A stretch of 64,000 nt of DNA, taken from positions 395,309-459,308 of the forward strand of contig CAJINV010000015.1 in assembly GCA_905178155.1 (NCBI GenBank), in the 5' to 3' direction. Origin of the DNA: Amoebophrya sp. A120 (taxonomy: Eukaryota; Protista; Dinoflagellata). The notes beneath the pieces were generated by a model. That model had not been told where the DNA came from and did no database searches. It saw only the letters and a list, made by a program, of their open reading frames with translations. The position numbers were made by a program, and so were the translations under genes. Below, one piece after another: positions 1 to 64,000 of the stretch. Numbering within the stretch: the first letter of the stretch is position 1; each line of letters opens with the position of its first letter.

Positions 1-812
1 GCAATATTTTTTTTGTAGAAATTCCTTTCCACGTCGTCAATCGAGGCTTGGGTCAAAAAACCGTGGTATTTCTCGTGCATCATCCCCACTGGTTCCTTAA
101 CGTTTTCTATGTCCTCTGTTGGCCACACCCCCGGGCCGTCGTTGTAGTCGATATTCTCGTGGTGTTTCTGCGGGTCCTGTCGTGGAGAGTCGCCATCGCC
201 ATCGCCACCACCGTCATCGCCACCACCGTCATCGCCACCACCTCCATCGCCACCACCGCTACCGCCATCGCCACCACCCCCGCCGCTAAATGGCCAGACC
301 ACGTCTCGAAACGAAACGCATTCTCCTTTTCTCGATCTCGTGTACAAAGATTCACTCCAGCCGTCGAACCAGGGAACGAAAATTAAAACGCAAGTACCGC
401 CTGCGAGGACGAGAAATACGAGGAGAAGAATGAGCACGCACTTTTTCGTGCAGCACTGGCAACAGCCCCCGCGGGAGGAGGTTGTTTCCACATTCTCCAT
501 CTCCTGTTCCTGATCTGCACCAGCATCTTCAACGTGTCCCAGTGCGTTCCTCGCACTAGTATCCACTGGTACAACTTCATCTCCCGCACTCAGCAGTAGA
601 GCCGCATTCTCGTCCCGGGCGGCCGCAGCGGGGTAGTACGTGGAGATCGAGTTTTCATCTCCTGCGGGAACCTCCATTCTAGGTCGTGGATCCGGATCAT
701 CATAGTGCAGCGAGGAAGGTGGCGGCGATAGCAGTTTTTTTGACGTGTTAACATCAGTCGTTACATGATCATCCCCACGACGGTGATCAGCTGCACGAGG
801 ACCAGGCACCAT
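1..812 (-). CDS. N-terminal part of a GT32/DXD glycosyltransferase paralogue (runs off the window edge)
   Basis: Open frame from ATG 812 (MVPGPRAADH...CCQCCTKKCVLILLLVFLVLAGGTCVLIFVPWFDGW...), colinear with 4690-5562; no stop before the edge. Confidence 0.8.
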   Translation of the reverse strand, partial: MVPGPRAADHRRGDDHVTTDVNTSKKLLSPPPSSLHYDDPDPRPRMEVPAGDENSISTYYPAAAARDENAALLLSAGDEVVPVDTSARNALGHVEDAGADQEQEMENVETTSSRGGCCQCCTKKCVLILLLVFLVLAGGTCVLIFVPWFDGWSESLYTRSRKGECVSFRDVVWPFSGGGGGDGGSGGGDGGGGDDGGGDDGGGDGDGDSPRQDPQKHHENIDYNDGPGVWPTEDIENVKEPVGMMHEKYHGFLTQASIDDVERNFYKKNI

Positions 813-1390
813 GGCGACTTGACGTCGTTCCACCTTTTCGCCGCTCCGTGTTCTGGCGGCTGGTTGTGGTACTGGCACTATGTATAAGTGGTTGCTATCA
901 AAGGATGATGCGTCGCTTCTAGGTATAAAATTTACTCATTTCCTTATTGTCCGCAAAGTGCACACTATGCAAGAAAAAAACTGTGTAAGTAGGTGTAAGT
1001 TTCTTCGCAGATCGCTGCGAAACCTTGGAAGGAAGAAGATCAGCTCTCACTACGTATCAGTAAACATTGGTGGTTTTACCAGCGTCTCAGTTTCGGTTTC
1101 GAAAAATCAAATCCGGAAAAGAGAAAAGCTCCTGTGCACAAAGTTTATTTTGGTTTTTATTTCCTCCAAAATGTCAATTTGTATTGCCGCTGCCAATTAG
1201 CATCAACAGCGGGGCAGTGATGTCATGATCTCAATTTTTTCAGCAGCTGCGCCAGTACGCGTACTCAGTGAACATTCTGCGCGATTCGTGATCAATTTTC
1301 TACTACTCCCCTCGAAGATGAGTGATCCATTTCTTTTGTAGTGATCCATTAATTTCTATCGTAGTGATCCATTTCTATTCTCAATAGTCT
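1..1390. repeat. Segmental tandem duplication, copy of about 4690-6230 (5' half of the gene plus upstream region)
   Basis: Colinear similarity including non-coding sequence, e.g. gccgctgccaattagcatcaacagcggggcagtgatgtcatgatc in both copies. Confidence 0.9.
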
Positions 1391-2149
1391 CGAAGTATGA
1401 CTATGAACATTCTGAAGCACTTAGCACCTGTATCCGGAACGGCAACTCTTGACGCATTTCGCTCTTTTGTAGACAGGGACGGAGTAGCAGTAGCGACGCG
1501 CGCTGCTTCCAAATCGGGGCGAACACATGAAGACTGCTCTACTCTACTGAAGCTAGTGTGTGCGAGGCATAAGCCTTGCGCGTTGGAATCTTCGAAAGTA
1601 CAGCGCTATAATTGTGCATCTTGCTACTTCGAGCTGGTTGCGCCTCTGGAAAGTGCAGGAACAGAATGCACACCAGTGAAGCTGCGCTGAACCCTATTCC
1701 AGAACGCGCAAGCAGGCGGAAACCACGTCTCCCCTGCATACGACTGATTTTCTTCGCAACAGCAACAGCACCCTACGTTTGTCGTGTTCACAGCATTTCA
1801 CTCTTCAGAATGCCTCATACGTAGAAAACTTCGGAATCGCTACTACTAATACTACTAGAAAACATAGCGTCATCAAATCAAATCAAATAGTTTTCAAGTC
1901 GCCTAGTGCAACGAACTCGAGATTCTACCCAGGGCTACAAGGGTAATCGCTCGCCAGGGGCACCATCAACAGAAGGAAGATTGGGAATGACACGGGCCAC
2001 ACCAAAGTGATTGCGAAAGAAACCTTTATTTCTGCCACAACTCAGGTTGTCATCATCATACATCATCTTTCTAGCATAGGGTAGGATTGCAAAAAAGGGT
2101 TGATTGGGAGGATGTCGCTATTCAATGATCGGCGCTACATTTTTATGGG

Positions 2150-2295
2150 TCGTGAAAGCGCGCACTGGAACTACTGTATTGTACATAGACGTAGGAGTTG
2201 TCGTGACTTCTAGAACTACTGCATTGTACATTGTCGTGAACTAGAAAGCGCGCACTAGAACTACTGTAATGTAAATTGTCGTGAAAGCGCGCAGG
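2150..2295. repeat. Degenerate minisatellite (gtcgtgaaagcgcgcactagaactactgtattgtacat-like, about 4 units)
   Basis: Units visible directly. Confidence 0.6.
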
Positions 2296-2506
2296 ACGTG
2301 GAAGGTGTATTGTACACAGAAGAAGGCACCCACACGTCGACCCCGATCAGGACGGGGCTTGAGCATGTCATGCGGAATTTGTAATGCAGGATAAAGTTCG
2401 AATTCGTACTGGGAGCAAGCATGCATCATTGGCGAAATCTGAACTATGAGCTATTTCTTGCTTTTGCATTTATTGCACAGCTGCTCGTCGTCCCTTGATG
2501 CCCTTC

Positions 2507-5500
2507 TTACCGACACTGGTACTCCTTATCCGGGACGCCCGGCCAGGAGACCCCTGAAACCTCCTCGTAACAATTATCGAATGCAAATATATGTCTGGGT
2601 CGTCTGGAAAAGCAGCGCGAGATCTCTCATGCAGCTTTTGCCCGACCCGGATCTTCGTCGGGCATGGCAGACCTAGCATCACAGATTGATAATGATTTCG
2701 AGCAGGTCTCCAAATGTTGCCTAATGCGCCCCTCTTTCGGTATACAGAACAAATGCGCCCCTCTTGCTGGCCATGCATGGCAGATTTTGTCATGATCTAG
2801 AATAGTTCGCATGACAAATTGCGATGCTCCTTTCAGACCCAGACTACATATTTGCCATGCATAGCAGTTGGCTGCGAACCACTTCCGCTCCTTCCAGTCC
2901 TCCATGTAGTTCCGCCCGTTGAGGTGGCGGGGGATTCCGGGCGGCAGCGGCTCGGTGCCACCGTGGCTCCATCCGCCGCCCGCGCGAGTGCCCGACCAGA
3001 CCTTTTTTACCACGGCGAGCTTATCGATCTCTGGGTCATTCTATCAAATGTAAAAATGTCTGGGTCTGGAAGAGTGCAAGTTTGTCATGCTTGTCTGGCA
3101 TGACTCTGAAATCTGTCATGCACATTACTGAAGAGCCCCACTTTTCTGTCATGCAGAAACGTATTTTGTCATGCAGAATAGGCAACACCTAGAAGCTCAG
3201 AAACTTGTCATGCTGAGCCAGCAATTGTCGCCTCCTCATGATATGCCACACAGCATCACAAGTTTCCAGACCCAGACATTTTTACATTTGATACATTCCC
3301 CGGAAGGGAATAGGCGATTTCGTGGTTGGGAAGCCAGTGGTTTAGTCCGTTGAAGACCAGAAACGCTGCGTCGCCCGGGCCCCCCTGGAGCTGTGAACAC
3401 TCCCACTTTCCGAAAACATCGCCTTTTTTCCGCCGCGCTTGTCGTTCGAAAATCCACTCCGCAGAGTCGATATCCTGTGCAAAAGTATCGTACTCGTAGT
3501 AATTGCATTTATGCATTACCAATTTCTTTCTCAAGGCAAATCAGCATTACAAATTTAATTTGTAGTGCTGGGCTAATTTGTATTTGTAATGCAATTTATA
3601 TATACTAGTACGATGCTTTTGCAGTTCATAGTCGAGGAGACCAGCGAGGTTTGAAGACGTCGAATTGCTGCTCGGAGGTCGTGCACTAGTCTGTGCACGG
3701 TTTGAAAGATCAGAACCCTGCTGACGCTGTGTACTAGAGGAAGTCTGTGTCTGCCCCCCGGCGCTTCGAAACAACGTCCTTCGCGTAGTACTTCCGGCCA
3801 GTGGTTGGTGCCGCGTGAGGGTGGCCTGCTGCAATACCTGTGGCATTTTTGTCACCTTCGCGGTTCTTGGGTCTGCGCGAAGTAAGGAGATGTAGAGGCC
3901 TATCGGCCCCGTGGTATCCCACACGGTGTTTCCGTAGGCGTGCAATTCCACGCGACGGAATATGTGGTAGATCATGTCCCCGAGGAGTAAGTTCAAAGGC
4001 TTCGCCGCGATGAAAGCGTTCATCAAGCCTTGTAATGAGGAGTCTTGATTCGGCCACTTGGGCAACTGCTTGATAGCCGGAAACGATTCGAAAAAATAAG
4101 GGTCTTTGACCCCAAACGAAAACGTGAAGTCCTGGCAGGCGAAGATGACTCCAATGTCGTCCTTGTTTTGCATTTTTTCCTCCGCAACGACCGTGCCCGT
4201 GACCGGGTCTCTCGTCTCTTTTCTTGGGGACCGGAACTTTTCCGTCCCGGAAAACGCCATCTCCAACAGCTTGTCCCAGCCGACGAGCGGGGCGAGCTTC
4301 CAGTCCATGTATACCCCCCCTTCCCGGTACAGGACTAGCAAGCGGAACAAATCGGATTTCATGGTGTAGATATCGAACGCATCGAATGCCCAGAGCATCT
4401 CCTTTTTGTAATGCTCCTGCAGGTACTCTCTGGCCGCATTCAGGTTGAAGAACTTCACTTCAAACTCCTTTCCCGGTCCCGCGTTCAACTTGGCCCACTG
4501 CGCAAACCCTTGTGTTTTCTCCGGATCCCGCCAGTTCTGATACCGCAGAAACTCGTCCAAAGTCACATCCTTTTCGTCAAAAAACGCTGTGAGAATCAGA
4601 GTTCGCGGAATTTTCGTCTGGACAGGAGGTGCGGGAGGTGGTGGTGTAGTTCCACTTCCAGGTGGAGCTGCAGATGGAGCAACACCAATATTTTTTTTGT
4701 AGAAATTCCTTTCCACGTCATCAATCGAGGCTTGGGTCAAAAAGCCGTGGTATTTCTCGTGCATCATCCCCACTGGATCCTTAACGTTTTCTAAGTCCTC
4801 GGTTGGCCACACCCCCGGGCCATCTTTGTAGTCGATTTTCTCGTGGCGGACGCGGTGTTTCTGCAGGTTCTGTCGTGGAGAGCCGCCCAGCAGGTTCTGT
4901 CGTGGAGAGCCGCCCTGCAGGTTCTGTCGTGGAGAGCCGCCACCGCCATCGTCGCCACCGCTATCGCCACCACCGCCATCTTCGGGACCACCGCCATCAC
5001 CACCACCGCCATCTTCAGGACCACCGCCATCACCGCCACCGCCACCACCGTCATCGCCACCACCGTCATCGCCACCACCGCCACCGCCACCACCGCCCCC
5101 GCCGTTAAATGGCCACCCCCATTCTCGATTCGAAACGCATTCTCCTTTTCTCCTCCATCTCGTGTACCAAGATTCACTCCAACCGTCGAACCAGGGAACG
5201 AAAATCAAAACGCAAGCACCGCCTCCTGCGAGGACGAGAAATAGGAGGAGAAGGATGAGCACGACGCAGTTTTTTGTGCAGGAGCACTGGCAACAGCCCC
5301 CGCGGGACGAGGGGGTTGTTTCATCAACATGCTCCATCTCCTGTTCCTGATCTGCTGCACCTCCAGCATCTTCAACGTGTCCCACCGCGTTCGACGTCGC
5401 ATTAGTATCCACTAGGACAACTTCATCTCCCGCACTCAGCAGTAGAGCCGCATTCTCGTTCCGGGCGGCCGCAGGGGGGTAGTACGTGGAGATCGAGTTT

Positions 5501-5562
5501 TCAACATCTCCTGCGGGAGCCTCCATTCTGGGTCGTGGATCATCTCCACGACGGGGCACCAT
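2507..5562 (-). CDS. Type II membrane glycosyltransferase, GT32/DXD sugar-binding (OCH1-like) family; 3 introner introns
   Basis: TM helix, Gly/Asp stem, then KIPR..., KSDLFRLLVLYREGGVYMD, NAFIAA and TTGP motifs. Frame restored by removing 3471-3630, 3042-3293 and 2575-2863, each plus 5 nt. Start and 3' end are approximate. Confidence 0.85.
2575..2863. mobile_element. Introner family A (TIR TATCAAATGYAAAWRTGTCTGGGTCTGGAA)
   Basis: TIRs; diverged DR acaat/gcagt. Confidence 0.8.
3042..3293. mobile_element. Introner family A
   Basis: TIRs; DR cattc. Confidence 0.92.
3471..3630. mobile_element. Introner family B (TIR TAT....TGCAAAAGTATCGTACT.GTA)
   Basis: TIRs; DR gtcga. Confidence 0.92.
4862..5100 (-). 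repeat. Coding 27-nt tandem repeat x3 (GGSPRQNLx) plus Gly/Asp codon repeats
   Basis: ggttctgtcgtggagagccgcc x3; only one unit in the paralogue. Confidence 0.85.
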
Positions 5563-7237
5563 GGCGCCTTGACGTCGTTCCACCTTTTCCTCGTCGCCGC
5601 TCCGTGTTCTGGCGGCTGGTTGTGGTACTATGTATAAGTGGTTGGTCAAAGGATTATGTGTCGCTTCTAGGTAGAAAATTTATTTCCTTGTTATTGTCGT
5701 CCGCAAAGTGCACAGTATGCAAGAAAAAAACTGTGTAAGTAAGTGTAAGTTTCTAGCAGTTACTGCTAGATGAAACTTTCTTCGCAGATCGCTGCGAAAC
5801 CTTGGAAGGAAGAACTTTTAAGACTTTTTTACAATAAATTTTTAGTTTATGGTAAATCATGCTGGATTAGCTTTCACCATGTATCAGTAAACATTGGCGG
5901 TTTTAGCAGCGTCTCAGTTTCGGTTTCGAAAAATCAAATCCGGACGAAAAGAGAAATGCTCCTGCGCACAAATTTATTTTTTGGTTTTTATTTCCTCCAA
6001 AATGTCAATTTGTATTGCCGCTGCCAATTAGCATCAACAGCGGGGCAGTGATGTCATGATCCCAATTTTTTCAGCAGCTGCGCCAGTACGCGTACTCCGT
6101 GAGCATTCAGCGCGATTCGTGATCAGTTTTCTACTATTTCCCCCGAAGATCATGAGTGAAGATCCATTTTTTTTGTACGTGATCCATTAAGTTCTATCGT
6201 AGTGATCCATTTCTAATTCTATTCTCAATAGTGATAGTCTGTCTCACGACGGCACCGAGAGAACTTTTCCTTGCCTCCAGCAAGTAGAGAGAAGCAGAGA
6301 GCAGTTTGTTCCTTGAGAAGACTTTTCGATCTTGATTTTGTTCTCGAAGTCGCAATCCCCAGTGGTAAGTAGATACAAATAACTGACTATGACAACAACG
6401 AGCAGGAAATTGTCACCTGCCTCAGTCGTGGTCGTGCTTGATTTCTATATATTTATTTCTTTACGTCTTTAGTGAGCAAGTGCAAACAAGGCTTGATCTT
6501 CGTGCTGTGGCCAAATTACGGAAAGCGGAAAAGAAAAAGCGCCCCCTGCGATTGGCGAAATGCGATTTCTTTCAAAAAGAACAGAAAAGTTGGAATCCTC
6601 TTCCTGCCTTTGTATCGACGCGTTCATTCCTATGTACCTATTTCGTGAGCAACCACGTATCGACAGCTGGTCCCTTATGCGCGAAGATTTTTCTTGTCGT
6701 GATAGTACAACAGGTATCAATAAAGATATATAAAACTTGATGTTGTAGCAGCTGATGGTGATGACACAATGCGCATGCGGTGCCGCTTCGCGGTTCATCT
6801 GCGCCGTGCCGCTTCGCGGTTCATCTGGTGTGGTGGTGCAGGTCAATTCAATGCAGTCCTGGTTTTAGAATGTCAGTCTAGAATGTTTTTGCACTGATTA
6901 ATTTGCTTTTGAAAAACAAAAACTTTTAAAAACGAGAAGAGGTGTTGATACAACATATATAATGCGATCTACAGGAGCTTGAAATTCCTGCGACGATAGA
7001 TCGATCGAGGCTCGTCTTTGCCTCAACTTACATGTTATCTGGACAAGAATACAACTGTAGACCTTGTCCTGGCATTGGGATATACTAGGGTCTCTACGAA
7101 AAACGGCCTGGGAGTGGTGCGAGTGTTGAAATCATGCGCATATTTTACAACAATCGCGAATAAATTGTTGTTTTTCCTCACACTGAAGCAGTGCTCGGTC
7201 TCGTCACAGCGAGGGCAAATAAGTCCGATTTCCTTAC

Positions 7238-10200
7238 TATCCTGGAGGAGGAACTTCTTGATGTAGAAGTTCTTGCACAGGCCTATCCGATATCAAATGC
7301 AAATATGTCTGGGTCCGGAAGGCTGCCAGGTTTGTCATGCAAATCCTGTATGATCCATGACGCCGGCGTTAATGCATGGTCTAGCATCACAGATTTTTAG
7401 AGGGCTTCCTAATGCGTGCCCCGCATGAGAAATGCCCTCTTCGCGTAGGACAAGCCCGACCCTTCTTGCTGGTCATGCAATGCAAATTTTTTTACAATCC
7501 AAAGACAGCATTACATACAAATTGCAACCTTCCAGACCCAGACATTTTTGCATTTGATATCAGCACTGCTCACCACGTTACTGCAGTCGTGCCAATATGA
7601 AATGCAAAAGCATTGCACTTCTAGTATAAATCACATGACAAATTGAAATTAGCCCAGCATTACATCAAATTGAATTTGTAGTGCTGATTTACCTTGAGGA
7701 AGAAATTTGTGATGCATAAATGCAATTACTACGAGTACAATACTTTTGCAGTGGATAGCCAGGCCTGGTAAAATTCATCCTCATCTCCCCCGTCTACTGC
7801 TCCGCGAATCGCAGCGCGAACTGATATGCCATCGTTTCCCTGCCGTACGAGCCACAAAACCATGGCTCGCAACAACGGGCTGAGCATCGTGAAAGGGTGA
7901 AGGAGGGTGAGGGTTTTCTGAAGTTCGTAAGCCTGCTGCGGCGGGATCGGGAAAGGGTCGTTTTGACCATGATCGTGGCGGGCCCCTCGTTGCTTGGATC
8001 TTCTCCGTGTGGGGTCGTTACTAGGTGGACCCACATCTTCCATATTTTGTACTGTCTGCTCTTCAGGATCAGGAATTTCAGCTTTTTCAGCAAGATCGTG
8101 CCTACTGTGAAACACTTGTTCACCTCGTCCAAGGGAAGCAGCACCTTCATCTGCTGCATCTGGCGGCGGGGCCGCTTGTGTTGATCCGGAAGACCTAGTA
8201 GTTTTCGCGTCACGGATAGAAGTTTTTAACTTCGCGTTCTCCCATACCCCGAGTAGGACCCCTTCTATCGGCTGGGTGTGAACGGGAAAGCAGGTTGATA
8301 AGTCCTCGCTGGAAGTAGTATCCTCATGCTCATCTTTCAGCAGATATTCTTCCATGCTCAGGAGAACGCCGACGCCTCCACTTCTGCCATCTTCAAAACC
8401 TTCAAAACTAGTCGTTTCCTCTGTGTAGTCGACATGTTCCTGCGCAGGATGGCACGACCACAGGCGCTCCTGGCAAAAGAACATGGCGTCATCTACTGCG
8501 CCCGCCCCGCCGGGAACGTATTGGTTATTTTCATCATCTAACGGCGGGGTTTCTCCTTGCTCCACCTCCGCGTCGAAGCGGCCATGTCGTTGCCCTCTAT
8601 CCTCCGTCTTGCCCACCAAGAACTGTCGGGAGGTCCGCCGTGGTCGTCCGCCAGCAGACTTTTCTCCTTGTTCTATCCTGAGTAAAAACGTCCCCACACC
8701 AGAGTTGTAATGCAGATTTGCGTAGACAGGAAGACTTGTAATGCGCATCCCCATGAGAGCCATTTCCAATCGTGTATTGGAATTTGTGATGCTGTGAACA
8801 GGATGAGCAGATGAATCTGTGATGCGGCTGCAATTGCTAACCTGCACTACACTGCGGAGTGCAACTTGTCATGCGTGACTCACAAAACTCCTAGGTTTGT
8901 GTTGCAAAATCCCCATCCTGACTCTGGTGTGGGTACGTTTTTACTCAGGATATGTTCCACGCACCGCCGCGGCAGAAACTGGAAATCCAGAAACCCATTC
9001 GGCCTGCTATGGTGTTCTCAAACGTTACATTCTCAACTGTTACATGAATTTGTAATGCAAGACTAGTTCAGGTAAGAGGGAGAATCTTGCGCGTCTTGCA
9101 TTACAGGTTTGGTGCGGACTACAGTGCTATTTAGCCCTCCGAGAACTTGTCATGCGAAGCAGCTTGATCGTCTGGCGGGTCGTGGTCATTTTGCATGACA
9201 AATCATGTAACAGTTGAGAATGTAACGTTTGAGAACCCCATACCTGCAGGTGGATGAGGATCTTCTTCTCGTTGATCTGTTTTCAAGGAAGACGCTGCGT
9301 TTCGGTTCATCCTGGGAAGTAGATTATGCATTGCAAAAGTATCGTACTAGTATAGATGCATTACAAATTTTCTCAGCATGAGAAATAAAATTTGTAATGC
9401 TGATTTGCCTTGACAAAAAAATTTGTAATGCAAGACTTGCATTTATACGAGTACGATACTTTTGCACAGGATATAGATCTTTCATGTGCAAAAGCCGCGA
9501 CTTTCTGGCAGTCTTCGATTCTTCTATCCAACTCCGTGTTGAAGTGAACAACGTAGAGCGCGTATCAATCGTAAATATGTCATCTGGGTTTGGAAACTTG
9601 TGATGCTAGTTTGTGAATTGATGTGGGGGCACTCCTGTTTATTTTGAGTGTGTGACACGACACTGCAATACGCCACCACGCATGACAAGTTTTTGAGCTC
9701 CTCCGTGTTTTGCTTTCCGCATGGCATCAAACTGCGTTTATTTTGCACCACAGCAACGAGGCTTTTTAATATTTCCTGCTCGTGCATCTGCATTTTTACA
9801 GACATAACAGTCATGTGAGGCAAGCAGGACAAGCTTGCGTTCTTCCAGACCCAGACAACAGGTTTGCATTTGATAGCGCGGAGTAGAACAACAGTGTGCC
9901 CAGAAAAAATTGTTTACTTTTGGAATTGCTGGTCTGGATTTTCTTGTTCATTTTTTCCCTGTGGGCGACCCGCAAATGTTCTTTGCGCACAGTCGCTGCA
10001 GTTTCCTTCTTCGCGTCCCTTCTCGCTTTGTTCCTCGCTGCAGCGGCTGTCAGCTGGGAATTTATTTTTGCACCAGATGACCTGATGTTATTGTGCTGTT
10101 GCTGTGTCGGCTGTACCTGCTGTAGCAGCTTCGGGGTTCTTGTCTCCTGGTCGTGAATATCAAATGCAAATATGTCTGGGTCTGGAAGATTTCTAGATTT

Positions 10201-13200
10201 GTCATGCATATTTTCCATGACCCATGACGTCTGTGATGCATGCCGTAGCATCACAGGCTTTTAGAGACCCTCCTGATGCCTATTCCGCATGAGAAATACC
10301 CTCTCCGCGTAACACAAACTGGACTCCTGTTGCTTGTCATGCAATACAGACTTTTTCGGAATTCAAAAACAGCATTACAAGTTCCAACCTTCCAGACCCA
10401 GACATTTTTACATTTGATAGTGAACATTGGGGGCTCGTGCTGAAGACGAGTCGGGGGCAGAGCTAGATATAACCTGCTCAGGTGTTACAATCTCAAACGT
10501 TACAATAGAATCTTGAATTTGTGTTGCAAGAAGTGCGTTATCTGTCCAACTCTCATAGGATTGCGCATGACAAGTTCTGGAGTCCCAATCCGCACTACAA
10601 TCTGGCGAAATTTGTATTGCAGAAAGTGGAATGCTGTCGGAATCTGTCATGCTCATCATGCAATACAAAACCCAGACTCTATTGTAACGTTTGAGATTGT
10701 AACGTTTGAGCAGGTCATACTAGAGCTACCGATTTTCCATTTCACAAACGCTTGCAGCGTCTCCATGATGAAGTGCTGATTCCCGCTTGCACTTGCTCCC
10801 TGCTCTCTACAATTTCTGGGACCACCACACGGCGAGGAGATTATAGTTCGTGCGGTACTGTCACTAGAAGGCGCGGCTCCTGAACCAGCTGGACTTCGTC
10901 CAGGTTTTGCTCCTCCTAACAAGTTGTCCATTGTTCCGTTGAAGAACATGGCGACCAGCTTTCTGGCCCAATGGGTGAAAAAGTGCTTCAGTTTTGCGAT
11001 CATCTGGCTCAACACATACCATTTTCGCTTCTGATTTCCATTTTTGCACCGGGTCGTGTCGTCCGCATTGGGATTTGGTCCTCCGCCCGTTCTGTTCGCA
11101 TAGATGAACCGATCCAACGCTCGGAAAAGCATCTGCTTCAACTGGAACAGCAAACGCAGAACCTTCTTTGCCCGAGAGATGTGAAAGAGTTTTTGAGCGT
11201 ACAGCCCGTGGCGCGACGATGGAACCGTCCTCGTGCTGGAAGGTGGTTCTCTTGCAGATCGATGTTCCAGATAATTATCCACGTGAGCCGCAGCCCTAAT
11301 ACTTGCAGCCGCGGCCCCTTGTTGTGCTGACGAGACGGGTAGAGGTTTTGCCCTCTCCTGCTCCTCTGCGAGGCGCTTTAAGGTTTCCGCAATGTGTTTT
11401 TTTCTCCTCTTCCCTCGGCCAGTAACAGAGTCTGGGCCGAAGTAGCCACGCGGAATCTCTTCGCCGCCGTCAATGAGGGGAAATCTCGCTTTGGAATGCC
11501 GCCTCCGCGTATCAAATGCAAAGAGACTTTGACTTGTCATGCACTTTTTGCGTGAGCCATGATGTCTGTGATGCATGCCGTAGCATCACAGATTTTTTTT
11601 TCGAGGGGTTCTTGATGCCTATTTCGCATGACAAATGCCCTATCCGCGTAGCAAAAATTACATTCCCTTTGGTGCTACTCATGCAATACAGATTTTTTTG
11701 GAATCCAAATGCAGCATCACAAGTTGCATGCTTCCAGACCCAGATGACATTTTTGCATTTGATACCGCGCAGCGTGGTCCAGCTTGGCCTGCTTTTTTGC
11801 CTCCGCAACCCGCTCCTGCGTTTCCGCTGGGGAGAGATAGGCAGGCTGCGGTTCTTGTGAGGCTGCTTTTGGCCCCCGGTCATCAACAGCAACGGTGGCT
11901 CCTGCACCCGGTCCTCTTGGCGGTGGATCTGCCACGAAACCCGGTCGTGCTTGTTTATCCCTTGGGACCTGAAGTCGCGGACCTAGGCTCCTAAGTTTTT
12001 CCCGGGCGGATGCGAAAGTCGACGTTCTCGGCTGCGCAGCGGCAGTGGCGGAATCTTCGCCCGAAGAAGTCGTGGTGGGAGAGGCGGCGAACGAAGACGC
12101 TGATACACTTTGCTGGCCGCACGACCTTATGAAATGCGAAAGCATCGTACTAGTATAAAAATAAATCGCATGACAAATTCCCTCAGCATGAGAAAGATGT
12201 AATGCGGATTTACCTTAAGAAAAATATTTGTAATGCATGATTGCAATACGAGTACGATACTTTTGCACAGGATAGACCTGTCGTCCAGTTTCGCTAGGCT
12301 CATATGCCACGGGACCGTCTTGCTCCGCTGTAGGCCGCCCTTGGCAGACTTATTTCCTGCTAATTGTTCATCTAGGGCGCTGCTGGTGCCATCGCCAGCA
12401 CCGTGTTTTTGTTTCATCGCAGCAAAATTTTTACCACCAACTACACCGAGGCACAAGGGGCTGTTGCCTCGCATCAAGGGCCTAAACCCTAAGCCCCCTT
12501 CTTCCTCGTCTTTCGTTTCATCATTTTCACTCGGGAGGACGATAGAACTTCTATCTCGCAGTAGCTCCAGCTTACTCAGCATCCGCATGTCGTCTGCCAG
12601 TGTCAGCATGTCGTTTGGTACGGGTGTAGGAGAAACTTTCTTATGCACATCGTCGAAAGAAGATGAAGAACCAGCAATACTGCATTCGCCGAGCTCTTCG
12701 TCGTCGCCAACATCGGAAAATGATGATGAGGACGATGGGGACGAGAGATTTGAGGAGTCCTGCAACAGGAACTCCAGAGCGGAAAGATCCTGCGGAGTTG
12801 TACGCTGAAAATTTGCTCGGCTGGCTACCGACGGATTGAATTCGATCTTCTCGGTCTTGACGCTCCCATCCTCGGCCTCGTCGAAGGTAACACGACGCTC
12901 CCGGGGGTCCTGTTGTACTGCGAGACTGTTCGAAGAACAGGAAGCATAGGATCCTGACGTACTTGAACCAGCACCAGAACCTTCTCGTTTCAGAATCGAT
13001 GGCTTGTTCATTGTCGTTCTAGCAGCAGCAGCAGCAGCGGGCCCTCGTCCAACATTATTAGGCTGCAAAAGCCTACAAGAACTACCCGGTTGACCAGCGA
13101 ACGATGCTTCTGCAGGACGGCGCGCTGCTTGATGTTCTTGTGCCTCCGTGTGCTTTTTCAGGAGTTTCTGTAGCTGGTCCGCCCACTGAACATCTGTAGC

Positions 13201-25890: not shown

Positions 25891-28800
25891 TCAAACTCCA
25901 CGCGACCCCCAGCAGGTCAGCCTGATCTCACTGCTCGCCCGGACCGGCAGCGTGCAGTAGTCGACCGACAAAACCCGGGTCTCGATTGACTCCCGCTCCG
26001 TCCCCATGTTCGTAATGTCGGTGACCGCAGTGTGATAGACGTTAAATGTGGAAAACAGCAAAGTTTCCGCGAACTCCATGCCCGGCCGGACGTACCACTT
26101 CATATTGTCGGCTTGCCCCTGGGAAAGTTCGTCCTCGTTCAAGAATCTTTGGGAATGCGCGCCCGTCGCGTTGAGCGGAATGGAGGACGGGTCCAGAACC
26201 GCGAGCGGGTACTTGATCGCGAACGGCTTCGATAAATCCTTATCAGCAGGCCTTGTTACGTTCATCCACAAGTTGTAAGCGTCATGCACTCTGACGCGGG
26301 ACCAGAAGCATCCCCACTTCGCGAGCGTGTGTTCCTTCAGCAGATTTCCGTCCAGCAGCTTGGTAAAAAAAGCCTCGACCGTGGACCAGTCCGGGGCCAT
26401 TGCAAACACCGCGTCGCCGAAGCCCCTGCCCCACGCGGGCAGTGTGGAATTTAGAACGTTTATTCTGCGGGCGATTCTTATGGATGTGTCAGAGTTGAAA
26501 TCGACAAAGTTGAAATAATTTGTCATGCATAAAATGGGTGCCAGTTGGAACCCACTTTCTAAGTGGCGCATGACAAATTTCGGCGGTCCCTAAATCCAGT
26601 TTGTCATGCTGTTTAGGCAAAGAAGAGCGATTTTCTTATGCTACTTTAGCAGCTCGAGCTGTAACCCCAAACAGGCTTACAATCGGCTCTGCAACACACG
26701 TGCCTCGGGTGATGCATTTTATGCATTACAGATTATTTCAACTTTGACGATTTCAAACCTGACGCTTCCATAATTCTCCGGAAGAGCGTTTCCAACTCCT
26801 CCACAAAGGCCGCCGCGGTTTGCGAAGTGGGCAAAGCGCCCTTTTTATCAAATGTAAAAATGTTTGGGTCTGGAAACTTGTGATGCTGTGTGGCATATCA
26901 TGAGGAGGCCACAATTGCTGGCTCAGCATGACAAGCTTCTGAGCTTCTAGGTGTTCCCTATTCTGCATGACAAACTACGTTTCTGCATGACAGAAAAGTG
27001 GGGCTCTTTGGTAATGTGCATGACAGATTTAAGAGTCATGCCAGATAAGCATGACAAACTTGCATTCTTCCAGACCCAGACATTTTTACATTTGATACTT
27101 TTCCCAGCGTCCCAAAAGCGTCAAGTACCCGACGGCAATAACTCTGTCGGTTGGGTGTGATCTTACGGTCGGTGTGCTGTGAGCACCGACCACATGCGGG
27201 GTGGGCGCGACATATTTCGCCACGTGCTCGAGGTCCGAATCGGTCAAGTTGCAAGTTGCCTTTGCGACATCGTTCACAAGGTCGCCCGATTCTAGTAGTG
27301 GCTTCAGCAACGGCGCCTGCAGTCCGGACGCCAGCAAAACGGAGAAGTATCCCAGCACGGAGAATCTTCCGCCGTAGCTCATGTTGGTATGAACTGCAAA
27401 AATATCGCACTCGTAGTAATTGCTTTTATGCATGACATCGGTGATCTACGGGCAGGCTCAGGCTGTCAGTCCCGGCGGCGCTTTTGGCCCTATGTACAGA
27501 GAGAACAAAAATAAAAACAAGTGTAGGTAGACATACATGTGAAAGATTTATTGAGGAAAATATATAACTGAAAGAAGACGAAAGTCGTATATGCAGCACT
27601 AAAGCCACTCTTACGGGCATGGTCACGATTGGGCTTTAGTGGGTAGTGCTCCTACGATCTGTTACACTTCTATCAGCTGGTCAAGTACGAGGAAAACGAG
27701 AGCAGCATTGAAGAAGGGAAAGGCGCGCGCGCAGGCCAGCCCAGCAGCAGCAAAAAATCAAGACAAGAAGCAGACTACTGCCACCCGGGGTCCTACCCGA
27801 CCGAAAACTGTACCGGTATGGGCCAACATACCACAAAAAGCACCGAAGCAGGGTAGGTGCTCGCGTAAAGAGAAAGGTGCCCAAACCTGCAGCGCCCGAG
27901 GGTGCATGCTCACCACTGTAGGATAATCTCTTTACCGTCTGCCAGCGGACAAGCCGCTGAAAGGCAAGGATGAAGCGCAAAGCAAAAAACAGGTAGGACA
28001 AATTCACTTCCTACAGATTTCAAGGATGAAGCGCAAAGCAAAAAACAGGTAGGATGGAGCCAGCAGGCCAACCGCATGACAAATTCACTTCCTACAGATT
28101 TCATTAATTTCATTTGTAATGCTGAGCTAAAAAGTTGTAATGCGATTCATACTAGAAGTGCGATGCTTTTGCCTTTCATAGTTGGGCAGGTCCGGCAACA
28201 ATTTCCAGAACGGCTTCACCTCCTCCGAAAGGCCCTGCATGGTCACATCGGTGTGCACGAAGGTCAGCGGCACTATCCCGTTGACCACGATCTTCGCGGT
28301 GGCGGAGCGGTGCCGACTGTCCACGATCACAGTGGCGCGCTTCAAGTTCGCGGCTGCGACCGCAGTTTGCAGCTTGTCAAACAAAGCCCTGAAGCTCTTT
28401 CGATTCGCGGCCGCGTCCTTCTCCAAGCTCGCGCTCGGTGCTTGCCACCCATTGACTCCATCCTTGGCGGTTTGGTCCAAGTTCGCGACTTTTGCAGCGT
28501 ATGTCAGCTGCTCGTTCCAGATTTTGTGCGACAGATTCGTCTCCTCCTGGTTTAGATTCGGGGCACTCGGCGTCAACTTTTCGACGATTTTCTGAGTAAC
28601 CAGAGTGCGCCACGTGGTGGAGTCCGGTAGCGTGCGCAACTTGTCGGCCGGCCAATTCTCCAGCAATTTCCGAAATGAGGTGGCCTGCTGAGGAGCTCCT
28701 TCCGCCGGGTCTTGTTGTTGGCTGAAGTCCTCCGGCTGAATAAAGGCGTAGCCCTTGGTTTGGTACTGGCTCACCGCCTGCTTTCTTTTTTCCTCATCCA

Positions 28801-29212
28801 GCAAGCTGAAAGGCTGCCCGTTCAGCGTCATGCTGGTCATACGCTGGGTCTTTGGGTCGAAAGCCGGATCGTAGTTCTCATCCACTTTGCGTGGGGGCTT
28901 CAAGTTGATCTGCACCCGCTCCTGCTGGCCCGCGAGGTTGTTCCACTCCGGCTCGGCTTCCTTATTCCAGACGAACAGGTAGAGAAGCAGGAGGGCTAAT
29001 CCGAGAACGAGAACCATAGAAACTACGATAATGATCGTGGTGATCAAACAACAACTCTTCTTCTTCTTCTCCTCCTCCTCAGCCCTTTGGAGGCTGGAAT
29101 CATCAGCAGGATAGACCAGAGGCTCGCGCTCTCCTTGTTGTTCATAGTGCCCGGGGGGCCCAGCCGGTTGCTGGTGGGCATAGACGACCTGGCTGCCTGG
29201 ATGGACGGACAT
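25891..29212 (-). CDS. Membrane-anchored AsaB/CmcJ/NvfI-like (putative Fe/2OG-type) oxidoreductase; 3 introner introns
   Basis: N-terminal TM; FVHTD (HxD), YNLWMN, YPLAVLD, KWYV.PGM...LLF, YHTAV and RESIETR motifs typical of this family; frame restored across 27388-28180, 26846-27097 and 26479-26772. Confidence 0.7.
26479..26772. mobile_element. Introner family F
   Basis: TIRs; DR attct. Confidence 0.9.
26846..27097. mobile_element. Introner family A
   Basis: TIRs; DR ctttt. Confidence 0.92.
27388..28180. mobile_element. Introner family B expanded by an internal insertion of about 644 nt
   Basis: B-type TIRs at both ends; DR gttgg; removal gives DLPN|MSYGG in frame. Confidence 0.85.
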
Positions 29213-29862
29213 TTTTGAGAACCGGCAGGGTGAACAGATACAGAATGAAATTGGTAGCCAACAAATAAACTGTCAACAAAGCCAAAGCTGAAAACTCAAC
29301 TCAAGTTTGTCGTACAAACCAGCAGGATAAAAATGATCAAAGTAATTGCTTCAAAGCAAAAAAGTACGTATTTGCGTCTAATGCTAAAATAACAGTGCTG
29401 ATGAAAATGCTTGTCAAAACCTTCAAGAACTACTTGGCGTTGGTTGATGCTGCAAGAATGTACCAAAAAATGACTTTCGCGTGGTATTGCTTTGATGAAA
29501 AATAGTTCGTTGTCCTTGCAGTGTGCGATTTATTATTTATTTTCTGTCATCACTTGTCATCCGACATGATAGATCCTGGCGGCCATTTTTGCGCCTGCAA
29601 TTTAGATGACCTCGTCAACGCATAGCTCTGCTTCTAGCATCATGATCATGAAGGAGCATTTTATTCACAAAAGATAAAGGAACTTTTTACAGAGAGTCGT
29701 ATGCGCCATGGATTGGGGGGGGGTGCGCATGCACATCAATTGGCATTTTCGAATAGTAGAGCAAATAGAGCTTCTTCATCCAGAAGTAGCAGAAGATGTA
29801 ACACCGATCAAGATCATCATTTGTGACCGATCTTGCACATCTTTTTTAAAGAAAAAAACACT

Positions 29863-31242
29863 AAATATTCATTATCCGCGAAGGCGTCCACAGCGAATGT
29901 TTCGCCGTGAAGCGGACCTGGCTCAAACCTGGGCCAAAAGAGGGCCAAAGCTCTAGAGGTAGCCTTTTCTTCGCCTACTTTTCTATTTCGAATACGCATA
30001 CTACTGTGGAAAAGCCTGGAGCTCGAGGAGGGCCGCGACCTCTAGAAATGCAAAACCTGTAGGGGTGAGCTCTAGAGGTCAACCTCTAGAGGTCGACCTC
30101 TACAGGTCTTGGCCCTACGCTGTCTACAGCTTCGAGCCCAAAAGTCGCCTTTTTCTACTCAAACAAGAACACTACGTGGCTCGTCTGCTTTGAAGCAGGT
30201 CTTTGTAGTTGTTCTTCCACGCGCGACCGGCCTACCGTCTCGAAAACGGAAGCGAAACAACGACCAACCGCGCGCGGGCTGGGAGGGGCACAGAGACAAC
30301 CACCGGAATGCCTGTCGCGTTCAGGCGGGGAAGGCAGGTCGGGCGGCCGCCTACTTTCATATTCATCAGCTTCGCATACAGTAAAAAAAGGTAAAGGACC
30401 TGGACCAAATAATTTCGCTGCTGCAGGGGTGCCTGCTACTGGGAAGCAAGAGCTGTGGCGAAGCTCTGCTACTGGAGCGGCGCGCGCGCTTTACAATTAG
30501 CGCCAACAGGTGCGCAGCGGTTCACGGGATTGCAGCTGTGTTTGCTTCTTTTTGTATGTGCCGAGCGATCAGCGGCGACCCCTAACTCCACAAATCGCAG
30601 CTACAGCTAGCCGAAACACATGCACCCCGAAGAGCGGCAGCGGCAACCTTGGCCTAGTTGCGCTGGGGTGACTGCAATGAAAACAGAGAGGGTGGCTACG
30701 CCTGCTGCGGATTTCTGGTGCCAGCTGATAGGGGGCGCGTCTAACGCGGCCGAATGTAACGAGAACAACCTGGAGGGCGCGCGCTTATTTTCTGCCTCGA
30801 TTGCTGGGCCCTGCTTCTCGTTCTGGCACTACAGGCGCCGGCCGGGCCAGGCGTTCTAGGTTTTGGGCTGCTGATGGCGGTTTGCGCCTGCCAGTTTTCT
30901 TTTGATTTTTTTTCTCTTTGTCTTTTGGTTTTGTTCGTGCTTTTGCGAGCCCCGGGAACCTTAAAAACTTTGCTCATTTTGCTGCTTTGCCTTTTGCTGC
31001 TTGGTAGGGCAACCAAGTTTTTTTCGTGCGTTGACTGCCCTTCCCGCCAAAACCTTTCGCCCAGAAGGCGCCTCCCCTACGGCCAAGCTTCTTTGTTTAG
31101 CCGCGCGCTTCCAGGAGATCTAGCTGCTGCAATGCTATTTTCCTATTGTTATGTGCAGATCCCCGCGCCGCTGTGTCTGCACTGCGGCGCGAGCCCCAAA
31201 TATTCATTCTCCGCGAAGGCGTCCACAGCGAATGTTTCGCCG
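29863..31242. repeat. Intergenic segment bounded by 45-nt direct repeats (29863-29907 and 31198-31242)
   Basis: aaatattcatt(a/c)tccgcgaaggcgtccacagcgaatgtttcgccg twice. Confidence 0.7.
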
Positions 31243-31575
31243 CATTGGCGAGCAATAGCTCTCCTGCTCGGATGAACGAAGAAACGTTTTCCGTGCTTCT
31301 GCTTCTCAATAAAATACGTACGCATGATCTACTTCGCCCGTTGTCCGAAGTGCTGACCACCCTTCTTCTGTTGTTTTGCAGTCCAGTGGTCCCCGATTTC
31401 AAAAAAAATGGCCTCGTGAGGCTTGCTGGTGTTGGTGAACGTTCAGGGGGAATGGTTATGGTGGTGCGTTGAATATAACGAGCAGCTTAATGACGCACTT
31501 GTTTTTCAACAAGAAGAGGGGGCCGGGGTCTACAACTCAGACTTACGACAGCGGGTTACTAGGGTAATGCAATTC

Positions 31576-31858
31576 ATAACGAGAATAGCTGTCGAGTAGC
31601 TAGATATTTTCAAAGTCATTCGCTAGCTGTTAAAAGTAGGTACTTGTTTCCATTCTATTTACTGTGCTATTAGCACAATGAGCTAGCTAGTCTGAATGCT
31701 GTCGCGGATGCGTCGACGCATCCGTGACAGCATTCCTACTAGCTACGTATATTAAATATCTATTCCGCACCTGAAAAGGTGGCATTGAAAGCATGCTTTT
31801 TTGAAAGCTAGCTAATGACTTTGGAAATTCTTAGCTACTCGACAGTTATTCTCGTTAT
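31576..31858. mobile_element. Intergenic foldback/MITE with TIRs of about 55 nt and a central 42-nt palindrome
   Basis: ataacgagaatagctgtcgagtagcta...tagctactcgacagttattctcgttat; centre gaatgctgtcgcggatgcgtcgacgcatccgtgacagcattc (31694-31735). Confidence 0.8.
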
Positions 31859-32128
31859 ACGTGAAATGTCAAAGCTAGCTAGACATTTATTTTGACGGCC
31901 AAAAACATCTACATCACACAGAACACACCTCGTGTTTTTGGTAATTGTTGCCCATCATGCGCGTGCGGCCATGATGATGCGGCTACCAAAGTGATCGTAA
32001 CATCGTGGCCACAAGTATTTACGTGCAACAGCGAGCTAGGCCCAGCATTCCAGAGCAGTGGACACTTCGTCGCGTCCGCGATGACTGATCAAACATCAAT
32101 GACACTCGTCTTGCTACTGGCAAGGCAT

Positions 32129-34574
32129 CTACAGTTCTGCCTTCTTGCCATCATGATTACCATATGCATTGCAAAAGTATCGTACTCGTATAAATGCATT
32201 ACAAATTTCCTCAGCGTTAGAAATGAAATTTGTAATGCGGATTTACCTTGAAAACAAGATTTGTAATGCATGATTGCAATACGAGTACGATACTTTTGCA
32301 CAGGATATACCACTAGCCCGTTTCGCGAATTCAGTGGAAACGCTGTTTGACAACTTCTGCAAACTCTCAATCGACAATTCTGGCAAAGTATCAAATGCAA
32401 AGAAGTCTGGGTCTGGAAACTTGTGATGCAAGTCAGTCAGCAAGAATAAGTGAACTGTAATGCGCAGCCAAGCATGACAAGTTTTTCCCGTGCTTCTGTG
32501 CTGCGCAGTCCGCATGAGCAACGGCGTTTTTGCATGACAGGCGAGACGAGAGGCTGTTCGTGGCCACGCAATACAGAGTGCAGAGTCACATACCAGACTA
32601 GCATGGCAAATATTGCAATCTTCCAGACCCAGACATATTTGCACTTGATACAAAACTGATGTCAGGAAAAAATCCAGATTGTTGTCCACCATGGTTGACG
32701 TAGTTTTTGCCGATGTGGTGGATTTGTTGTTTTCATCTTTTTCGTTTGAAGTTCCGGTTGTAGTTGCAGAAGAGGAATCAGCAGACGAAGCGGATGAAGA
32801 CTTTGTTCCTGTTCTTGGCGCTGAACTACTCGAACTACTTGTCTTTCTACTAGTACTCGTGCTGGAGTCAACATCTTTGTCTTTGATATCTGTCTTCGAA
32901 TTTAAACCAGCAGTTTTCTTCTTCTTTTTACCACCCCCTGATGCAGTTGCACTTGATGACCGTGTCCCGTCCCAGGTCACTTTGGTCGCCTTTCTCTTCT
33001 TCTTTTTCGCGCCGGCTCGCCTGTCTTTGGCCTTCATCTCCTCTGGGTCTGAGGCGCCCGACATGCTGGTCTTGCACTCCTCTTCACAAAGTTTTTCCTT
33101 GTCAATCTCCGTGCCCATCTGCATCAACTTCTCTTCCCCGACTTTCTCCGTGAACATCTGGCAGTACCTGATATAGTAGTTTTTGTGATAATTTGCATTT
33201 GGCTTAGTGTGTTTATGCATGACAAAGCAGACGATCTCCGTTCACTGACCACGCAACTACACAAATCGAAACTTGACAAACAAAAATGCTTAACTATCAA
33301 GTACGATATCAGCCTCTGGTCGTAGTCCCCCATGCCCATCTGCCCGAACCCCTTGTCATCCCCAAGATGGTCAATAATCCCGGGCCCAAACAAGTAGTAC
33401 TTCTCTTCATACTGTTTCACCCCGTAGGTTCGTTTGTCGAAACTCTTCTCGCTGCACACTTTCTCCTCCAGCAAGTCCAAAAACTCGTAGTCCTTCAGCG
33501 GCACATTGGGCCGGATACTCTATCAAATGTAAAAATGTCTGGGTCTGGAAGATTCTGAGATTTGTCATGCATATTTTGCATGGCCCAGGATGTCTGTAAT
33601 GCACGACCTAGCATCGCAGATCTTTAGAGGGCTTCCTGATGCCTACTCCGCATGACAAATGCCCTCCCCGCGTAGCAGAGACGAGACCTCTCTTGCTGGT
33701 CATGCAATGCCGATTTTCTTAGAGTCCAAAGTTAGCATCACAAGTTCCAACCTTCCAGACCCAGACATTTTTACATTTGATATACTAGTCACATTCGCGA
33801 TTTGCTTCTGAAGTTGGTGGAAGGTCGCCCGGCATATGCATTGCAAATATGTCTGGGTCTGGAAGCATGCAAGTTTGTCATGCTTGTCTCACACGACTCT
33901 TAAATCTGTAATGTATGAGCAGGAAATAAAGAGGCTCTCTACTCCTGTCAAGCAAATATGCAGTTTGTCATGCGGAGAGCGAAACACACAGGAGCTCAAA
34001 AACTTGTCATGCGTGGCTGCATATTGTAATGCGCCTACCATTCACAAACTAGCATCACAACTTTCCAGACCCAGACACATTTGCATTTGATACGGCACGC
34101 GTCGCAACGAAACCACTCGAACTTGTCTAAGGTGGCGGTGGCTTGGCTATTGTGAGGAAAAATGCTTCCTCCCCATATCGAAACGAAGTTTCTGATGCTG
34201 GATTTGCGTACACAAATCAGATTTATCTTGCAGAAAGTGCTTGGCGGCATTTTCTAAGCCTGTTTGGGTATGCAGAAGGCTAGCAATTACGCACGGCAAA
34301 CAGGTTCGCAGTAGTCGAAAGCGCATGACAGGCTGGCTGTGGAATGCACCACGTGGCTTCTGTTACCCTATAGGCAAGACAAAGGAAATTTGTGGGGACA
34401 AATCAACATCACAAATTTCCATTTTGATATGGGGAGGGGGGATTTTTCCTCTTGATATTGGCGGAGCAAAGTAAATGTTGTGGCCAGGAGGAGCAAGTAG
34501 ATCTGCATCTGCGTCGTGGCCGAGATGAAAACTCCAATACTTGATGTTCTCATGATCATGTTCTTGCGCGACAT
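32129..34574 (-). CDS. MZB1/pERp1-like saposin-fold ER protein with a KDEL-like C-terminus (KAEL); 6 non-canonical introns
   Basis: Signal-like N-terminus, then RCDACRA, LDLLEEKVCS...YGVK...LFGPG, RL..YC..F...GEE and LCEEEC as in MZB1; the spliced end reads ...GKKAEL*. Confidence 0.75.
32163..32307. mobile_element. Introner family B
   Basis: TIRs; DR tacca. Confidence 0.92.
32389..32650. mobile_element. Introner family A
   Basis: TIRs; DR caaag/caaaa. Confidence 0.9.
33172..33308. other. Non-canonical intron, TAT...ATA with a short inverted repeat and no clear 5-nt DR
   Basis: ctgatatagta...tacgatatcag; removal needed to join DQRL to IRYCQMF. Confidence 0.6.
33521..33782. mobile_element. 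Introner family A
   Basis: TIRs; DR tactc/tacta. Confidence 0.9.
33835..34092. mobile_element. Introner family A
   Basis: TIRs; DR cggca. Confidence 0.9.
34148..34457. mobile_element. Introner family G
   Basis: TIRs; DR ttggc. Confidence 0.9.
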
Positions 34575-35406
34575 GTTGAGTCGTGTGGGCCTCCGGGAAC
34601 ATACAAGTTGAAAAAGCAACGAGGACCGCGGATGTTGGCGCACAAGATGACAGTACCTTCAGGCACAACGTGCAAAGATCAAGATGTTCTTACAACGGAC
34701 TCGCGTCATGAGTATGATGTTGACAGTGAAGTAGACACGATGATTTTTTTTCACAGACAAATAGAAATACCGTTACCGGAAGATGATCCCAGATCAAGAT
34801 GAAAATACAACTTTTAGCAACAGAAAATTTCGTGTCAGACTACCGCGTCGTAGAGGTCATCAAGAGCTGCGTCACAGGATTGGGTACTGCCGATGAAAGA
34901 TTGTACTTAGACAGACATCAGGATATGGGTAGTAGAAACCGAACAAGTTTACGAGTTTCACGATGAATCCATGCTGTGGCTGGACACGCATCGAGTTGAG
35001 GAGCCTCAACATGATGAAAGAATGTTTCTAAGGGAAACAACGGGATTGAAATCCACGCTATGACAATTATTTCGTATCTCTTGTCTTCTTTCCACCAATC
35101 GTGGCACGTCTTTCATTAATTTTCCGACTTTCTTCAATCAACAGTAAAAAAATGGTAAATGCTGCCTTGCCGTGCCTGCCGGTCGCGTTTGCCGTTAGTA
35201 CACAACGCATTCTACAGACAACGAAAAATTCTGGTGAACAAAAGAAAACTTTCTGTTTCAATATTTTCTACAGGCGCGTTGCGAAACATTTCAAGATATG
35301 ATGGAGGTATTAGAAACAGCATGCTCTTCGTGTGTAGAAACGACCTTGATATTCTTACCCATTACAACACGAATTGAAAGCGAACCACTAAAATGAATAG
35401 ACATCA

Positions 35407-38400
35407 TTAGATTTCTTGAACAACAACCCCAGTCGAACTGCTTCCGAAAGAAGTACTCTCTTCTTTCTCGTCCCTGCTTGAAGATGTGGCTTTCGTTACC
35501 CTGTCACCGCCACCACCTACCCTTCCCGTCCGCAGCAACACCACCGCCAGGTAGCCCCAAACCATCATATCCTGTGCAAAAGTGTCTGGGTCTGGGAGAT
35601 TCCGAGACCTGTCATGCAGATTTTCCATTATCCATGTCGTCTGGAATGCAGCACCTAGCATGACAGATTCTGTGAGATCCCTATTATGCCTATCCTGCGT
35701 GAGAAACTCCCTGCCAACTTGGTCGAAAGTGGACAGCTTCTGGCACTCATGCAACACAGATGCTTGCATGATCCAGAATTAGCATGACAAGTTGCAACCT
35801 TCCAGACCCAGGCATATTTGCAATCCATACATCACTGCGCCGAGCAACATGGTGCTAGAAAACCCCGAAACTTTCCGCAACCACGCGCCGAGCAATATGG
35901 CGTTCTCAACTGTTACATTCTCAACTGTTACATGAAGTTGTGATGCAAGAATGGCACAGGTGAGAGGGAGAACCTTGCGCGTCTTGCAATACAGATTTGG
36001 TGCGGATTCTAGTGCTATTTAGCTCTCTGAGAATTTGTCATGCGAAGCAGCTTCATCATCTGGCGCCTGCGCCTCATGGTCAGTTTGCATGACAAATCAT
36101 GGAACGGCTGAGAATGTAACGTTTGAGAACCCCATAAGCAACGGCCCAATAATCAAGCCGAGCTGGGTGAAAATGTTGAACAAAGCGACGACCTGTTCCG
36201 TCACGGACTCGGTGTTTGTGTTGTTGGTGTTTTCGGATTTTTGCATAGGTTGCCCGTCTTGCAAGTTGTGGATTCCGCTATCCTGCGTTTGCTTCATGGC
36301 AGGAAGCGTTGGCACGAGTAGCAACGCCTGTCCCAGACCGAGGAGGACCAAAATCACCGCTTCAATAACTGTGCACTCTTGTAGTTCATCAGTCGACGTT
36401 CTTCTTTCGTCACTTCTTCCCTCGCCCAGCAGAACTGAGTGATACAGCCCCAGCAGCAGCAAGCAAAACCCGGACACCCCCGCGCCCAGCTTCAGGCTCC
36501 GGAGATACAGTTTCTCCCGGTCCGCAATGGTGCCCGCCGGAACGCCGCAGAGACTGTAGGAGATGGAAAGAATGGCGTACATGTAGCCGATTTGGAGGAC
36601 GTCTAGATGGAGAAATTGCTTCGCGTGAATCGCGTAGATGGGCTCAACCAGGCCGAAAACGAAGGTTCCGAGAAAAAGAAAACCGGCCGGAATCAGTATC
36701 CTGCGCAAAAATGTCCCCACCTCCCCATAGTCAAGTTGGTAAATCTGCAACACAAATCCCCAAAGTTTTGGGAGTTGTGCATGACAAGTTTCCATCTGCA
36801 GTGTAGTGGTGGTTGGCAACGGAAGCCGCATGACAAGGCCACCTTCGTTCTCATCCTGTTTACAGCATGACAAGCTCCAAAACAAGATATGGAAATGACT
36901 CTCATGGAGATGCGCATTACAAATGTTGCACTGTCGTTGCACATTTGCATGACAACTCTGGGGTGGGGACGTTTTTACTCAGGATAATCAGGATTGCGAA
37001 GTTGTCTTTTGCGAGCACAGAGTAGAGGTTGATGTTAGACGTCGTGGCTTCCTCCTCCTTAGTAATCTTATCCGCGTTCTTGGTGTACGAAGGAGTACGA
37101 GTAGGAGTCTGTGCTGCTTGTTCTTGCTCCACGTTCTTGGCGTCCACTTTGGCTTTCGCTAATGGAGGTTGGACGAGGCTGTTATCTTTATTCCCCGGCT
37201 CCGGCTGCACCAGACTTCGATTTAATATTTTCCGGTTGCTCCTACTTCCCAGCTCAAACCACGCGAGCAAAACCACGACCGGGACCGCGACAAACAGCAT
37301 CAAGCATCCCGACACCAAAAACGGGCAAGAAAACGAGCCCCCGATGAGTTCTAGCCAGGACCCGATCGGCGGCCCGCAAGAGAACCCAACGCCGATAATA
37401 ACTTCGTTTCACCTATCCACAGTAAATCAAAATTTCCCACACGACACGACGATGTACAAATGCGGTTTCTGGATTTGACAAAAGTTTCGTTCAATCCTCA
37501 ACTTAATACTTGACGAAAAAATATATTTGTAGTGCATATTTTGCACATGCACGTTGTGTGCAGCAGGAAATCAAAATTTGTATTGCGTATAACCCCATGA
37601 CCAATCCCAGGTCGTCCACAAACCGGTCGGCCACCATACTGAAGATTGCGAGATTCGAAAACGCTTGGCCGATCCCACCAAGCAACCTTGTAAAAATCTG
37701 GAGGTAAAGGACAAATTCCGGGTTGGAAGCAAACCAGATCGGCGTGTAGCCGAACAAAATCGCGGAGAGCCCCTGCAGCAAGAGACCGAAGAGAAGAATC
37801 GTAATGCGGGTTTTTGTCGTGGAACTGGTGTAGTTGCTCTTCGTGGTTTTCATCTGCGCGTCGACAAGATCCTTGCCTGTTCTTTCGGTGGTAGAAGTGG
37901 TAGAAACCGTAGATGTACTAGTTTCATCTTCACTGTTCTTACTACTAGATGAATTTTTCGCCGCAATTTTTTCGCTGATCACCGGGGTGAAGAGCAAAAC
38001 CGCAACGGAGTAGACCGCAAACACCGACCCAACCCACGTGACGTCGATGTTTAACTTAGCATACTCCGCGGGGAGGATCGGCGCGATCTATGCATTGCAA
38101 ATATGTCTGTGTCTGGAACAAGATTCCGACATTTGTAATGCAGTTTTTCCAAGCAACCCCAGGTCTGGAATGCAGAGCCTAGCATCACAGATTCATTGCG
38201 CAGCCTCTTGGTCTTGGTGATGCCCATCCTGCATGAGAAATGCCCTTTCAACATCAGCATGGCCAGAAGTGGGCACCTTTATTTGCATGCCATGCATCAC
38301 AGATCTTTGTATGATCCGCAACACGCATCACAAGTTCGGATCCTTCCAGACATCCAGACATATTTGCATTTGATACGATCAGGCTGCACACGATGTTCGA

Positions 38401-39384
38401 GGTTAAGCCGACGAGACACATCGACAGCAGTATCGAAAGGAAAAATCCCCCCTCCCCATATCAAAACGGAATTTCTGATGCTGGATTTGTGTACACAAAT
38501 CAGCTTTGTATTGCAGAGAGGCACTGCGGCCAGATCCCCAGGCAAGGTGGGGGCGTATGGGTCTAGTTGTTCAGCATGGCAAACGGCTCCCCTTTAGGCC
38601 CAACAGCATGACAAATCGCTTCCCTATTAATGGGGCGGAAGCTTGTTCTGCCCTTGTCTTCTTGCAAGACAAATGCGATTTGTGACCTCAAAGCAGCAAC
38701 ACAAATTTTCGGAAACATACCTTTTCAATATGGGGAGGGGGGATTTTTCCGCACGATAAGCAGGTAAAGGAAATCTAACAGCCGTTTCTGCAGCGCTACT
38801 TTGCTCGCGAAACTCCGTCGCGCGGGCGCTCCTGGCGGGGGTACAAGTTGGGGGGACCTGCTCCGACTGTTTTCGAACTCAACATATTCCTCATCGTTAT
38901 TTTCATTGCCGTTGTTCTTGTCATCATCTACGTGAAGGACGTAGTTCTTCTGCATCGCCTATCAAATGCAAATAGGTCTGGCTGTGGAAGATTGCGAGAT
39001 TTGTATTGCTGCACTCGCATATTACCCCTCAACTCTGTGATGCATGTTGTGGAATAGCGACGTCAACCCTCTGTCATACAAAAACGCGATTTCTCATGCT
39101 GGTTGCGCACGACGTAAGCGCTCGTGAATTTCTCATGCGTGGCTGCGTATTGGAATCAGTTTGTGATGCATGTACTATTAGCATCACAACTTTCCAGACC
39201 CAGACATATTTGCGATGCATATCGCCCCGAATACCTGGTCCTGCTTCGACGCGGTTCTAATCTTGCAACACGACAAATCTGCCGTGCCAGTTTTGCTTGT
39301 GTGGTCGAAGTAGCTCCCATCAACTTGGTGGTGCTGAAGCAACAGAGGTTGCTCGAGGTGCTGCATCTTTGCGTTCTGGTTCAT
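35407..39384 (-). CDS. Major facilitator superfamily transporter (SLC18B1/VAT-like); 7 introner introns
   Basis: IAPILP, VGSVFAVYS, RLLGGIG, GPPIG, LVEP, GTIADR and GLIIGPLLG; multiple TM helices reassembled across elements; one junction (37414-37591) not resolved exactly. Confidence 0.85.
35568..35829. mobile_element. Introner family A
   Basis: TIRs; DR catca. Confidence 0.9.
35896..36136. mobile_element. Introner family D
   Basis: TIRs; DR agcaa. Confidence 0.9.
36697..36986. mobile_element. Introner family C
   Basis: TIRs; DR atcag. Confidence 0.9.
37414..37591. mobile_element. Degenerate introner (family I-like, TATCCACAGTAAAT)
   Basis: Left end matches the TIR of 50746-50896; interrupts the MFS frame; DR unclear. 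Confidence 0.6.
38089..38375. mobile_element. Introner family A
   Basis: TIRs; DR cgatc. Confidence 0.9.
38431..38758. mobile_element. Introner family G
   Basis: TIRs; DR agcag. Confidence 0.9.
38960..39221. mobile_element. Introner family A
   Basis: TIRs; DR tcgcc. Confidence 0.9.
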
Positions 39385-40652
39385 TTCCTACTTCCTTAGA
39401 ATCAAACAGATTTCCTTCCGGATTCTGTTTGTCTTGGTTTTCTCGTTTGAGGGATGAATTATAACGGCAGACGTAGAAAATTTGGCTACTTGTTGTTATT
39501 CGAAGCGGCTGCCATATTAATTTCACTCTTTCATAAAACAAAATCCCTACCCGGTTCTCTCTCTGTCTTGCAGCTGCACTTTGTTCCAACTACTCCCTCC
39601 CCGGTTCTACATACACATACTCTCTCCTGTCTTGCATTCTGTTGCATCTTATTGAGTAGTCTCCTGCCTACAGCATCGAAATCGCCTTTGCCTCCACTCG
39701 TCTCTACTTCATGAAGAATGCATTCCCAGCAATAGATACTGCCTTGTCGAAAACCCAAGACTAAGGTACACGACCTCTACAAACAACCAAAATCAGGATT
39801 AATTAAAAATCGACGGTACGGCTCTCTTCCGTATCGTGCGATTGGGGAAGCAAGAAGCAGAAGCAGAACTTACTAGAGCCGGTAGTGAAAATTTGTGTGA
39901 CCTGGCGCGGAAATGTTTTTAAACCACGGCAACGGGAACCGACTACCGGTGGTTGTTTTGGGATTTTTCAAAGACGTGCTTGATTGCAAGACAAAATGTA
40001 GTCACATAGACATCATCTAGATAGAAGTAGATGAATCCATGATCGCGCCAGGCCGCGGTTTCATCTTTTTTTATCGCATTCGTTTACAGTTTACAGTTTA
40101 CAGTGTTCGCGTAGTACGCGAGACTTCTACTCAAAATGAGGAGTCTATTTGAGGAACTTCAACGTGAAGAACCTCTTGATTTCAATTTCAGAACAAATTC
40201 TTCAAAACTGTGTGCGCTCAAGCTGGTCGTATCTGCATACCGTATGGCTACCGCATAGCTCATCTACTTTTTCGTTTGATTTATTATACGGCCTATCATT
40301 TTTTCCCAGCCCGTCACGAAGCTCGTGCGTCTCTACGAGGACATAATTCTGTTTTAAGTAAATAAGGCACTGTAGTGAAAGAACTGTGAACTGTGTTCAT
40401 TTTACTTCGCACCGAAAAACAAAAAGTTCTCTAGCTTGCTGGCTGGAGAATAAAGTAAGTACTTAGTTAAGTGGCTGCAATGTCATTTCTCATTGTTCTG
40501 TAGTTCCAAAATCGAAGATCTGTTGAATCTTCTCCGCCACATTCAAAATTCGTGAATTCTGCTGCTTGAAAAACAGTCTTTTAGCTTAAAGAGCTGTATT
40601 TCCGCGTCCTCCACGATTTCCACCAGCGATAACTGCCGTCGCCACGTCAATG

Positions 40653-43276
40653 TTATTTCGGCGGGTTTTGCAAAAAGCTTCTGGTTCCATTCGAAGAGGC
40701 AGTAGAAGAGGAACTGCTACTGCTCCCTCCCGTGGTAGATATCAAAGAAAACAAGTCCGTCACGATCACTCACGTCACGATCACTCATGCGCATTCTTGC
40801 ATATACAAAATTGTTTGTCATACGTAAAAATGCATCACAGCCAAACTTCATTAGGGATTTCCCTAGTGTTTCTGCAATACAGGGAAAGTTTGTGATGCTG
40901 AGAAAATTTGTAATGCAAAACCTGCAAGTGAGTGACTGTGACAAACTTTTTTCTCTCCATAGTAGAGGTTCCGCCAACACTGTTCACCACAACAACCTGC
41001 TGATTTTCAAGAGCATCCACCTGGTGCTCTGCTGTCCCCGCCAACATAATAATTCTTGCACGTAGATCCTGCACAAATTTGTGGGCAAGTTGTTTGTAAT
41101 TCTTTCTACTGTCGTCGTGGCCCGTGCTGTCTCGGAGGTTCATCCGCTTGGTATAATTTCCTGTCCCGGCTGCATCGTCTCGGCCGTGTTGAGAAAGATG
41201 AAGGCGCAGAACCGGAGTTGTCCTGGCTGATGCAGTAGGATGAACTGAAGGGTTTGCGGCTGTAGCACGACGCCGAGTTCTGTCGACAAAACAAGCCTGA
41301 TGCTCTTGATGCTCAGAAGTATTACAAGAGTGAAGATCGCCTTCCTCCACCTCGTCTACTTCATCTTCACTCCCGCAAGAAGGTGTACCAATATCAGACA
41401 CAGCGGAGTCCGTCTCGTGATCTCCGACTTCATTAGTTGCAGTACCAGTCGCGTGGTTGTTGGCCCAGGTCCCCGTCGCGGCCAGCACAGAAGGTGGGAG
41501 AATTTTCCTTGCCCCACCACCAACTCGCACCCGCCCCGCCCCGCCATCCCGATCGGGGCCACCTCCGGGTCCGTATGAACTGCAAAAGTATCCTATCGTA
41601 CTAGTACAAATTGCATTACAAATTTGATCAGCATGAGAAACGGAATTTGTCATGCTGTTTTACTTTGAAAAGAAGATTTGTCATGCATATACTGCAATTA
41701 GTACGACTACGATACTTTTGCACAGGATAGTCCGTCCGGGCCATCAAACTGCGTGCTCGAAACGCCAAAACACGTCATGCCCTCGGGCGGGTCCGCACGA
41801 CTGCCGTCGTCGAAGTCGTGCAGAGGTAGAGGTCCTGGCTCACTTCTCAGCTCCTCCCGTTCGCGATACACCGGCACCGCGTGGTAAATTTCTCGTCGGG
41901 GTGGGAGGAAATCTTCATCGTCTTCGCCGCCACCAGCCGCCACGGAATTGCGACGCATCCTCTCGTCCTCAGCCTCCCGCTGCAACCTCCGTTGTTCGCG
42001 TTCCTTTTCCTCGATCTTTCTTTTCTCCTCTTCGATCCCGTCCTGGAATATGAACTGCAAAAGTTAGTATCGTACCCGTAAAAACTCCTCAGCATGAGAA
42101 ATTAAATTTGTAATGCGGATTTACCTCAACAAAAAGATTTGTAATGCATGATTGCAATACGAGTACGACACTTTTGCACAGGATATGGAAACTTTTGTAG
42201 CAATGTTTGTTCGCCAGCTATGGCGTTCTCACATGTTACATCCTCAACTGTTACACGATTTGTCATGCAAAGTTGCAATCAGAATCGGCACGATCAAGCT
42301 GCTTCGCATGACAAATTCCCGACGAGCCCAACAGGCTGAGAATCTTTGCCAAATCTGTCATGCAAGAAGCGCAAGGTCCTCTATTTCGCTGTTGCAGTTC
42401 TTGCATCACAAATCCATGTTGTAACAGTTGAGGATGTAACAGTTGAGAACGCCATACCAGCGCAAACCTGAAGCGGTGCTTGCTGCTGCACAGATCGCGC
42501 AGGGACGTGGTCCGCCCTTGCAAGATTCTCGCAGCGGCGGAGACCGTGGGGGGGTCGTCGTTTTGCCACCAAGGCTGAAACTGTTTCTTGTCCTTGTTCT
42601 GTTGTTTGTGTTCCCACGACAGTAAATCGTTTACTTCCTGCACCCGCTCCTCAATTGTCTTCGTGCTTGTTTGACGGACGTCGCCGAGTCTGGAGCTGAG
42701 GAAGGGCATAATGTTATCAGTGAAGATGTTGTCCGGGAGTGTGGGAAGGAGCGCCTGGTCAACATCGACATCGTGTAGGTCATCTAGTCCATCTGTTGTA
42801 GCTGCATTCCCTGGAGCTCCACCAGAGGGAGCTGCACCGCCAGCAGTGTTAGTTGCGCTACTCGCACCACCGGAAAGATTTTGTTCTCCTGCGCAACTAC
42901 AATTATTATCGGAGCTCGAAGTTGTACTAGTTGTAACAAATTTCCGCAAGCGGCACCGCCGTTCCTCGCTCTTCTGCGTTCGGTCGGGAAGGCGCAGGGA
43001 CGTGTCGGAATAGACTTTGCCATTGTTATAAACCGTATTCGACTGGTTCAGGTTCTTCTGTAGGTTGTGGGATGTTGAAGAACCAATCGTACGCACGGCG
43101 AGGGCCGCTCCCTGCAGCAGCGAGGAGGTAGAGAGTCCGAGCGGGACTACAAACGAGGACTTTATGTAGAGGTGCAGCAACACGTACACGGTTTTGGCAG
43201 CTATCACGGTTGCCACACTACCGCGACGTTGGCCTCCGAGGGAAAAGGGGGTGCTCATCATGCTTCTTCTAGGCAT
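40653..43276 (-). CDS. Hypothetical protein (weak F-box-like segment LPDNIFTDNIMPFL); 4 introner introns
   Basis: ORFs 42263-43276, 41707-42060 and 40835-41653 join in frame after element removal; stop at 40653. Confidence 0.6.
40740..40961. mobile_element. Introner, TIR TAT..A.AGAAAA.AAGT..GTCAC
   Basis: Imperfect TIRs; DR gtaga. Confidence 0.8.
41574..41729. mobile_element. Introner family B
   Basis: TIRs; DR gtccg. Confidence 0.9.
42049..42185. mobile_element. Introner family B
   Basis: TIRs; DR tggaa. Confidence 0.9.
42219..42456. mobile_element. Introner family D
   Basis: TIRs; DR ccagc. Confidence 0.9.
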
Positions 43277-43708
43277 TTTAGTCCTTCTCTTGTGAACATG
43301 GATGTTTTTTTTTCACAATCAATGCAGGAGTATTTTATGCGGTAGAGACATATAAAACAGAAACAGATAGTTACAGAAGCAGCGATCCCATCAAAACAGC
43401 AGATGAGCCATTGACTTCTTCGTATCACAAATGCTCGAAAATGAAGTCTGTTCGTGGACAGATGAGCCAGCGCTATGTATTTGTGAAGTACAACACAAGA
43501 GGTGTATTGTTGGCAACATCAAGTTGTACTTGTATTGAAATGAATGAAACAGACCAACTATCGAAAGGATCACATGCAGAACAAGACGTCCTCCTTTACG
43601 AAGGGTCTTGCAACACACGGCCAGTGCCAGCTCATGTGTTCGATGCCTCCACTATCAAGTGATCATTGGACTATTAAAGGATCCTCGCTCGACCACGGGG
43701 TGGTCTAT

Positions 43709-44199
43709 CTGCAGCTAGTCCGTGTCTGCTTTCAGTGGAAGGCTCCGACGTTCTTGAAAACCTGTACTTTGAAAGCCTTTACTTTAAAGTCGATTTCTGC
43801 AAATTAGCCAGCGTTCGCTGCTTCACCATTCTGTGCGAAAAATCCGAAAAGTGCGCCTTTTCCTGTTTGAGGCGGGGCACGGCAGGCCACGGCCGGCGCC
43901 GCCTCGCTCGGGCCTGAGACGAAAACTAACCTCGCATCGATTTTTGGAAATTGGCGAGCGTCTGGAGCGGCACTTTGTGCGAAAAATCCGAAAAATGCAC
44001 CTATTCTTGTTTGAGGTGGGGCGGGCGCGGCTGCCGCGCCCTACAATTTGAACAGCGTCGTGAACTTGTCATGCACGTGCTGTATTTCATCTGGGGGTAG
44101 TTAGGAGAGCTACTCGCTGTTGGGTTGCAGCTGTAGTTAGTAGAAGTAGATTTCCCTGCAGCTAGTCCGTGTCTGTTTTCACTGGAAGGCTCCGACGTT
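43709..44199. repeat. Dispersed repeat with two units of about 140 nt, bracketed by direct repeats of about 43 nt
   Basis: ctgcagctagtccgtgtctg.tttca.tggaaggctccgacgtt at about 43709 and 44156; units and tail match 53135-53830. Confidence 0.75.
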
Positions 44200-44727
44200 G
44201 AAGGCCTTACTTTAGAAGCAGAAATTCAATGTCTCTCGTGGTGGTTGTAAAGCAGATTTGTTCTTCTGCACGGAGGACACATTTCGTCGAGACGCCATTC
44301 CTCGATCTTGAGAACTTGCACTGCAAGTGAGTTCGATGGTATAGAAAAGTAAGTATGCCGACGTACACCATAGGTACATACACACAAAGTCGTCGTCACA
44401 TTCTCGTGTCGTAGCAAAAGAAATTAGATGAAAAAGGGTATAGACCACTACAGTCCAGTACTCGTCAGCAAAAGTATCGTTAGAAAATGGAGTTGTAGAA
44501 GTTGAGAAGCAAGTAGTAGATTAATATTGCTTGATACAACAAGTCGTACTCGTAGTCGTAGACTTGTTTACAGTTTGCATTTACAGGTAGAATTAGTAGT
44601 ACGTACTTTTATTTTAGTTGACATTTGTTTTTTTATTTGATTTCCGGAGCACAAAGTGCTGGGCGTTCACGTTCATGGTCGATTGCCTCTTCCTGCGCAT
44701 CAACAGAGCCGAAAATTATAAACCCGC

Positions 44728-47700
44728 CTACGCCCAAACCGACCTCCCCTCGCGGTCACCCGGCTTGAAGGATATCGCACGAAATAAAACTCTGGTCTTT
44801 CGTCTTCACTGTGACAATTGCTTTCTTTTGGTATTTCATGACGTCGCACATGACAAGCCTGCTCTTGCGCATAAAACCAAAAATCTGTCATGCGTGCAGT
44901 TTGAATAGCGGAAAAAGACAACAGGCAGAGGGACGAATAAATCCTGCTGTGCAGCTCGTGCTTTATTTATTCCAGCATGCAAGACAAACTACACACCATA
45001 TCTCGGCTTGCATCTGCAACTGCCTCATCTTCAACACACGTGCACAGTGAACAAGGAGCAGACGTTCTTTTTTCCTGCGATACAAGAGAAACCCATATCA
45101 AATGCAAAAGTGTCTGGGTCTGGAAGGTTGCGAGATTTGTCATGCTTGTCTGGCATGACCAAAAAGTTTGTGATGCGTGTCCAAGAAGAGACCCTTTTGC
45201 CTTACATGCAAAAACGAAGCTGGTAATGCGAAAAACGCAACACAAAGAGGCGCAGATATTTCTCATGCTTGACTGTGCATTACAGAGCATTCACTATTCC
45301 CAACGCAGCACTACAAGTTTCCAGACCCCGACATTCTTACATTTGATAACCCACGGCGTTATCCCGGAGCCCGCGGTTCCAGCCACCCATGCGGACGCGC
45401 ATACCCTGATGTAGTTAATTTCGCGGTTCCTACGCATGATAGCGAATCCTCGTCATAGACACAATGCTCACACAAAATGAAGCTGGAAGCCGTTTTCTCA
45501 AATTACTGTATTATTCAAAAAGTTTATTTCTTGTTTTAATAATAAAATACGTCCTGCTGCTTGCCTTGTCCTTTACCCTTGCCCTTTCCTCCCTTTCCCT
45601 TGCCCTTAAAGCCCTTGCTGTTTGCCGTGACGATTCCCATACCGCTATCCTGTGTAAAAACGTCCCCACCCCAGAGTCGTCATTCAATTCTGCATGCTGA
45701 AGATGTTTCTCATGCGGAGCCCCATGAGAAGGATTTTCTAATCGTGTTTCGGAATTTGTCATGCTCCAATCAGCACGATGTGCTAGATGCTAGTGAACTG
45801 GCTAAACAGGATTACACTCCGAGACCAAACTTGTCATGCGCAACAGCCAAGCCTTGTGGATTTGTCTAGCAGATTTTCCATCTTGACTCTGGGGTGGGAC
45901 GTTTTTCCACAGGATAACCGCCCTTCTGACGGGGGGCGTTCGCGTATCGTGTGCGATTAAAGTGTCGGACGTCTTCGCTGTAGATGTCACGGAAGCCGCC
46001 CTCGCCTTTGTTCTGCCCTCGGTTGTTGCCATAACCTGTCAACGATTTGTGATGCGGGAAACGCGTTGTCTCGTGCGTACTTACTTTAGCATGCGGAACT
46101 ACATTCATAGTAAGTAGACGATTTCTATGTCGTCCAACGCAGGACAGATCCAGATCCAGCATGACAGATTGAATGCTTCAGTTTCAATAACTTCTTGGTG
46201 AATTTGTCATGCAATTTGCAGTACTAGTACTAGTTACGTACCTTGTCCTCCCTGTCCGCCCTCCATATTTTTCTGGTAATGCCCAGTCTTGTATCACGAT
46301 GGACAACTTCCCCTAGATCTGGCTTCCAATTTTTTCTTGTCATGCGAAATTACAATTACAGCACTAGCCTTTGCTTTCAAGGCCTGCAGTACAAGCTGCA
46401 GTACCACTTCAAACAAGACAAGGAGTGCTACAGTCTGTTCCTAGAGAAAAAAATTTCGTCATTATTCAAAAACTACGATTGAATTTGTGCTGCTGTGTCG
46501 CTTCGCATCAGATCTGAATCAAGCGGGATCGTCGAGAAGGAGTTGTCCTCTGTCATAACTTGTAGTCGACCGCCCGCTCGTGCTGGTCCAGCCCGTAACT
46601 GCACTTGTCTGCCAGGGTCAACGCCAGCCGCTGAAAATTGGTTTGCGAGTCCTCGGGTCGGACGATGAGGATGGAACTGGTCTTGTCCCAGGCAAAGGGT
46701 ACTTCCTGGTCGTTTATGCTTTGCAAAAAGATCATCGTACTAGTACAAAATTGCATGACAAATTTTGCCAAGAAGGAAAGTGGAATTTGTAATGCTGTTT
46801 TGCCCTAGCAAAATAAATATTTGCCATGCATATTTGCAATTAGTACGAGTACGATACTTTTGCACAGGATACCGTTGATCATGCGGCTGCAAATGCTGTG
46901 GATCTTCTCCTTCTATGAACTGCAAAAGTATCGCACTCGTATAAATGCATTACAAATTTCCTTAGCATGAGAGATAAAATTTGTAATGCTGATTTACCTT
47001 AAAAGACAGATTTGTGATGCAAGACTTGCATTTATACGAATGCGATACTTTTGCAGAGGATACCTTCGGTAGTTCGAACATTTCCGTCAACTTATCGCAC
47101 GGAAAAATCCCCCCTCTCTTTATCGAAAATGCACACCTGAGAAAATTTGTGATGCTTACTTATGGCCGCAAATTGTGTCTGTCTTGCAAGAAAGCAACGG
47201 CAAAGGCTCTGCCCCATTATGCAGGCGATTTGTAATGCTACTCGGCCTAGTACAGTGTAGACGCTCCTCATGCTTAAGTGCTTAGGCCACAACCTCTCTA
47301 CATTGGCATGATATGGGCCTGCAGTCCCCTAGTGCAAGACAAATCTGATTTGTGTACGCAAATCCAGCATCGGAAATTTCGGTTTGATGTGGGGACGAGG
47401 GGGGATTTTTCATTTTAATACAACTGCTTCAGGTCCAACGACTCGTAGCTGCTGGAATGCTTTAAACAGTAGCACCGGATGGCCTGCTCCTTCACCAATT
47501 GTTCCAGCAACTTCATGTCGATCAAGTCCGGCAGAAACTGCACCTTTGCCAGGTGCTGGTGCACGGCCGACTTCCAGTCCCCACGCATGACCGCCAGGGC
47601 CGTATGAAAGTGCACAACTCCTCCCCCCCTCATTTATGAAGCAAGAACGGCAATACAACCGTCAGCAAGAATGCTGTTTTTGCATGACGAATTTGCACAA

Positions 47701-50700
47701 TAGTGTAGTACTGTTCCGGAGTAGTTTGTCATGCAAACAGTGCCAAGGAACACACAGCCTGGATTTGGTGTTTTGCATGACAAATGAGGGTCGTGAGGGG
47801 GAATTGTGCACTTTCATAGGCCGCGTGCAGGATGTATTCTCGGGTCGTTTCCGGTGGGGTTTGGAACACATGCTTCTCCATCTGGTCCAAGTGCTATGAG
47901 AGTGCTCAACTCCTCCTCCCCCTCATTTGAAGGGCATGGATGAGTAGCATTACAAGCAGCTGCAGAAATGTGCCTTCCACATGACAAATCTCTTCTGCTT
48001 CTGCACACGGATTGTAGTACTGTTTCAGGTTCTGGTTCCAAAATTTGTCATGCACGCAGTGCTGAAAGGCAAGATGTGGATTTCTTTTCTTGCATGCCAA
48101 ATCATGTAAGTATCTATGAGGGGGGCGGTTGTAGTGCACTCTCATAAATGCTTTCTCAAGGCTCGGGAGATCAGCCGCCGGTGGCCGGGGTTGATATGAA
48201 ATGCAAAAGCATCGCACTCGTAGTAATTGCTGTCATGCATTACAAATCTTTTTGACAAGCGAAATCCGCATTACAAATTTTATTTCTCATGCTGAGGAAA
48301 TTTGTTACGAGTACGATACTACTTTTGCAATGCATAGTTGAGCTGCTGCAACAGCATGTTCGGCACCTCCAGCAAAAGTGCGGTCACCAAATGCGCAGCG
48401 TCCAGGTGGTCCAGCGGAATGTGCATGTGGTAGGGTAACTGCCTCCGTCTCTCCGTCTTTTCCTGCTCCGGGTTCCGTTCGTTAAAGCGCTGGAACGCGA
48501 CGCCCTGTGCCAGCAGCTCTTTGGACTTGTTGTAGGTGCACAGCTCCATGAGGTAGTGGTGCGCCTCGGGAATCAGGCCCATCCGGAAGGCACACAGACC
48601 TGGTTGACGTGGGAGTCGGAGTTTGTAGTCGCAATATTGTAATATCGACATGCTCGTGACCACACGTCGCACCCAAGCTTTATATATTCCATCTTGCAGT
48701 AGACTACATGTTCTTACGGAACTAGATACCGAGCTAAATCGCCCGAGTAAATCCAACATTGGCCGCCAGCTGCACTTCAGATTATTTTCAACGGGATCAA
48801 ATTCAAAGAGACACACCTTCCATTTTGGACCCCTGTTGGATTAGCTGGCGCATGCGGCCAAAGCGGAAAGCACAATCAAAGCGATTTTGCAAAATTGGCC
48901 AGCGTCCAGCCGTGATGAAATGCGTGCAAAAAATGAAAAATCACTATTTTCATGGCTGAGGACCGGTGGGTACTTAGTGGGCACAGGCGGCTGAGACGAA
49001 AAGAAATTTTAGGCCAATTTTGAAAAAATGGCGAGCGTCCAACATTATAAATTGCCCGAGAAAAATGGCAAGTCACTGCTTCCACGGCTGAGAACCGGCG
49101 GGTAGCGGGCGCAGGTAGCTTGAGCACGACAAAGAAATAAAAGCGATTTTGGATAAATGGCCAGCATTGCAAGGAATAAACGAAAAGAGATAAAGGGAAG
49201 GACGGGAAAACGAAAAATAACGCTTGCTGTGGCTGAGGACGGATTCGAATTCGTGACCGAGGACTTCTACATGAGAAACTTTTACGCAATCCCCAACAAG
49301 ATACATTAGAAGAACCCCCTCACAACTTCAACTATCTTTGGAGTTCTCGTCGTTCTTCAAAGTCTCATAGATACTTACACTGCAAGGTGTCGCACTCGTA
49401 TATATTTTATGCATTACAAATTTCCTCAGCATGAGAAATAAAATTTGTAATGCGGATTTACCTTAAGAGAAAGAGTTGTAATGCATGATTGCAATACCAA
49501 TACCTGTCTGCGCGAATGCGCGGTTGTAAAGAATCTGGGTGTGGGTTTCCACTTCCAACGAGCGCTCGTACATGGTCATGTAGTGCAACGTGTCCCGCGC
49601 AGCCCGAAACTGGTTGTGCAGGGCTTTGTGGTAGGCCCGGCAGAGTTCCGCACGTAAAACAAACACCTTCTCCGTGATCTGCCCCTCGCAGCCGGTCTCG
49701 ATAATGTCGCACAGCGTGTCGATGAGGTCGAAGGATTCGCCCGGCTCGGAAAATCCCCAGGATCCGAGCACGGAAGGTTCTGATAAAGTTTTTTGAATTT
49801 GTTGGCGGGATCTTGAACTTGTGATCCTCTCATGTTGGATGTTGTCTGCAGCTGCTCAAGGTCACTTGTTCCCTTACAAATTGTAGATAATTCTACCTCG
49901 TCCTACTAGTAGAACAAGGTGCAACGTACAGAGCGTTGTTTTTACGCGACGGCTTTTGCATGAAGATATAGCGGAAAAAAGATGAAAAGTTCAACTTGTG
50001 CGAATACTTTCAAACACGTCCATTCCCAACTCGGACTTCATGAAGTCGATGCAGATTTTGTTGTCGGTATGGAGAGAGAAAAGCTCATGCTCGAGTCGCA
50101 GCCAGTCAGTCTGACTATCGCAGGTTTTCTTGAATGCGAGATTTTCGTGGTAGCCTACACAGGTCTTTCTGGTATGGCAGTAACATCGCACAGAAATTTG
50201 ACTGCGATGCTTTGTTATGAGTGACACAATGGTTTTTGGTATATGCTGCAGCAACATTGCCGATGAGTGATCGCGCAGAGCGTTTTCTCCTTTGATACTC
50301 CGAATCCTGCTTGTAGTAAATGTGCTCCAACAATCGCGCCGCCGTTTTGCTCAGGTCCACGCCCTGCTCTTGCGATTTCATCTCGCCCTCGTGCTCCACC
50401 ATGTATTCCGTCAGGTCCTTCAGGAACAAAATCTGCTTGCAGGACGCGACTAAGTAGTCCTGCATTTCCTTGGTCGAAAACTGCAACGCCTTGAACAGCT
50501 CATCATCCAAGCGGAACACAGACAGGAGGAAGGTGCGCCAGAGTGTGTTCTTCGTGAACGTGTCATCCTGATCGTCGTCAGCTGTCGTTTATGTTGTATT
50601 GGGAATTACGCATGACAGATCTGGTATGATTATGTTGTATTGGGAATTACGCATGACAGATCTGGTATGCTTACGCATTTGCGCATCACAAAAAATTCTA

Positions 50701-53700
50701 TACCTTCCACCCCGGCGTCTTTGCCCTTTTCCTCATCGGTTTGTTTATGCAATGTAAATTTCCTGTACATGTACAAAATGCATGACAAATTTCGCTACCT
50801 TGCAGAGTCCAACTTGTCATGCTGGACTAGGATTGAAGGTAAGTTTTTTCATGCAGAGACTGCATTTGTACGTGCACACGAAATTTACTGTGGATATTGT
50901 TCCCAGCCCTTGAACGCGTCAAACATCTCTCGCAACAGGCCCATTGCGTTTTCCCACCGGTTCAGCATCAAGTTTTCGAACCACGCGCCGGAGTAGCTGT
51001 CAAACTCGAAAATGACCTTCTGCCCGAGCAAGAACAACTGCGCGGCGGCCCCGTGCTTGTAGGTGGTAACGACGTTGAGGTAGAAGTCGAGTTTTTTCAG
51101 GTACGTTTGCCGGTCCAAGCCCTTCCGACCGCGGACCTGCACCAAGTCCAGGATCTTCTTCAGCAAATCGACCGTTTTGATTTCATATCGAATGCAAATA
51201 TGCCTGGGTAAAGAAGGATGCAACTTGTCATGCTAAATCTGAATCATGTAAGAATCTGCGTTGCATGATTGCCAAAAGTTGTCCACTTTTGACCTAATCG
51301 AGAGGCAGTTTCTCATGCAAAACAGGCACGAAAGAACTCTCACAGATGAATCTGTCATCGTCATGCTATGTCCTACATACCAGACCTCATGAGTCATGGA
51401 AAACCTGCATGACAAACCTGGCACTCTTCCAGACCCAGACACATTTGCATTTGGTATTTCATGGATCTTCCCATCCGGATCTTCCGACTTCCGGATCGCG
51501 TCGTCCGCATCCTTCATCTTGCCCTCCACCTGTTTCTATGAATTGCAAAAATGTCTGGGTCTGGAAAACTTGTCATGGTAAATCTGAAGCATGCAAAAAT
51601 CTGTGTTGCATGAGTGCCAAAAGCTGCCCACTTTTGACCAAGTTGGAACGAAGTTTCTGATGCAGAAGAGGCATGGCAGAGACCACCTCGCAGAGTCTGT
51701 CATGCTAAGTCCCGCATTCCAGACCTCATGGGTCATGGAAAATCTGCATGACAGGTCTACACTCTTCCAGACCCAGACATTTTTGCACTTGGTAGTTTCT
51801 TGCCGTGCCCCGCGTCGGTCTGCATCTTTTTCTTCGCTGCGCGAGCGGCCGCCAGGGCGGCCACGCGTTCCCGCTGCTCCTTTTCGCGGCGCTCCGCCTC
51901 GTAGTCAGCCTCGGTTTTCAACCAGCGCCGGCGGGGGGTATGGGGGAGAAAGATTTGATGTAGATTCTTAATTTGATGTCTACATGGAACACTGCAAGCA
52001 TAGGATTTTCAATTGGATGATGTCATGGAAGTACGGCTGCACTTAACTTCTATCTTGTACGACGTCCACTATATCTTTGTGAAGAAGCTCAAGCTGGTCC
52101 TTGCGTAGGTCTATGCCGCATCACAGATCTCATGCGTGGTGATGCAATCTGCGTATGCCAAATTTTTCACTACAAAAAAAAATTCACAACCCATAGCGGC
52201 GCATGCGGATCATTTCTTCGTCCATGTCGGAGTATTGAGAGGAAAAATCCCCCCTCCCCATATTGAACAGGCATGTTTCCAAAAGTTTGTGATGCGGATT
52301 TGAGGTCACAAATCACATCTGTCTTGCAAGAAGACAAGGACAGAAGCTTCCGCCCCATTACGGAAGCGCTTTGTCATGCTGTTGGGCCTAAAGGGGGTCC
52401 GTTTTCCATGCTGAACTGCTACCCCCATACGCCCCTCCCTAGCCTGGGGATCTGGCTGCGATGCCTTACTGCAAGACAAGTCCGATTTGTGTACCCAAAT
52501 CCTGCATCACAAATTTCCGTTTTGATATGGGGAGGGGGGATTTTTCATTTTGATACGGAGTCTTCGGAAGATTCGGACGAGTCCGTGTAGGCGGAGGAAG
52601 AATCTGTGATGCAGAAAGTGCATTTGTATCTATTATTTTCAATATTTTCAGGAATTTGTGTTGCCACAGTGTACACAGAAGTCATTCTTTGTGATGCAGA
52701 AATTGCACTAGTTCTGGTTGCAATGTCATATTACCGTCGCTATCCGAGTCCGAGTCGCTGTCGGATTCTGAGTCGCTGTCGTCAGATATGTATCGTATGC
52801 AAATATGTCTGGGTCCGGAAACTTGTGATGCTAAAATGTGGATGATGGAAACAGGAGTTGAGAATGCAACCTAGCATGACAACTTTCCAGCGCGCTTTCT
52901 CATAGGCAATCCGCATGAGAAGCTGCGTGCTTGCATGTTCAAAAGAGGCTGCGGCTTTTGTTGGTTATGCAATACAGATTTCCTAGGTATGGAAAGCTAG
53001 CATTACAAGTTCCACCCTTCCAGACCCAGACATTTTTGCACAGGATAATATGAGAGTGCGCAAGAACTCCCGCACTTCTGCTTCTCATTTGATGATGAAT
53101 GCCATGCAAAGTAGTAGTGTCAAACATTACAGGCGCCACGGCGCCGCACTGCTCGCGTGTGAGACGAAAATAAATTTTGTACGATTTTCGCAAATTGGCC
53201 AGCGCTCCGTGCTGCATTTTGTGCGAAAAATCCGAAAAATACGCCGTCCCCTGTTGGAGGTGGGGCGGGCGCGGCAGACCACGGCGCCGCACTGCTCGCG
53301 TGTGTGACGAAAATGAATTTTGCATCGATTTCTGCAAATTGGCCAGCGTCCCCTGCAGCATTTTGTGCGAAAAATCCGGAAAATGCGCCCTCCCCTGTTG
53401 GAGGTGGGGCGCGGCAGACCACGGCGCCACACTGCTCGCGTGCGAGACGAAAATTAATTTTGCATCGATTTTTGCAAATTGCGCAGCGTCTGCTGCTGCA
53501 TTTTGTGCGAAAAATCCAAAAAATGCGCCGTCTCCTGTTGGAGGTGGGGCGCGGCAGACCGCGGCGCCGCAGCCGCACTGCCCGCGTGTGAGACGAAAAC
53601 TAATTTTGAATCGATAGCGGCAAATTGGGCAGCATCTGCATCAGCACTTTGTGCGGAAAATCCGGAAAATGCACCTATTCCTGTTGGAGGCGGGGCGGGC

Positions 53701-55556
53701 GCGGCTGCCGCGCCCTACAGTGTGAACAGCGTCCTCGTGAGCAAGTTGTCATGCACGTGCTGCATTTCATCTGGGAGTAGCTAGAGCTAGTACTCTTTGT
53801 TGGGTTGCAGCTGTAGTAGAAGTAATTTAGATTTCCTTCAAATCACTTTGGAGGAGTTCGGTAATATGTGCACTCGGATATCAGATCCCTTGCCAGCGCC
53901 GCCTTTCTTCTCCGAGGTCGGTGACCCGTCGTCGCTGTCAGACGAGGAAGAACCAGAATCGTCGGCTTCTTCTTCGTATGCATTTTTGCAATAGTATCGT
54001 GTTTTTCTTTTTTTGGTAGTAACTGCAATACAAATTTGCGGAGCATGACAAATACAATTTCTCATGGAGAACTGCCTAAGAATAGAGGTTTGTCATGCAC
54101 GATTGCAATTACTACGAGCACGATATTATACTGTTGCAAAGGATACTTCGACCTCCTCCTCGGGCTCGTCTTCATATTCATCGGGGTGAGCCTTTTTTTA
54201 GTGTAATGCGGGGTTGCTGTTGCAGCAGCAGCGAAGATTGTGCAATACAAGTTCACATGTTCTACTTTGTCTTGCACTACAAGCCCGGAAAAATCAAAGA
54301 GCGGCTCTTGTCAACATGCGCGCAAGCTGCACGACAGCAAACGATTCGAGGTCAATGATTTAATTTTTTTTTTCATTTCTCTTTCTCATCATCAATCAAT
54401 ATTACCGCATAGTGTTCCAGTTCCGTTTCAAAATCGACGTTTCCCTTTCTGTATCCTGTGCAAAAGTATCGTACTCGTAGTAATTGTATTCATGCATTAC
54501 AAATTTTTTTCTTAAGGTAAATGAATCCGCATCACAGATTTTATTTCTCATGCTGAGGGAATTTGTGATGCATTTATACGAGTACGATATTACTTTTGCA
54601 ATGCATATTCTGATCTTCGCCCTCAGTGTGTTGAACGCCGTGGCCTTGTTTTTCGAGAACAGTTTCTTCTCCCCGCCGGCATGGGTGTTCTCGACGTGCT
54701 CCGCCAGCGTCGCGATGGCCTTGATGAAAAATTTCGGCGTTTCCTGCGCCGCAGTTTTCTGTCCGGAAACCGACGCGTTGATGGCTTGGGTCTTGATTTT
54801 GTCCAACATCTTGCGCCCGCCCTCGTAATCCTGCAGGAGCGAGGAATAGTCGCTGATTTTCAAGTGGTTCTTCATCGTGCGGATCAGCTCCTGCAGCCCC
54901 GCGTACCTTTTGTCCGCATGACTGCGGTATCAAATGCAAAAGTGTCTGGGTCATCTGGAAGAGAGCAGACATTTGTGATGCAGTTTTTGCCTAGCCCAGC
55001 TCGTCTGGCATGCAAGCCCGAGCATTACAGATTCCGAGCAGGCATCCCCATGCCTAACCCGCGTGAGAAATGCCCGCTTTCTGTGACAGGAAGTGGGGCC
55101 TTTTGCTTTTGCTGGCCATGCATTGCAGATTTTGTCATGATGTAGAATATGCATCACAAATTCGAATCCATCCAGAACCAGACCCAGACATGTTTGCAAT
55201 GCATATGCGGATGACGCGCTTCGTGTTCTTGTCGTCATCGGAATCGGAGTCCGAGTCGAAGATCTTCTGCTTGGCCTTCTGCGCGGCCGTCTTCTGCACG
55301 GTCGGCTTCTCGTCATCGGAAGATGCATATGCATTGCAAGAATGTCGTACACTTACTTACGTAGGTACTAATTGCATTTATGCATGACAAATCCGGTTTC
55401 TCTGGGTAAATCACCATGACAATTTCCGATTGTCATGCTGAGAAAACCTGTAATGCAAAAATCACAGCTGTAGTACGATAGTTTTGCAATGCATAACCGA
55501 CTAGAATCGGAATCCGAGTCCGACGAGGAATTGCCTCCGAAAAATTTCGATGTCAT
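44728..55556 (-). CDS. EIF3C: Eukaryotic translation initiation factor 3 subunit C (NIP1); about 28 introns (about 21 introners and 7 GT-AG)
   Basis: MTSKFFGGNSSSDSD, KRVIRS..DKR, RGRKG.DR, RLDDELFKALQ, QILYNRAFAQTGLCAFRMG, LPYHMHI.L..L...HLV.ALLLEVP, GDWK and a PCI region; C-terminal exons less certain. Confidence 0.95.
44773..45082. mobile_element. Introner, TIR TATCGCA.GAAA.AAAAC
   Basis: Imperfect TIRs; diverged DR aagga/caaga. Confidence 0.7.
45096..45348. mobile_element. Introner family A
   Basis: TIRs; DR accca. Confidence 0.9.
45646..45916. mobile_element. Introner family C
   Basis: TIRs; DR accgc. Confidence 0.9.
46036..46241 (-). other. Canonical GT-AG intron (eIF3c)
   Basis: G|GTACGT...TTGACAG|GT, in frame. 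Confidence 0.75.
46292..46557. mobile_element. Introner, TIR TAT.AC...GGACAACT
   Basis: Imperfect TIRs; DR tcttg/acttg. Confidence 0.75.
46715..46871. mobile_element. Introner family B
   Basis: TIRs; DR tcgtt/ccgtt. Confidence 0.9.
46914..47062. mobile_element. Introner family B
   Basis: TIRs; DR ccttc. Confidence 0.92.
47093..47420. mobile_element. Introner family G
   Basis: TIRs; DR caact. Confidence 0.9.
47603..47818. mobile_element. Introner family H (TIR TATGARAGTGCACAACTCC)
   Basis: TIRs; DR ggccg. Confidence 0.9.
47895..48146. mobile_element. Introner family H
   Basis: TIRs; DR agtgc/aatgc. Confidence 0.9.
48195..48336. mobile_element. Introner family B
   Basis: TIRs; DR gttga. 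Confidence 0.9.
48600..49503 (-). other. Canonical GT-AG intron containing a decayed family-B element and decayed 140-nt repeat units
   Basis: G|GTATTG...CCAG|GT restores AFAQTGLCAFRMG. Confidence 0.85.
49780..49995 (-). other. Probable canonical GT-AG intron (eIF3c)
   Basis: A|GTTGAA...TATCAG|AA, in frame. Confidence 0.6.
50116..50297. mobile_element. Degenerate introner (TATC...GATA)
   Basis: Weak TIR; removing element plus 5 nt keeps the eIF3c frame. Confidence 0.6.
50582..50703 (-). other. Canonical GT-AG intron with an internal tandem duplication of about 42 nt
   Basis: G|GTATAG...GACAG|CT; ttatgttgtattgggaattacgcatgacagatctggtatg x2. Confidence 0.8.
50746..50896. mobile_element. Introner family I (TIR TAT.CA..GTAAATTTC)
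   Basis: TIRs; DR ttgtt. Confidence 0.88.
51186..51456. mobile_element. Introner family A
   Basis: TIRs; DR tttca. Confidence 0.88.
51537..51794. mobile_element. Introner family A
   Basis: TIRs; DR gtttc. Confidence 0.9.
51939..52195. mobile_element. Degenerate introner (TATGGG...CCCATA)
   Basis: 6-nt inverted repeat; removing element plus 5 nt restores the frame to RWLK. Confidence 0.65.
52233..52555. mobile_element. Introner family G
   Basis: TIRs; DR cggag. Confidence 0.92.
52604..52734 (-). other. Canonical GT-AG intron (eIF3c)
   Basis: G|GTAATA...GCATCACAG|AT, in frame. Confidence 0.8.
52791..53047. mobile_element. Introner family A nested in the TIR of the outer element
   Basis: TIRs; DR atatg. 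Confidence 0.9.
53135..53715. repeat. Tandem array of 4 units of about 140-145 nt
   Basis: cc(a/g)cggcgcc at 53136, 53279, 53419 and 53559. Confidence 0.92.
53977..54145. mobile_element. Introner family B (diverged)
   Basis: TIRs; DR cttcg. Confidence 0.85.
54192..54405 (-). other. Canonical GT-AG intron (eIF3c)
   Basis: GCG|GTAATA...AAAAG|GCT, in frame. Confidence 0.75.
54452..54607. mobile_element. Introner family B
   Basis: TIRs; DR ttctg. Confidence 0.92.
54928..55205. mobile_element. Introner family A
   Basis: TIRs; DR tgcgg; restores KRVIRSHADKR. Confidence 0.92.
55328..55495. mobile_element. Introner family B
   Basis: TIRs; DR decayed, but the +5 rule keeps the frame. Confidence 0.82.
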
Positions 55557-56731
55557 CTTGAATGATGATAAATTCTTTTGTTGTGTGTCCGCGGTGAAAC
55601 AGGTACAAGAAGCTGATGAAAACTTCGAGTTTTTAGGACTGTGTCGATCGCTTACGCTTTTTCGTAATAGTGATGCTGTATGCTGTGTTTGAAGATCCGT
55701 TAACACTTTGCTCGAGCAATCCGTATCGGAGCGCAAATCAGAGCTATTAGTTCGCTTGGGCTATTGATGACAGAGAGGTTTTTTTTTGTTGAGAATCTTG
55801 ATTTAGTCGGTGAAGATGTAGTGTCACAGTTGTTGTTTGTAGTTTAATATTTTTGTTGTAATATTCTTCTAGTAGTTCTAGTCAGTGTGTTCCAGCATCG
55901 TTCTTGTTGTGTAGTTCACCAAACAAAATAGCTTTAAAATGTTGTTGTTTAAGACTGACGGTGCGGACCGGAAAGGAAAGGGCAAGTGCTATCGAGGGAT
56001 CTCGTTTGAAAGTTAGGAAAGAAACACAACCAAAATTGATAGACATCGGGCTGCAAAAAGTGAACGCTCGCAACGAGAAAATGAAAGAATTTGCAGCCGT
56101 ACTAGCCAAAACAGGATCTTTCGAAGTTGCGATATTGACATCATCCTCGCTTTCAATGTTGTGCCGCTTCGTACCATAGTCGTTTAAAAGAAGGGGGTGC
56201 ACCAAAATGAGGACTTTCATCTCTTTCACGCAGCATAGCGACTATGTCACAGCTAGTGCTATTGCTGTTCAAAAACCTGCACTGGATCTTTCTTCATCTT
56301 CATAAACGGCAGCTTCTTGCTACAATCAGTCACTCTTTGTCAACCAATAAATCATCGTACCATCATCTTTTCGCAAATACTCTGAGTAAGGGAATAAGCG
56401 GCAAACCCGGCCACTCTGTGAGAATCCAACTTTCCACGATCTCTCGCCCAACATTTAACGCGATTTCTCAGCGATAAGCGATCCCTAGAATCCTGAATCG
56501 GGATTCGGCGGACGTTAATATTGCAAACATACAGCCTCGAAGTTGTGCTGACCCGTGAATAGGGACACAGGAGCGCAAGGGCAAATGAGTACTCCCTGAG
56601 TCGCGGACTCCCTGAGTCTGCCGGGAAAAAAAACCGCTTAACATGACCTTTGCATTGCCAAAGGTCGTGCTAAGTAGATTCAATATCCCCTTCACCCAGG
56701 CCGACGTTGTGTCCAGGAATGGACCCTGCGC

Positions 56732-56875
56732 CACTCCGTTAACCAGACCTATGGGTACCCAGAGGTCGTGTTTATCGCGAGATGTTTTTGGATTTTTGGC
56801 TGCAGACCCAAAAATCCAAAAACAGCTCGCGATAAACAGAACCTCTGGGTACCCCGAGGTCTGGTTAACGGAGTG
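56732..56875. repeat. Near-perfect intergenic palindrome/hairpin of about 144 nt
   Basis: cactccgttaaccagacct..gggtacccagaggt...acctctgggtaccc..aggtctggttaacggagtg. Confidence 0.9.
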
Positions 56876-58660
56876 TCTGGGGCCTGACTCTGTGACAAAA
56901 CGTCGGCGCCGAGGGGCGCACCAGCGGACGCCCGGGCGCGCCCGCCTGCTCTACGATGCCTGTGCGCTGAGGTGGCTGCGTTTCAGACTTGTCACCTGGG
57001 GCAGGCAAGTTAGATAAGCCACGCCCGCGGCGACGAGCAGCGTAACATGTTTGCTGCATTTGGACAAAGCGAAGCAAGGCACGTTTGCCAAATTTGCAAA
57101 GTAGTTCTGCTCCAAGATTCATTTTGAAGCACGGGCGGCGGGCCTAGATGCACGAGAGTCGTGGGCTTTTGGAATTCACAGGGATTACCGGCTTTGCCGC
57201 TAATTCAGCGTTTTAGAGTAATTGAGTAGAACACGAAAGCTGGCACAACAGTCGCAGGCGATAAAAGAGGCTCCTTATGAGCGGGCGCGGGATGGCGCGA
57301 GAAAAGTTCCCTTGAGAAACTTTTTCCTCATAGTCTCAATCTTCAAAGACGCAAATGCGATGACACACTGCTTGTAAGCGTCCATATCGACGTATTAAAA
57401 TCGTGTCGATAAATTGGAAATGGAAGTGCAGCAACTAGGAGGAAAATAAAACTTCTTCATCTCTGTCTTTTACTACCAATTCATACGGAACACAAGGAGC
57501 AAAGACATAAGCTCACTCCTTCGTGCTAACTTTGTAAAAAATGTTTCTTTTTTTTCCCTTAAATTCAAAGCTAGAGCGTACAGTGAGTCGCACGAGAGTC
57601 GGTTCTGGTGCATAAAAATGCCGCGGAGGTTCTTGCATAATGTTGAACTTTTTATCGCCGCAGCGGAAAAATTCAAATCATACGTCGCTACAAAACGAAG
57701 TGATAAAAACTTCATCGAGATACTTTGGTCTTTTGCATTGACTGGAGCTGTATCATACGGGCATATTGCTATTTTTTACACGGCAGTCGCAAAGACCGGC
57801 ATTCAGGTAGAAGTTCTCATGTAGCGGAAGCGAATGATCCCTTTATCCTCGCAGCTTACGACCGACGGAGCGATTGAAGTGCGTAGCTGCAGGAAATTGC
57901 TCTGGATTGTAGTTTATCGCTTTTCGATTACCATTACTGCTGTTGAATTGTTTTATCCCATCATGAAAACCAGCTGGTGGCGTTGCTTTTCTCAAATCGC
58001 AATTTACATTTGATGACTTCTGTAAATATTTTGAAATGCATTGCAATTCTCTCTTCCTTTCGATGTAATTCCAACTCCAACAGGAGCAATAGAAGCGGTT
58101 CGTATAATTAACATCATGTCCAGTCGAGTAATATCTCTATGTTGAACTTGCTACCAGCCCGTCTGTGTGTGTGATACCCGCTCTCGTTTGCTGTTCTAAA
58201 AAAATTGTTTAGTGAAAAAGCTGCAGTTTCACGGCGAGGCATCAGCCTGAGCTTTCAGAAACCCAAACACCAATGTTCGTCTCTAGCACTACTAGCGACG
58301 TTGCTGCTGAGCACTGTGTATGTAGCAATTCAAATTCTTCTAGCCCTAAGTGTAAAGTGGGAAATGTTGATCAGTCATGCTGTTTGCCAAAGTATTAAAA
58401 GACGCGCTTCGTAGTTCCATAATCATAGAACGATGTAGTGCTTTTTGAACTGGAAGAAGAATAAGCTGTAGTGCACTTTATTGAAGATGAAATTGAAATT
58501 CTTGCGAGGAAATATGTAGTAGCCTGCTCTTCTCTATTACTTGCCCTCACTGGAGGACTATGTAGCAGTGCCACAGCGCGTTTCTGAATCCAGTTTCATT
58601 TATCTTCCCTGCTGCATACCAGAGCTAAAATCTAGAAAAATGATTCCAGTTCGTGCCCCC

Positions 58661-61600
58661 TCAAATTGTCCCTCCTGCAGCTTTCGGCGACGCACTCGGG
58701 ACCGGACTCCGCGCCATAGCCATCTGGCGGACAGGGCTTCCTGCACCACCCGAGGACGACTCCTGCGCTAGCAGCACCGTCGCGTCGCGGAGCTGGGAAT
58801 TGGGCGACGGGTTGTAGCTACCGGCGACAGGAGGGACGTCGATAGGGAGGCCGTTGTTTACACCAGGCGAAACGACCGCCGATTCCGCCTTCGCACTACC
58901 TTTTTTCATCTGCTTTTTATTCACCACAAACGGCAGATCCAGCTCCACCCACACTTCCTTCAGCACCTTCACGAAGTACTCCAAATCTTCATCCGAATGC
59001 AGCGGCCCCGGCGTCACCCGGATCCGCTCCGTGCCCCGCGGCACCGTCGGGTAGTTGATGGGCTGGATGTAAATCTGGTGCTGTTTCAAGAGTAAATCCG
59101 TCAACTGTTTGCACTTAACCGGGTCCCCGATGAACACCGGCACGATGTGGGAGCTGTTTTCCATGTAGGGCAAGTGGTTCTTCTGCAGCAGTTTCGTCAG
59201 ATATTTCACCTGCTTCTGTTGCCCTTTTATGAACTGCAAAAGTATCGCACTCGTATAAATGCATCACAAATTTTCTCAGCATGAGAAATAAAATTTGTAA
59301 TGCAAGTTTACCTTAAAAAGAAGATTTGTAATGCATGATTGCAATACGAGTACGATACTTTTGCACAGGATACCTTTTCGCTCCTTGTTGGACTTTTTCA
59401 AGTGCTGGACGGACGCTAGGGCGCCGGCCGCGACTATCCGAAGCAAAAACGTCCCCGCCCCATAGTCAAGTTGGGAAAATAGCAACACAAATCGCCAAGT
59501 TTTGGGAGCTGCGCATGACAAGTTTTCCTCTGCAGTGTAGTGCTGGTTGGCAAGGGAAGCCGCATGAGAGCGCCATTCTCTCAACCTGTTTGCAGCATTA
59601 CAAATTCCAAAACACGAATGGAAAAGCCTTTCATGGAGCTGCGCATTACAAATGCTCCTGTCATTGCGCATTTGCATGACAACTATAGGGTGGGGATGTT
59701 TTTCCTGAGGATAGCGACCACCGGGGGAACCGCGGTGGTGAAGATGAAAGACGACGCGTAGGAACGGACGCAGTCGATGTAGGCGGAGGAACTGTGTGTA
59801 AAACAAAGAGTCCGGGTACGGGTTTAGTCGTGTCATTTCATTTGGTCATGCTTGCTCATGCATCAACACATAGCATACATTCATAGATCATAGTATCATA
59901 AAGGATTTACAAGAACCTCAAGCCTATGTAATATACCCAGCGATGTATCCGCCGAACGCGCCAAACGCCTTGCCAAGCGTCCCGGTGATGATATCGAGCT
60001 CCAAGCCCTCCCTCTCCGCAATCCCGGCTCCCCGCTCTCCGTACATCCCGACGGCGTGCACCTCATCGCAGAAAGTCAAGCAGTTGTACTTGTTGGCCAG
60101 CTATGCATTGCAAAAGTACTATCGTTGTACTGGTAGAAATTGCAATACAAATTGGCTCAGCATTAGAAATCAAATCTGTAGTGCGGATTTCCCTTAACAC
60201 CTAGATTTGTAATGCATAAACTGCAATTAGTACGAGTGCGATACTTTTGCAATGCATACCAACGCGACAATCTCCGCCATTTTCGCGATCGACCCCGACA
60301 TGGAGTACACGGACTCAAACACGATCATTTTCGGGTATAACGTTCTCAACTGTTACATTCTCAATTGTTACATGAATTTGTGATGCAAGAATGGCAAAAG
60401 TGAAAGGGGGGTCCTGCGCGTCTTGCATGACAGACTTGGCCCCGATTATCAGCCTGCTTGGCCCTCTGCGAATTTGTCATGCGAAGCAGCTTGATGGTGT
60501 CGATTCTGAAGGCAATTTTGCATGACAAATCCATGTAACAGCTGAGAATGTAACAGTTGAGAACGCCATATCGGGTGCTCGAGCGGGTATTGCTTCAACA
60601 ACTTTTCCAAATCCTCCATGTCGTTGTGTTTGAAAATGTGCTTCTTACACTTCGATATCAAGTGCAGAAGTGTCTGGGTCTGGAAACTTGTAATGCTGCA
60701 GTGGGAATAGTGAATGCTCTGTAATGCACAGCCAAGCATGAGAAATATCTGCGCTTCTTTGTGTTGCGTGTTTCGCATGACAAACTGCGTTTTTGCATGA
60801 CAGGCGAAAGGGTCTCTTCTTTGACACGCATCACAAACTTTTTGGCCATGCCAGACAAGCATGACAAATCTCGCAATCTTCCAGACCCAGACATTTTTAC
60901 ATTTGATATTCGACTGCCGCATCCCGTCGATCATACTTGCGTGGTTGTCCGCGTCGGAGAACAGCACCAAATCCGGAATCAGCTTCGCAAACACCTGTAG
61001 CGACGCTTCGTTCGCGACGAAGCCGGAGGAGCAGACCAGCGCTTTCTCCATGTGGTGCAGATCGGCTAACTCTGTTTCCAACTCAACGTGAAAGCTTGTC
61101 GTGCCGGAAATGTTGCGCGTACCCCCCGCGCCCATGCCGGTGGAATCGAGCGCGTCGTGGGCGGCTTTCAACACTTTCGGGTGCTGCCCCATGCCGAGGT
61201 AATCGTTGCTGCAGAAAATTTTCACCACGGAGGGAAAGCCCTGGTTAGTGGCGTTGTTGTTTTCCTTGACTGACTTCTTCTTGCCCAGTTTGGTCGTGGA
61301 AGCTGGGGGGGTTGGAGATGAAGATGAAGAAACAAGTCCTGGGATGTCACGGCAATTCGCCGAACTGCAAGTAGTCGAGCTCGATGACGAAGTGCTCCCG
61401 CCGGCGGTACAAGAGCCCGGATCTCCTGGTCCGACATTGTCCTGCCGAAACACCGCGTTCGGAAACTGCCCGCATTGCCGCTGGAGATTTGCGAAGTGGC
61501 GGTACCGACCCTCCGCGTGGAGTTTGGAAATCGCCGATTGGAACGTTTTCGAATACAGTTGCTCCTTCATCTTGTGCTGCTCCCAGCTGATGTTGTGGTA

Positions 61601-62676
61601 ATTCGTTGAATTTTGGGATTTGAAATCCGAAATTGTTGCAGTTTGGCTCTTCACTTGTTTCGTCGGGGTCTGCAACAGATTAGTTTCTTGTTCCTCCTCC
61701 TCACTTTTCAACAACGGACAGCACTTCGCCGCGGCGGGAAAAGCGTTCAGCATCATTTGTTTCGTGTCTTCCGGAATCTTTCCCGTCTCCATGATCCGCT
61801 CGATAAGGGTTTTATTGTTGATGTTGTTGCTGGTGTTGAACGGAGTGGAAGTTGCGGTAGATGCAGCATTTGTCGCTTGAAGATGTTGAAAAGAGCCAGC
61901 CCCTTGAAGATGTCCTCCTCTCGATTTGTTATGCGGCCCCGCAGCTCCAGCAGCGTTGTTTTTGGCGTTAAATTGCTGCTGTTCCAGCGGCGTCATGAAC
62001 ATGTTGGACCCCAACATGAGGAACGGGCAACCGCCGCTCGCGCTGTGTCCTCCGGCGCTGCTCGCGGGGATTGGTGGGTGGCCGGGGGGAAGATCTTGGA
62101 CGAATTTCGGTTTGGTATTATTTCCTTGTTGCGTTTTTGCCGTGGTTTTGATAGTTCCAGCACCTGTAATCCCGTTCGTGTTTGTAACGGCATCGGTTTG
62201 AAGATGCAACTGTTGGTGTAGTCCTACTCCAGAAGCACCTCCGGCAGTATCCGATCCGGCACGGCTACGGGCAGTTGTCGGAGTAGAGGTCACCGTCGAG
62301 GCGGGGGTGGCGCAGTTGGTCGTGTAGTCCAGGTCATTCTTGATCACGACCTTGTCCTGAAATTTCGAGACCACCGGACACATCGACGCTTTGGCTTCCA
62401 ACTGAGCGGTGCTGTTGTAGAAGAGGGGTTTGTCTTGATGATGCGTTTGTGTTTAATAAAATTGTGTATTGCAAATGCAAAAATGCGAAGTCATGTTTGT
62501 GTTGGATGAGACAAAAGGCATCTTTGAAGCAGATCAAAATGATTGTCATACATCTTCCCAATGTTGTCTCCGGACGATTTCAGCAGCTGGCGCATGAAGG
62601 GACACAAGTTCTGCACGTCCGACAAGTTGTACTTGTTTTTCAGCTTCGACGTCAAAGCCTGCGCAGCCGCCGACAT
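58661..62676 (-). CDS. ALAS: 5-aminolevulinate synthase (mitochondrial, PLP-dependent); 7 introns
   Basis: CP heme-regulatory motifs; [63 protein letters not shown] and [14 protein letters not shown]. Confidence 0.97.
59228..59372. mobile_element. Introner family B
   Basis: TIRs; DR ccttt. Confidence 0.92.
59435..59713. mobile_element. Introner family C
   Basis: TIRs; DR gcgac; restores [11 protein letters not shown]. Confidence 0.92.
59792..59936 (-). other. Canonical GT-AG intron (ALAS)
   Basis: GG|GTATAT...ACACAG|T restores GGYIAGSSAYID. Confidence 0.88.
60102..60258. mobile_element. Introner family B
   Basis: TIRs; DR ccagc/ccaac; restores IVALANKY. Confidence 0.92.
60336..60570. mobile_element. 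Introner family D
   Basis: TIRs; DR tcggg; restores [13 protein letters not shown]. Confidence 0.92.
60656..60908. mobile_element. Introner family A
   Basis: TIRs; DR ttcga; restores [19 protein letters not shown]. Confidence 0.93.
62454..62503 (-). other. Putative 50-nt non-canonical intron bounded by a 9-nt direct repeat
   Basis: gtttgtgtt at 62445 and 62495; removal fuses the ALAS N-terminal ORF to the main ORF in frame. Confidence 0.6.
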
Positions 62677-64000
62677 CTTGATTGCGTGGCGGGCTGTCGT
62701 GCAGAATCCAAAAGTGGCACCACGAGGAACAAGTGTAAAGTAAGTGGGGGGTGAAAAGTTTATGCTTTACAAAATTGGGGTTTAGTGTTTTATGTTGCCC
62801 TCGCAAAACCGCAAAAATTTTGCGAGCGCAACGTGACTACCTTTCACAGCAACCTCATCTTGCTGTCTGGGTGGGTGGGGGATGCGCCACTTCTTTGCAT
62901 CAAGTAGTGCACCTCGTCCACGAGGTTTTTTCTTTGTAGTTTTGAGAAAATCGAAGACCTCCTAAAAGTGGATGGAAAATTGGGAAAATTGGAAGTGGAA
63001 CAAAAAAAGGCGGAAATTATCAGAGGCTCTCATTAGGATTAGTACAATGAGGGAAATTGTTATGTGACTTCAGCGTACTGAAGTTGTTCTACTGTACATG
63101 TACTACGTTGGTGCAAAACAACGCTGGCTTGACTTATAGCCTCGGAAATTATCCTTGAGGCGCTTTACACAAGAAAGTCAAGAATATTTGAAAATTGAAT
63201 CAGCCTCAGGTTCTTCTCAGAGTCAAAGAAACAGCTGACAAAAAAAGATTCGCTCAAAGAAAGGAAAGTAAGAAGCTAACCACTCGTCAGAGTCAGACTC
63301 GTACAACTTCAACTTCTAGCACAACAAGATGAACTGTAACTTCCATAATGAAGTCAAAACAATACCCGGACCGCCTCTCGCGGCAGAAAAAAAGAAAACT
63401 AAGGATGTTGCGCAGTTTCAAGCCACAAATGATGTGGAAAGTTGCTTCGAGTATCTTTGCATGCAGAATCTTCACATTTCTGACAATTACGTACCGACCC
63501 AAAGAAATCCGCTATTTCTGCAGCTGCATCACTGTAGTTTGTTACGGCTGTGAAGCTACATGAGAGTTTAGATGTTGAACGAAGAACGTGCATATTGATA
63601 CGGCGACCTTGTTGTGCTCACTCGAAGACAAAAAAGACTACGGCCCTTTCGTAAGTCTAAGTAAGTAGGTTTTTGAGAAAGCGCTTGTTCTTCTAGGACG
63701 AACGACCCAACAGAGCGAACACCGAGTTGTAGCCGTTCGAATCGCTCTATCGGTTTTCCGGCTCGACAGATGATCGCTTCTCCTGACGACCACGACATTG
63801 CGAATGTTTAGATACAGTTTTGGTTGGTTCAGTTCGTTCGTTTTGTGTGAAAAAGCACGAGGACCACGAAGACTACTATGACAAAATCTGCATGAACTTC
63901 TCGGTTCTACGTAGGTGTGAGACATTCGATTCGACTTTTTTGTTGAGAGTGATAAAAAGTTGTTGTCAGCTTTGCATACTTGATTTGAGAGCAGCGTCAT

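Follow-up and report, generated by a model that had tools for sequence, protein, structure and literature searches.

Described introners and comparable splicing systems

According to the text of Farhat et al. (2021; PMC7789003), the introners of Amoebophrya sp. A120 are RNA-supported introns of about 240 nt, present in 29,850 copies, whose inverted repeats start with TAT followed by about 7 variable nt and then an A run, with boundary direct repeats (DRs) of 3-5 nt and borders that are variable or unknown. The splice sites were described there as varying relative to the hairpin, with the inverted repeats 1-5 nt away; no transposase was found, and the main text makes no mention of RtcB. An integrase-related family was reported by Gozashti (2025), and in the A120 rows of Dataset file 8 (22 of 58 rows), the TSDs assigned automatically range from 2 to 5 or are absent, with mixed splice sites and no single rule.

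Nonconventional introns of Euglena follow the code N3-CDG...CHG-N5-6|R, and circular excised RNA has been reported for them (Nomura et al., 2025, PMC12501133; review PMC11282704). They resemble the A120 elements in lacking GT-AG, in pairing their ends, in placing a terminal triplet at fixed distances from the cuts with the longer spacer on the 3' side, and in their frequent DRs, but have CDG/CHG triplets, spacers of 3 and 5-6 and a purine at the exon start, where the A120 elements have TAT/ATA, spacers of 1 and 4 and no flank preference; the lineage is unrelated, and the A120 elements work alike without the euglenid signature. In SOS splicing, DNA transposons are removed from mRNA on ITR pairing, rarely at GU-AG, by an apparently spliceosome-independent route with the factors AKAP17A, CAAP1 and RTCB (Zhao et al., 2025, PMC12779559, a paper that does not mention Amoebophrya). 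The ITRs of A120 elements are likewise predicted to pair in mRNA, with at least 8 pairs joining the two ends in 63 of 65 elements, whereas SOS splicing cuts imprecisely, with indels left behind, and is indifferent to sequence, in contrast to the single joint per element in contigs and the conserved end triplets found here. Fritillaria borealis also has introns of transposon origin across its genome, most of them without GT/AG borders (Soo et al., 2026, PMC13326754), but its introns keep dinucleotide preferences (AG-AC, AG-AT; PMC11282704) and U1, and are spliceosomal with divergent U2AF. The MITE-type introners of Micromonas, Aureococcus and Polarella likewise are non-autonomous TIR elements that become introns together with target duplications (PMC11282704, PMC12130899) and, unlike the A120 elements, carry or co-opt GT/GC and AG.

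The elements analyzed herein are the already described introner elements of A120, from the Amoebophrya study that the initial annotation had cited: an eIF3c exon was 100% identical to an A120 protein, and the organism, the TAT inverted repeats, the A run about 8-12 nt in, the boundary DRs, the absence from RNA, the non-GT-AG borders and the multi-copy nature are all shared with those of Farhat et al. (2021), who left the borders undefined. In contrast to that description, the DR was always 5 nt, one 1/4 register fitted, both orientations were spliced and an internal motif was present in nearly all elements; these points were not found in the text of PMC7789003, the figures of which may show more. 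In the literature, covered mostly without subscription papers, neither a fixed register nor a link between Amoebophrya and SOS splicing was found.

Introner elements of the window

The window, i.e. the whole stretch of 64,000 nt analyzed, contained 67 TAT...ATA inverted-repeat elements of 137-1094 nt within 2575..60908 (minus strand), in good agreement with the roughly 70 initially counted, and all host genes found lie on the minus strand. A relaxed scan gave 65 candidates, from which 67-418 and 18819-18932 were dropped as weak and devoid of the internal motif, and to which 27388-28180, 51939-52195, 52787-53880 and 55328-55495 were added by hand. Perfect 5-nt DRs around TAT...ATA stretches of 90-450 nt occurred 49 times versus 2.4 expected from the TAT/ATA pair number, while the runner-up among the 64 trinucleotides in the same scan occurred 14 times versus 3.8 expected. 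At a similarity of at least 90 bits, the elements sorted into six multi-copy families (22, 13, 5, 4, 4 and 3 members) and 16 unlinked elements, and at least 10 TIR types were distinguished by eye, consistent with the many types noted earlier. The internal motif YTGTVATGC was common to 66 of the 67. Copies stood in both orientations, 14:8 in family 1 and 3:10 in family 2 within the window, and 60:42 among the 102 strand-called copies outside it, so that the hallmarks of MITEs, namely TIRs, a fixed-length target duplication and copies dispersed in both orientations, were all present. The TIR pattern had no match in viral contigs, and no locus orthologous to the window was found among 160 metagenome loci.

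The 5-nt DR was perfect in 52 of the 67 elements and matched at 4/5, 3/5 and 2/5 positions in nine, five and one, respectively, while perfect DRs of 4 nt or of 6-9 nt were seen in none. In transcript orientation, the ends were TAT/ATA in 64, TAC/ATA in two and TGT/ATA in one, a count partly preset by the end requirement of the scan itself; a scan free of this requirement still gave TAT/ATA in 45 of 54, with three more at one mismatch, and among 130 copies of one family from outside the window, 125 had ATA at the unconstrained far end. The first three bases were T, A and T in 67, 66 and 65 of the 67 elements, and A stood at position 11 in 53 and at position 12 in 59. Removal of each element plus 5 nt restored ORFs of 329-1810 aa and placed 64 of the 67 elements within ATG-ORFs of at least 150 aa.

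Removal from transcripts and the register of the cut

The eIF3c gene (44731..55556, minus strand; 1024 aa) holds 22 elements, forming 21 introns with one nested, and seven GT-AG introns. Its exon was identical to the public A120 protein P0121, which carries PF05470 and PF01399; an exon search matched only P0121 among 105 candidates, which is weak evidence on second copies. RNA contigs from four runs of one sample were compared over 33101-53100 and 46241-52232. As anticipated in the initial annotation, even for decayed DRs, element plus 5 nt was absent at 12 of 12 element junctions of eIF3c, with joints identical in all four runs, one exact joint per element (contigs drop rare forms) and all 12 elements missing from one contig per run. 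Since the same contigs also lacked three GT-AG introns (48600-49503, 49780-50007 and 50582-50703, within 48600..50703, minus strand), they were taken as RNA, the library being unrecorded.

At the perfect-DR elements 46914-47062, 47093-47420, 47603-47818, 48195-48336, 50746-50896, 51186-51456 and 51537-51794 (all minus strand), exactly 5 extra nt were removed. The element 48195-48336 is oriented opposite to its family mates at 46914 and 46715, and opposite-oriented family-2 copies were spliced from this one mRNA. At the nested pair, a 1094-nt element (52787..53880, minus strand) harbors a 140-nt tandem repeat at 53136-53705 (TRF) and, at one end, the element 52791-53047; here a loose end at 52787 resumed at 53887, corresponding to 1094 + 5 nt, and the P0121 map was a further line of evidence. 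The elements at 45096 and 44773 proved to be coding rather than 3' UTR. In a second gene, one RNA contig lacked the elements 40740-40961, 41574-41729, 42049-42185 and 42219-42456 (within 40740..42456, minus strand) plus 5 nt per element, the values for the latter two coming from a combined fit across the 28-nt exon between them. This brought the total to 16 elements. Two raw-read runs gave 106 and 1 aligned reads, on element ends only.

The 5-aminolevulinate synthase gene (58664..62383, minus strand; an 827-aa ORF with homologues named ALAS) lies outside the RNA-compared stretch and carries five elements (59228-59372, 59435-59713, 60102-60258, 60336-60570 and 60656-60908) and a GT-AG intron (59792-59936), all on the minus strand. 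For the 58700-61260 fragment, removal of 5 extra nt at all five elements gave the top score and the fewest gaps against three homologues; +0, +4 and +6 broke the frame, and +2 and +8 added a gap, a small margin. The earlier expectation that removal of element plus 5 nt rebuilds eIF3c and ALAS was borne out in eIF3c and, by this small margin, in ALAS.

These observations indicated that removal very probably happens at the RNA level. Loss of an element together with one repeat copy is also the geometry of precise transposon-type excision, as in a ciliate IES-like or cut-and-paste excision before transcription, for which in-host life stages would leave room. DNA-like contigs, however, ran without gaps through the full length of elements 44773, 46292 and 50068 and into the flanks on either side (these contigs may be the assembly's own source, and their joint table was swamped by repeat cross-matches; rare joined forms may occur). 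At element 47093, a contig at a depth of 3.1, either precursor or DNA, crossed from the exon into the element, next to a joined form at a depth of 75, and a single-nucleus cell would presumably inherit the loss. The IES-like excision that the initial annotation had proposed to look for is accordingly very improbable.

The register was assessed through k, the number of DR bases kept from the upstream copy, which decayed DRs make readable; direct joints cover five of the 15 decayed-DR elements. At 46292..46557, the joint 46287->46559 (271 nt, 4/4 runs) required k≤4, the downstream copy supplying the last DR base. The short-family element 46715..46871 (46710->46873, 162 nt) allowed k of 0-4, 47895..48146 (47888->48146, 257 nt, 2 letters shared) required k≥4, 50068..50297 (50063->50299, 235 nt) allowed 2-4, and 51939..52195 (51933->52196, 262 nt, 1 letter shared) allowed 4-5. 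The sixth junction, at 44773..45082 (all on the minus strand), was indirect: an RNA contig piece ends at 44769 and P0121 needs k≤4, leaving 3-4. With two junctions forcing k≥4 and four forcing k≤4, k=4 was the sole value inside all six intervals, drawn from one gene and one RNA sample. A cut of the form N|TAT...ATA NNNN, 1 nt before TAT and 4 nt after ATA, fitted every one of them, which upheld the fixed offset from the element ends claimed initially, albeit as an asymmetric one; the removed "DR copy" is then a composite of one base of the upstream and four of the downstream copy. The eIF3c model at k=4 equaled P0121 letter for letter, while models at k=0-3 differed at 1-3 residues and that at k=5 at four; P0121 is a predicted protein and may rest on the same RNA as the joints. 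The decayed DRs at 2575, 7291 and 7596 gave no residue change from k=1 to k=5.

One fixed register is therefore probable. A cut varying within the DR, always removing element plus 5 nt as in Farhat et al. (2021), would make the agreement at k=4 a matter of chance; the 1-5 nt spacing in the text of PMC7789003 and the small number of informative junctions speak for it, with likelihoods of 0.013 for independent uniform k and 0.167 for one fixed k, i.e. a modest ratio of about 13 (4.3 from the five direct joints alone). Yet the junctions bound k from both sides, the annotated protein adds k≥3 through P0121 residue 20 at the 2/5-DR element 55328..55495 (minus strand, outside the RNA-compared stretch), and a constant total of 5 would need coupled cuts, for which a fixed register is the simplest account, so that we consider a variable cut unlikely. 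Sliding within the DR may be the source of the variable splice sites of Farhat et al.

The same junctions bear on reverse-transcriptase template switching as a source of false introns. A hairpin with a short direct repeat is a classic substrate for such switching, and all RNA evidence came from contigs with no recorded library. A homology-driven switch, however, would keep the whole downstream repeat (k=0), whereas k must be at least 4 at 47895 and at 51939, where the joints have no more than 2 letters and 1 letter in common, respectively; moreover, all 12 elements were missing from one contig per run, and without splicing the reading frames of eIF3c and ALAS would be broken again and again. 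Such an artifact is the least probable of the explanations considered.

Splice-site dinucleotides, folding and possible chemistry

GT-AG was impossible at every equivalent slide position in 63 of the 67 elements and possible in four, and none of GT-AG, GC-AG, GA-AG and AT-AC fitted in 58, any of the four being possible in nine; the elements thus lack the GT/GC...AG ends of U2-type introns, in line with the initial annotation. At k=4, the 5' dinucleotides were GT in 22, CT in 17, AT in 16 and TT in 12, and all 16 dinucleotides occurred at the 3' end, with AG in 4 of 67. Neither an enrichment of G at +1 (p 0.23) nor a purine bias after the cut was detected, and the 102 strand-called outside copies had G at +1 in 27, AG in nine and both in five. 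The view that the cut is not read from GT/AG dinucleotides was supported by this lack of bias. As a separate observation, intronic +1 was G in three of the five window DRs differing at the last position, too few to weigh.

The predicted folds gave a median of 27 pairs between the ends, and pairing of the terminal TAT/ATA triplets was predicted (p>0.5) for no more than 41 of the 65 elements, with probabilities of at most 0.09 in six elements whose splicing RNA contigs show. In these models, the robust structure is the long TIR helix further in rather than the terminal triplets, which look as if read as sequence or held by protein. The paired TAT/ATA stem suggested earlier was accordingly retained for the TIRs and not for their terminal triplets.

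We tentatively propose, with slightly less than balanced confidence, an RNA-level, hairpin-guided, fixed-register cut-and-ligate removal of A120 introner elements that is likely separate from the spliceosome; the case for non-spliceosomal chemistry as such is evenly poised. Non-autonomous DNA transposons would land in exons regardless of orientation, each time duplicating a 5-bp target, with the shared motif YTGTVATGC as a candidate binding site of the mobilizer. Pairing of the TIRs in the pre-mRNA, in many cases interrupted by an internal loop at positions 4-7, would then draw the two ends close to each other, the intron being N-TAT...ATA-NNNN with any N bases. An endonuclease recognizing the TAT/ATA ends might cut, and an RTCB-like ligase might join the exons by analogy with SOS splicing. 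Because 1 + 4 equals the duplication length, every insertion would restore the original mRNA, and since both orientations are spliced, a strand-specific branch point or pyrimidine tract would not be needed. It is possible, though held with less assurance, that this amounts to a second, precise and non-spliceosomal splicing machinery, which would read nothing but a hairpin ending in TAT/ATA and serve tens of thousands of introns, an exact form of SOS splicing convergent with the 3+5 code of Euglena.

For unexplained splicing, the one-line code N|TAT...ATA NNNN, indifferent to flanks and orientation, would provide a testable rule. If true, it would mean revised border annotations for some 30,000 introns, account for the harmless transposon load of essential genes such as eIF3c with its 22 copies, and render any new insertion of these transposons perfectly silent; if the chemistry is non-spliceosomal, a scarless, sequence-independent RNA excision activity would be on offer.

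The same elements and register might instead be handled by a remodelled major spliceosome, in which the hairpin would replace U1/U2AF in intron definition, U6 would accept N-U-A-U as a relaxed form of the GUAU donor, and the distance from the terminal AUA would fix the 3' site, a reading that we regard as a strong rival, only slightly less likely than cut-and-ligate removal. At k=4, +2 was U in 67 of 67 elements and +3 was A in 66; of 89 spliceosomal proteins, 83 were found in A120, as were U2, U4, U5 and U6, while U1 was not detected (PMC7789003), a point that also favors the cut-and-ligate reading; in Fritillaria, a changed spliceosome handles introns of which 95% are non-GT/AG (PMC13326754); and SOS splicing is imprecise, unlike the joints here. 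On the other hand, there was no base preference at +1, -2 and -1, while splicing is said to need a non-Watson-Crick pair of the first and last intron bases (PMC13326754); both orientations work; the would-be donor lies at the foot of a long predicted helix; and, TAT being the transposon end anyway, the resemblance to GUAU may be coincidental. Of the non-standard system put forward in the initial annotation, the absence of GT/AG reading stood, but the system itself is not proven, given that N-U-A-U resembles the GUAU donors of this genome. All nine GT-AG introns analyzed here begin with GTA, five of them with GTAT, and the internal motif of the elements occurs 11 times inside GT-AG introns, which suggests that elements and GT-AG introns interconvert. 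One of these introns, at 50582-50703, starts with G-TAT and holds this motif.

Inventory and host genes of the elements

Scanning the window for TAT...ATA inserts flanked by perfect 5-nt direct repeats (DRs) yielded 49 matches against 2.4 expected. A relaxed scan gave 65 candidates, and with two removed and four added by hand, 67 elements were counted, in good agreement with the "about 70" of the initial annotation (2575-2863, 3042-3293, 3471-3630, 7291-7559, 7596-7757, 8674-8952, 9008-9242, 9325-9473, 9563-9875, 10158-10419, 10468-10719, 11510-11764, 12128-12274, 15978-16377, 16970-17304, 17814-18025, 18100-18405, 19831-20094, 20309-20580, 21400-21651, 21879-22141, 22247-22474, 26479-26772, 26846-27097, 27388-28180, 32163-32307, 32389-32650, 33521-33782, 33835-34092, 34148-34457, 35568-35829, 35896-36136, 36697-36986, 38089-38375, 38431-38758, 38960-39221, 40740-40961, 41574-41729, 42049-42185, 42219-42456, 44773-45082, 45096-45348, 45646-45916, 46292-46557, 46715-46871, 46914-47062, 47093-47420, 47603-47818, 47895-48146, 48195-48336, 50068-50297, 50746-50896, 51186-51456, 51537-51794, 51939-52195, 52233-52555, 52787-53880, 52791-53047, 53977-54145, 54452-54607, 54928-55205, 55328-55495, 59228-59372, 59435-59713, 60102-60258, 60336-60570 and 60656-60908). 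The DRs were of 5 nt only, being perfect in 52/67 elements and in none at 4 or 6-9 nt, and they lacked a consensus, as had been noted before. All three codon phases were represented (29/17/21).

This class of elements is already known, also in the A120 genome, since Farhat et al. (2021; PMC7789003) describe non-canonical introns of the same genome; according to their text, these make up more than 60% of introns, have inverted repeats beginning with TAT and direct repeats of 3-5 nt, and include 29,850 repeated copies, with splice sites whose position towards the hairpin is termed "variable" and whose borders are termed "unknown". In the literature searched, nothing was found on a uniform 5-nt duplication, nor on the cut register and the orientation independence described below, though figures or further papers could contain part of this.

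The exon at 50903-51184 (minus strand) was 100% identical to P0121, the sole database protein matched, a 1024-aa protein of Amoebophrya sp. A120 with Pfam domains PF05470 and PF01399, whose eIF3c gene (44731..55556, minus strand) holds 22 elements. A homologue search for the gene at 58664-62383 returned ALAS. Excision of all elements and nine GT-AG introns gave eleven ORFs of 329-1810 aa, which enclosed 64/67 elements and made up 57% of the remaining sequence; with ORFs defined after removal, the binomial p for at most 2/66 elements outside was ~1e-13. The elements avoid non-coding DNA, owing either to exon-targeted insertion or to survival of their ends only where splicing selects for them. 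Two elements (19831-20094 and 20309-20580) lay outside ORFs of at least 150 aa, their host probably being a short or unmodelled gene.

A metagenome-collection scan with the terminal inverted repeat (TIR) of one family identified 160 loci, in which 186 pattern matches resolved into 130 distinct full elements, 37 matches having no mate within the locus. The far end was ATA in 125/130, and a perfect 5-nt DR was present in 105/130. One assembly of that collection (contigs JACKZZ01...; L001-L160) held an estimated ~440 stretches with the TIR of family 1, the largest in the window, and its best copies were 91-98% identical to window elements.

By eye, the outermost 7 nt occurred in few variants common to otherwise unrelated families (e.g. 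35568, 33835, 38089 and 52791), and the two ends of one element often carried different variants, which suggests exchange of ends between elements. Element 27388-28180, of the short family, contains an unrelated insertion that brings its length to 793 nt, its perfect DR and both ends being intact. Palindromes or MITE-like inverted repeats outside the TAT/5-nt DR pattern were seen in intergenic DNA (31576-31858 and 56732-56875), and gene 5' regions with upstream DNA appeared duplicated by eye, with similar ORFs (1-1400 and 4690-6240; 14560-15500 and 17500-18900).

Removal from RNA

Across 46241-52232, contigs taken as RNA from four runs of one sample showed the same 15 joints in 4/4 runs, corresponding to three GT-AG introns and 12 elements. 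Exactly 5 extra bases were missing at 12/12 element joints, bearing out the earlier proposal that the element leaves with one DR copy, and in a second gene four further elements were likewise missing, with 5 extra bases, from one contig. Element 52791-53047 is nested in the last bases of 52787-53880, its DR overlapping the outer end; both were gone in RNA, and a loose contig end at 52787 was consistent with loss of the 1094-nt outer element, with its inner one, and 5 further bases. The outer element contains a 140-nt tandem repeat, with look-alikes by eye near 43790-44160 and 48860-49200.

Removal at the RNA level is well supported. Excision from DNA fits poorly, as contigs that probably derive from DNA, and may be those from which the assembly was built, run unbroken through three of the removed elements, and a low-depth contig reads from exon into element. 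In a separate run, in which the window exons were not covered, about 100 raw RNA reads carried family-1 element ends with foreign flanks; they were placed on 33521-33783 and 51220-51615, and represent a related element retained in another strain's RNA.

Cut position and terminal signals

Since a joint slides across a perfect DR, borders appear variable. Where the DR copies differ, the base present in RNA tells which copy supplied each position, and thus how many bases (k) were kept from the upstream copy. The joints in contigs taken as RNA allowed k<=4 at 46292, 0-4 at 46715, 2-4 at 50068, 4-6 at 47895 and 4-5 at 51939, and a contig piece end indirectly gave 3-4 at 44773, so that k=4 was the sole value compatible with all six. 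The likelihood ratio of fixed against independent uniform k was modest, at ~13, or 4.3 with the five direct joints only. When the 22 eIF3c elements were cut at k=4, the product was P0121 letter for letter, and any other k gave mismatches; this agreement requires k>=3 at 55328, but P0121 may itself have been annotated with the help of that RNA. The intron, with modest support, is one base, TAT...ATA and four bases in fixed register; the fixed offset initially proposed was therefore retained, but it is unequal, 1 nt 5' and 4 nt 3'. Reverse-transcriptase template switching, which makes false introns, predicts k=0 and needs homology, which 51939 and 47895 lack.

At k=4, the first dinucleotide was GT in 22 elements, CT in 17, AT in 16 and TT in 12, while all 16 dinucleotides occurred at the end, AG in 4/67. 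Among outside copies, the strand could be called by codon usage in 102 of 122 (52/54 confident calls correct in a self-check), and these 102 had G at +1 in 27, AG in 9 and both in 5. The suggestion that splice-site dinucleotides do not set the junction was thereby upheld in both samples, positions +1, -2 and -1 being indifferent. Both orientations relative to transcription occurred (14:8 in family 1, 3:10 in family 2, 60:42 outside), and 48195 and the oppositely oriented 46914 and 46715 are all spliced out of one mRNA.

Folding predictions joined the ends by at least 8 pairs in 63/65 elements (median 27), but the terminal triplets themselves were predicted to pair at p>0.5 in just 41/65, which weakens the paired TAT/ATA stem of the initial annotation. 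Pairing was possible at positions 4-7 in 35-48/67 elements and at positions 8-13 in 56-63/67. From this profile and the two-way orientation, the signal is read as probably symmetric, consisting of conserved end triplets with the register held by an inner helix.

Candidate removal systems and related introns

We tentatively favour, at close to an even chance, a predicted cut-and-ligate system as the catalyst, because the +1, -2 and -1 bases and the orientation do not matter; the TAT/ATA hairpin ends would be recognised, the RNA cut and the exons ligated. A remodelled spliceosome, predicted to remove the same introns, is only somewhat less likely: the 1/4 register opens every intron with N-U-A-U, which resembles the GTA(T) that serves as donor in each of the nine GT-AG introns of the window, the A120 spliceosome is reported as near complete apart from an undetected U1 snRNA (PMC7789003), and Fritillaria is described as a precedent for retooling (PMC13326754), whereas the unbiased terminal bases and removal in either orientation speak against it. 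The predicted cut-and-ligate system would share its inverted-repeat trigger with SOS splicing, which is ITR-triggered and uses RTCB, but SOS cuts are imprecise (PMC12779559).

The genetically defined Euglena intron code, N3-CDG...CHG-N5-6 (PMC12501133), has the same form as the A120 N-TAT...ATA-NNNN, and the Euglena machinery is, beside SOS splicing, another candidate model for the predicted A120 system. The A120 offsets sum to 1+4=5, the DR length, and the Euglena spacers to 3+5=8. The hAT transposons, many of which start with CAG, make 8-nt target duplications. Because both sums equal a duplication length, a general rule to this effect may, by analogy, exist.

The motif YTGTVATGC, on either strand, occurred 209 times in the window, 194 in elements (66/67 carrying it), 11 in GT-AG introns and 4 elsewhere, and as a guess it is a putative transposase binding site; no description was found in the passages covered of Farhat et al. 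(2021; PMC7789003) or in the wider literature searched, where figures or further papers may hold one. GT-AG introns with this motif or element remnants (50582-50703, 46036-46241, 48600-49503, 52604-52734 and 33168-33304) may be elements turned ordinary introns, and that at 50582 opens with G-TAT and thus shares the register of the elements.

Follow-up and report, generated by a model that had tools for sequence, protein, structure and literature searches.

A shared octamer in Amoebophrya introners

The octamer TGTNATGC is the core of a ~13 bp site, AAYYTGTVWTGCD, that is repeated at fixed helical spacing inside all introner families in the DNA analysed here, a 64,000-nucleotide stretch of the Amoebophrya sp. 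A120 genome (the window) and a wider set of copies. The arrays probably represent the subterminal DNA-binding repeats of one shared putative mobilising protein, either a transposase or a partner that the transposase cannot do without, whose binding, identity and chemistry we infer; the probability of this reading is put at roughly 0.55.

The window contains 217 matches to TGTNATGC, compared with 10.28 expected from 100 shuffles (shuffle maximum 21). The middle base is C in 106 matches, A in 57, G in 53 and T in a single one; C never directly follows the octamer on its 3' side (0/217), and the sequence upstream is A-rich, followed by two pyrimidines. As the sequence-only reading had proposed, the octamer is concentrated in elements and rare in exons: 190 of 216 exact sites fall inside 61 elements (14,607 bp; 13.0 per kb) and one within 24,651 bp of exon ORF, with none in the long exon 12275–15042. 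The other 25 sites lie elsewhere, 15 of them within element remnants detected by profiles. Every delimited element (61/61) carries at least one exact octamer, in a set that comprises the 60 elements of a TIR and TSD search, minus 57322–57448 (removed for a weak TIR and the lack of an octamer site), plus 46292–46557 and 55328–55495; 31575–31859, which has a TIR and neither a TSD nor an octamer site, is left out of the count.

The individual sites described earlier are largely reproduced. All five octamers reported in 3042–3293, starting at 3083, 3114, 3147, 3167 and 3206 (+), are present together with an additional one at 3253 (-), and the positions of the family-B pairs with 31-nt spacing, 12198/12229 and 46982/47013, are correct. 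Four positions given for 60656–60908 also hold (60775, 60795, 60828 and 60859, -), but the fifth, 60736, is a one-mismatch site, GCATGAGA, and not an exact octamer.

The elements are introners removed from transcripts

The window elements start with TAT and end with ATA, with a single mismatch in a few of them, and lie between copies of a 5-bp duplication, which is perfect in 50 of the 61. A scan for the family-A TIR returned 173 stretches, which correspond to 159 loci totalling 670,832 nt; the extra loci listed all derive from one other assembly, maybe of the same species, are biased towards family A, and add copies rather than an independent lineage. These loci contain 326 strict elements, compared with none in 410 kb of shuffled control. 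The TSD is 5 bp in all 326 and is 6 bp or longer in none, in a search that demanded at least 5 bp, and A occupies end positions 11, 12 and 13 in 566, 589 and 612 of the 652 ends, in a search that demanded TAT. The elements are short, TIR-bearing, non-coding and multicopy with a fixed-length TSD, and can be classed as MITEs by these features.

When each element is cut out together with 5 nt, long open frames reappear on the minus strand, one of them running for 1,840 codons through ten elements; a cut of +2 leaves the frame unchanged and scores equally well. A DXD glycosyltransferase, eIF3c and 5-aminolevulinate synthase (ALAS) are among the host genes. The glycosyltransferase gene is broken by the introners 3471–3630 and 3042–3293, and excision of the latter plus 5 nt restores an 876-codon minus-strand frame. 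The ALAS frame, whose closest named relatives are from Hematodinium, Perkinsus, Vitrella and Oxyrrhis, is broken by five introners (starting at 59228, 59435, 60102, 60336 and 60656) and by a GT..AG intron, 59792–59936. RNA-like contigs carry 447 nt where the ALAS genomic sequence has 1,686, and their pieces end at element borders; the missing 1,239 nt equal the five elements with 5 nt each plus the one 145-nt GT..AG intron, removal of which also restores the ALAS protein. These contigs come from runs X3 and X4, taken as RNA by guess, and were compared through summed lengths and piece ends over 44001–64000, so that removal of 3042–3293 is deduced from its frame only. Contigs of run X1 stop inside elements or read through them, and the raw RNA run X9 yielded solely reads of paralogous elements.

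The manner of removal appears to be non-canonical. Ends of the form G[TCA]..AG occur in 19 of 251 elements in any of six registers, which is about the chance rate, and do not mark the elements as spliceosomal; a search of Rfam gave no match. The RNA fold of 3042–3293 is dominated by the terminal stem formed by its TIRs (z -9.5). Because the TAT-N7-A-run ends, the direct repeats and the non-canonical removal all agree, the window elements are very likely the published introners of Amoebophrya A120. Features mapped in the window are listed in Table 1.

Table 1. Introners, octamer sites and host genes mapped in the window.
Feature	Coordinates	Strand	Evidence
Family-A introner, MITE-like, TAT..ATA ends, 252 bp	3042..3293	+	30/30 TIR, perfect 5-bp TSD
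Left TSD, CATTC	3037..3041	+	sequence
Right TSD, CATTC	3294..3298	+	sequence
Left TIR: TAT, 7 variable bases, A-run, family-specific part	3042..3071	+	sequence; closing stem of RNA fold
Right TIR	3264..3293	-	sequence
Octamer site 1, position 42 from left end	3083..3090	+	motif match
Weak inverted site GCATGACT, 15 bp past site 1	3098..3105	-	sequence; like the half-site in 31–33 bp spacers of several groups
Octamer site 2, 31 bp past site 1	3114..3121	+	motif match
Octamer site 3, 33 bp past site 2	3147..3154	+	motif match
Octamer site 4, 20 bp past site 3, subfamily-specific	3167..3174	+	motif match
Octamer site 5, 39 bp past site 4	3206..3213	+	motif match
Octamer site 6, facing site 5 at 47 bp; position 34 from right end	3253..3260	-	motif match
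Host gene with DXD glycosyltransferase domain, 3' end approximate	2865..5679	-	PF04488, E 2.8e-8; frame restored
Inverted member of the subfamily of 3042–3293, inside ALAS gene	60656..60908	-	alignment; missing from RNA-like contigs
ALAS reading frame	58664..62452	-	frame restored; RNA-like contigs; named relatives
Family-B introner, sites pointing outward at both ends, 31-bp pair	12128..12274	+	TIR/TSD search
Family-B introner	46914..47062	+	TIR/TSD search
Family-C introner, six sites on one strand only; family gaps 31, 49, 33, 49, 31	8674..8952	+	
Family-C introner, opposed to transcript orientation	36697..36986	-	

One site across otherwise unrelated families

The 387 elements (326 plus the 61 of the window) were sorted into 22 subfamilies of at least three members, which hold 362 of the 387 (25 left out), and these were combined into 11 architecture groups. 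When trained on the subfamily consensuses, a matrix converges on AAYYTGTVWTGCD at 15.6 bits, with 117 sites compared with 4–5 in shuffles; it finds a site in 386 of the 387 elements, and the exact octamer is present in 376. Most pairs of groups show no relationship (z under 2) once the sites and the outer TIR are masked. The exceptions are the two A types (z 13.6), D-D2 (5.9), E-F (3.9), D-I (3.4), H-D2 (3.3), A-H (2.9) and C-F (2.2), and the D-D2 and E-F similarities mean that the 11 groups cannot be treated as wholly independent.

In the 53 larger loci, elements carry 11.8 sites per kb and remnants 8.7; long ORFs carry 0.06 and all other sequence 0.27. Non-coding DNA without detectable introner homology contains 71 sites compared with 24.5 expected, a ~3-fold excess. 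Several GT..AG introns of eIF3c carry the site, some of them with family-B remains, and one of these introns measures 122 nt, the length that an RNA contig requires. The TIR pattern was not found in viral and prokaryote genome collections. A search with the 31–33 bp tandem pattern gave 101 viral loci, none of which matches the family profiles.

Divergence from consensus, measured in 348 copies from subfamilies with at least five members, is 4.4% in the core and 19.3% in the spacers, and the per-column comparison suggested for the motif thus places it well above its surroundings in conservation. Core divergence stays at 0.040–0.054 while that of the spacers ranges from 0.10 to 0.31 across quartiles. 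Within the TIRs of the same copies, positions 11–28 diverge by 6.2% and positions 4–10 by 17.5%. The middle base of the octamer diverges like a spacer (20.4%), yet the change is to T in 24 of 360 cases, compared with 21–45% in spacers, and the base 3' of the octamer likewise avoids C across copies.

This pattern of constraint is as expected of a protein that reads the site, and not of passive ancestry. Descent of all families from one motif-rich ancestor, with the octamer as a passenger, is highly improbable. The families do have the TAT-N7-A-run ends in common and some groups show faint similarity, but a passenger would not account for a core that diverges 4.4-fold less than the spacers or for the base-specific exclusion of T and C, and the masked interiors are mostly unrelated.

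Spacing of the sites follows the helix when orientation is considered

Helical phase was assessed with one representative for each of the 11 groups and 3,000 random placements. Pairs of sites in the same direction share a 10.5-bp phase, with a cos of 0.46 that no random placement reached, and still do so after the 28–35 peak is dropped (cos 0.30, P 0.006). Pairs in opposite directions lie half a turn out (anti-phase 0.40; 0.28 and P 0.003 without 44–51). The predicted periodicity of 10–10.5 nt is thus found across families once orientation is considered, but a plain 10.5-bp period with orientation ignored gives no signal (cos 0.05, P=0.39); the 16.25-bp lattice seen when orientation is ignored (0.46) was picked post hoc.

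Two arrangements recur. A tandem pair at 31–33 bp is present in 9 of the 11 groups, where random placements average 1.55 and reach at most 7 after look-elsewhere, and a facing pair at 45–49 bp in 6 of 11 (99th percentile after look-elsewhere). Between groups, tandem-pair spacers reach 33% identity, compared with 27% when shuffled, an excess attributable to a weak inverted half-site mid-way. Same-direction pairs at 20–22 and 41–43 bp, corresponding to two and four turns, occur in none of the 11 group representatives. The earlier idea of a shared binding code with helically spaced sites is therefore upheld insofar as the sites are constrained and phased across families, but it needs amendment: the phase depends on orientation, and spacings of two and four turns are missing. 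Whether every site looks to one face of the helix would depend on the point at which the protein touches it. The first TGT-first sites lie 33–35, 41–47 or 53–56 bp from the element end, with an end phasing of R 0.72 over 18 group-position pairs that are not fully independent; GCA-first sites are less clearly phased to the end (R 0.51, P 0.09).

The mirrored gaps of 3042–3293 and 60656–60908 do not count as independent support for phasing. Both elements are alignable members of one subfamily, and the likeness reflects common descent only. The 39-bp gap in 3042–3293 is itself off-phase, at 3.7 turns.

The octamer is most simply read on double-stranded DNA

Among 251 elements with a strand call, the net strand of the sites relative to the transcript is 104:85 with 62 ties, which shows no bias, and every family is present in both orientations to the transcript. 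An orientation bias that at first appeared in one subfamily (20:6) shrank to 28:16 (P 0.10) once further elements had been assigned a strand. Pairing between sites in RNA was also considered and rejected: the variable base shows no covariation in 17 inverted pairs (one at P 0.03). The lack of strand bias and of pairing covariation argues against an RNA splice mark, and the octamer is most simply read on double-stranded DNA. Of the alternatives originally put forward, a DNA-level factor such as a transposase or a chromatin protein fits these data, but an intron mark read on RNA is disfavoured.

It is nevertheless conceivable that the octamer is an intron-definition signal on the pre-mRNA, recognised by an RNA-binding protein or acting through base pairing of inverted sites. 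The elements are removed without GT-AG ends (19/251 with G[TCA]..AG), so some other machinery must exist, and most families carry sites in both orientations, so that the RNA usually shows both words. Such a signal is very improbable, since the single-strand families C and I lie both ways relative to the transcript (5:7 for C, 3:2 for I), one inverted pair is mispaired as G/C in 42 of 60 copies, the one subfamily skew shrank as calls were added, and a 10.5-bp phase is a property of the double helix.

A second possibility is that the removal itself takes place at the DNA level, through a domesticated excisase or a polymerase bypass that loops out the element and one duplication in the transcribed copy. 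Ciliates provide a parallel in their excision of IES-type elements. The geometry of the arrays is of the DNA type, the loss of the element plus 5 nt is exact, and a splice consensus is absent; U1 was not detected in A120, according to the available text of the genome study (PMC7789003). This scenario is very improbable, however, because the contigs that lack elements also lack GT..AG introns, as expected of spliced RNA, because the contigs of run X1 end inside or traverse elements, and because empty sites in DNA are not among the observations.

Neighbouring elements cluster without regard to family

Neighbouring elements are separated by 30–89 bp in 92 of 293 gaps, compared with 20–34 expected under four placement nulls (largest 46), and by less than 30 bp in only 2 of 293, compared with 11–19 expected. 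The window alone has 21 of 60 neighbour gaps at 30–89 bp. Members of close pairs belong to the same group in 15 of 90 cases, compared with 18.9 expected; since neighbours share a group no more than expected, the clustering is not due to local copying. Whatever draws insertions next door is thus shared by all families, or by introns generally. No helical phase was found in the neighbour gaps.

Who selects the site

A mobilising protein would account for these features as follows. An oligomeric protein would bind the double-stranded octamer arrays, pair both element ends, cut at TAT and duplicate 5 bp. Selection would act on the site during mobilisation of copies, allowing the TIR interior and the spacers to drift while the code is kept. 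The same bound complex could cause new copies of any family to land 30–89 bp beside an existing one, and removal from RNA would rest on the terminal stem and not on the octamer. Precedents exist in Hermes, whose BED domains sit on precisely placed subterminal repeats (PMC10368747), and in Herves, a second case of subterminal-repeat binding (PMC3143072), as far as the available text of these papers shows.

Several observations count against the mobilising-protein reading. Four long derivatives, which contain filler DNA without Pfam match (the L029 ORFs and L061 being outside the scan), yielded no transposase, and no mobile-element protein occurs among the 110 scanned of 151 long ORFs in the extra loci; this hunt covered ~0.54 Mb, a small part of the genome, whose genes are broken by introners. 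The site is also found in other non-coding DNA (the ~3-fold excess) and in some GT..AG introns, and within elements the sites fill the whole length and point either way at the ends. TIR positions 11–28 are family-specific yet conserved, and in known systems every family has a transposase of its own.

Alternatively, a sequence-specific DNA-binding protein of the host, chromatin-associated or architectural, may bind the arrays; bound copies would be tolerated, co-transcriptionally removed or better mobilised, and their flanks opened to insertions. This is possible but clearly less probable. It would explain why one code spans families with different TIRs, why clustering at 30–89 bp is family-blind and why GT..AG introns and other non-coding sequence retain the site, and it is in keeping with the available text of the A120 genome study, where a transposase is unreported (PMC7789003). 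The non-coding excess can, however, be explained as old remnants, and phasing to the cut end points to a cutting complex.

Decay of old copies bears on both readings: were mobility the sole source of selection, the core of an inserted copy should diverge as fast as its spacers. With a mismatched TSD as the mark of age, the increase in divergence was first estimated at +0.024 for the core and +0.029 for the spacer (64/407 copies), and at +0.013 and +0.030 after improved family assignment (72/426 copies). The core of window copies decays like the spacer (+0.062 and +0.070, from 8/57 copies only), contrary to what a host protein would predict, but outside the window the increases are +0.007 and +0.023, and the weaker decay of the core in the larger set fits the host protein and leaves room for host selection; taken together, the figures are compatible with neutral decay of the core as well as with its full protection. 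A comparison of remnants with intact elements gives two differences, both near 0.005, and is uninformative. Length changes inside the 31–33 bp pairs (0.60 per 100 nt) are not depleted relative to elsewhere (0.63), as expected if spacing matters in the mobile phase alone; spacing that is unprotected in individual copies does not favour the host protein. The same figures also speak against a strong spacing constraint within families.

A rather unlikely further reading is that a single protein, encoded by the host or domesticated, recognises the octamer lattice on DNA, brings together both ends of any introner, guides insertions of every family to 30–89 bp from older ones and licenses the precise loss of the element with one duplication from the transcript. 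If true, introns would be defined by a DNA-bound protein array and not by RNA splice signals.

Amoebophrya has tens of thousands of non-canonical introns. That practically every family carries a constrained site and obeys a spacing grammar points to one system with one reader for their spread. An octamer array could serve as bait for the reader protein, with T at the middle base as a one-base negative control. If the reader is a transposase, it would be the enzyme so far missing from this large-scale invasion by introns; if it is a host protein, it would point to a new way of marking introns.

Comparison with known systems

Introners of A120 have been described as ~240-nt non-canonical introns in co-oriented genes, bounded by TAT, seven variable bases and an A-run, with direct repeats, and divided into 1,954 (or 58) families (PMC7789003, PMC12130899). 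They share their ends, direct repeats, typical length, non-canonical removal and co-oriented host genes with the window elements, and Gozashti et al. (2025) list A120 family 38 as '5-bp TSD, TA/TA termini' (PMC12130899). Farhat et al. (2021) found no transposase in A120 and ruled out general mobilisation by transposases (PMC7789003). The available text of these accounts concerns the ends only and mentions neither a shared internal motif nor a spacing rule (PMC7789003, PMC12130899). The motif had been thought to be undescribed, and it was not found in the publications searched on Amoebophrya introners, subterminal motifs and non-canonical introns. Likewise, the octamer was not found in the searched literature or supplement strings (subscription papers, figures and one supplement file lying outside the search), and the matches listed for it anywhere in the literature, the best 25 of 1,408, are unrelated by title.

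Subterminal repeats in fixed geometry, as seen in these introners, are known from the hAT elements Hermes, Herves, Tol2 and Ac. The Hermes site is 4 bp and element-specific, whereas the introner site is ~13 bp and common to families with different TIR interiors (PMC10368747, available text). The usual hAT TSD is 8 bp, in contrast to 5 bp throughout the introners, and no hAT transposase was found in the sequences scanned. A hAT5 group with a 5-bp TSD is known. IS3EU/GingerRoot elements resemble the introners in their TA..TA termini (PMC10045372) and in a GC-leaning target without consensus (PMC6839031). Their TSD is usually 6 bp, a length never seen in the introners (5 bp in 326/326, with at least 5 bp demanded by the search); GingerRoot TIRs measure 100–150 bp, and subterminal repeats go unmentioned in the available text. 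An integrase-like ORF of this type was not found in the long derivatives or the sampled ORFs. Since neither the 8-bp TSD of hAT nor the 6-bp TSD of IS3EU/GingerRoot applies, the introners are filed under neither group.

Introners of Micromonas and Aureococcus are likewise MITE-derived introns, with chromatin-biased insertion (PMC9860276), but they use spliceosomal sites, unlike those described here. Nonconventional introns of euglenids resemble the Amoebophrya introners in that terminal stems join non-canonical ends (PMC11282704). The available text for the algal and euglenid systems describes no internal binding code that crosses families (PMC9860276, PMC11282704). Introners and subterminal repeats are known; what is new is one site with a spacing grammar that extends across families, and clustering that is blind to family.

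Arrangement and ends of introners

Neighbouring introners in the window and in loci L001-L066, which were fetched from another assembly via the family-A terminal inverted repeat (TIR), are separated by 30–89 bp in 92 of 293 cases and almost never by less than 30 bp, a preference that does not depend on element family. At end positions 4–10, the bases are unlike between the two ends of one copy and do not covary; positions 11–28 show weak covariation in some subfamilies. An RNA stem of the element would close with three pairs, often plus an internal loop.

Four long derivatives span 631–1,104 bp, and those of their ORFs that were scanned yielded no Pfam match. A separate TIR element (window 31575-31859; arms of about 60 bp, internal palindrome) contains neither the shared octamer GCAT(G/C/T)ACA nor a 5-bp target-site duplication (TSD), and probably belongs to another system. 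The window also contains an inverted repeat at 56700-56907, with 100-nt arms that are 82% complementary and an 8-nt loop. Host genes of the fetched loci include a C-5 cytosine DNA methylase (PF00145; L018 2635-6090).

Features of the window and fetched loci
Feature	Location	Strand	Remarks
GT..AG-type intron or candidate, eIF3c	window about 46100-46240	minus	octamer retained
GT..AG-type intron or candidate, eIF3c	window about 49380-49500	minus	octamer retained
GT..AG-type intron or candidate, eIF3c	window about 50582-50703	minus	octamer retained
GT..AG-type intron or candidate, eIF3c	window about 52600-52735	minus	octamer retained
Long derivative	window 27388-28180		normal ends, 5-bp TSD, unrelated filler DNA
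Long derivative	L021 505-1608		normal ends, 5-bp TSD, unrelated filler DNA
Long derivative	L029 632-1465		normal ends, 5-bp TSD, unrelated filler DNA
Long derivative	L061 3862-4492		normal ends, 5-bp TSD, unrelated filler DNA
Tandem paralogous gene segments	window 1-1400 vs 4690-6240		92-94% identical over aligned parts
Tandem paralogous gene segments	window 17305-18900 vs 14500-15500		92-94% identical over aligned parts

Introners and GT..AG introns

Most long reading frames of the window lie on the minus strand. Several of the GT..AG-type introns or candidates in the eIF3c gene have the look of family-B elements in decay, and one of the introns takes its acceptor CAG from the end of the octamer motif itself; these octamer-bearing introns thus suggest a route from introner to spliceosomal intron.

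A short-insertion signature

Across all subfamily alignments, private insertions of 3 nt (n = 197) and 6 nt (n = 63) are far more numerous than those of 2 nt (n = 52), 4 nt (n = 39), 5 nt (n = 26) and 7 nt (n = 8), a strong mutational signature that is present even within introns. A 2-nt repeat plus one base makes up 113 of 192 three-nt insertions, and the extra base is complementary to the flanking base in 109 of these 113 (83.7 expected; P = 2e-10). The pattern amounts to a duplication of 3 bp in which the base at one end is replaced by its complement. It recurs between paralogous gene copies of the window (2-1389 vs 4686-6233; 15218-15503 vs 18589-18885), in 11/11 such cases. Because these insertion sizes are in frame, the signature could be what drives the fast protein evolution that has been reported in Amoebophrya. 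It resembles hairpin-type excision footprints; no description of it was found in the literature searched.

Follow-up and report, generated by a model that had tools for sequence, protein, structure and literature searches.

Repeated elements that interrupt the exons of Amoebophrya sp. A120 are removed in either orientation, as a sequence-only reading of this DNA had proposed: members of families A, B, C and D are gone both ways from RNA-like contigs. They are MITE-like introners inserted in exons in both orientations, and a relaxed U2-type spliceosome, guided by signals in their palindromic ends, probably excises them.

The window (the whole 64,000-nucleotide stretch that was analysed) holds 47 strict elements, defined by an exact 5-bp duplication, TAT...ATA termini and inverted ends, whereas the 20 block shuffles each contained 0. 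Searches with blastn recovered the reverse-complement pairs that had been described, matching 3042-3293 to 26846-27097 (96.0%) and to 21400-21651 (91.3%), 45095-45348 to 60656-60909 (90.6%), and 35575-35829 to 51186-51449 (78.0%); a better reverse partner of 35568 is 51537-51794 (81.5%). Global identities in the reverse and forward senses for the four pairs were 0.96/0.66, 0.91/0.65, 0.91/0.63 and 0.77/0.60, and because the reverse identity is well above the forward one, the orientation of an element can be read from its interior. The near-identical peptide pointed out on the plus strand at 3171 is present and is a spurious ORF within the element. The host genes lie on the minus strand, with all 41 strand calls obtained at elements agreeing (the other 20 of 61 elements gave none), and all 9 Pfam hits fell on minus-strand pieces (34 pieces were scanned, 33 of them minus). 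The genes and elements are as follows, introns "by rule" being placed by the cut register N-TAT...ATA-NNNN.

2510..5679, minus strand: glycosyltransferase gene (PF04488) carrying elements 2575, 3042 and 3471.
3042..3293, family A, '+' orientation: element with TAT...ATA, 30-bp perfect inverted ends and duplication GAATG (sense); intron by rule 3038-3294 (257 nt), missing from public protein P0005, with indirect RNA support (X1 record 1).
7240..15132, minus strand: host gene with an 1840-aa stop-free frame once 10 elements are taken out, 8 of the 10 being missing from one RNA-like contig (441/441 and 1520/1520 nt).
21329..24297, minus strand: host ORF of 737 aa, obtained by taking out 21400, 21879 and 22247.
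21400..21651, family A, reverse of 3042 (91%): element; putative intron by rule 21396-21652, backed by ORF restoration.
25894..29212, minus strand: host gene for P0007 (655 aa), interrupted by introns 26479 and 26846 and a 798-nt element; P0007 was recovered by a wider homologue search, and a search with exon 25894-26478 over a narrower length range found nothing.
26846..27097, family A, reverse of 3042 (96%): element; intron by rule 26842-27098, 257 nt missing from P0007.
35568..35829, family A, '-' orientation: element in an MFS transporter gene, gone together with 35896 (513/513 nt) from contigs of X2 and X3.
36697..36986, family C: removed element with the internal motif on the antisense strand only.
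44731..55556, minus strand: eIF3c gene, on which the register was tested, with 21 N-TA(T/C)...ATA-NNNN introns alongside 7 of the GT-AG type.
45096..45348, family A, '+' orientation: element within eIF3c; intron 45092-45349, skipped by contigs of 4/4 runs (X1-X4) and missing from P0001.
45646..45916, family C, reverse orientation: removed element with the motif on the sense strand only.
51186..51456, family A, '+' orientation: element with 5' end TAC, not TAT; 276 nt missing from P0001.
60656..60908, family A, reverse of 45096 (91%): candidate intron in an aminotransferase gene, of 3n length with one stop-free frame.

These repeats are the published introner elements of Amoebophrya sp. A120. 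Public proteins P0001 and P0005, labelled Amoebophrya A120, match the window exons at 100%. End logos showed inverted ends of TAT, 7 bases and an A run, as in the published definition of A120 introners, and the 5-bp duplication at the borders falls within its direct repeat of 3-5 bases; the elements also combine repeated copies, removal from RNA and non-GT-AG borders, as A120 introners do. Like MITEs, they have terminal inverted repeats and a target duplication and are short, non-coding and dispersed. Lengths range from 137 to 1094 nt, families share interior sequence only in a short motif, and the target duplication is unbiased in sequence. Unique window DNA had no match among the outside loci retrieved. 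Long ORFs occur in those outside loci. The A120 introners of Farhat et al. 2021 (PMC7789003) likewise have inverted ends of TAT, 7 bases and AAA, direct repeats of 3-5 bases, a mean length of about 240 nt, co-oriented genes and RNA-backed removal, but the paper, in the portion consulted, reports no clear splice signature and, in the legend of its Fig. 3, borders that are variable or unknown; the text searched, figures 3, S19 and S23 aside, deals neither with the orientation of elements nor with a fixed register or branch point.

Removal itself had only been presumed in the earlier reading. We found 27 elements missing base-exactly from RNA-like contigs, and every length sum was exact (element plus 5 bases). 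The contigs of X1-X4, which come from one sample and whose label 'RNA' is a tool's guess and not on record, skip elements and GT-AG introns alike, in one contig both together, and their depth varies between genes; the X5 contigs, whose kind is not on record, have a flat, DNA-like depth of 41-47. Contigs cannot give splicing efficiency or retention; X1 depth was 0.4 in the bin adjoining 21400, a value that is no sign of retention, and the raw RNA runs X8 and X9 placed 6 and 3 reads on the window. Public proteins lack 3042, its reversed copy 26846, and 51186, and since they may derive from related RNA data they are not independent evidence. Taking out the element length plus 5, 2 or 8 bases restored ORF frames in 53, 52 and 53 of 62 cases; because +2 and +8 do so equally, this comparison sets the removed length modulo 3 only.

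A single register, with the intron running N-TAT...ATA-NNNN, agrees with 8/8 RNA-informative junctions, and k=4 (the upstream exon keeping four duplication bases) is the only value compatible with all of them, none of the 8 belonging to an element with the '+' family label. Each element bounds the register, which is unique only given one rule for all. Applied to eIF3c protein P0001, k=4 gave 0 differences and the other five registers gave 1-4. The cut is thus offset asymmetrically, 1 base outside the 5' end and 4 outside the 3' end. Under this register 3/64 elements read as GT-AG, with no preference for G at +1 (22/64 in the window and 56/180 outside; flanks are about 31% G) and no enrichment of a terminal AG (19/180 against 21 expected). 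We rejected a drift of +1 toward G: 3 of 5 unequal duplications gain G in the window, and outside it 2 of 5 run the opposite way and 0 gain G.

Mutations of the ends are polar as well. Among 244 strand-assigned elements, end mutations track transcript direction 13:0 (flip test, p=0.00024). Of the first- and third-base changes, 7 fall at 5' +4, 6 at the final A of ATA, 0 at 5' +2 and 0 at A(-7); they are spread over at least 5 families or singletons and both orientations of A and B. The 5' +2T and +3A are never altered, and the A at -7 of the 3' end is invariant (245/245). At interior end positions 5-16 the 5' and 3' sides did not differ, and position 4 gave an uncorrected p of 0.048. All 28 eIF3c introns start N-T-A, the elements as 19 NTAT and 2 NTAC and the canonical introns as GTAT (4), GTAA (2) and GTAC (1); element NTAT/NTAC/NTAA and canonical GTAT/GTAC/GTAA are therefore alike from +2 to +4, a comparison that involves only 7 canonical introns. 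Taken with the register, the polar end mutations show recognition to be polar, its signals being provided in both orientations by the palindromic ends. This replaces the proposal that recognition uses only symmetric features, which conflicts with both the 1/4-base cut and the 13:0 mutations. Both observations were absent from the literature searched.

The bidirectional octamers that had been put forward as a signal fared no better. Element 50068 has no exact motif, and family C elements with one-way arrays are removed both ways; the shared internal motif is missing from the sense strand in 24/180 elements and in the removed 36697. The internal octamer on the sense strand is dispensable. As a branch point we rejected GCAT(G/T/C)A(C/G)A, which occurs 108 times on the sense and 117 times on the antisense strand. 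Orientation counts in the window were 6:16 for family A and 3:12 for family B, a bias that did not recur among the 180 elements outside, where family A stood at 45:59 (p=0.20), family B at 11:9 and family G at 1:8 (p=0.04 uncorrected).

We envisage the following sequence of events. N-UA(U/C/A) would serve as the normal 5' splice site of A120 with the +1 G relaxed, the invariant A(-7) would be a candidate branch adenosine, and the 3' cut would be fixed by distance from A(-7) without an AG; the inverted ends may, by pairing, draw both splice sites together, and loss of one duplication copy would restore the original coding sequence. A +1 G and a terminal AG are near-invariant in other spliceosomes. 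The elements do not have the GT/GC 5' end and AG 3' end of a U2-type intron and so are not classed as canonical U2 introns, though we read them as working alike. Because the ends mirror each other, either orientation presents a 5' site and a branch site. The strand specificity of splice signals had been raised against a spliceosome, but a palindromic end reads the same 5' and 3' in both orientations, and orientation independence therefore does not exclude one. More tentatively, at somewhat below even odds, we suggest a spliceosome that needs neither +1 G nor 3' AG and uses UA at +2/+3 and one branch A(-7), both placed at the foot of the terminal stem, the stem replacing the undetected U1 snRNA. 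In the portion of Farhat et al. 2021 (PMC7789003) consulted, A120 has nearly all spliceosomal proteins and U2, U4, U5 and U6, with snRNP27 and U1 snRNA undetected. In yeasts, loss of SNRNP27K is reported to accompany +4U.

The strongest competitor, which we consider unlikely, is a non-spliceosomal protein endonuclease and ligase acting on an inverted-end RNA stem plus terminal UA/A bases with the 1/4 offset. Both strands have predicted terminal stems (mean pairing across the first 15 bases exceeds 0.5 in 60 and 59 of 64), there is no G or AG bias, U1 snRNA is undetected in A120, and structure-guided removal has been proposed for euglenozoan non-canonical introns (PMC12621601); a stem-bound enzyme would also be polar and is thus compatible with the 1/4 offset. 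Against such an enzyme, six of the removed elements (35568, 40740, 41574, 42049, 46914 and 47093) have a predicted terminal TAT/ATA pairing of at most 0.1, intron 51935-52196 obeys the rule despite ends paired at 8/15, and the tolerated 5' bases are the GTA(T/C/A) of canonical introns. Selection on an RNA stem by wobble or sense-strand stability gave no signal, with G-U versus A-C pairs at 31:33 and 96:110. A(-7) is predicted to pair with +4U in many elements, in varying context (TTTGATA, ATGCATA, CAGGATA), and G-U wobble would permit loss of A(-7) and disfavour a 5' TAC, the opposite of the observed pattern. The idea of structure-guided recognition thus survives in part: the needed features do sit in symmetric ends and a stem may help to join them, but the cut and the end mutations are polar.

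Somewhat less likely again is a spliceosome whose branch point lies farther upstream, with A(-7) a protein contact or the foot of a stem that sets the 3' cut. This version shares the 5' evidence and could draw on a conserved T-run at about -15 to -19 of the 3' end and on the canonical introns, which show no fixed A at -7 (4/7 have one); however, no upstream motif lies on the sense strand of both orientations. Self-splicing ribozymes are very improbable. In group II introns the branch A lies 7-8 bases from the 3' end, a feature that an invariant A(-7) in a folded RNA would resemble, but the families share only the short internal motif across lengths of 137-1094 nt, an antisense ribozyme would be inactive whereas both orientations are removed, and Rfam at gathering score gave no match in the window, including to a group I or II ribozyme domain. 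Least probable of all is the DNA-level mechanism of the sequence-only reading, excision as in ciliate internal eliminated sequences giving element-free templates: the anatomy is transposon-like, X1-X4 are not on record as RNA and rare empty sites in X5 are possible, judged among the joints listed, but the X5 contigs leave unique flanking sequence and extend about 28-65 bases into elements at the depth of unique DNA and so keep what a ciliate-type sequence would have lost from bulk template DNA, X1-X4 skip GT-AG introns too at depths that differ among genes, and register and end conservation track transcript direction.

Removal by a relaxed spliceosome can be set beside several known systems, and both the elements themselves and two-way introners are already known. 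Polarella glacialis and Aureococcus anophagefferens (Roy et al., bioRxiv 2020.10.14.339549, and Huff 2016 as cited by that preprint) also have introns from DNA transposons with terminal inverted repeats in both orientations, the element end and the duplication supplying the splice sites, but these use G(T/C/A)...AG sites and biased targets, whereas A120 shows no bias in the duplication and requires neither +1 G nor AG. Fritillaria borealis, in the portions of its reports consulted (bioRxiv 2025.08.15.670264; PMC13326754), has fixed dinucleotide ends such as AG-AN; in A120 the terminal bases are free and come from the duplication. Non-canonical introns of euglenids and diplonemids (PMC12621601) likewise have paired ends, short direct repeats and an undecided mechanism, but in A120 both ends bear a polar sequence rule that matches the host canonical 5' site. 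In Yarrowia, Trichomonas and Giardia (PMC2483917) the 3' end is anchored to the branch motif at a distance of 2-4 bases plus AG, so that the branch A falls roughly between -6 and -8 (offsets calculated here); those species keep a strong CTAAC motif and AG, whereas A120 has one invariant A and no AG.

The mechanism that removes more than 60% of introns in A120 and in A25, whose element ends begin TTA, has been an open question since 2021, with borders reported as variable. If the relaxed-spliceosome reading is true, one rule would account for tens of thousands of 'signature-free' introns, and A120 gene models would be correctable by it. Positions +2T, +3A and A(-7) would be essential, +1, the last four bases and orientation would be free, and lariats would join N-TAT to A(-7). 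A living eukaryote would then do without the second-step GT-AG pairing across its genome, and every TAT...ATA transposon that makes a 5-base duplication would be a perfect intron at any site and in any orientation.

The copies picked out by the sequence-only reading are part of a dense population of inserts, each with inverted TAT...ATA ends and a 5-base direct repeat that is exact or nearly so. The window holds 47 strict elements, whereas none of 20 block shuffles gave any, and the elements are a real feature; the full list holds 62-65, with 13356, 31605 and 56133 (elements are named by window start) removed from 62 candidates as weak and others added by eye or from RNA or protein evidence. 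Self-comparison of the window upheld the proposed reverse-complement pairs:

3042-3293 and 26846-27097, opposite orientations, 96.0% identical
3042-3293 and 21400-21651, opposite orientations, 91.3% identical
elements 45096 and 60656, opposite orientations, 90.6% identical
elements 35568 and 51186, opposite orientations, 78.0% identical

The peptide found on both strands (3171) is a spurious ORF within the element. Clustering gave six families, all with both orientations: A 6:16 (3 of 100 edges inconsistent), B 3:12, C 2:2, D 3:1, G 2:2 and F 1:1. A few end types (TATCAAATG, TATGCATTG, TATCCTGTG and TATGAACTG) turn up in both family A and family B, and a single copy often carries different ones at its two ends, as if ends had been exchanged. 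A 793-nt element at 27388-28180 has B-like ends and the duplication CCAAC, and a public 655-aa host protein (P0007) lacks the corresponding 798 nt. Two long single-copy palindromes, 31576-31858 and 56700-56907, lack TAT...ATA ends; within the latter, an inner portion is bounded by CAC...GTG.

The inserts are the introner elements of Amoebophrya sp. A120 described by Farhat et al. 2021 (PMC7789003), and the elements themselves were already known; an eIF3c exon matches at 100% a public protein (P0001) labelled A120. The accessible text of that paper describes inverted repeats that open with TAT and continue with seven less strict bases and then a stretch of A, 3-5-base direct repeats, genes in long co-oriented blocks, and introns with no clear splice signature and variable or unknown borders. 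Introners in either orientation are known from Polarella and Aureococcus, according to the available part of bioRxiv 2020.10.14.339549. Element orientation in A120, the fixed register and the polar end rule described below were not found in the literature searched, including passages of PMC7789003, PMC11282704, bioRxiv 2022.06.06.494994, PMC12130899, PMC11453091, PMC12005148 and PMC12621601; some of this may nevertheless appear in unseen figures (Farhat Fig. 3, S19, S23), in supplements or in papers behind a subscription.

Deleting each element plus 5 bases in silico restored long minus-strand frames (831, 1840, 737, 332 and 622 aa), which sets the removed length only modulo 3. Contigs from four presumed RNA runs of one sample (X1-X4) skip elements, and we take them as mRNA because GT-AG introns are skipped within the same record. 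For 27 elements, every check of the length missing from these contigs, whether for one element or summed across adjacent ones, gave element + 5. Two element introns are separated by an exon of 8 bases (45084-45091), which is retained in contigs of all four runs. Removal in either orientation, as the sequence-only reading had proposed, was confirmed in these contigs for families A (45096 versus 7291, 9563, 10158 and 35568), B (48195 versus seven others), C (8674 and 45646 versus 36697) and D (9008 and 35896 versus 42219). Public proteins likewise lack 3042 (P0005, from the glycosyltransferase gene), the reversed copy 26846 (P0007), and 51186, 51537 and 54452 (P0001). The same reading had pointed to a structure-guided or DNA-level mechanism. 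Contigs from a presumed DNA run (X5), at a flat depth of 41-47, keep the elements while X1-X4 skip them; removal therefore takes place at the RNA level, with DNA excision at most rare as judged from the joints listed, and the DNA-level option is not supported.

Where the two copies of a duplication differ, the RNA tells which bases remain. Eight junctions were informative in this way, at contig piece ends (7291, 7596, 15978) or joints (44773, 46292, 46715, 47895, 50068), and only a single register accommodates them all: the upstream exon keeps four duplication bases, and the intron is N-TAT...ATA-NNNN. Single elements give only bounds, and none of the eight carries a '+' family label. Splicing eIF3c by this rule (21 element introns and 7 GT-AG introns) gave 0 differences to P0001, which may derive from related RNA data, versus 1-4 for the five other registers. 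The register also holds for introns overlooked by the inverted-repeat search (44773, 50068, 51939 and a 1099-nt nested one). No bias to G at the first intron base or to AG at the intron end was seen; under this rule target DNA fills the first intron position and the last four, which accounts for the absence of a dinucleotide signature reported for these introns.

A pattern scan found 154 loci of the same families in one metagenome assembly (L001-L154); identity to 3042 reaches 97.6% (L119), and no locus matched the window's unique DNA. A coding model, right in 41 of 41 strand calls within the window with 20 no-calls, assigned the host strand for 180 of 261 outside elements; the other 81, four with deviant ends, were left out. 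We pooled the 180 with 64 window elements, excluding 19831, which lies outside any ORF and is changed at the middle base. Among these 244, first- or third-base end changes split 13:0 along transcript direction (random flipping, p=0.00024): 7 fall at 5' +4 (TAC, TAA) and 6 hit the final A of ATA, with 0 at 5' +2 and 0 at the A that lies at -7 relative to the 3' cut. The changes are scattered over families and both orientations of A and B, and interior end positions showed no 5'/3' asymmetry. Wobble pairing could account for ATG at the 3' end, but at the third pair the reverse of its prediction is seen. Tolerated 5' bases parallel the canonical introns here (GTAT four times, GTAA twice, GTAC once). 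With this polarity and four duplication bases kept upstream, recognition by symmetric features only, as had been suggested, is not supported.

Nor are the proposed bidirectional octamers supported as the signal. The motif GCAT(G/T/C)A(C/G)A has 225 matches in 14.9 kb of elements versus 30 in 49 kb outside, yet it is not a sense-strand signal, because family C carries one-way arrays yet is removed in both orientations, and 50068 lacks an exact match. Copies pointing the same way mostly lie 31-33 or 39 bases apart, a spacing that would suit a double-stranded-DNA protein site, for example a transposase site. A longer form, GCAT(G/T/C)A(C/G)AAATT, is common to nearly all families on both strands, in the window and the outside loci.

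In the nested case (52783-53881), an outer element (52787-53880, 1094 nt, duplication TCTGA, internal tandem repeats) contains a family A copy (52791-53047) among its last bases. P0001 lacks the whole 1099 nt in the same register; ordered, twintron-like removal is possible. Related tandem repeats of ~143 bases lie at 53136-53836, inside this intron, and between genes at 43790-44155. The window also holds tandem gene duplicates: a glycosyltransferase pair (1-1388 versus 4686-6232; PF04488), with paralogues P0002-P0004, and incomplete duplicates of the first part of the 1840-aa gene (14590-15502 versus 17498-18884). GT-AG introns 46036-46241, 48600-49503, 50582-50703 and 52604-52734 contain either the element motif or a degenerate copy of family B and may be old elements turned canonical.

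A nuclease and ligase binding the stem would be a doubtful explanation: folding predicts stems to the same extent on either strand, but they show no wobble bias (31:33, 96:110), and in six removed elements the predicted pairing of the terminal three pairs is no higher than 0.1. A spliceosome using a different branch site is improbable too, even though canonical introns here have no fixed -7 A (4 of 7 have it), which speaks for it and against the reading we favour. A ribozyme is very improbable, and DNA excision is scarcely credible given X5 contigs that continue from unique flanks into elements.

We favour, as the probable mechanism, a relaxed U2-type spliceosome, despite the absent G and AG bias. 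N/UA(U) would be read as the 5' site, the A at -7 would serve as a putative branch, and the 3' cut would be placed by distance with no need for AG, the stem being a possible bridge. Available passages report that U1 snRNA and snRNP27 are undetected in A120 with most other spliceosome parts present (PMC7789003), that SNRNP27K loss accompanies +4U (PMC10581693), and that Yarrowia, Trichomonas and Giardia have short fixed branch distances (PMC2483917). In Fritillaria, TIR-derived non-canonical introns are spliced by a U2 spliceosome, according to the accessible parts of bioRxiv 2025.08.15.670264 and PMC13326754.
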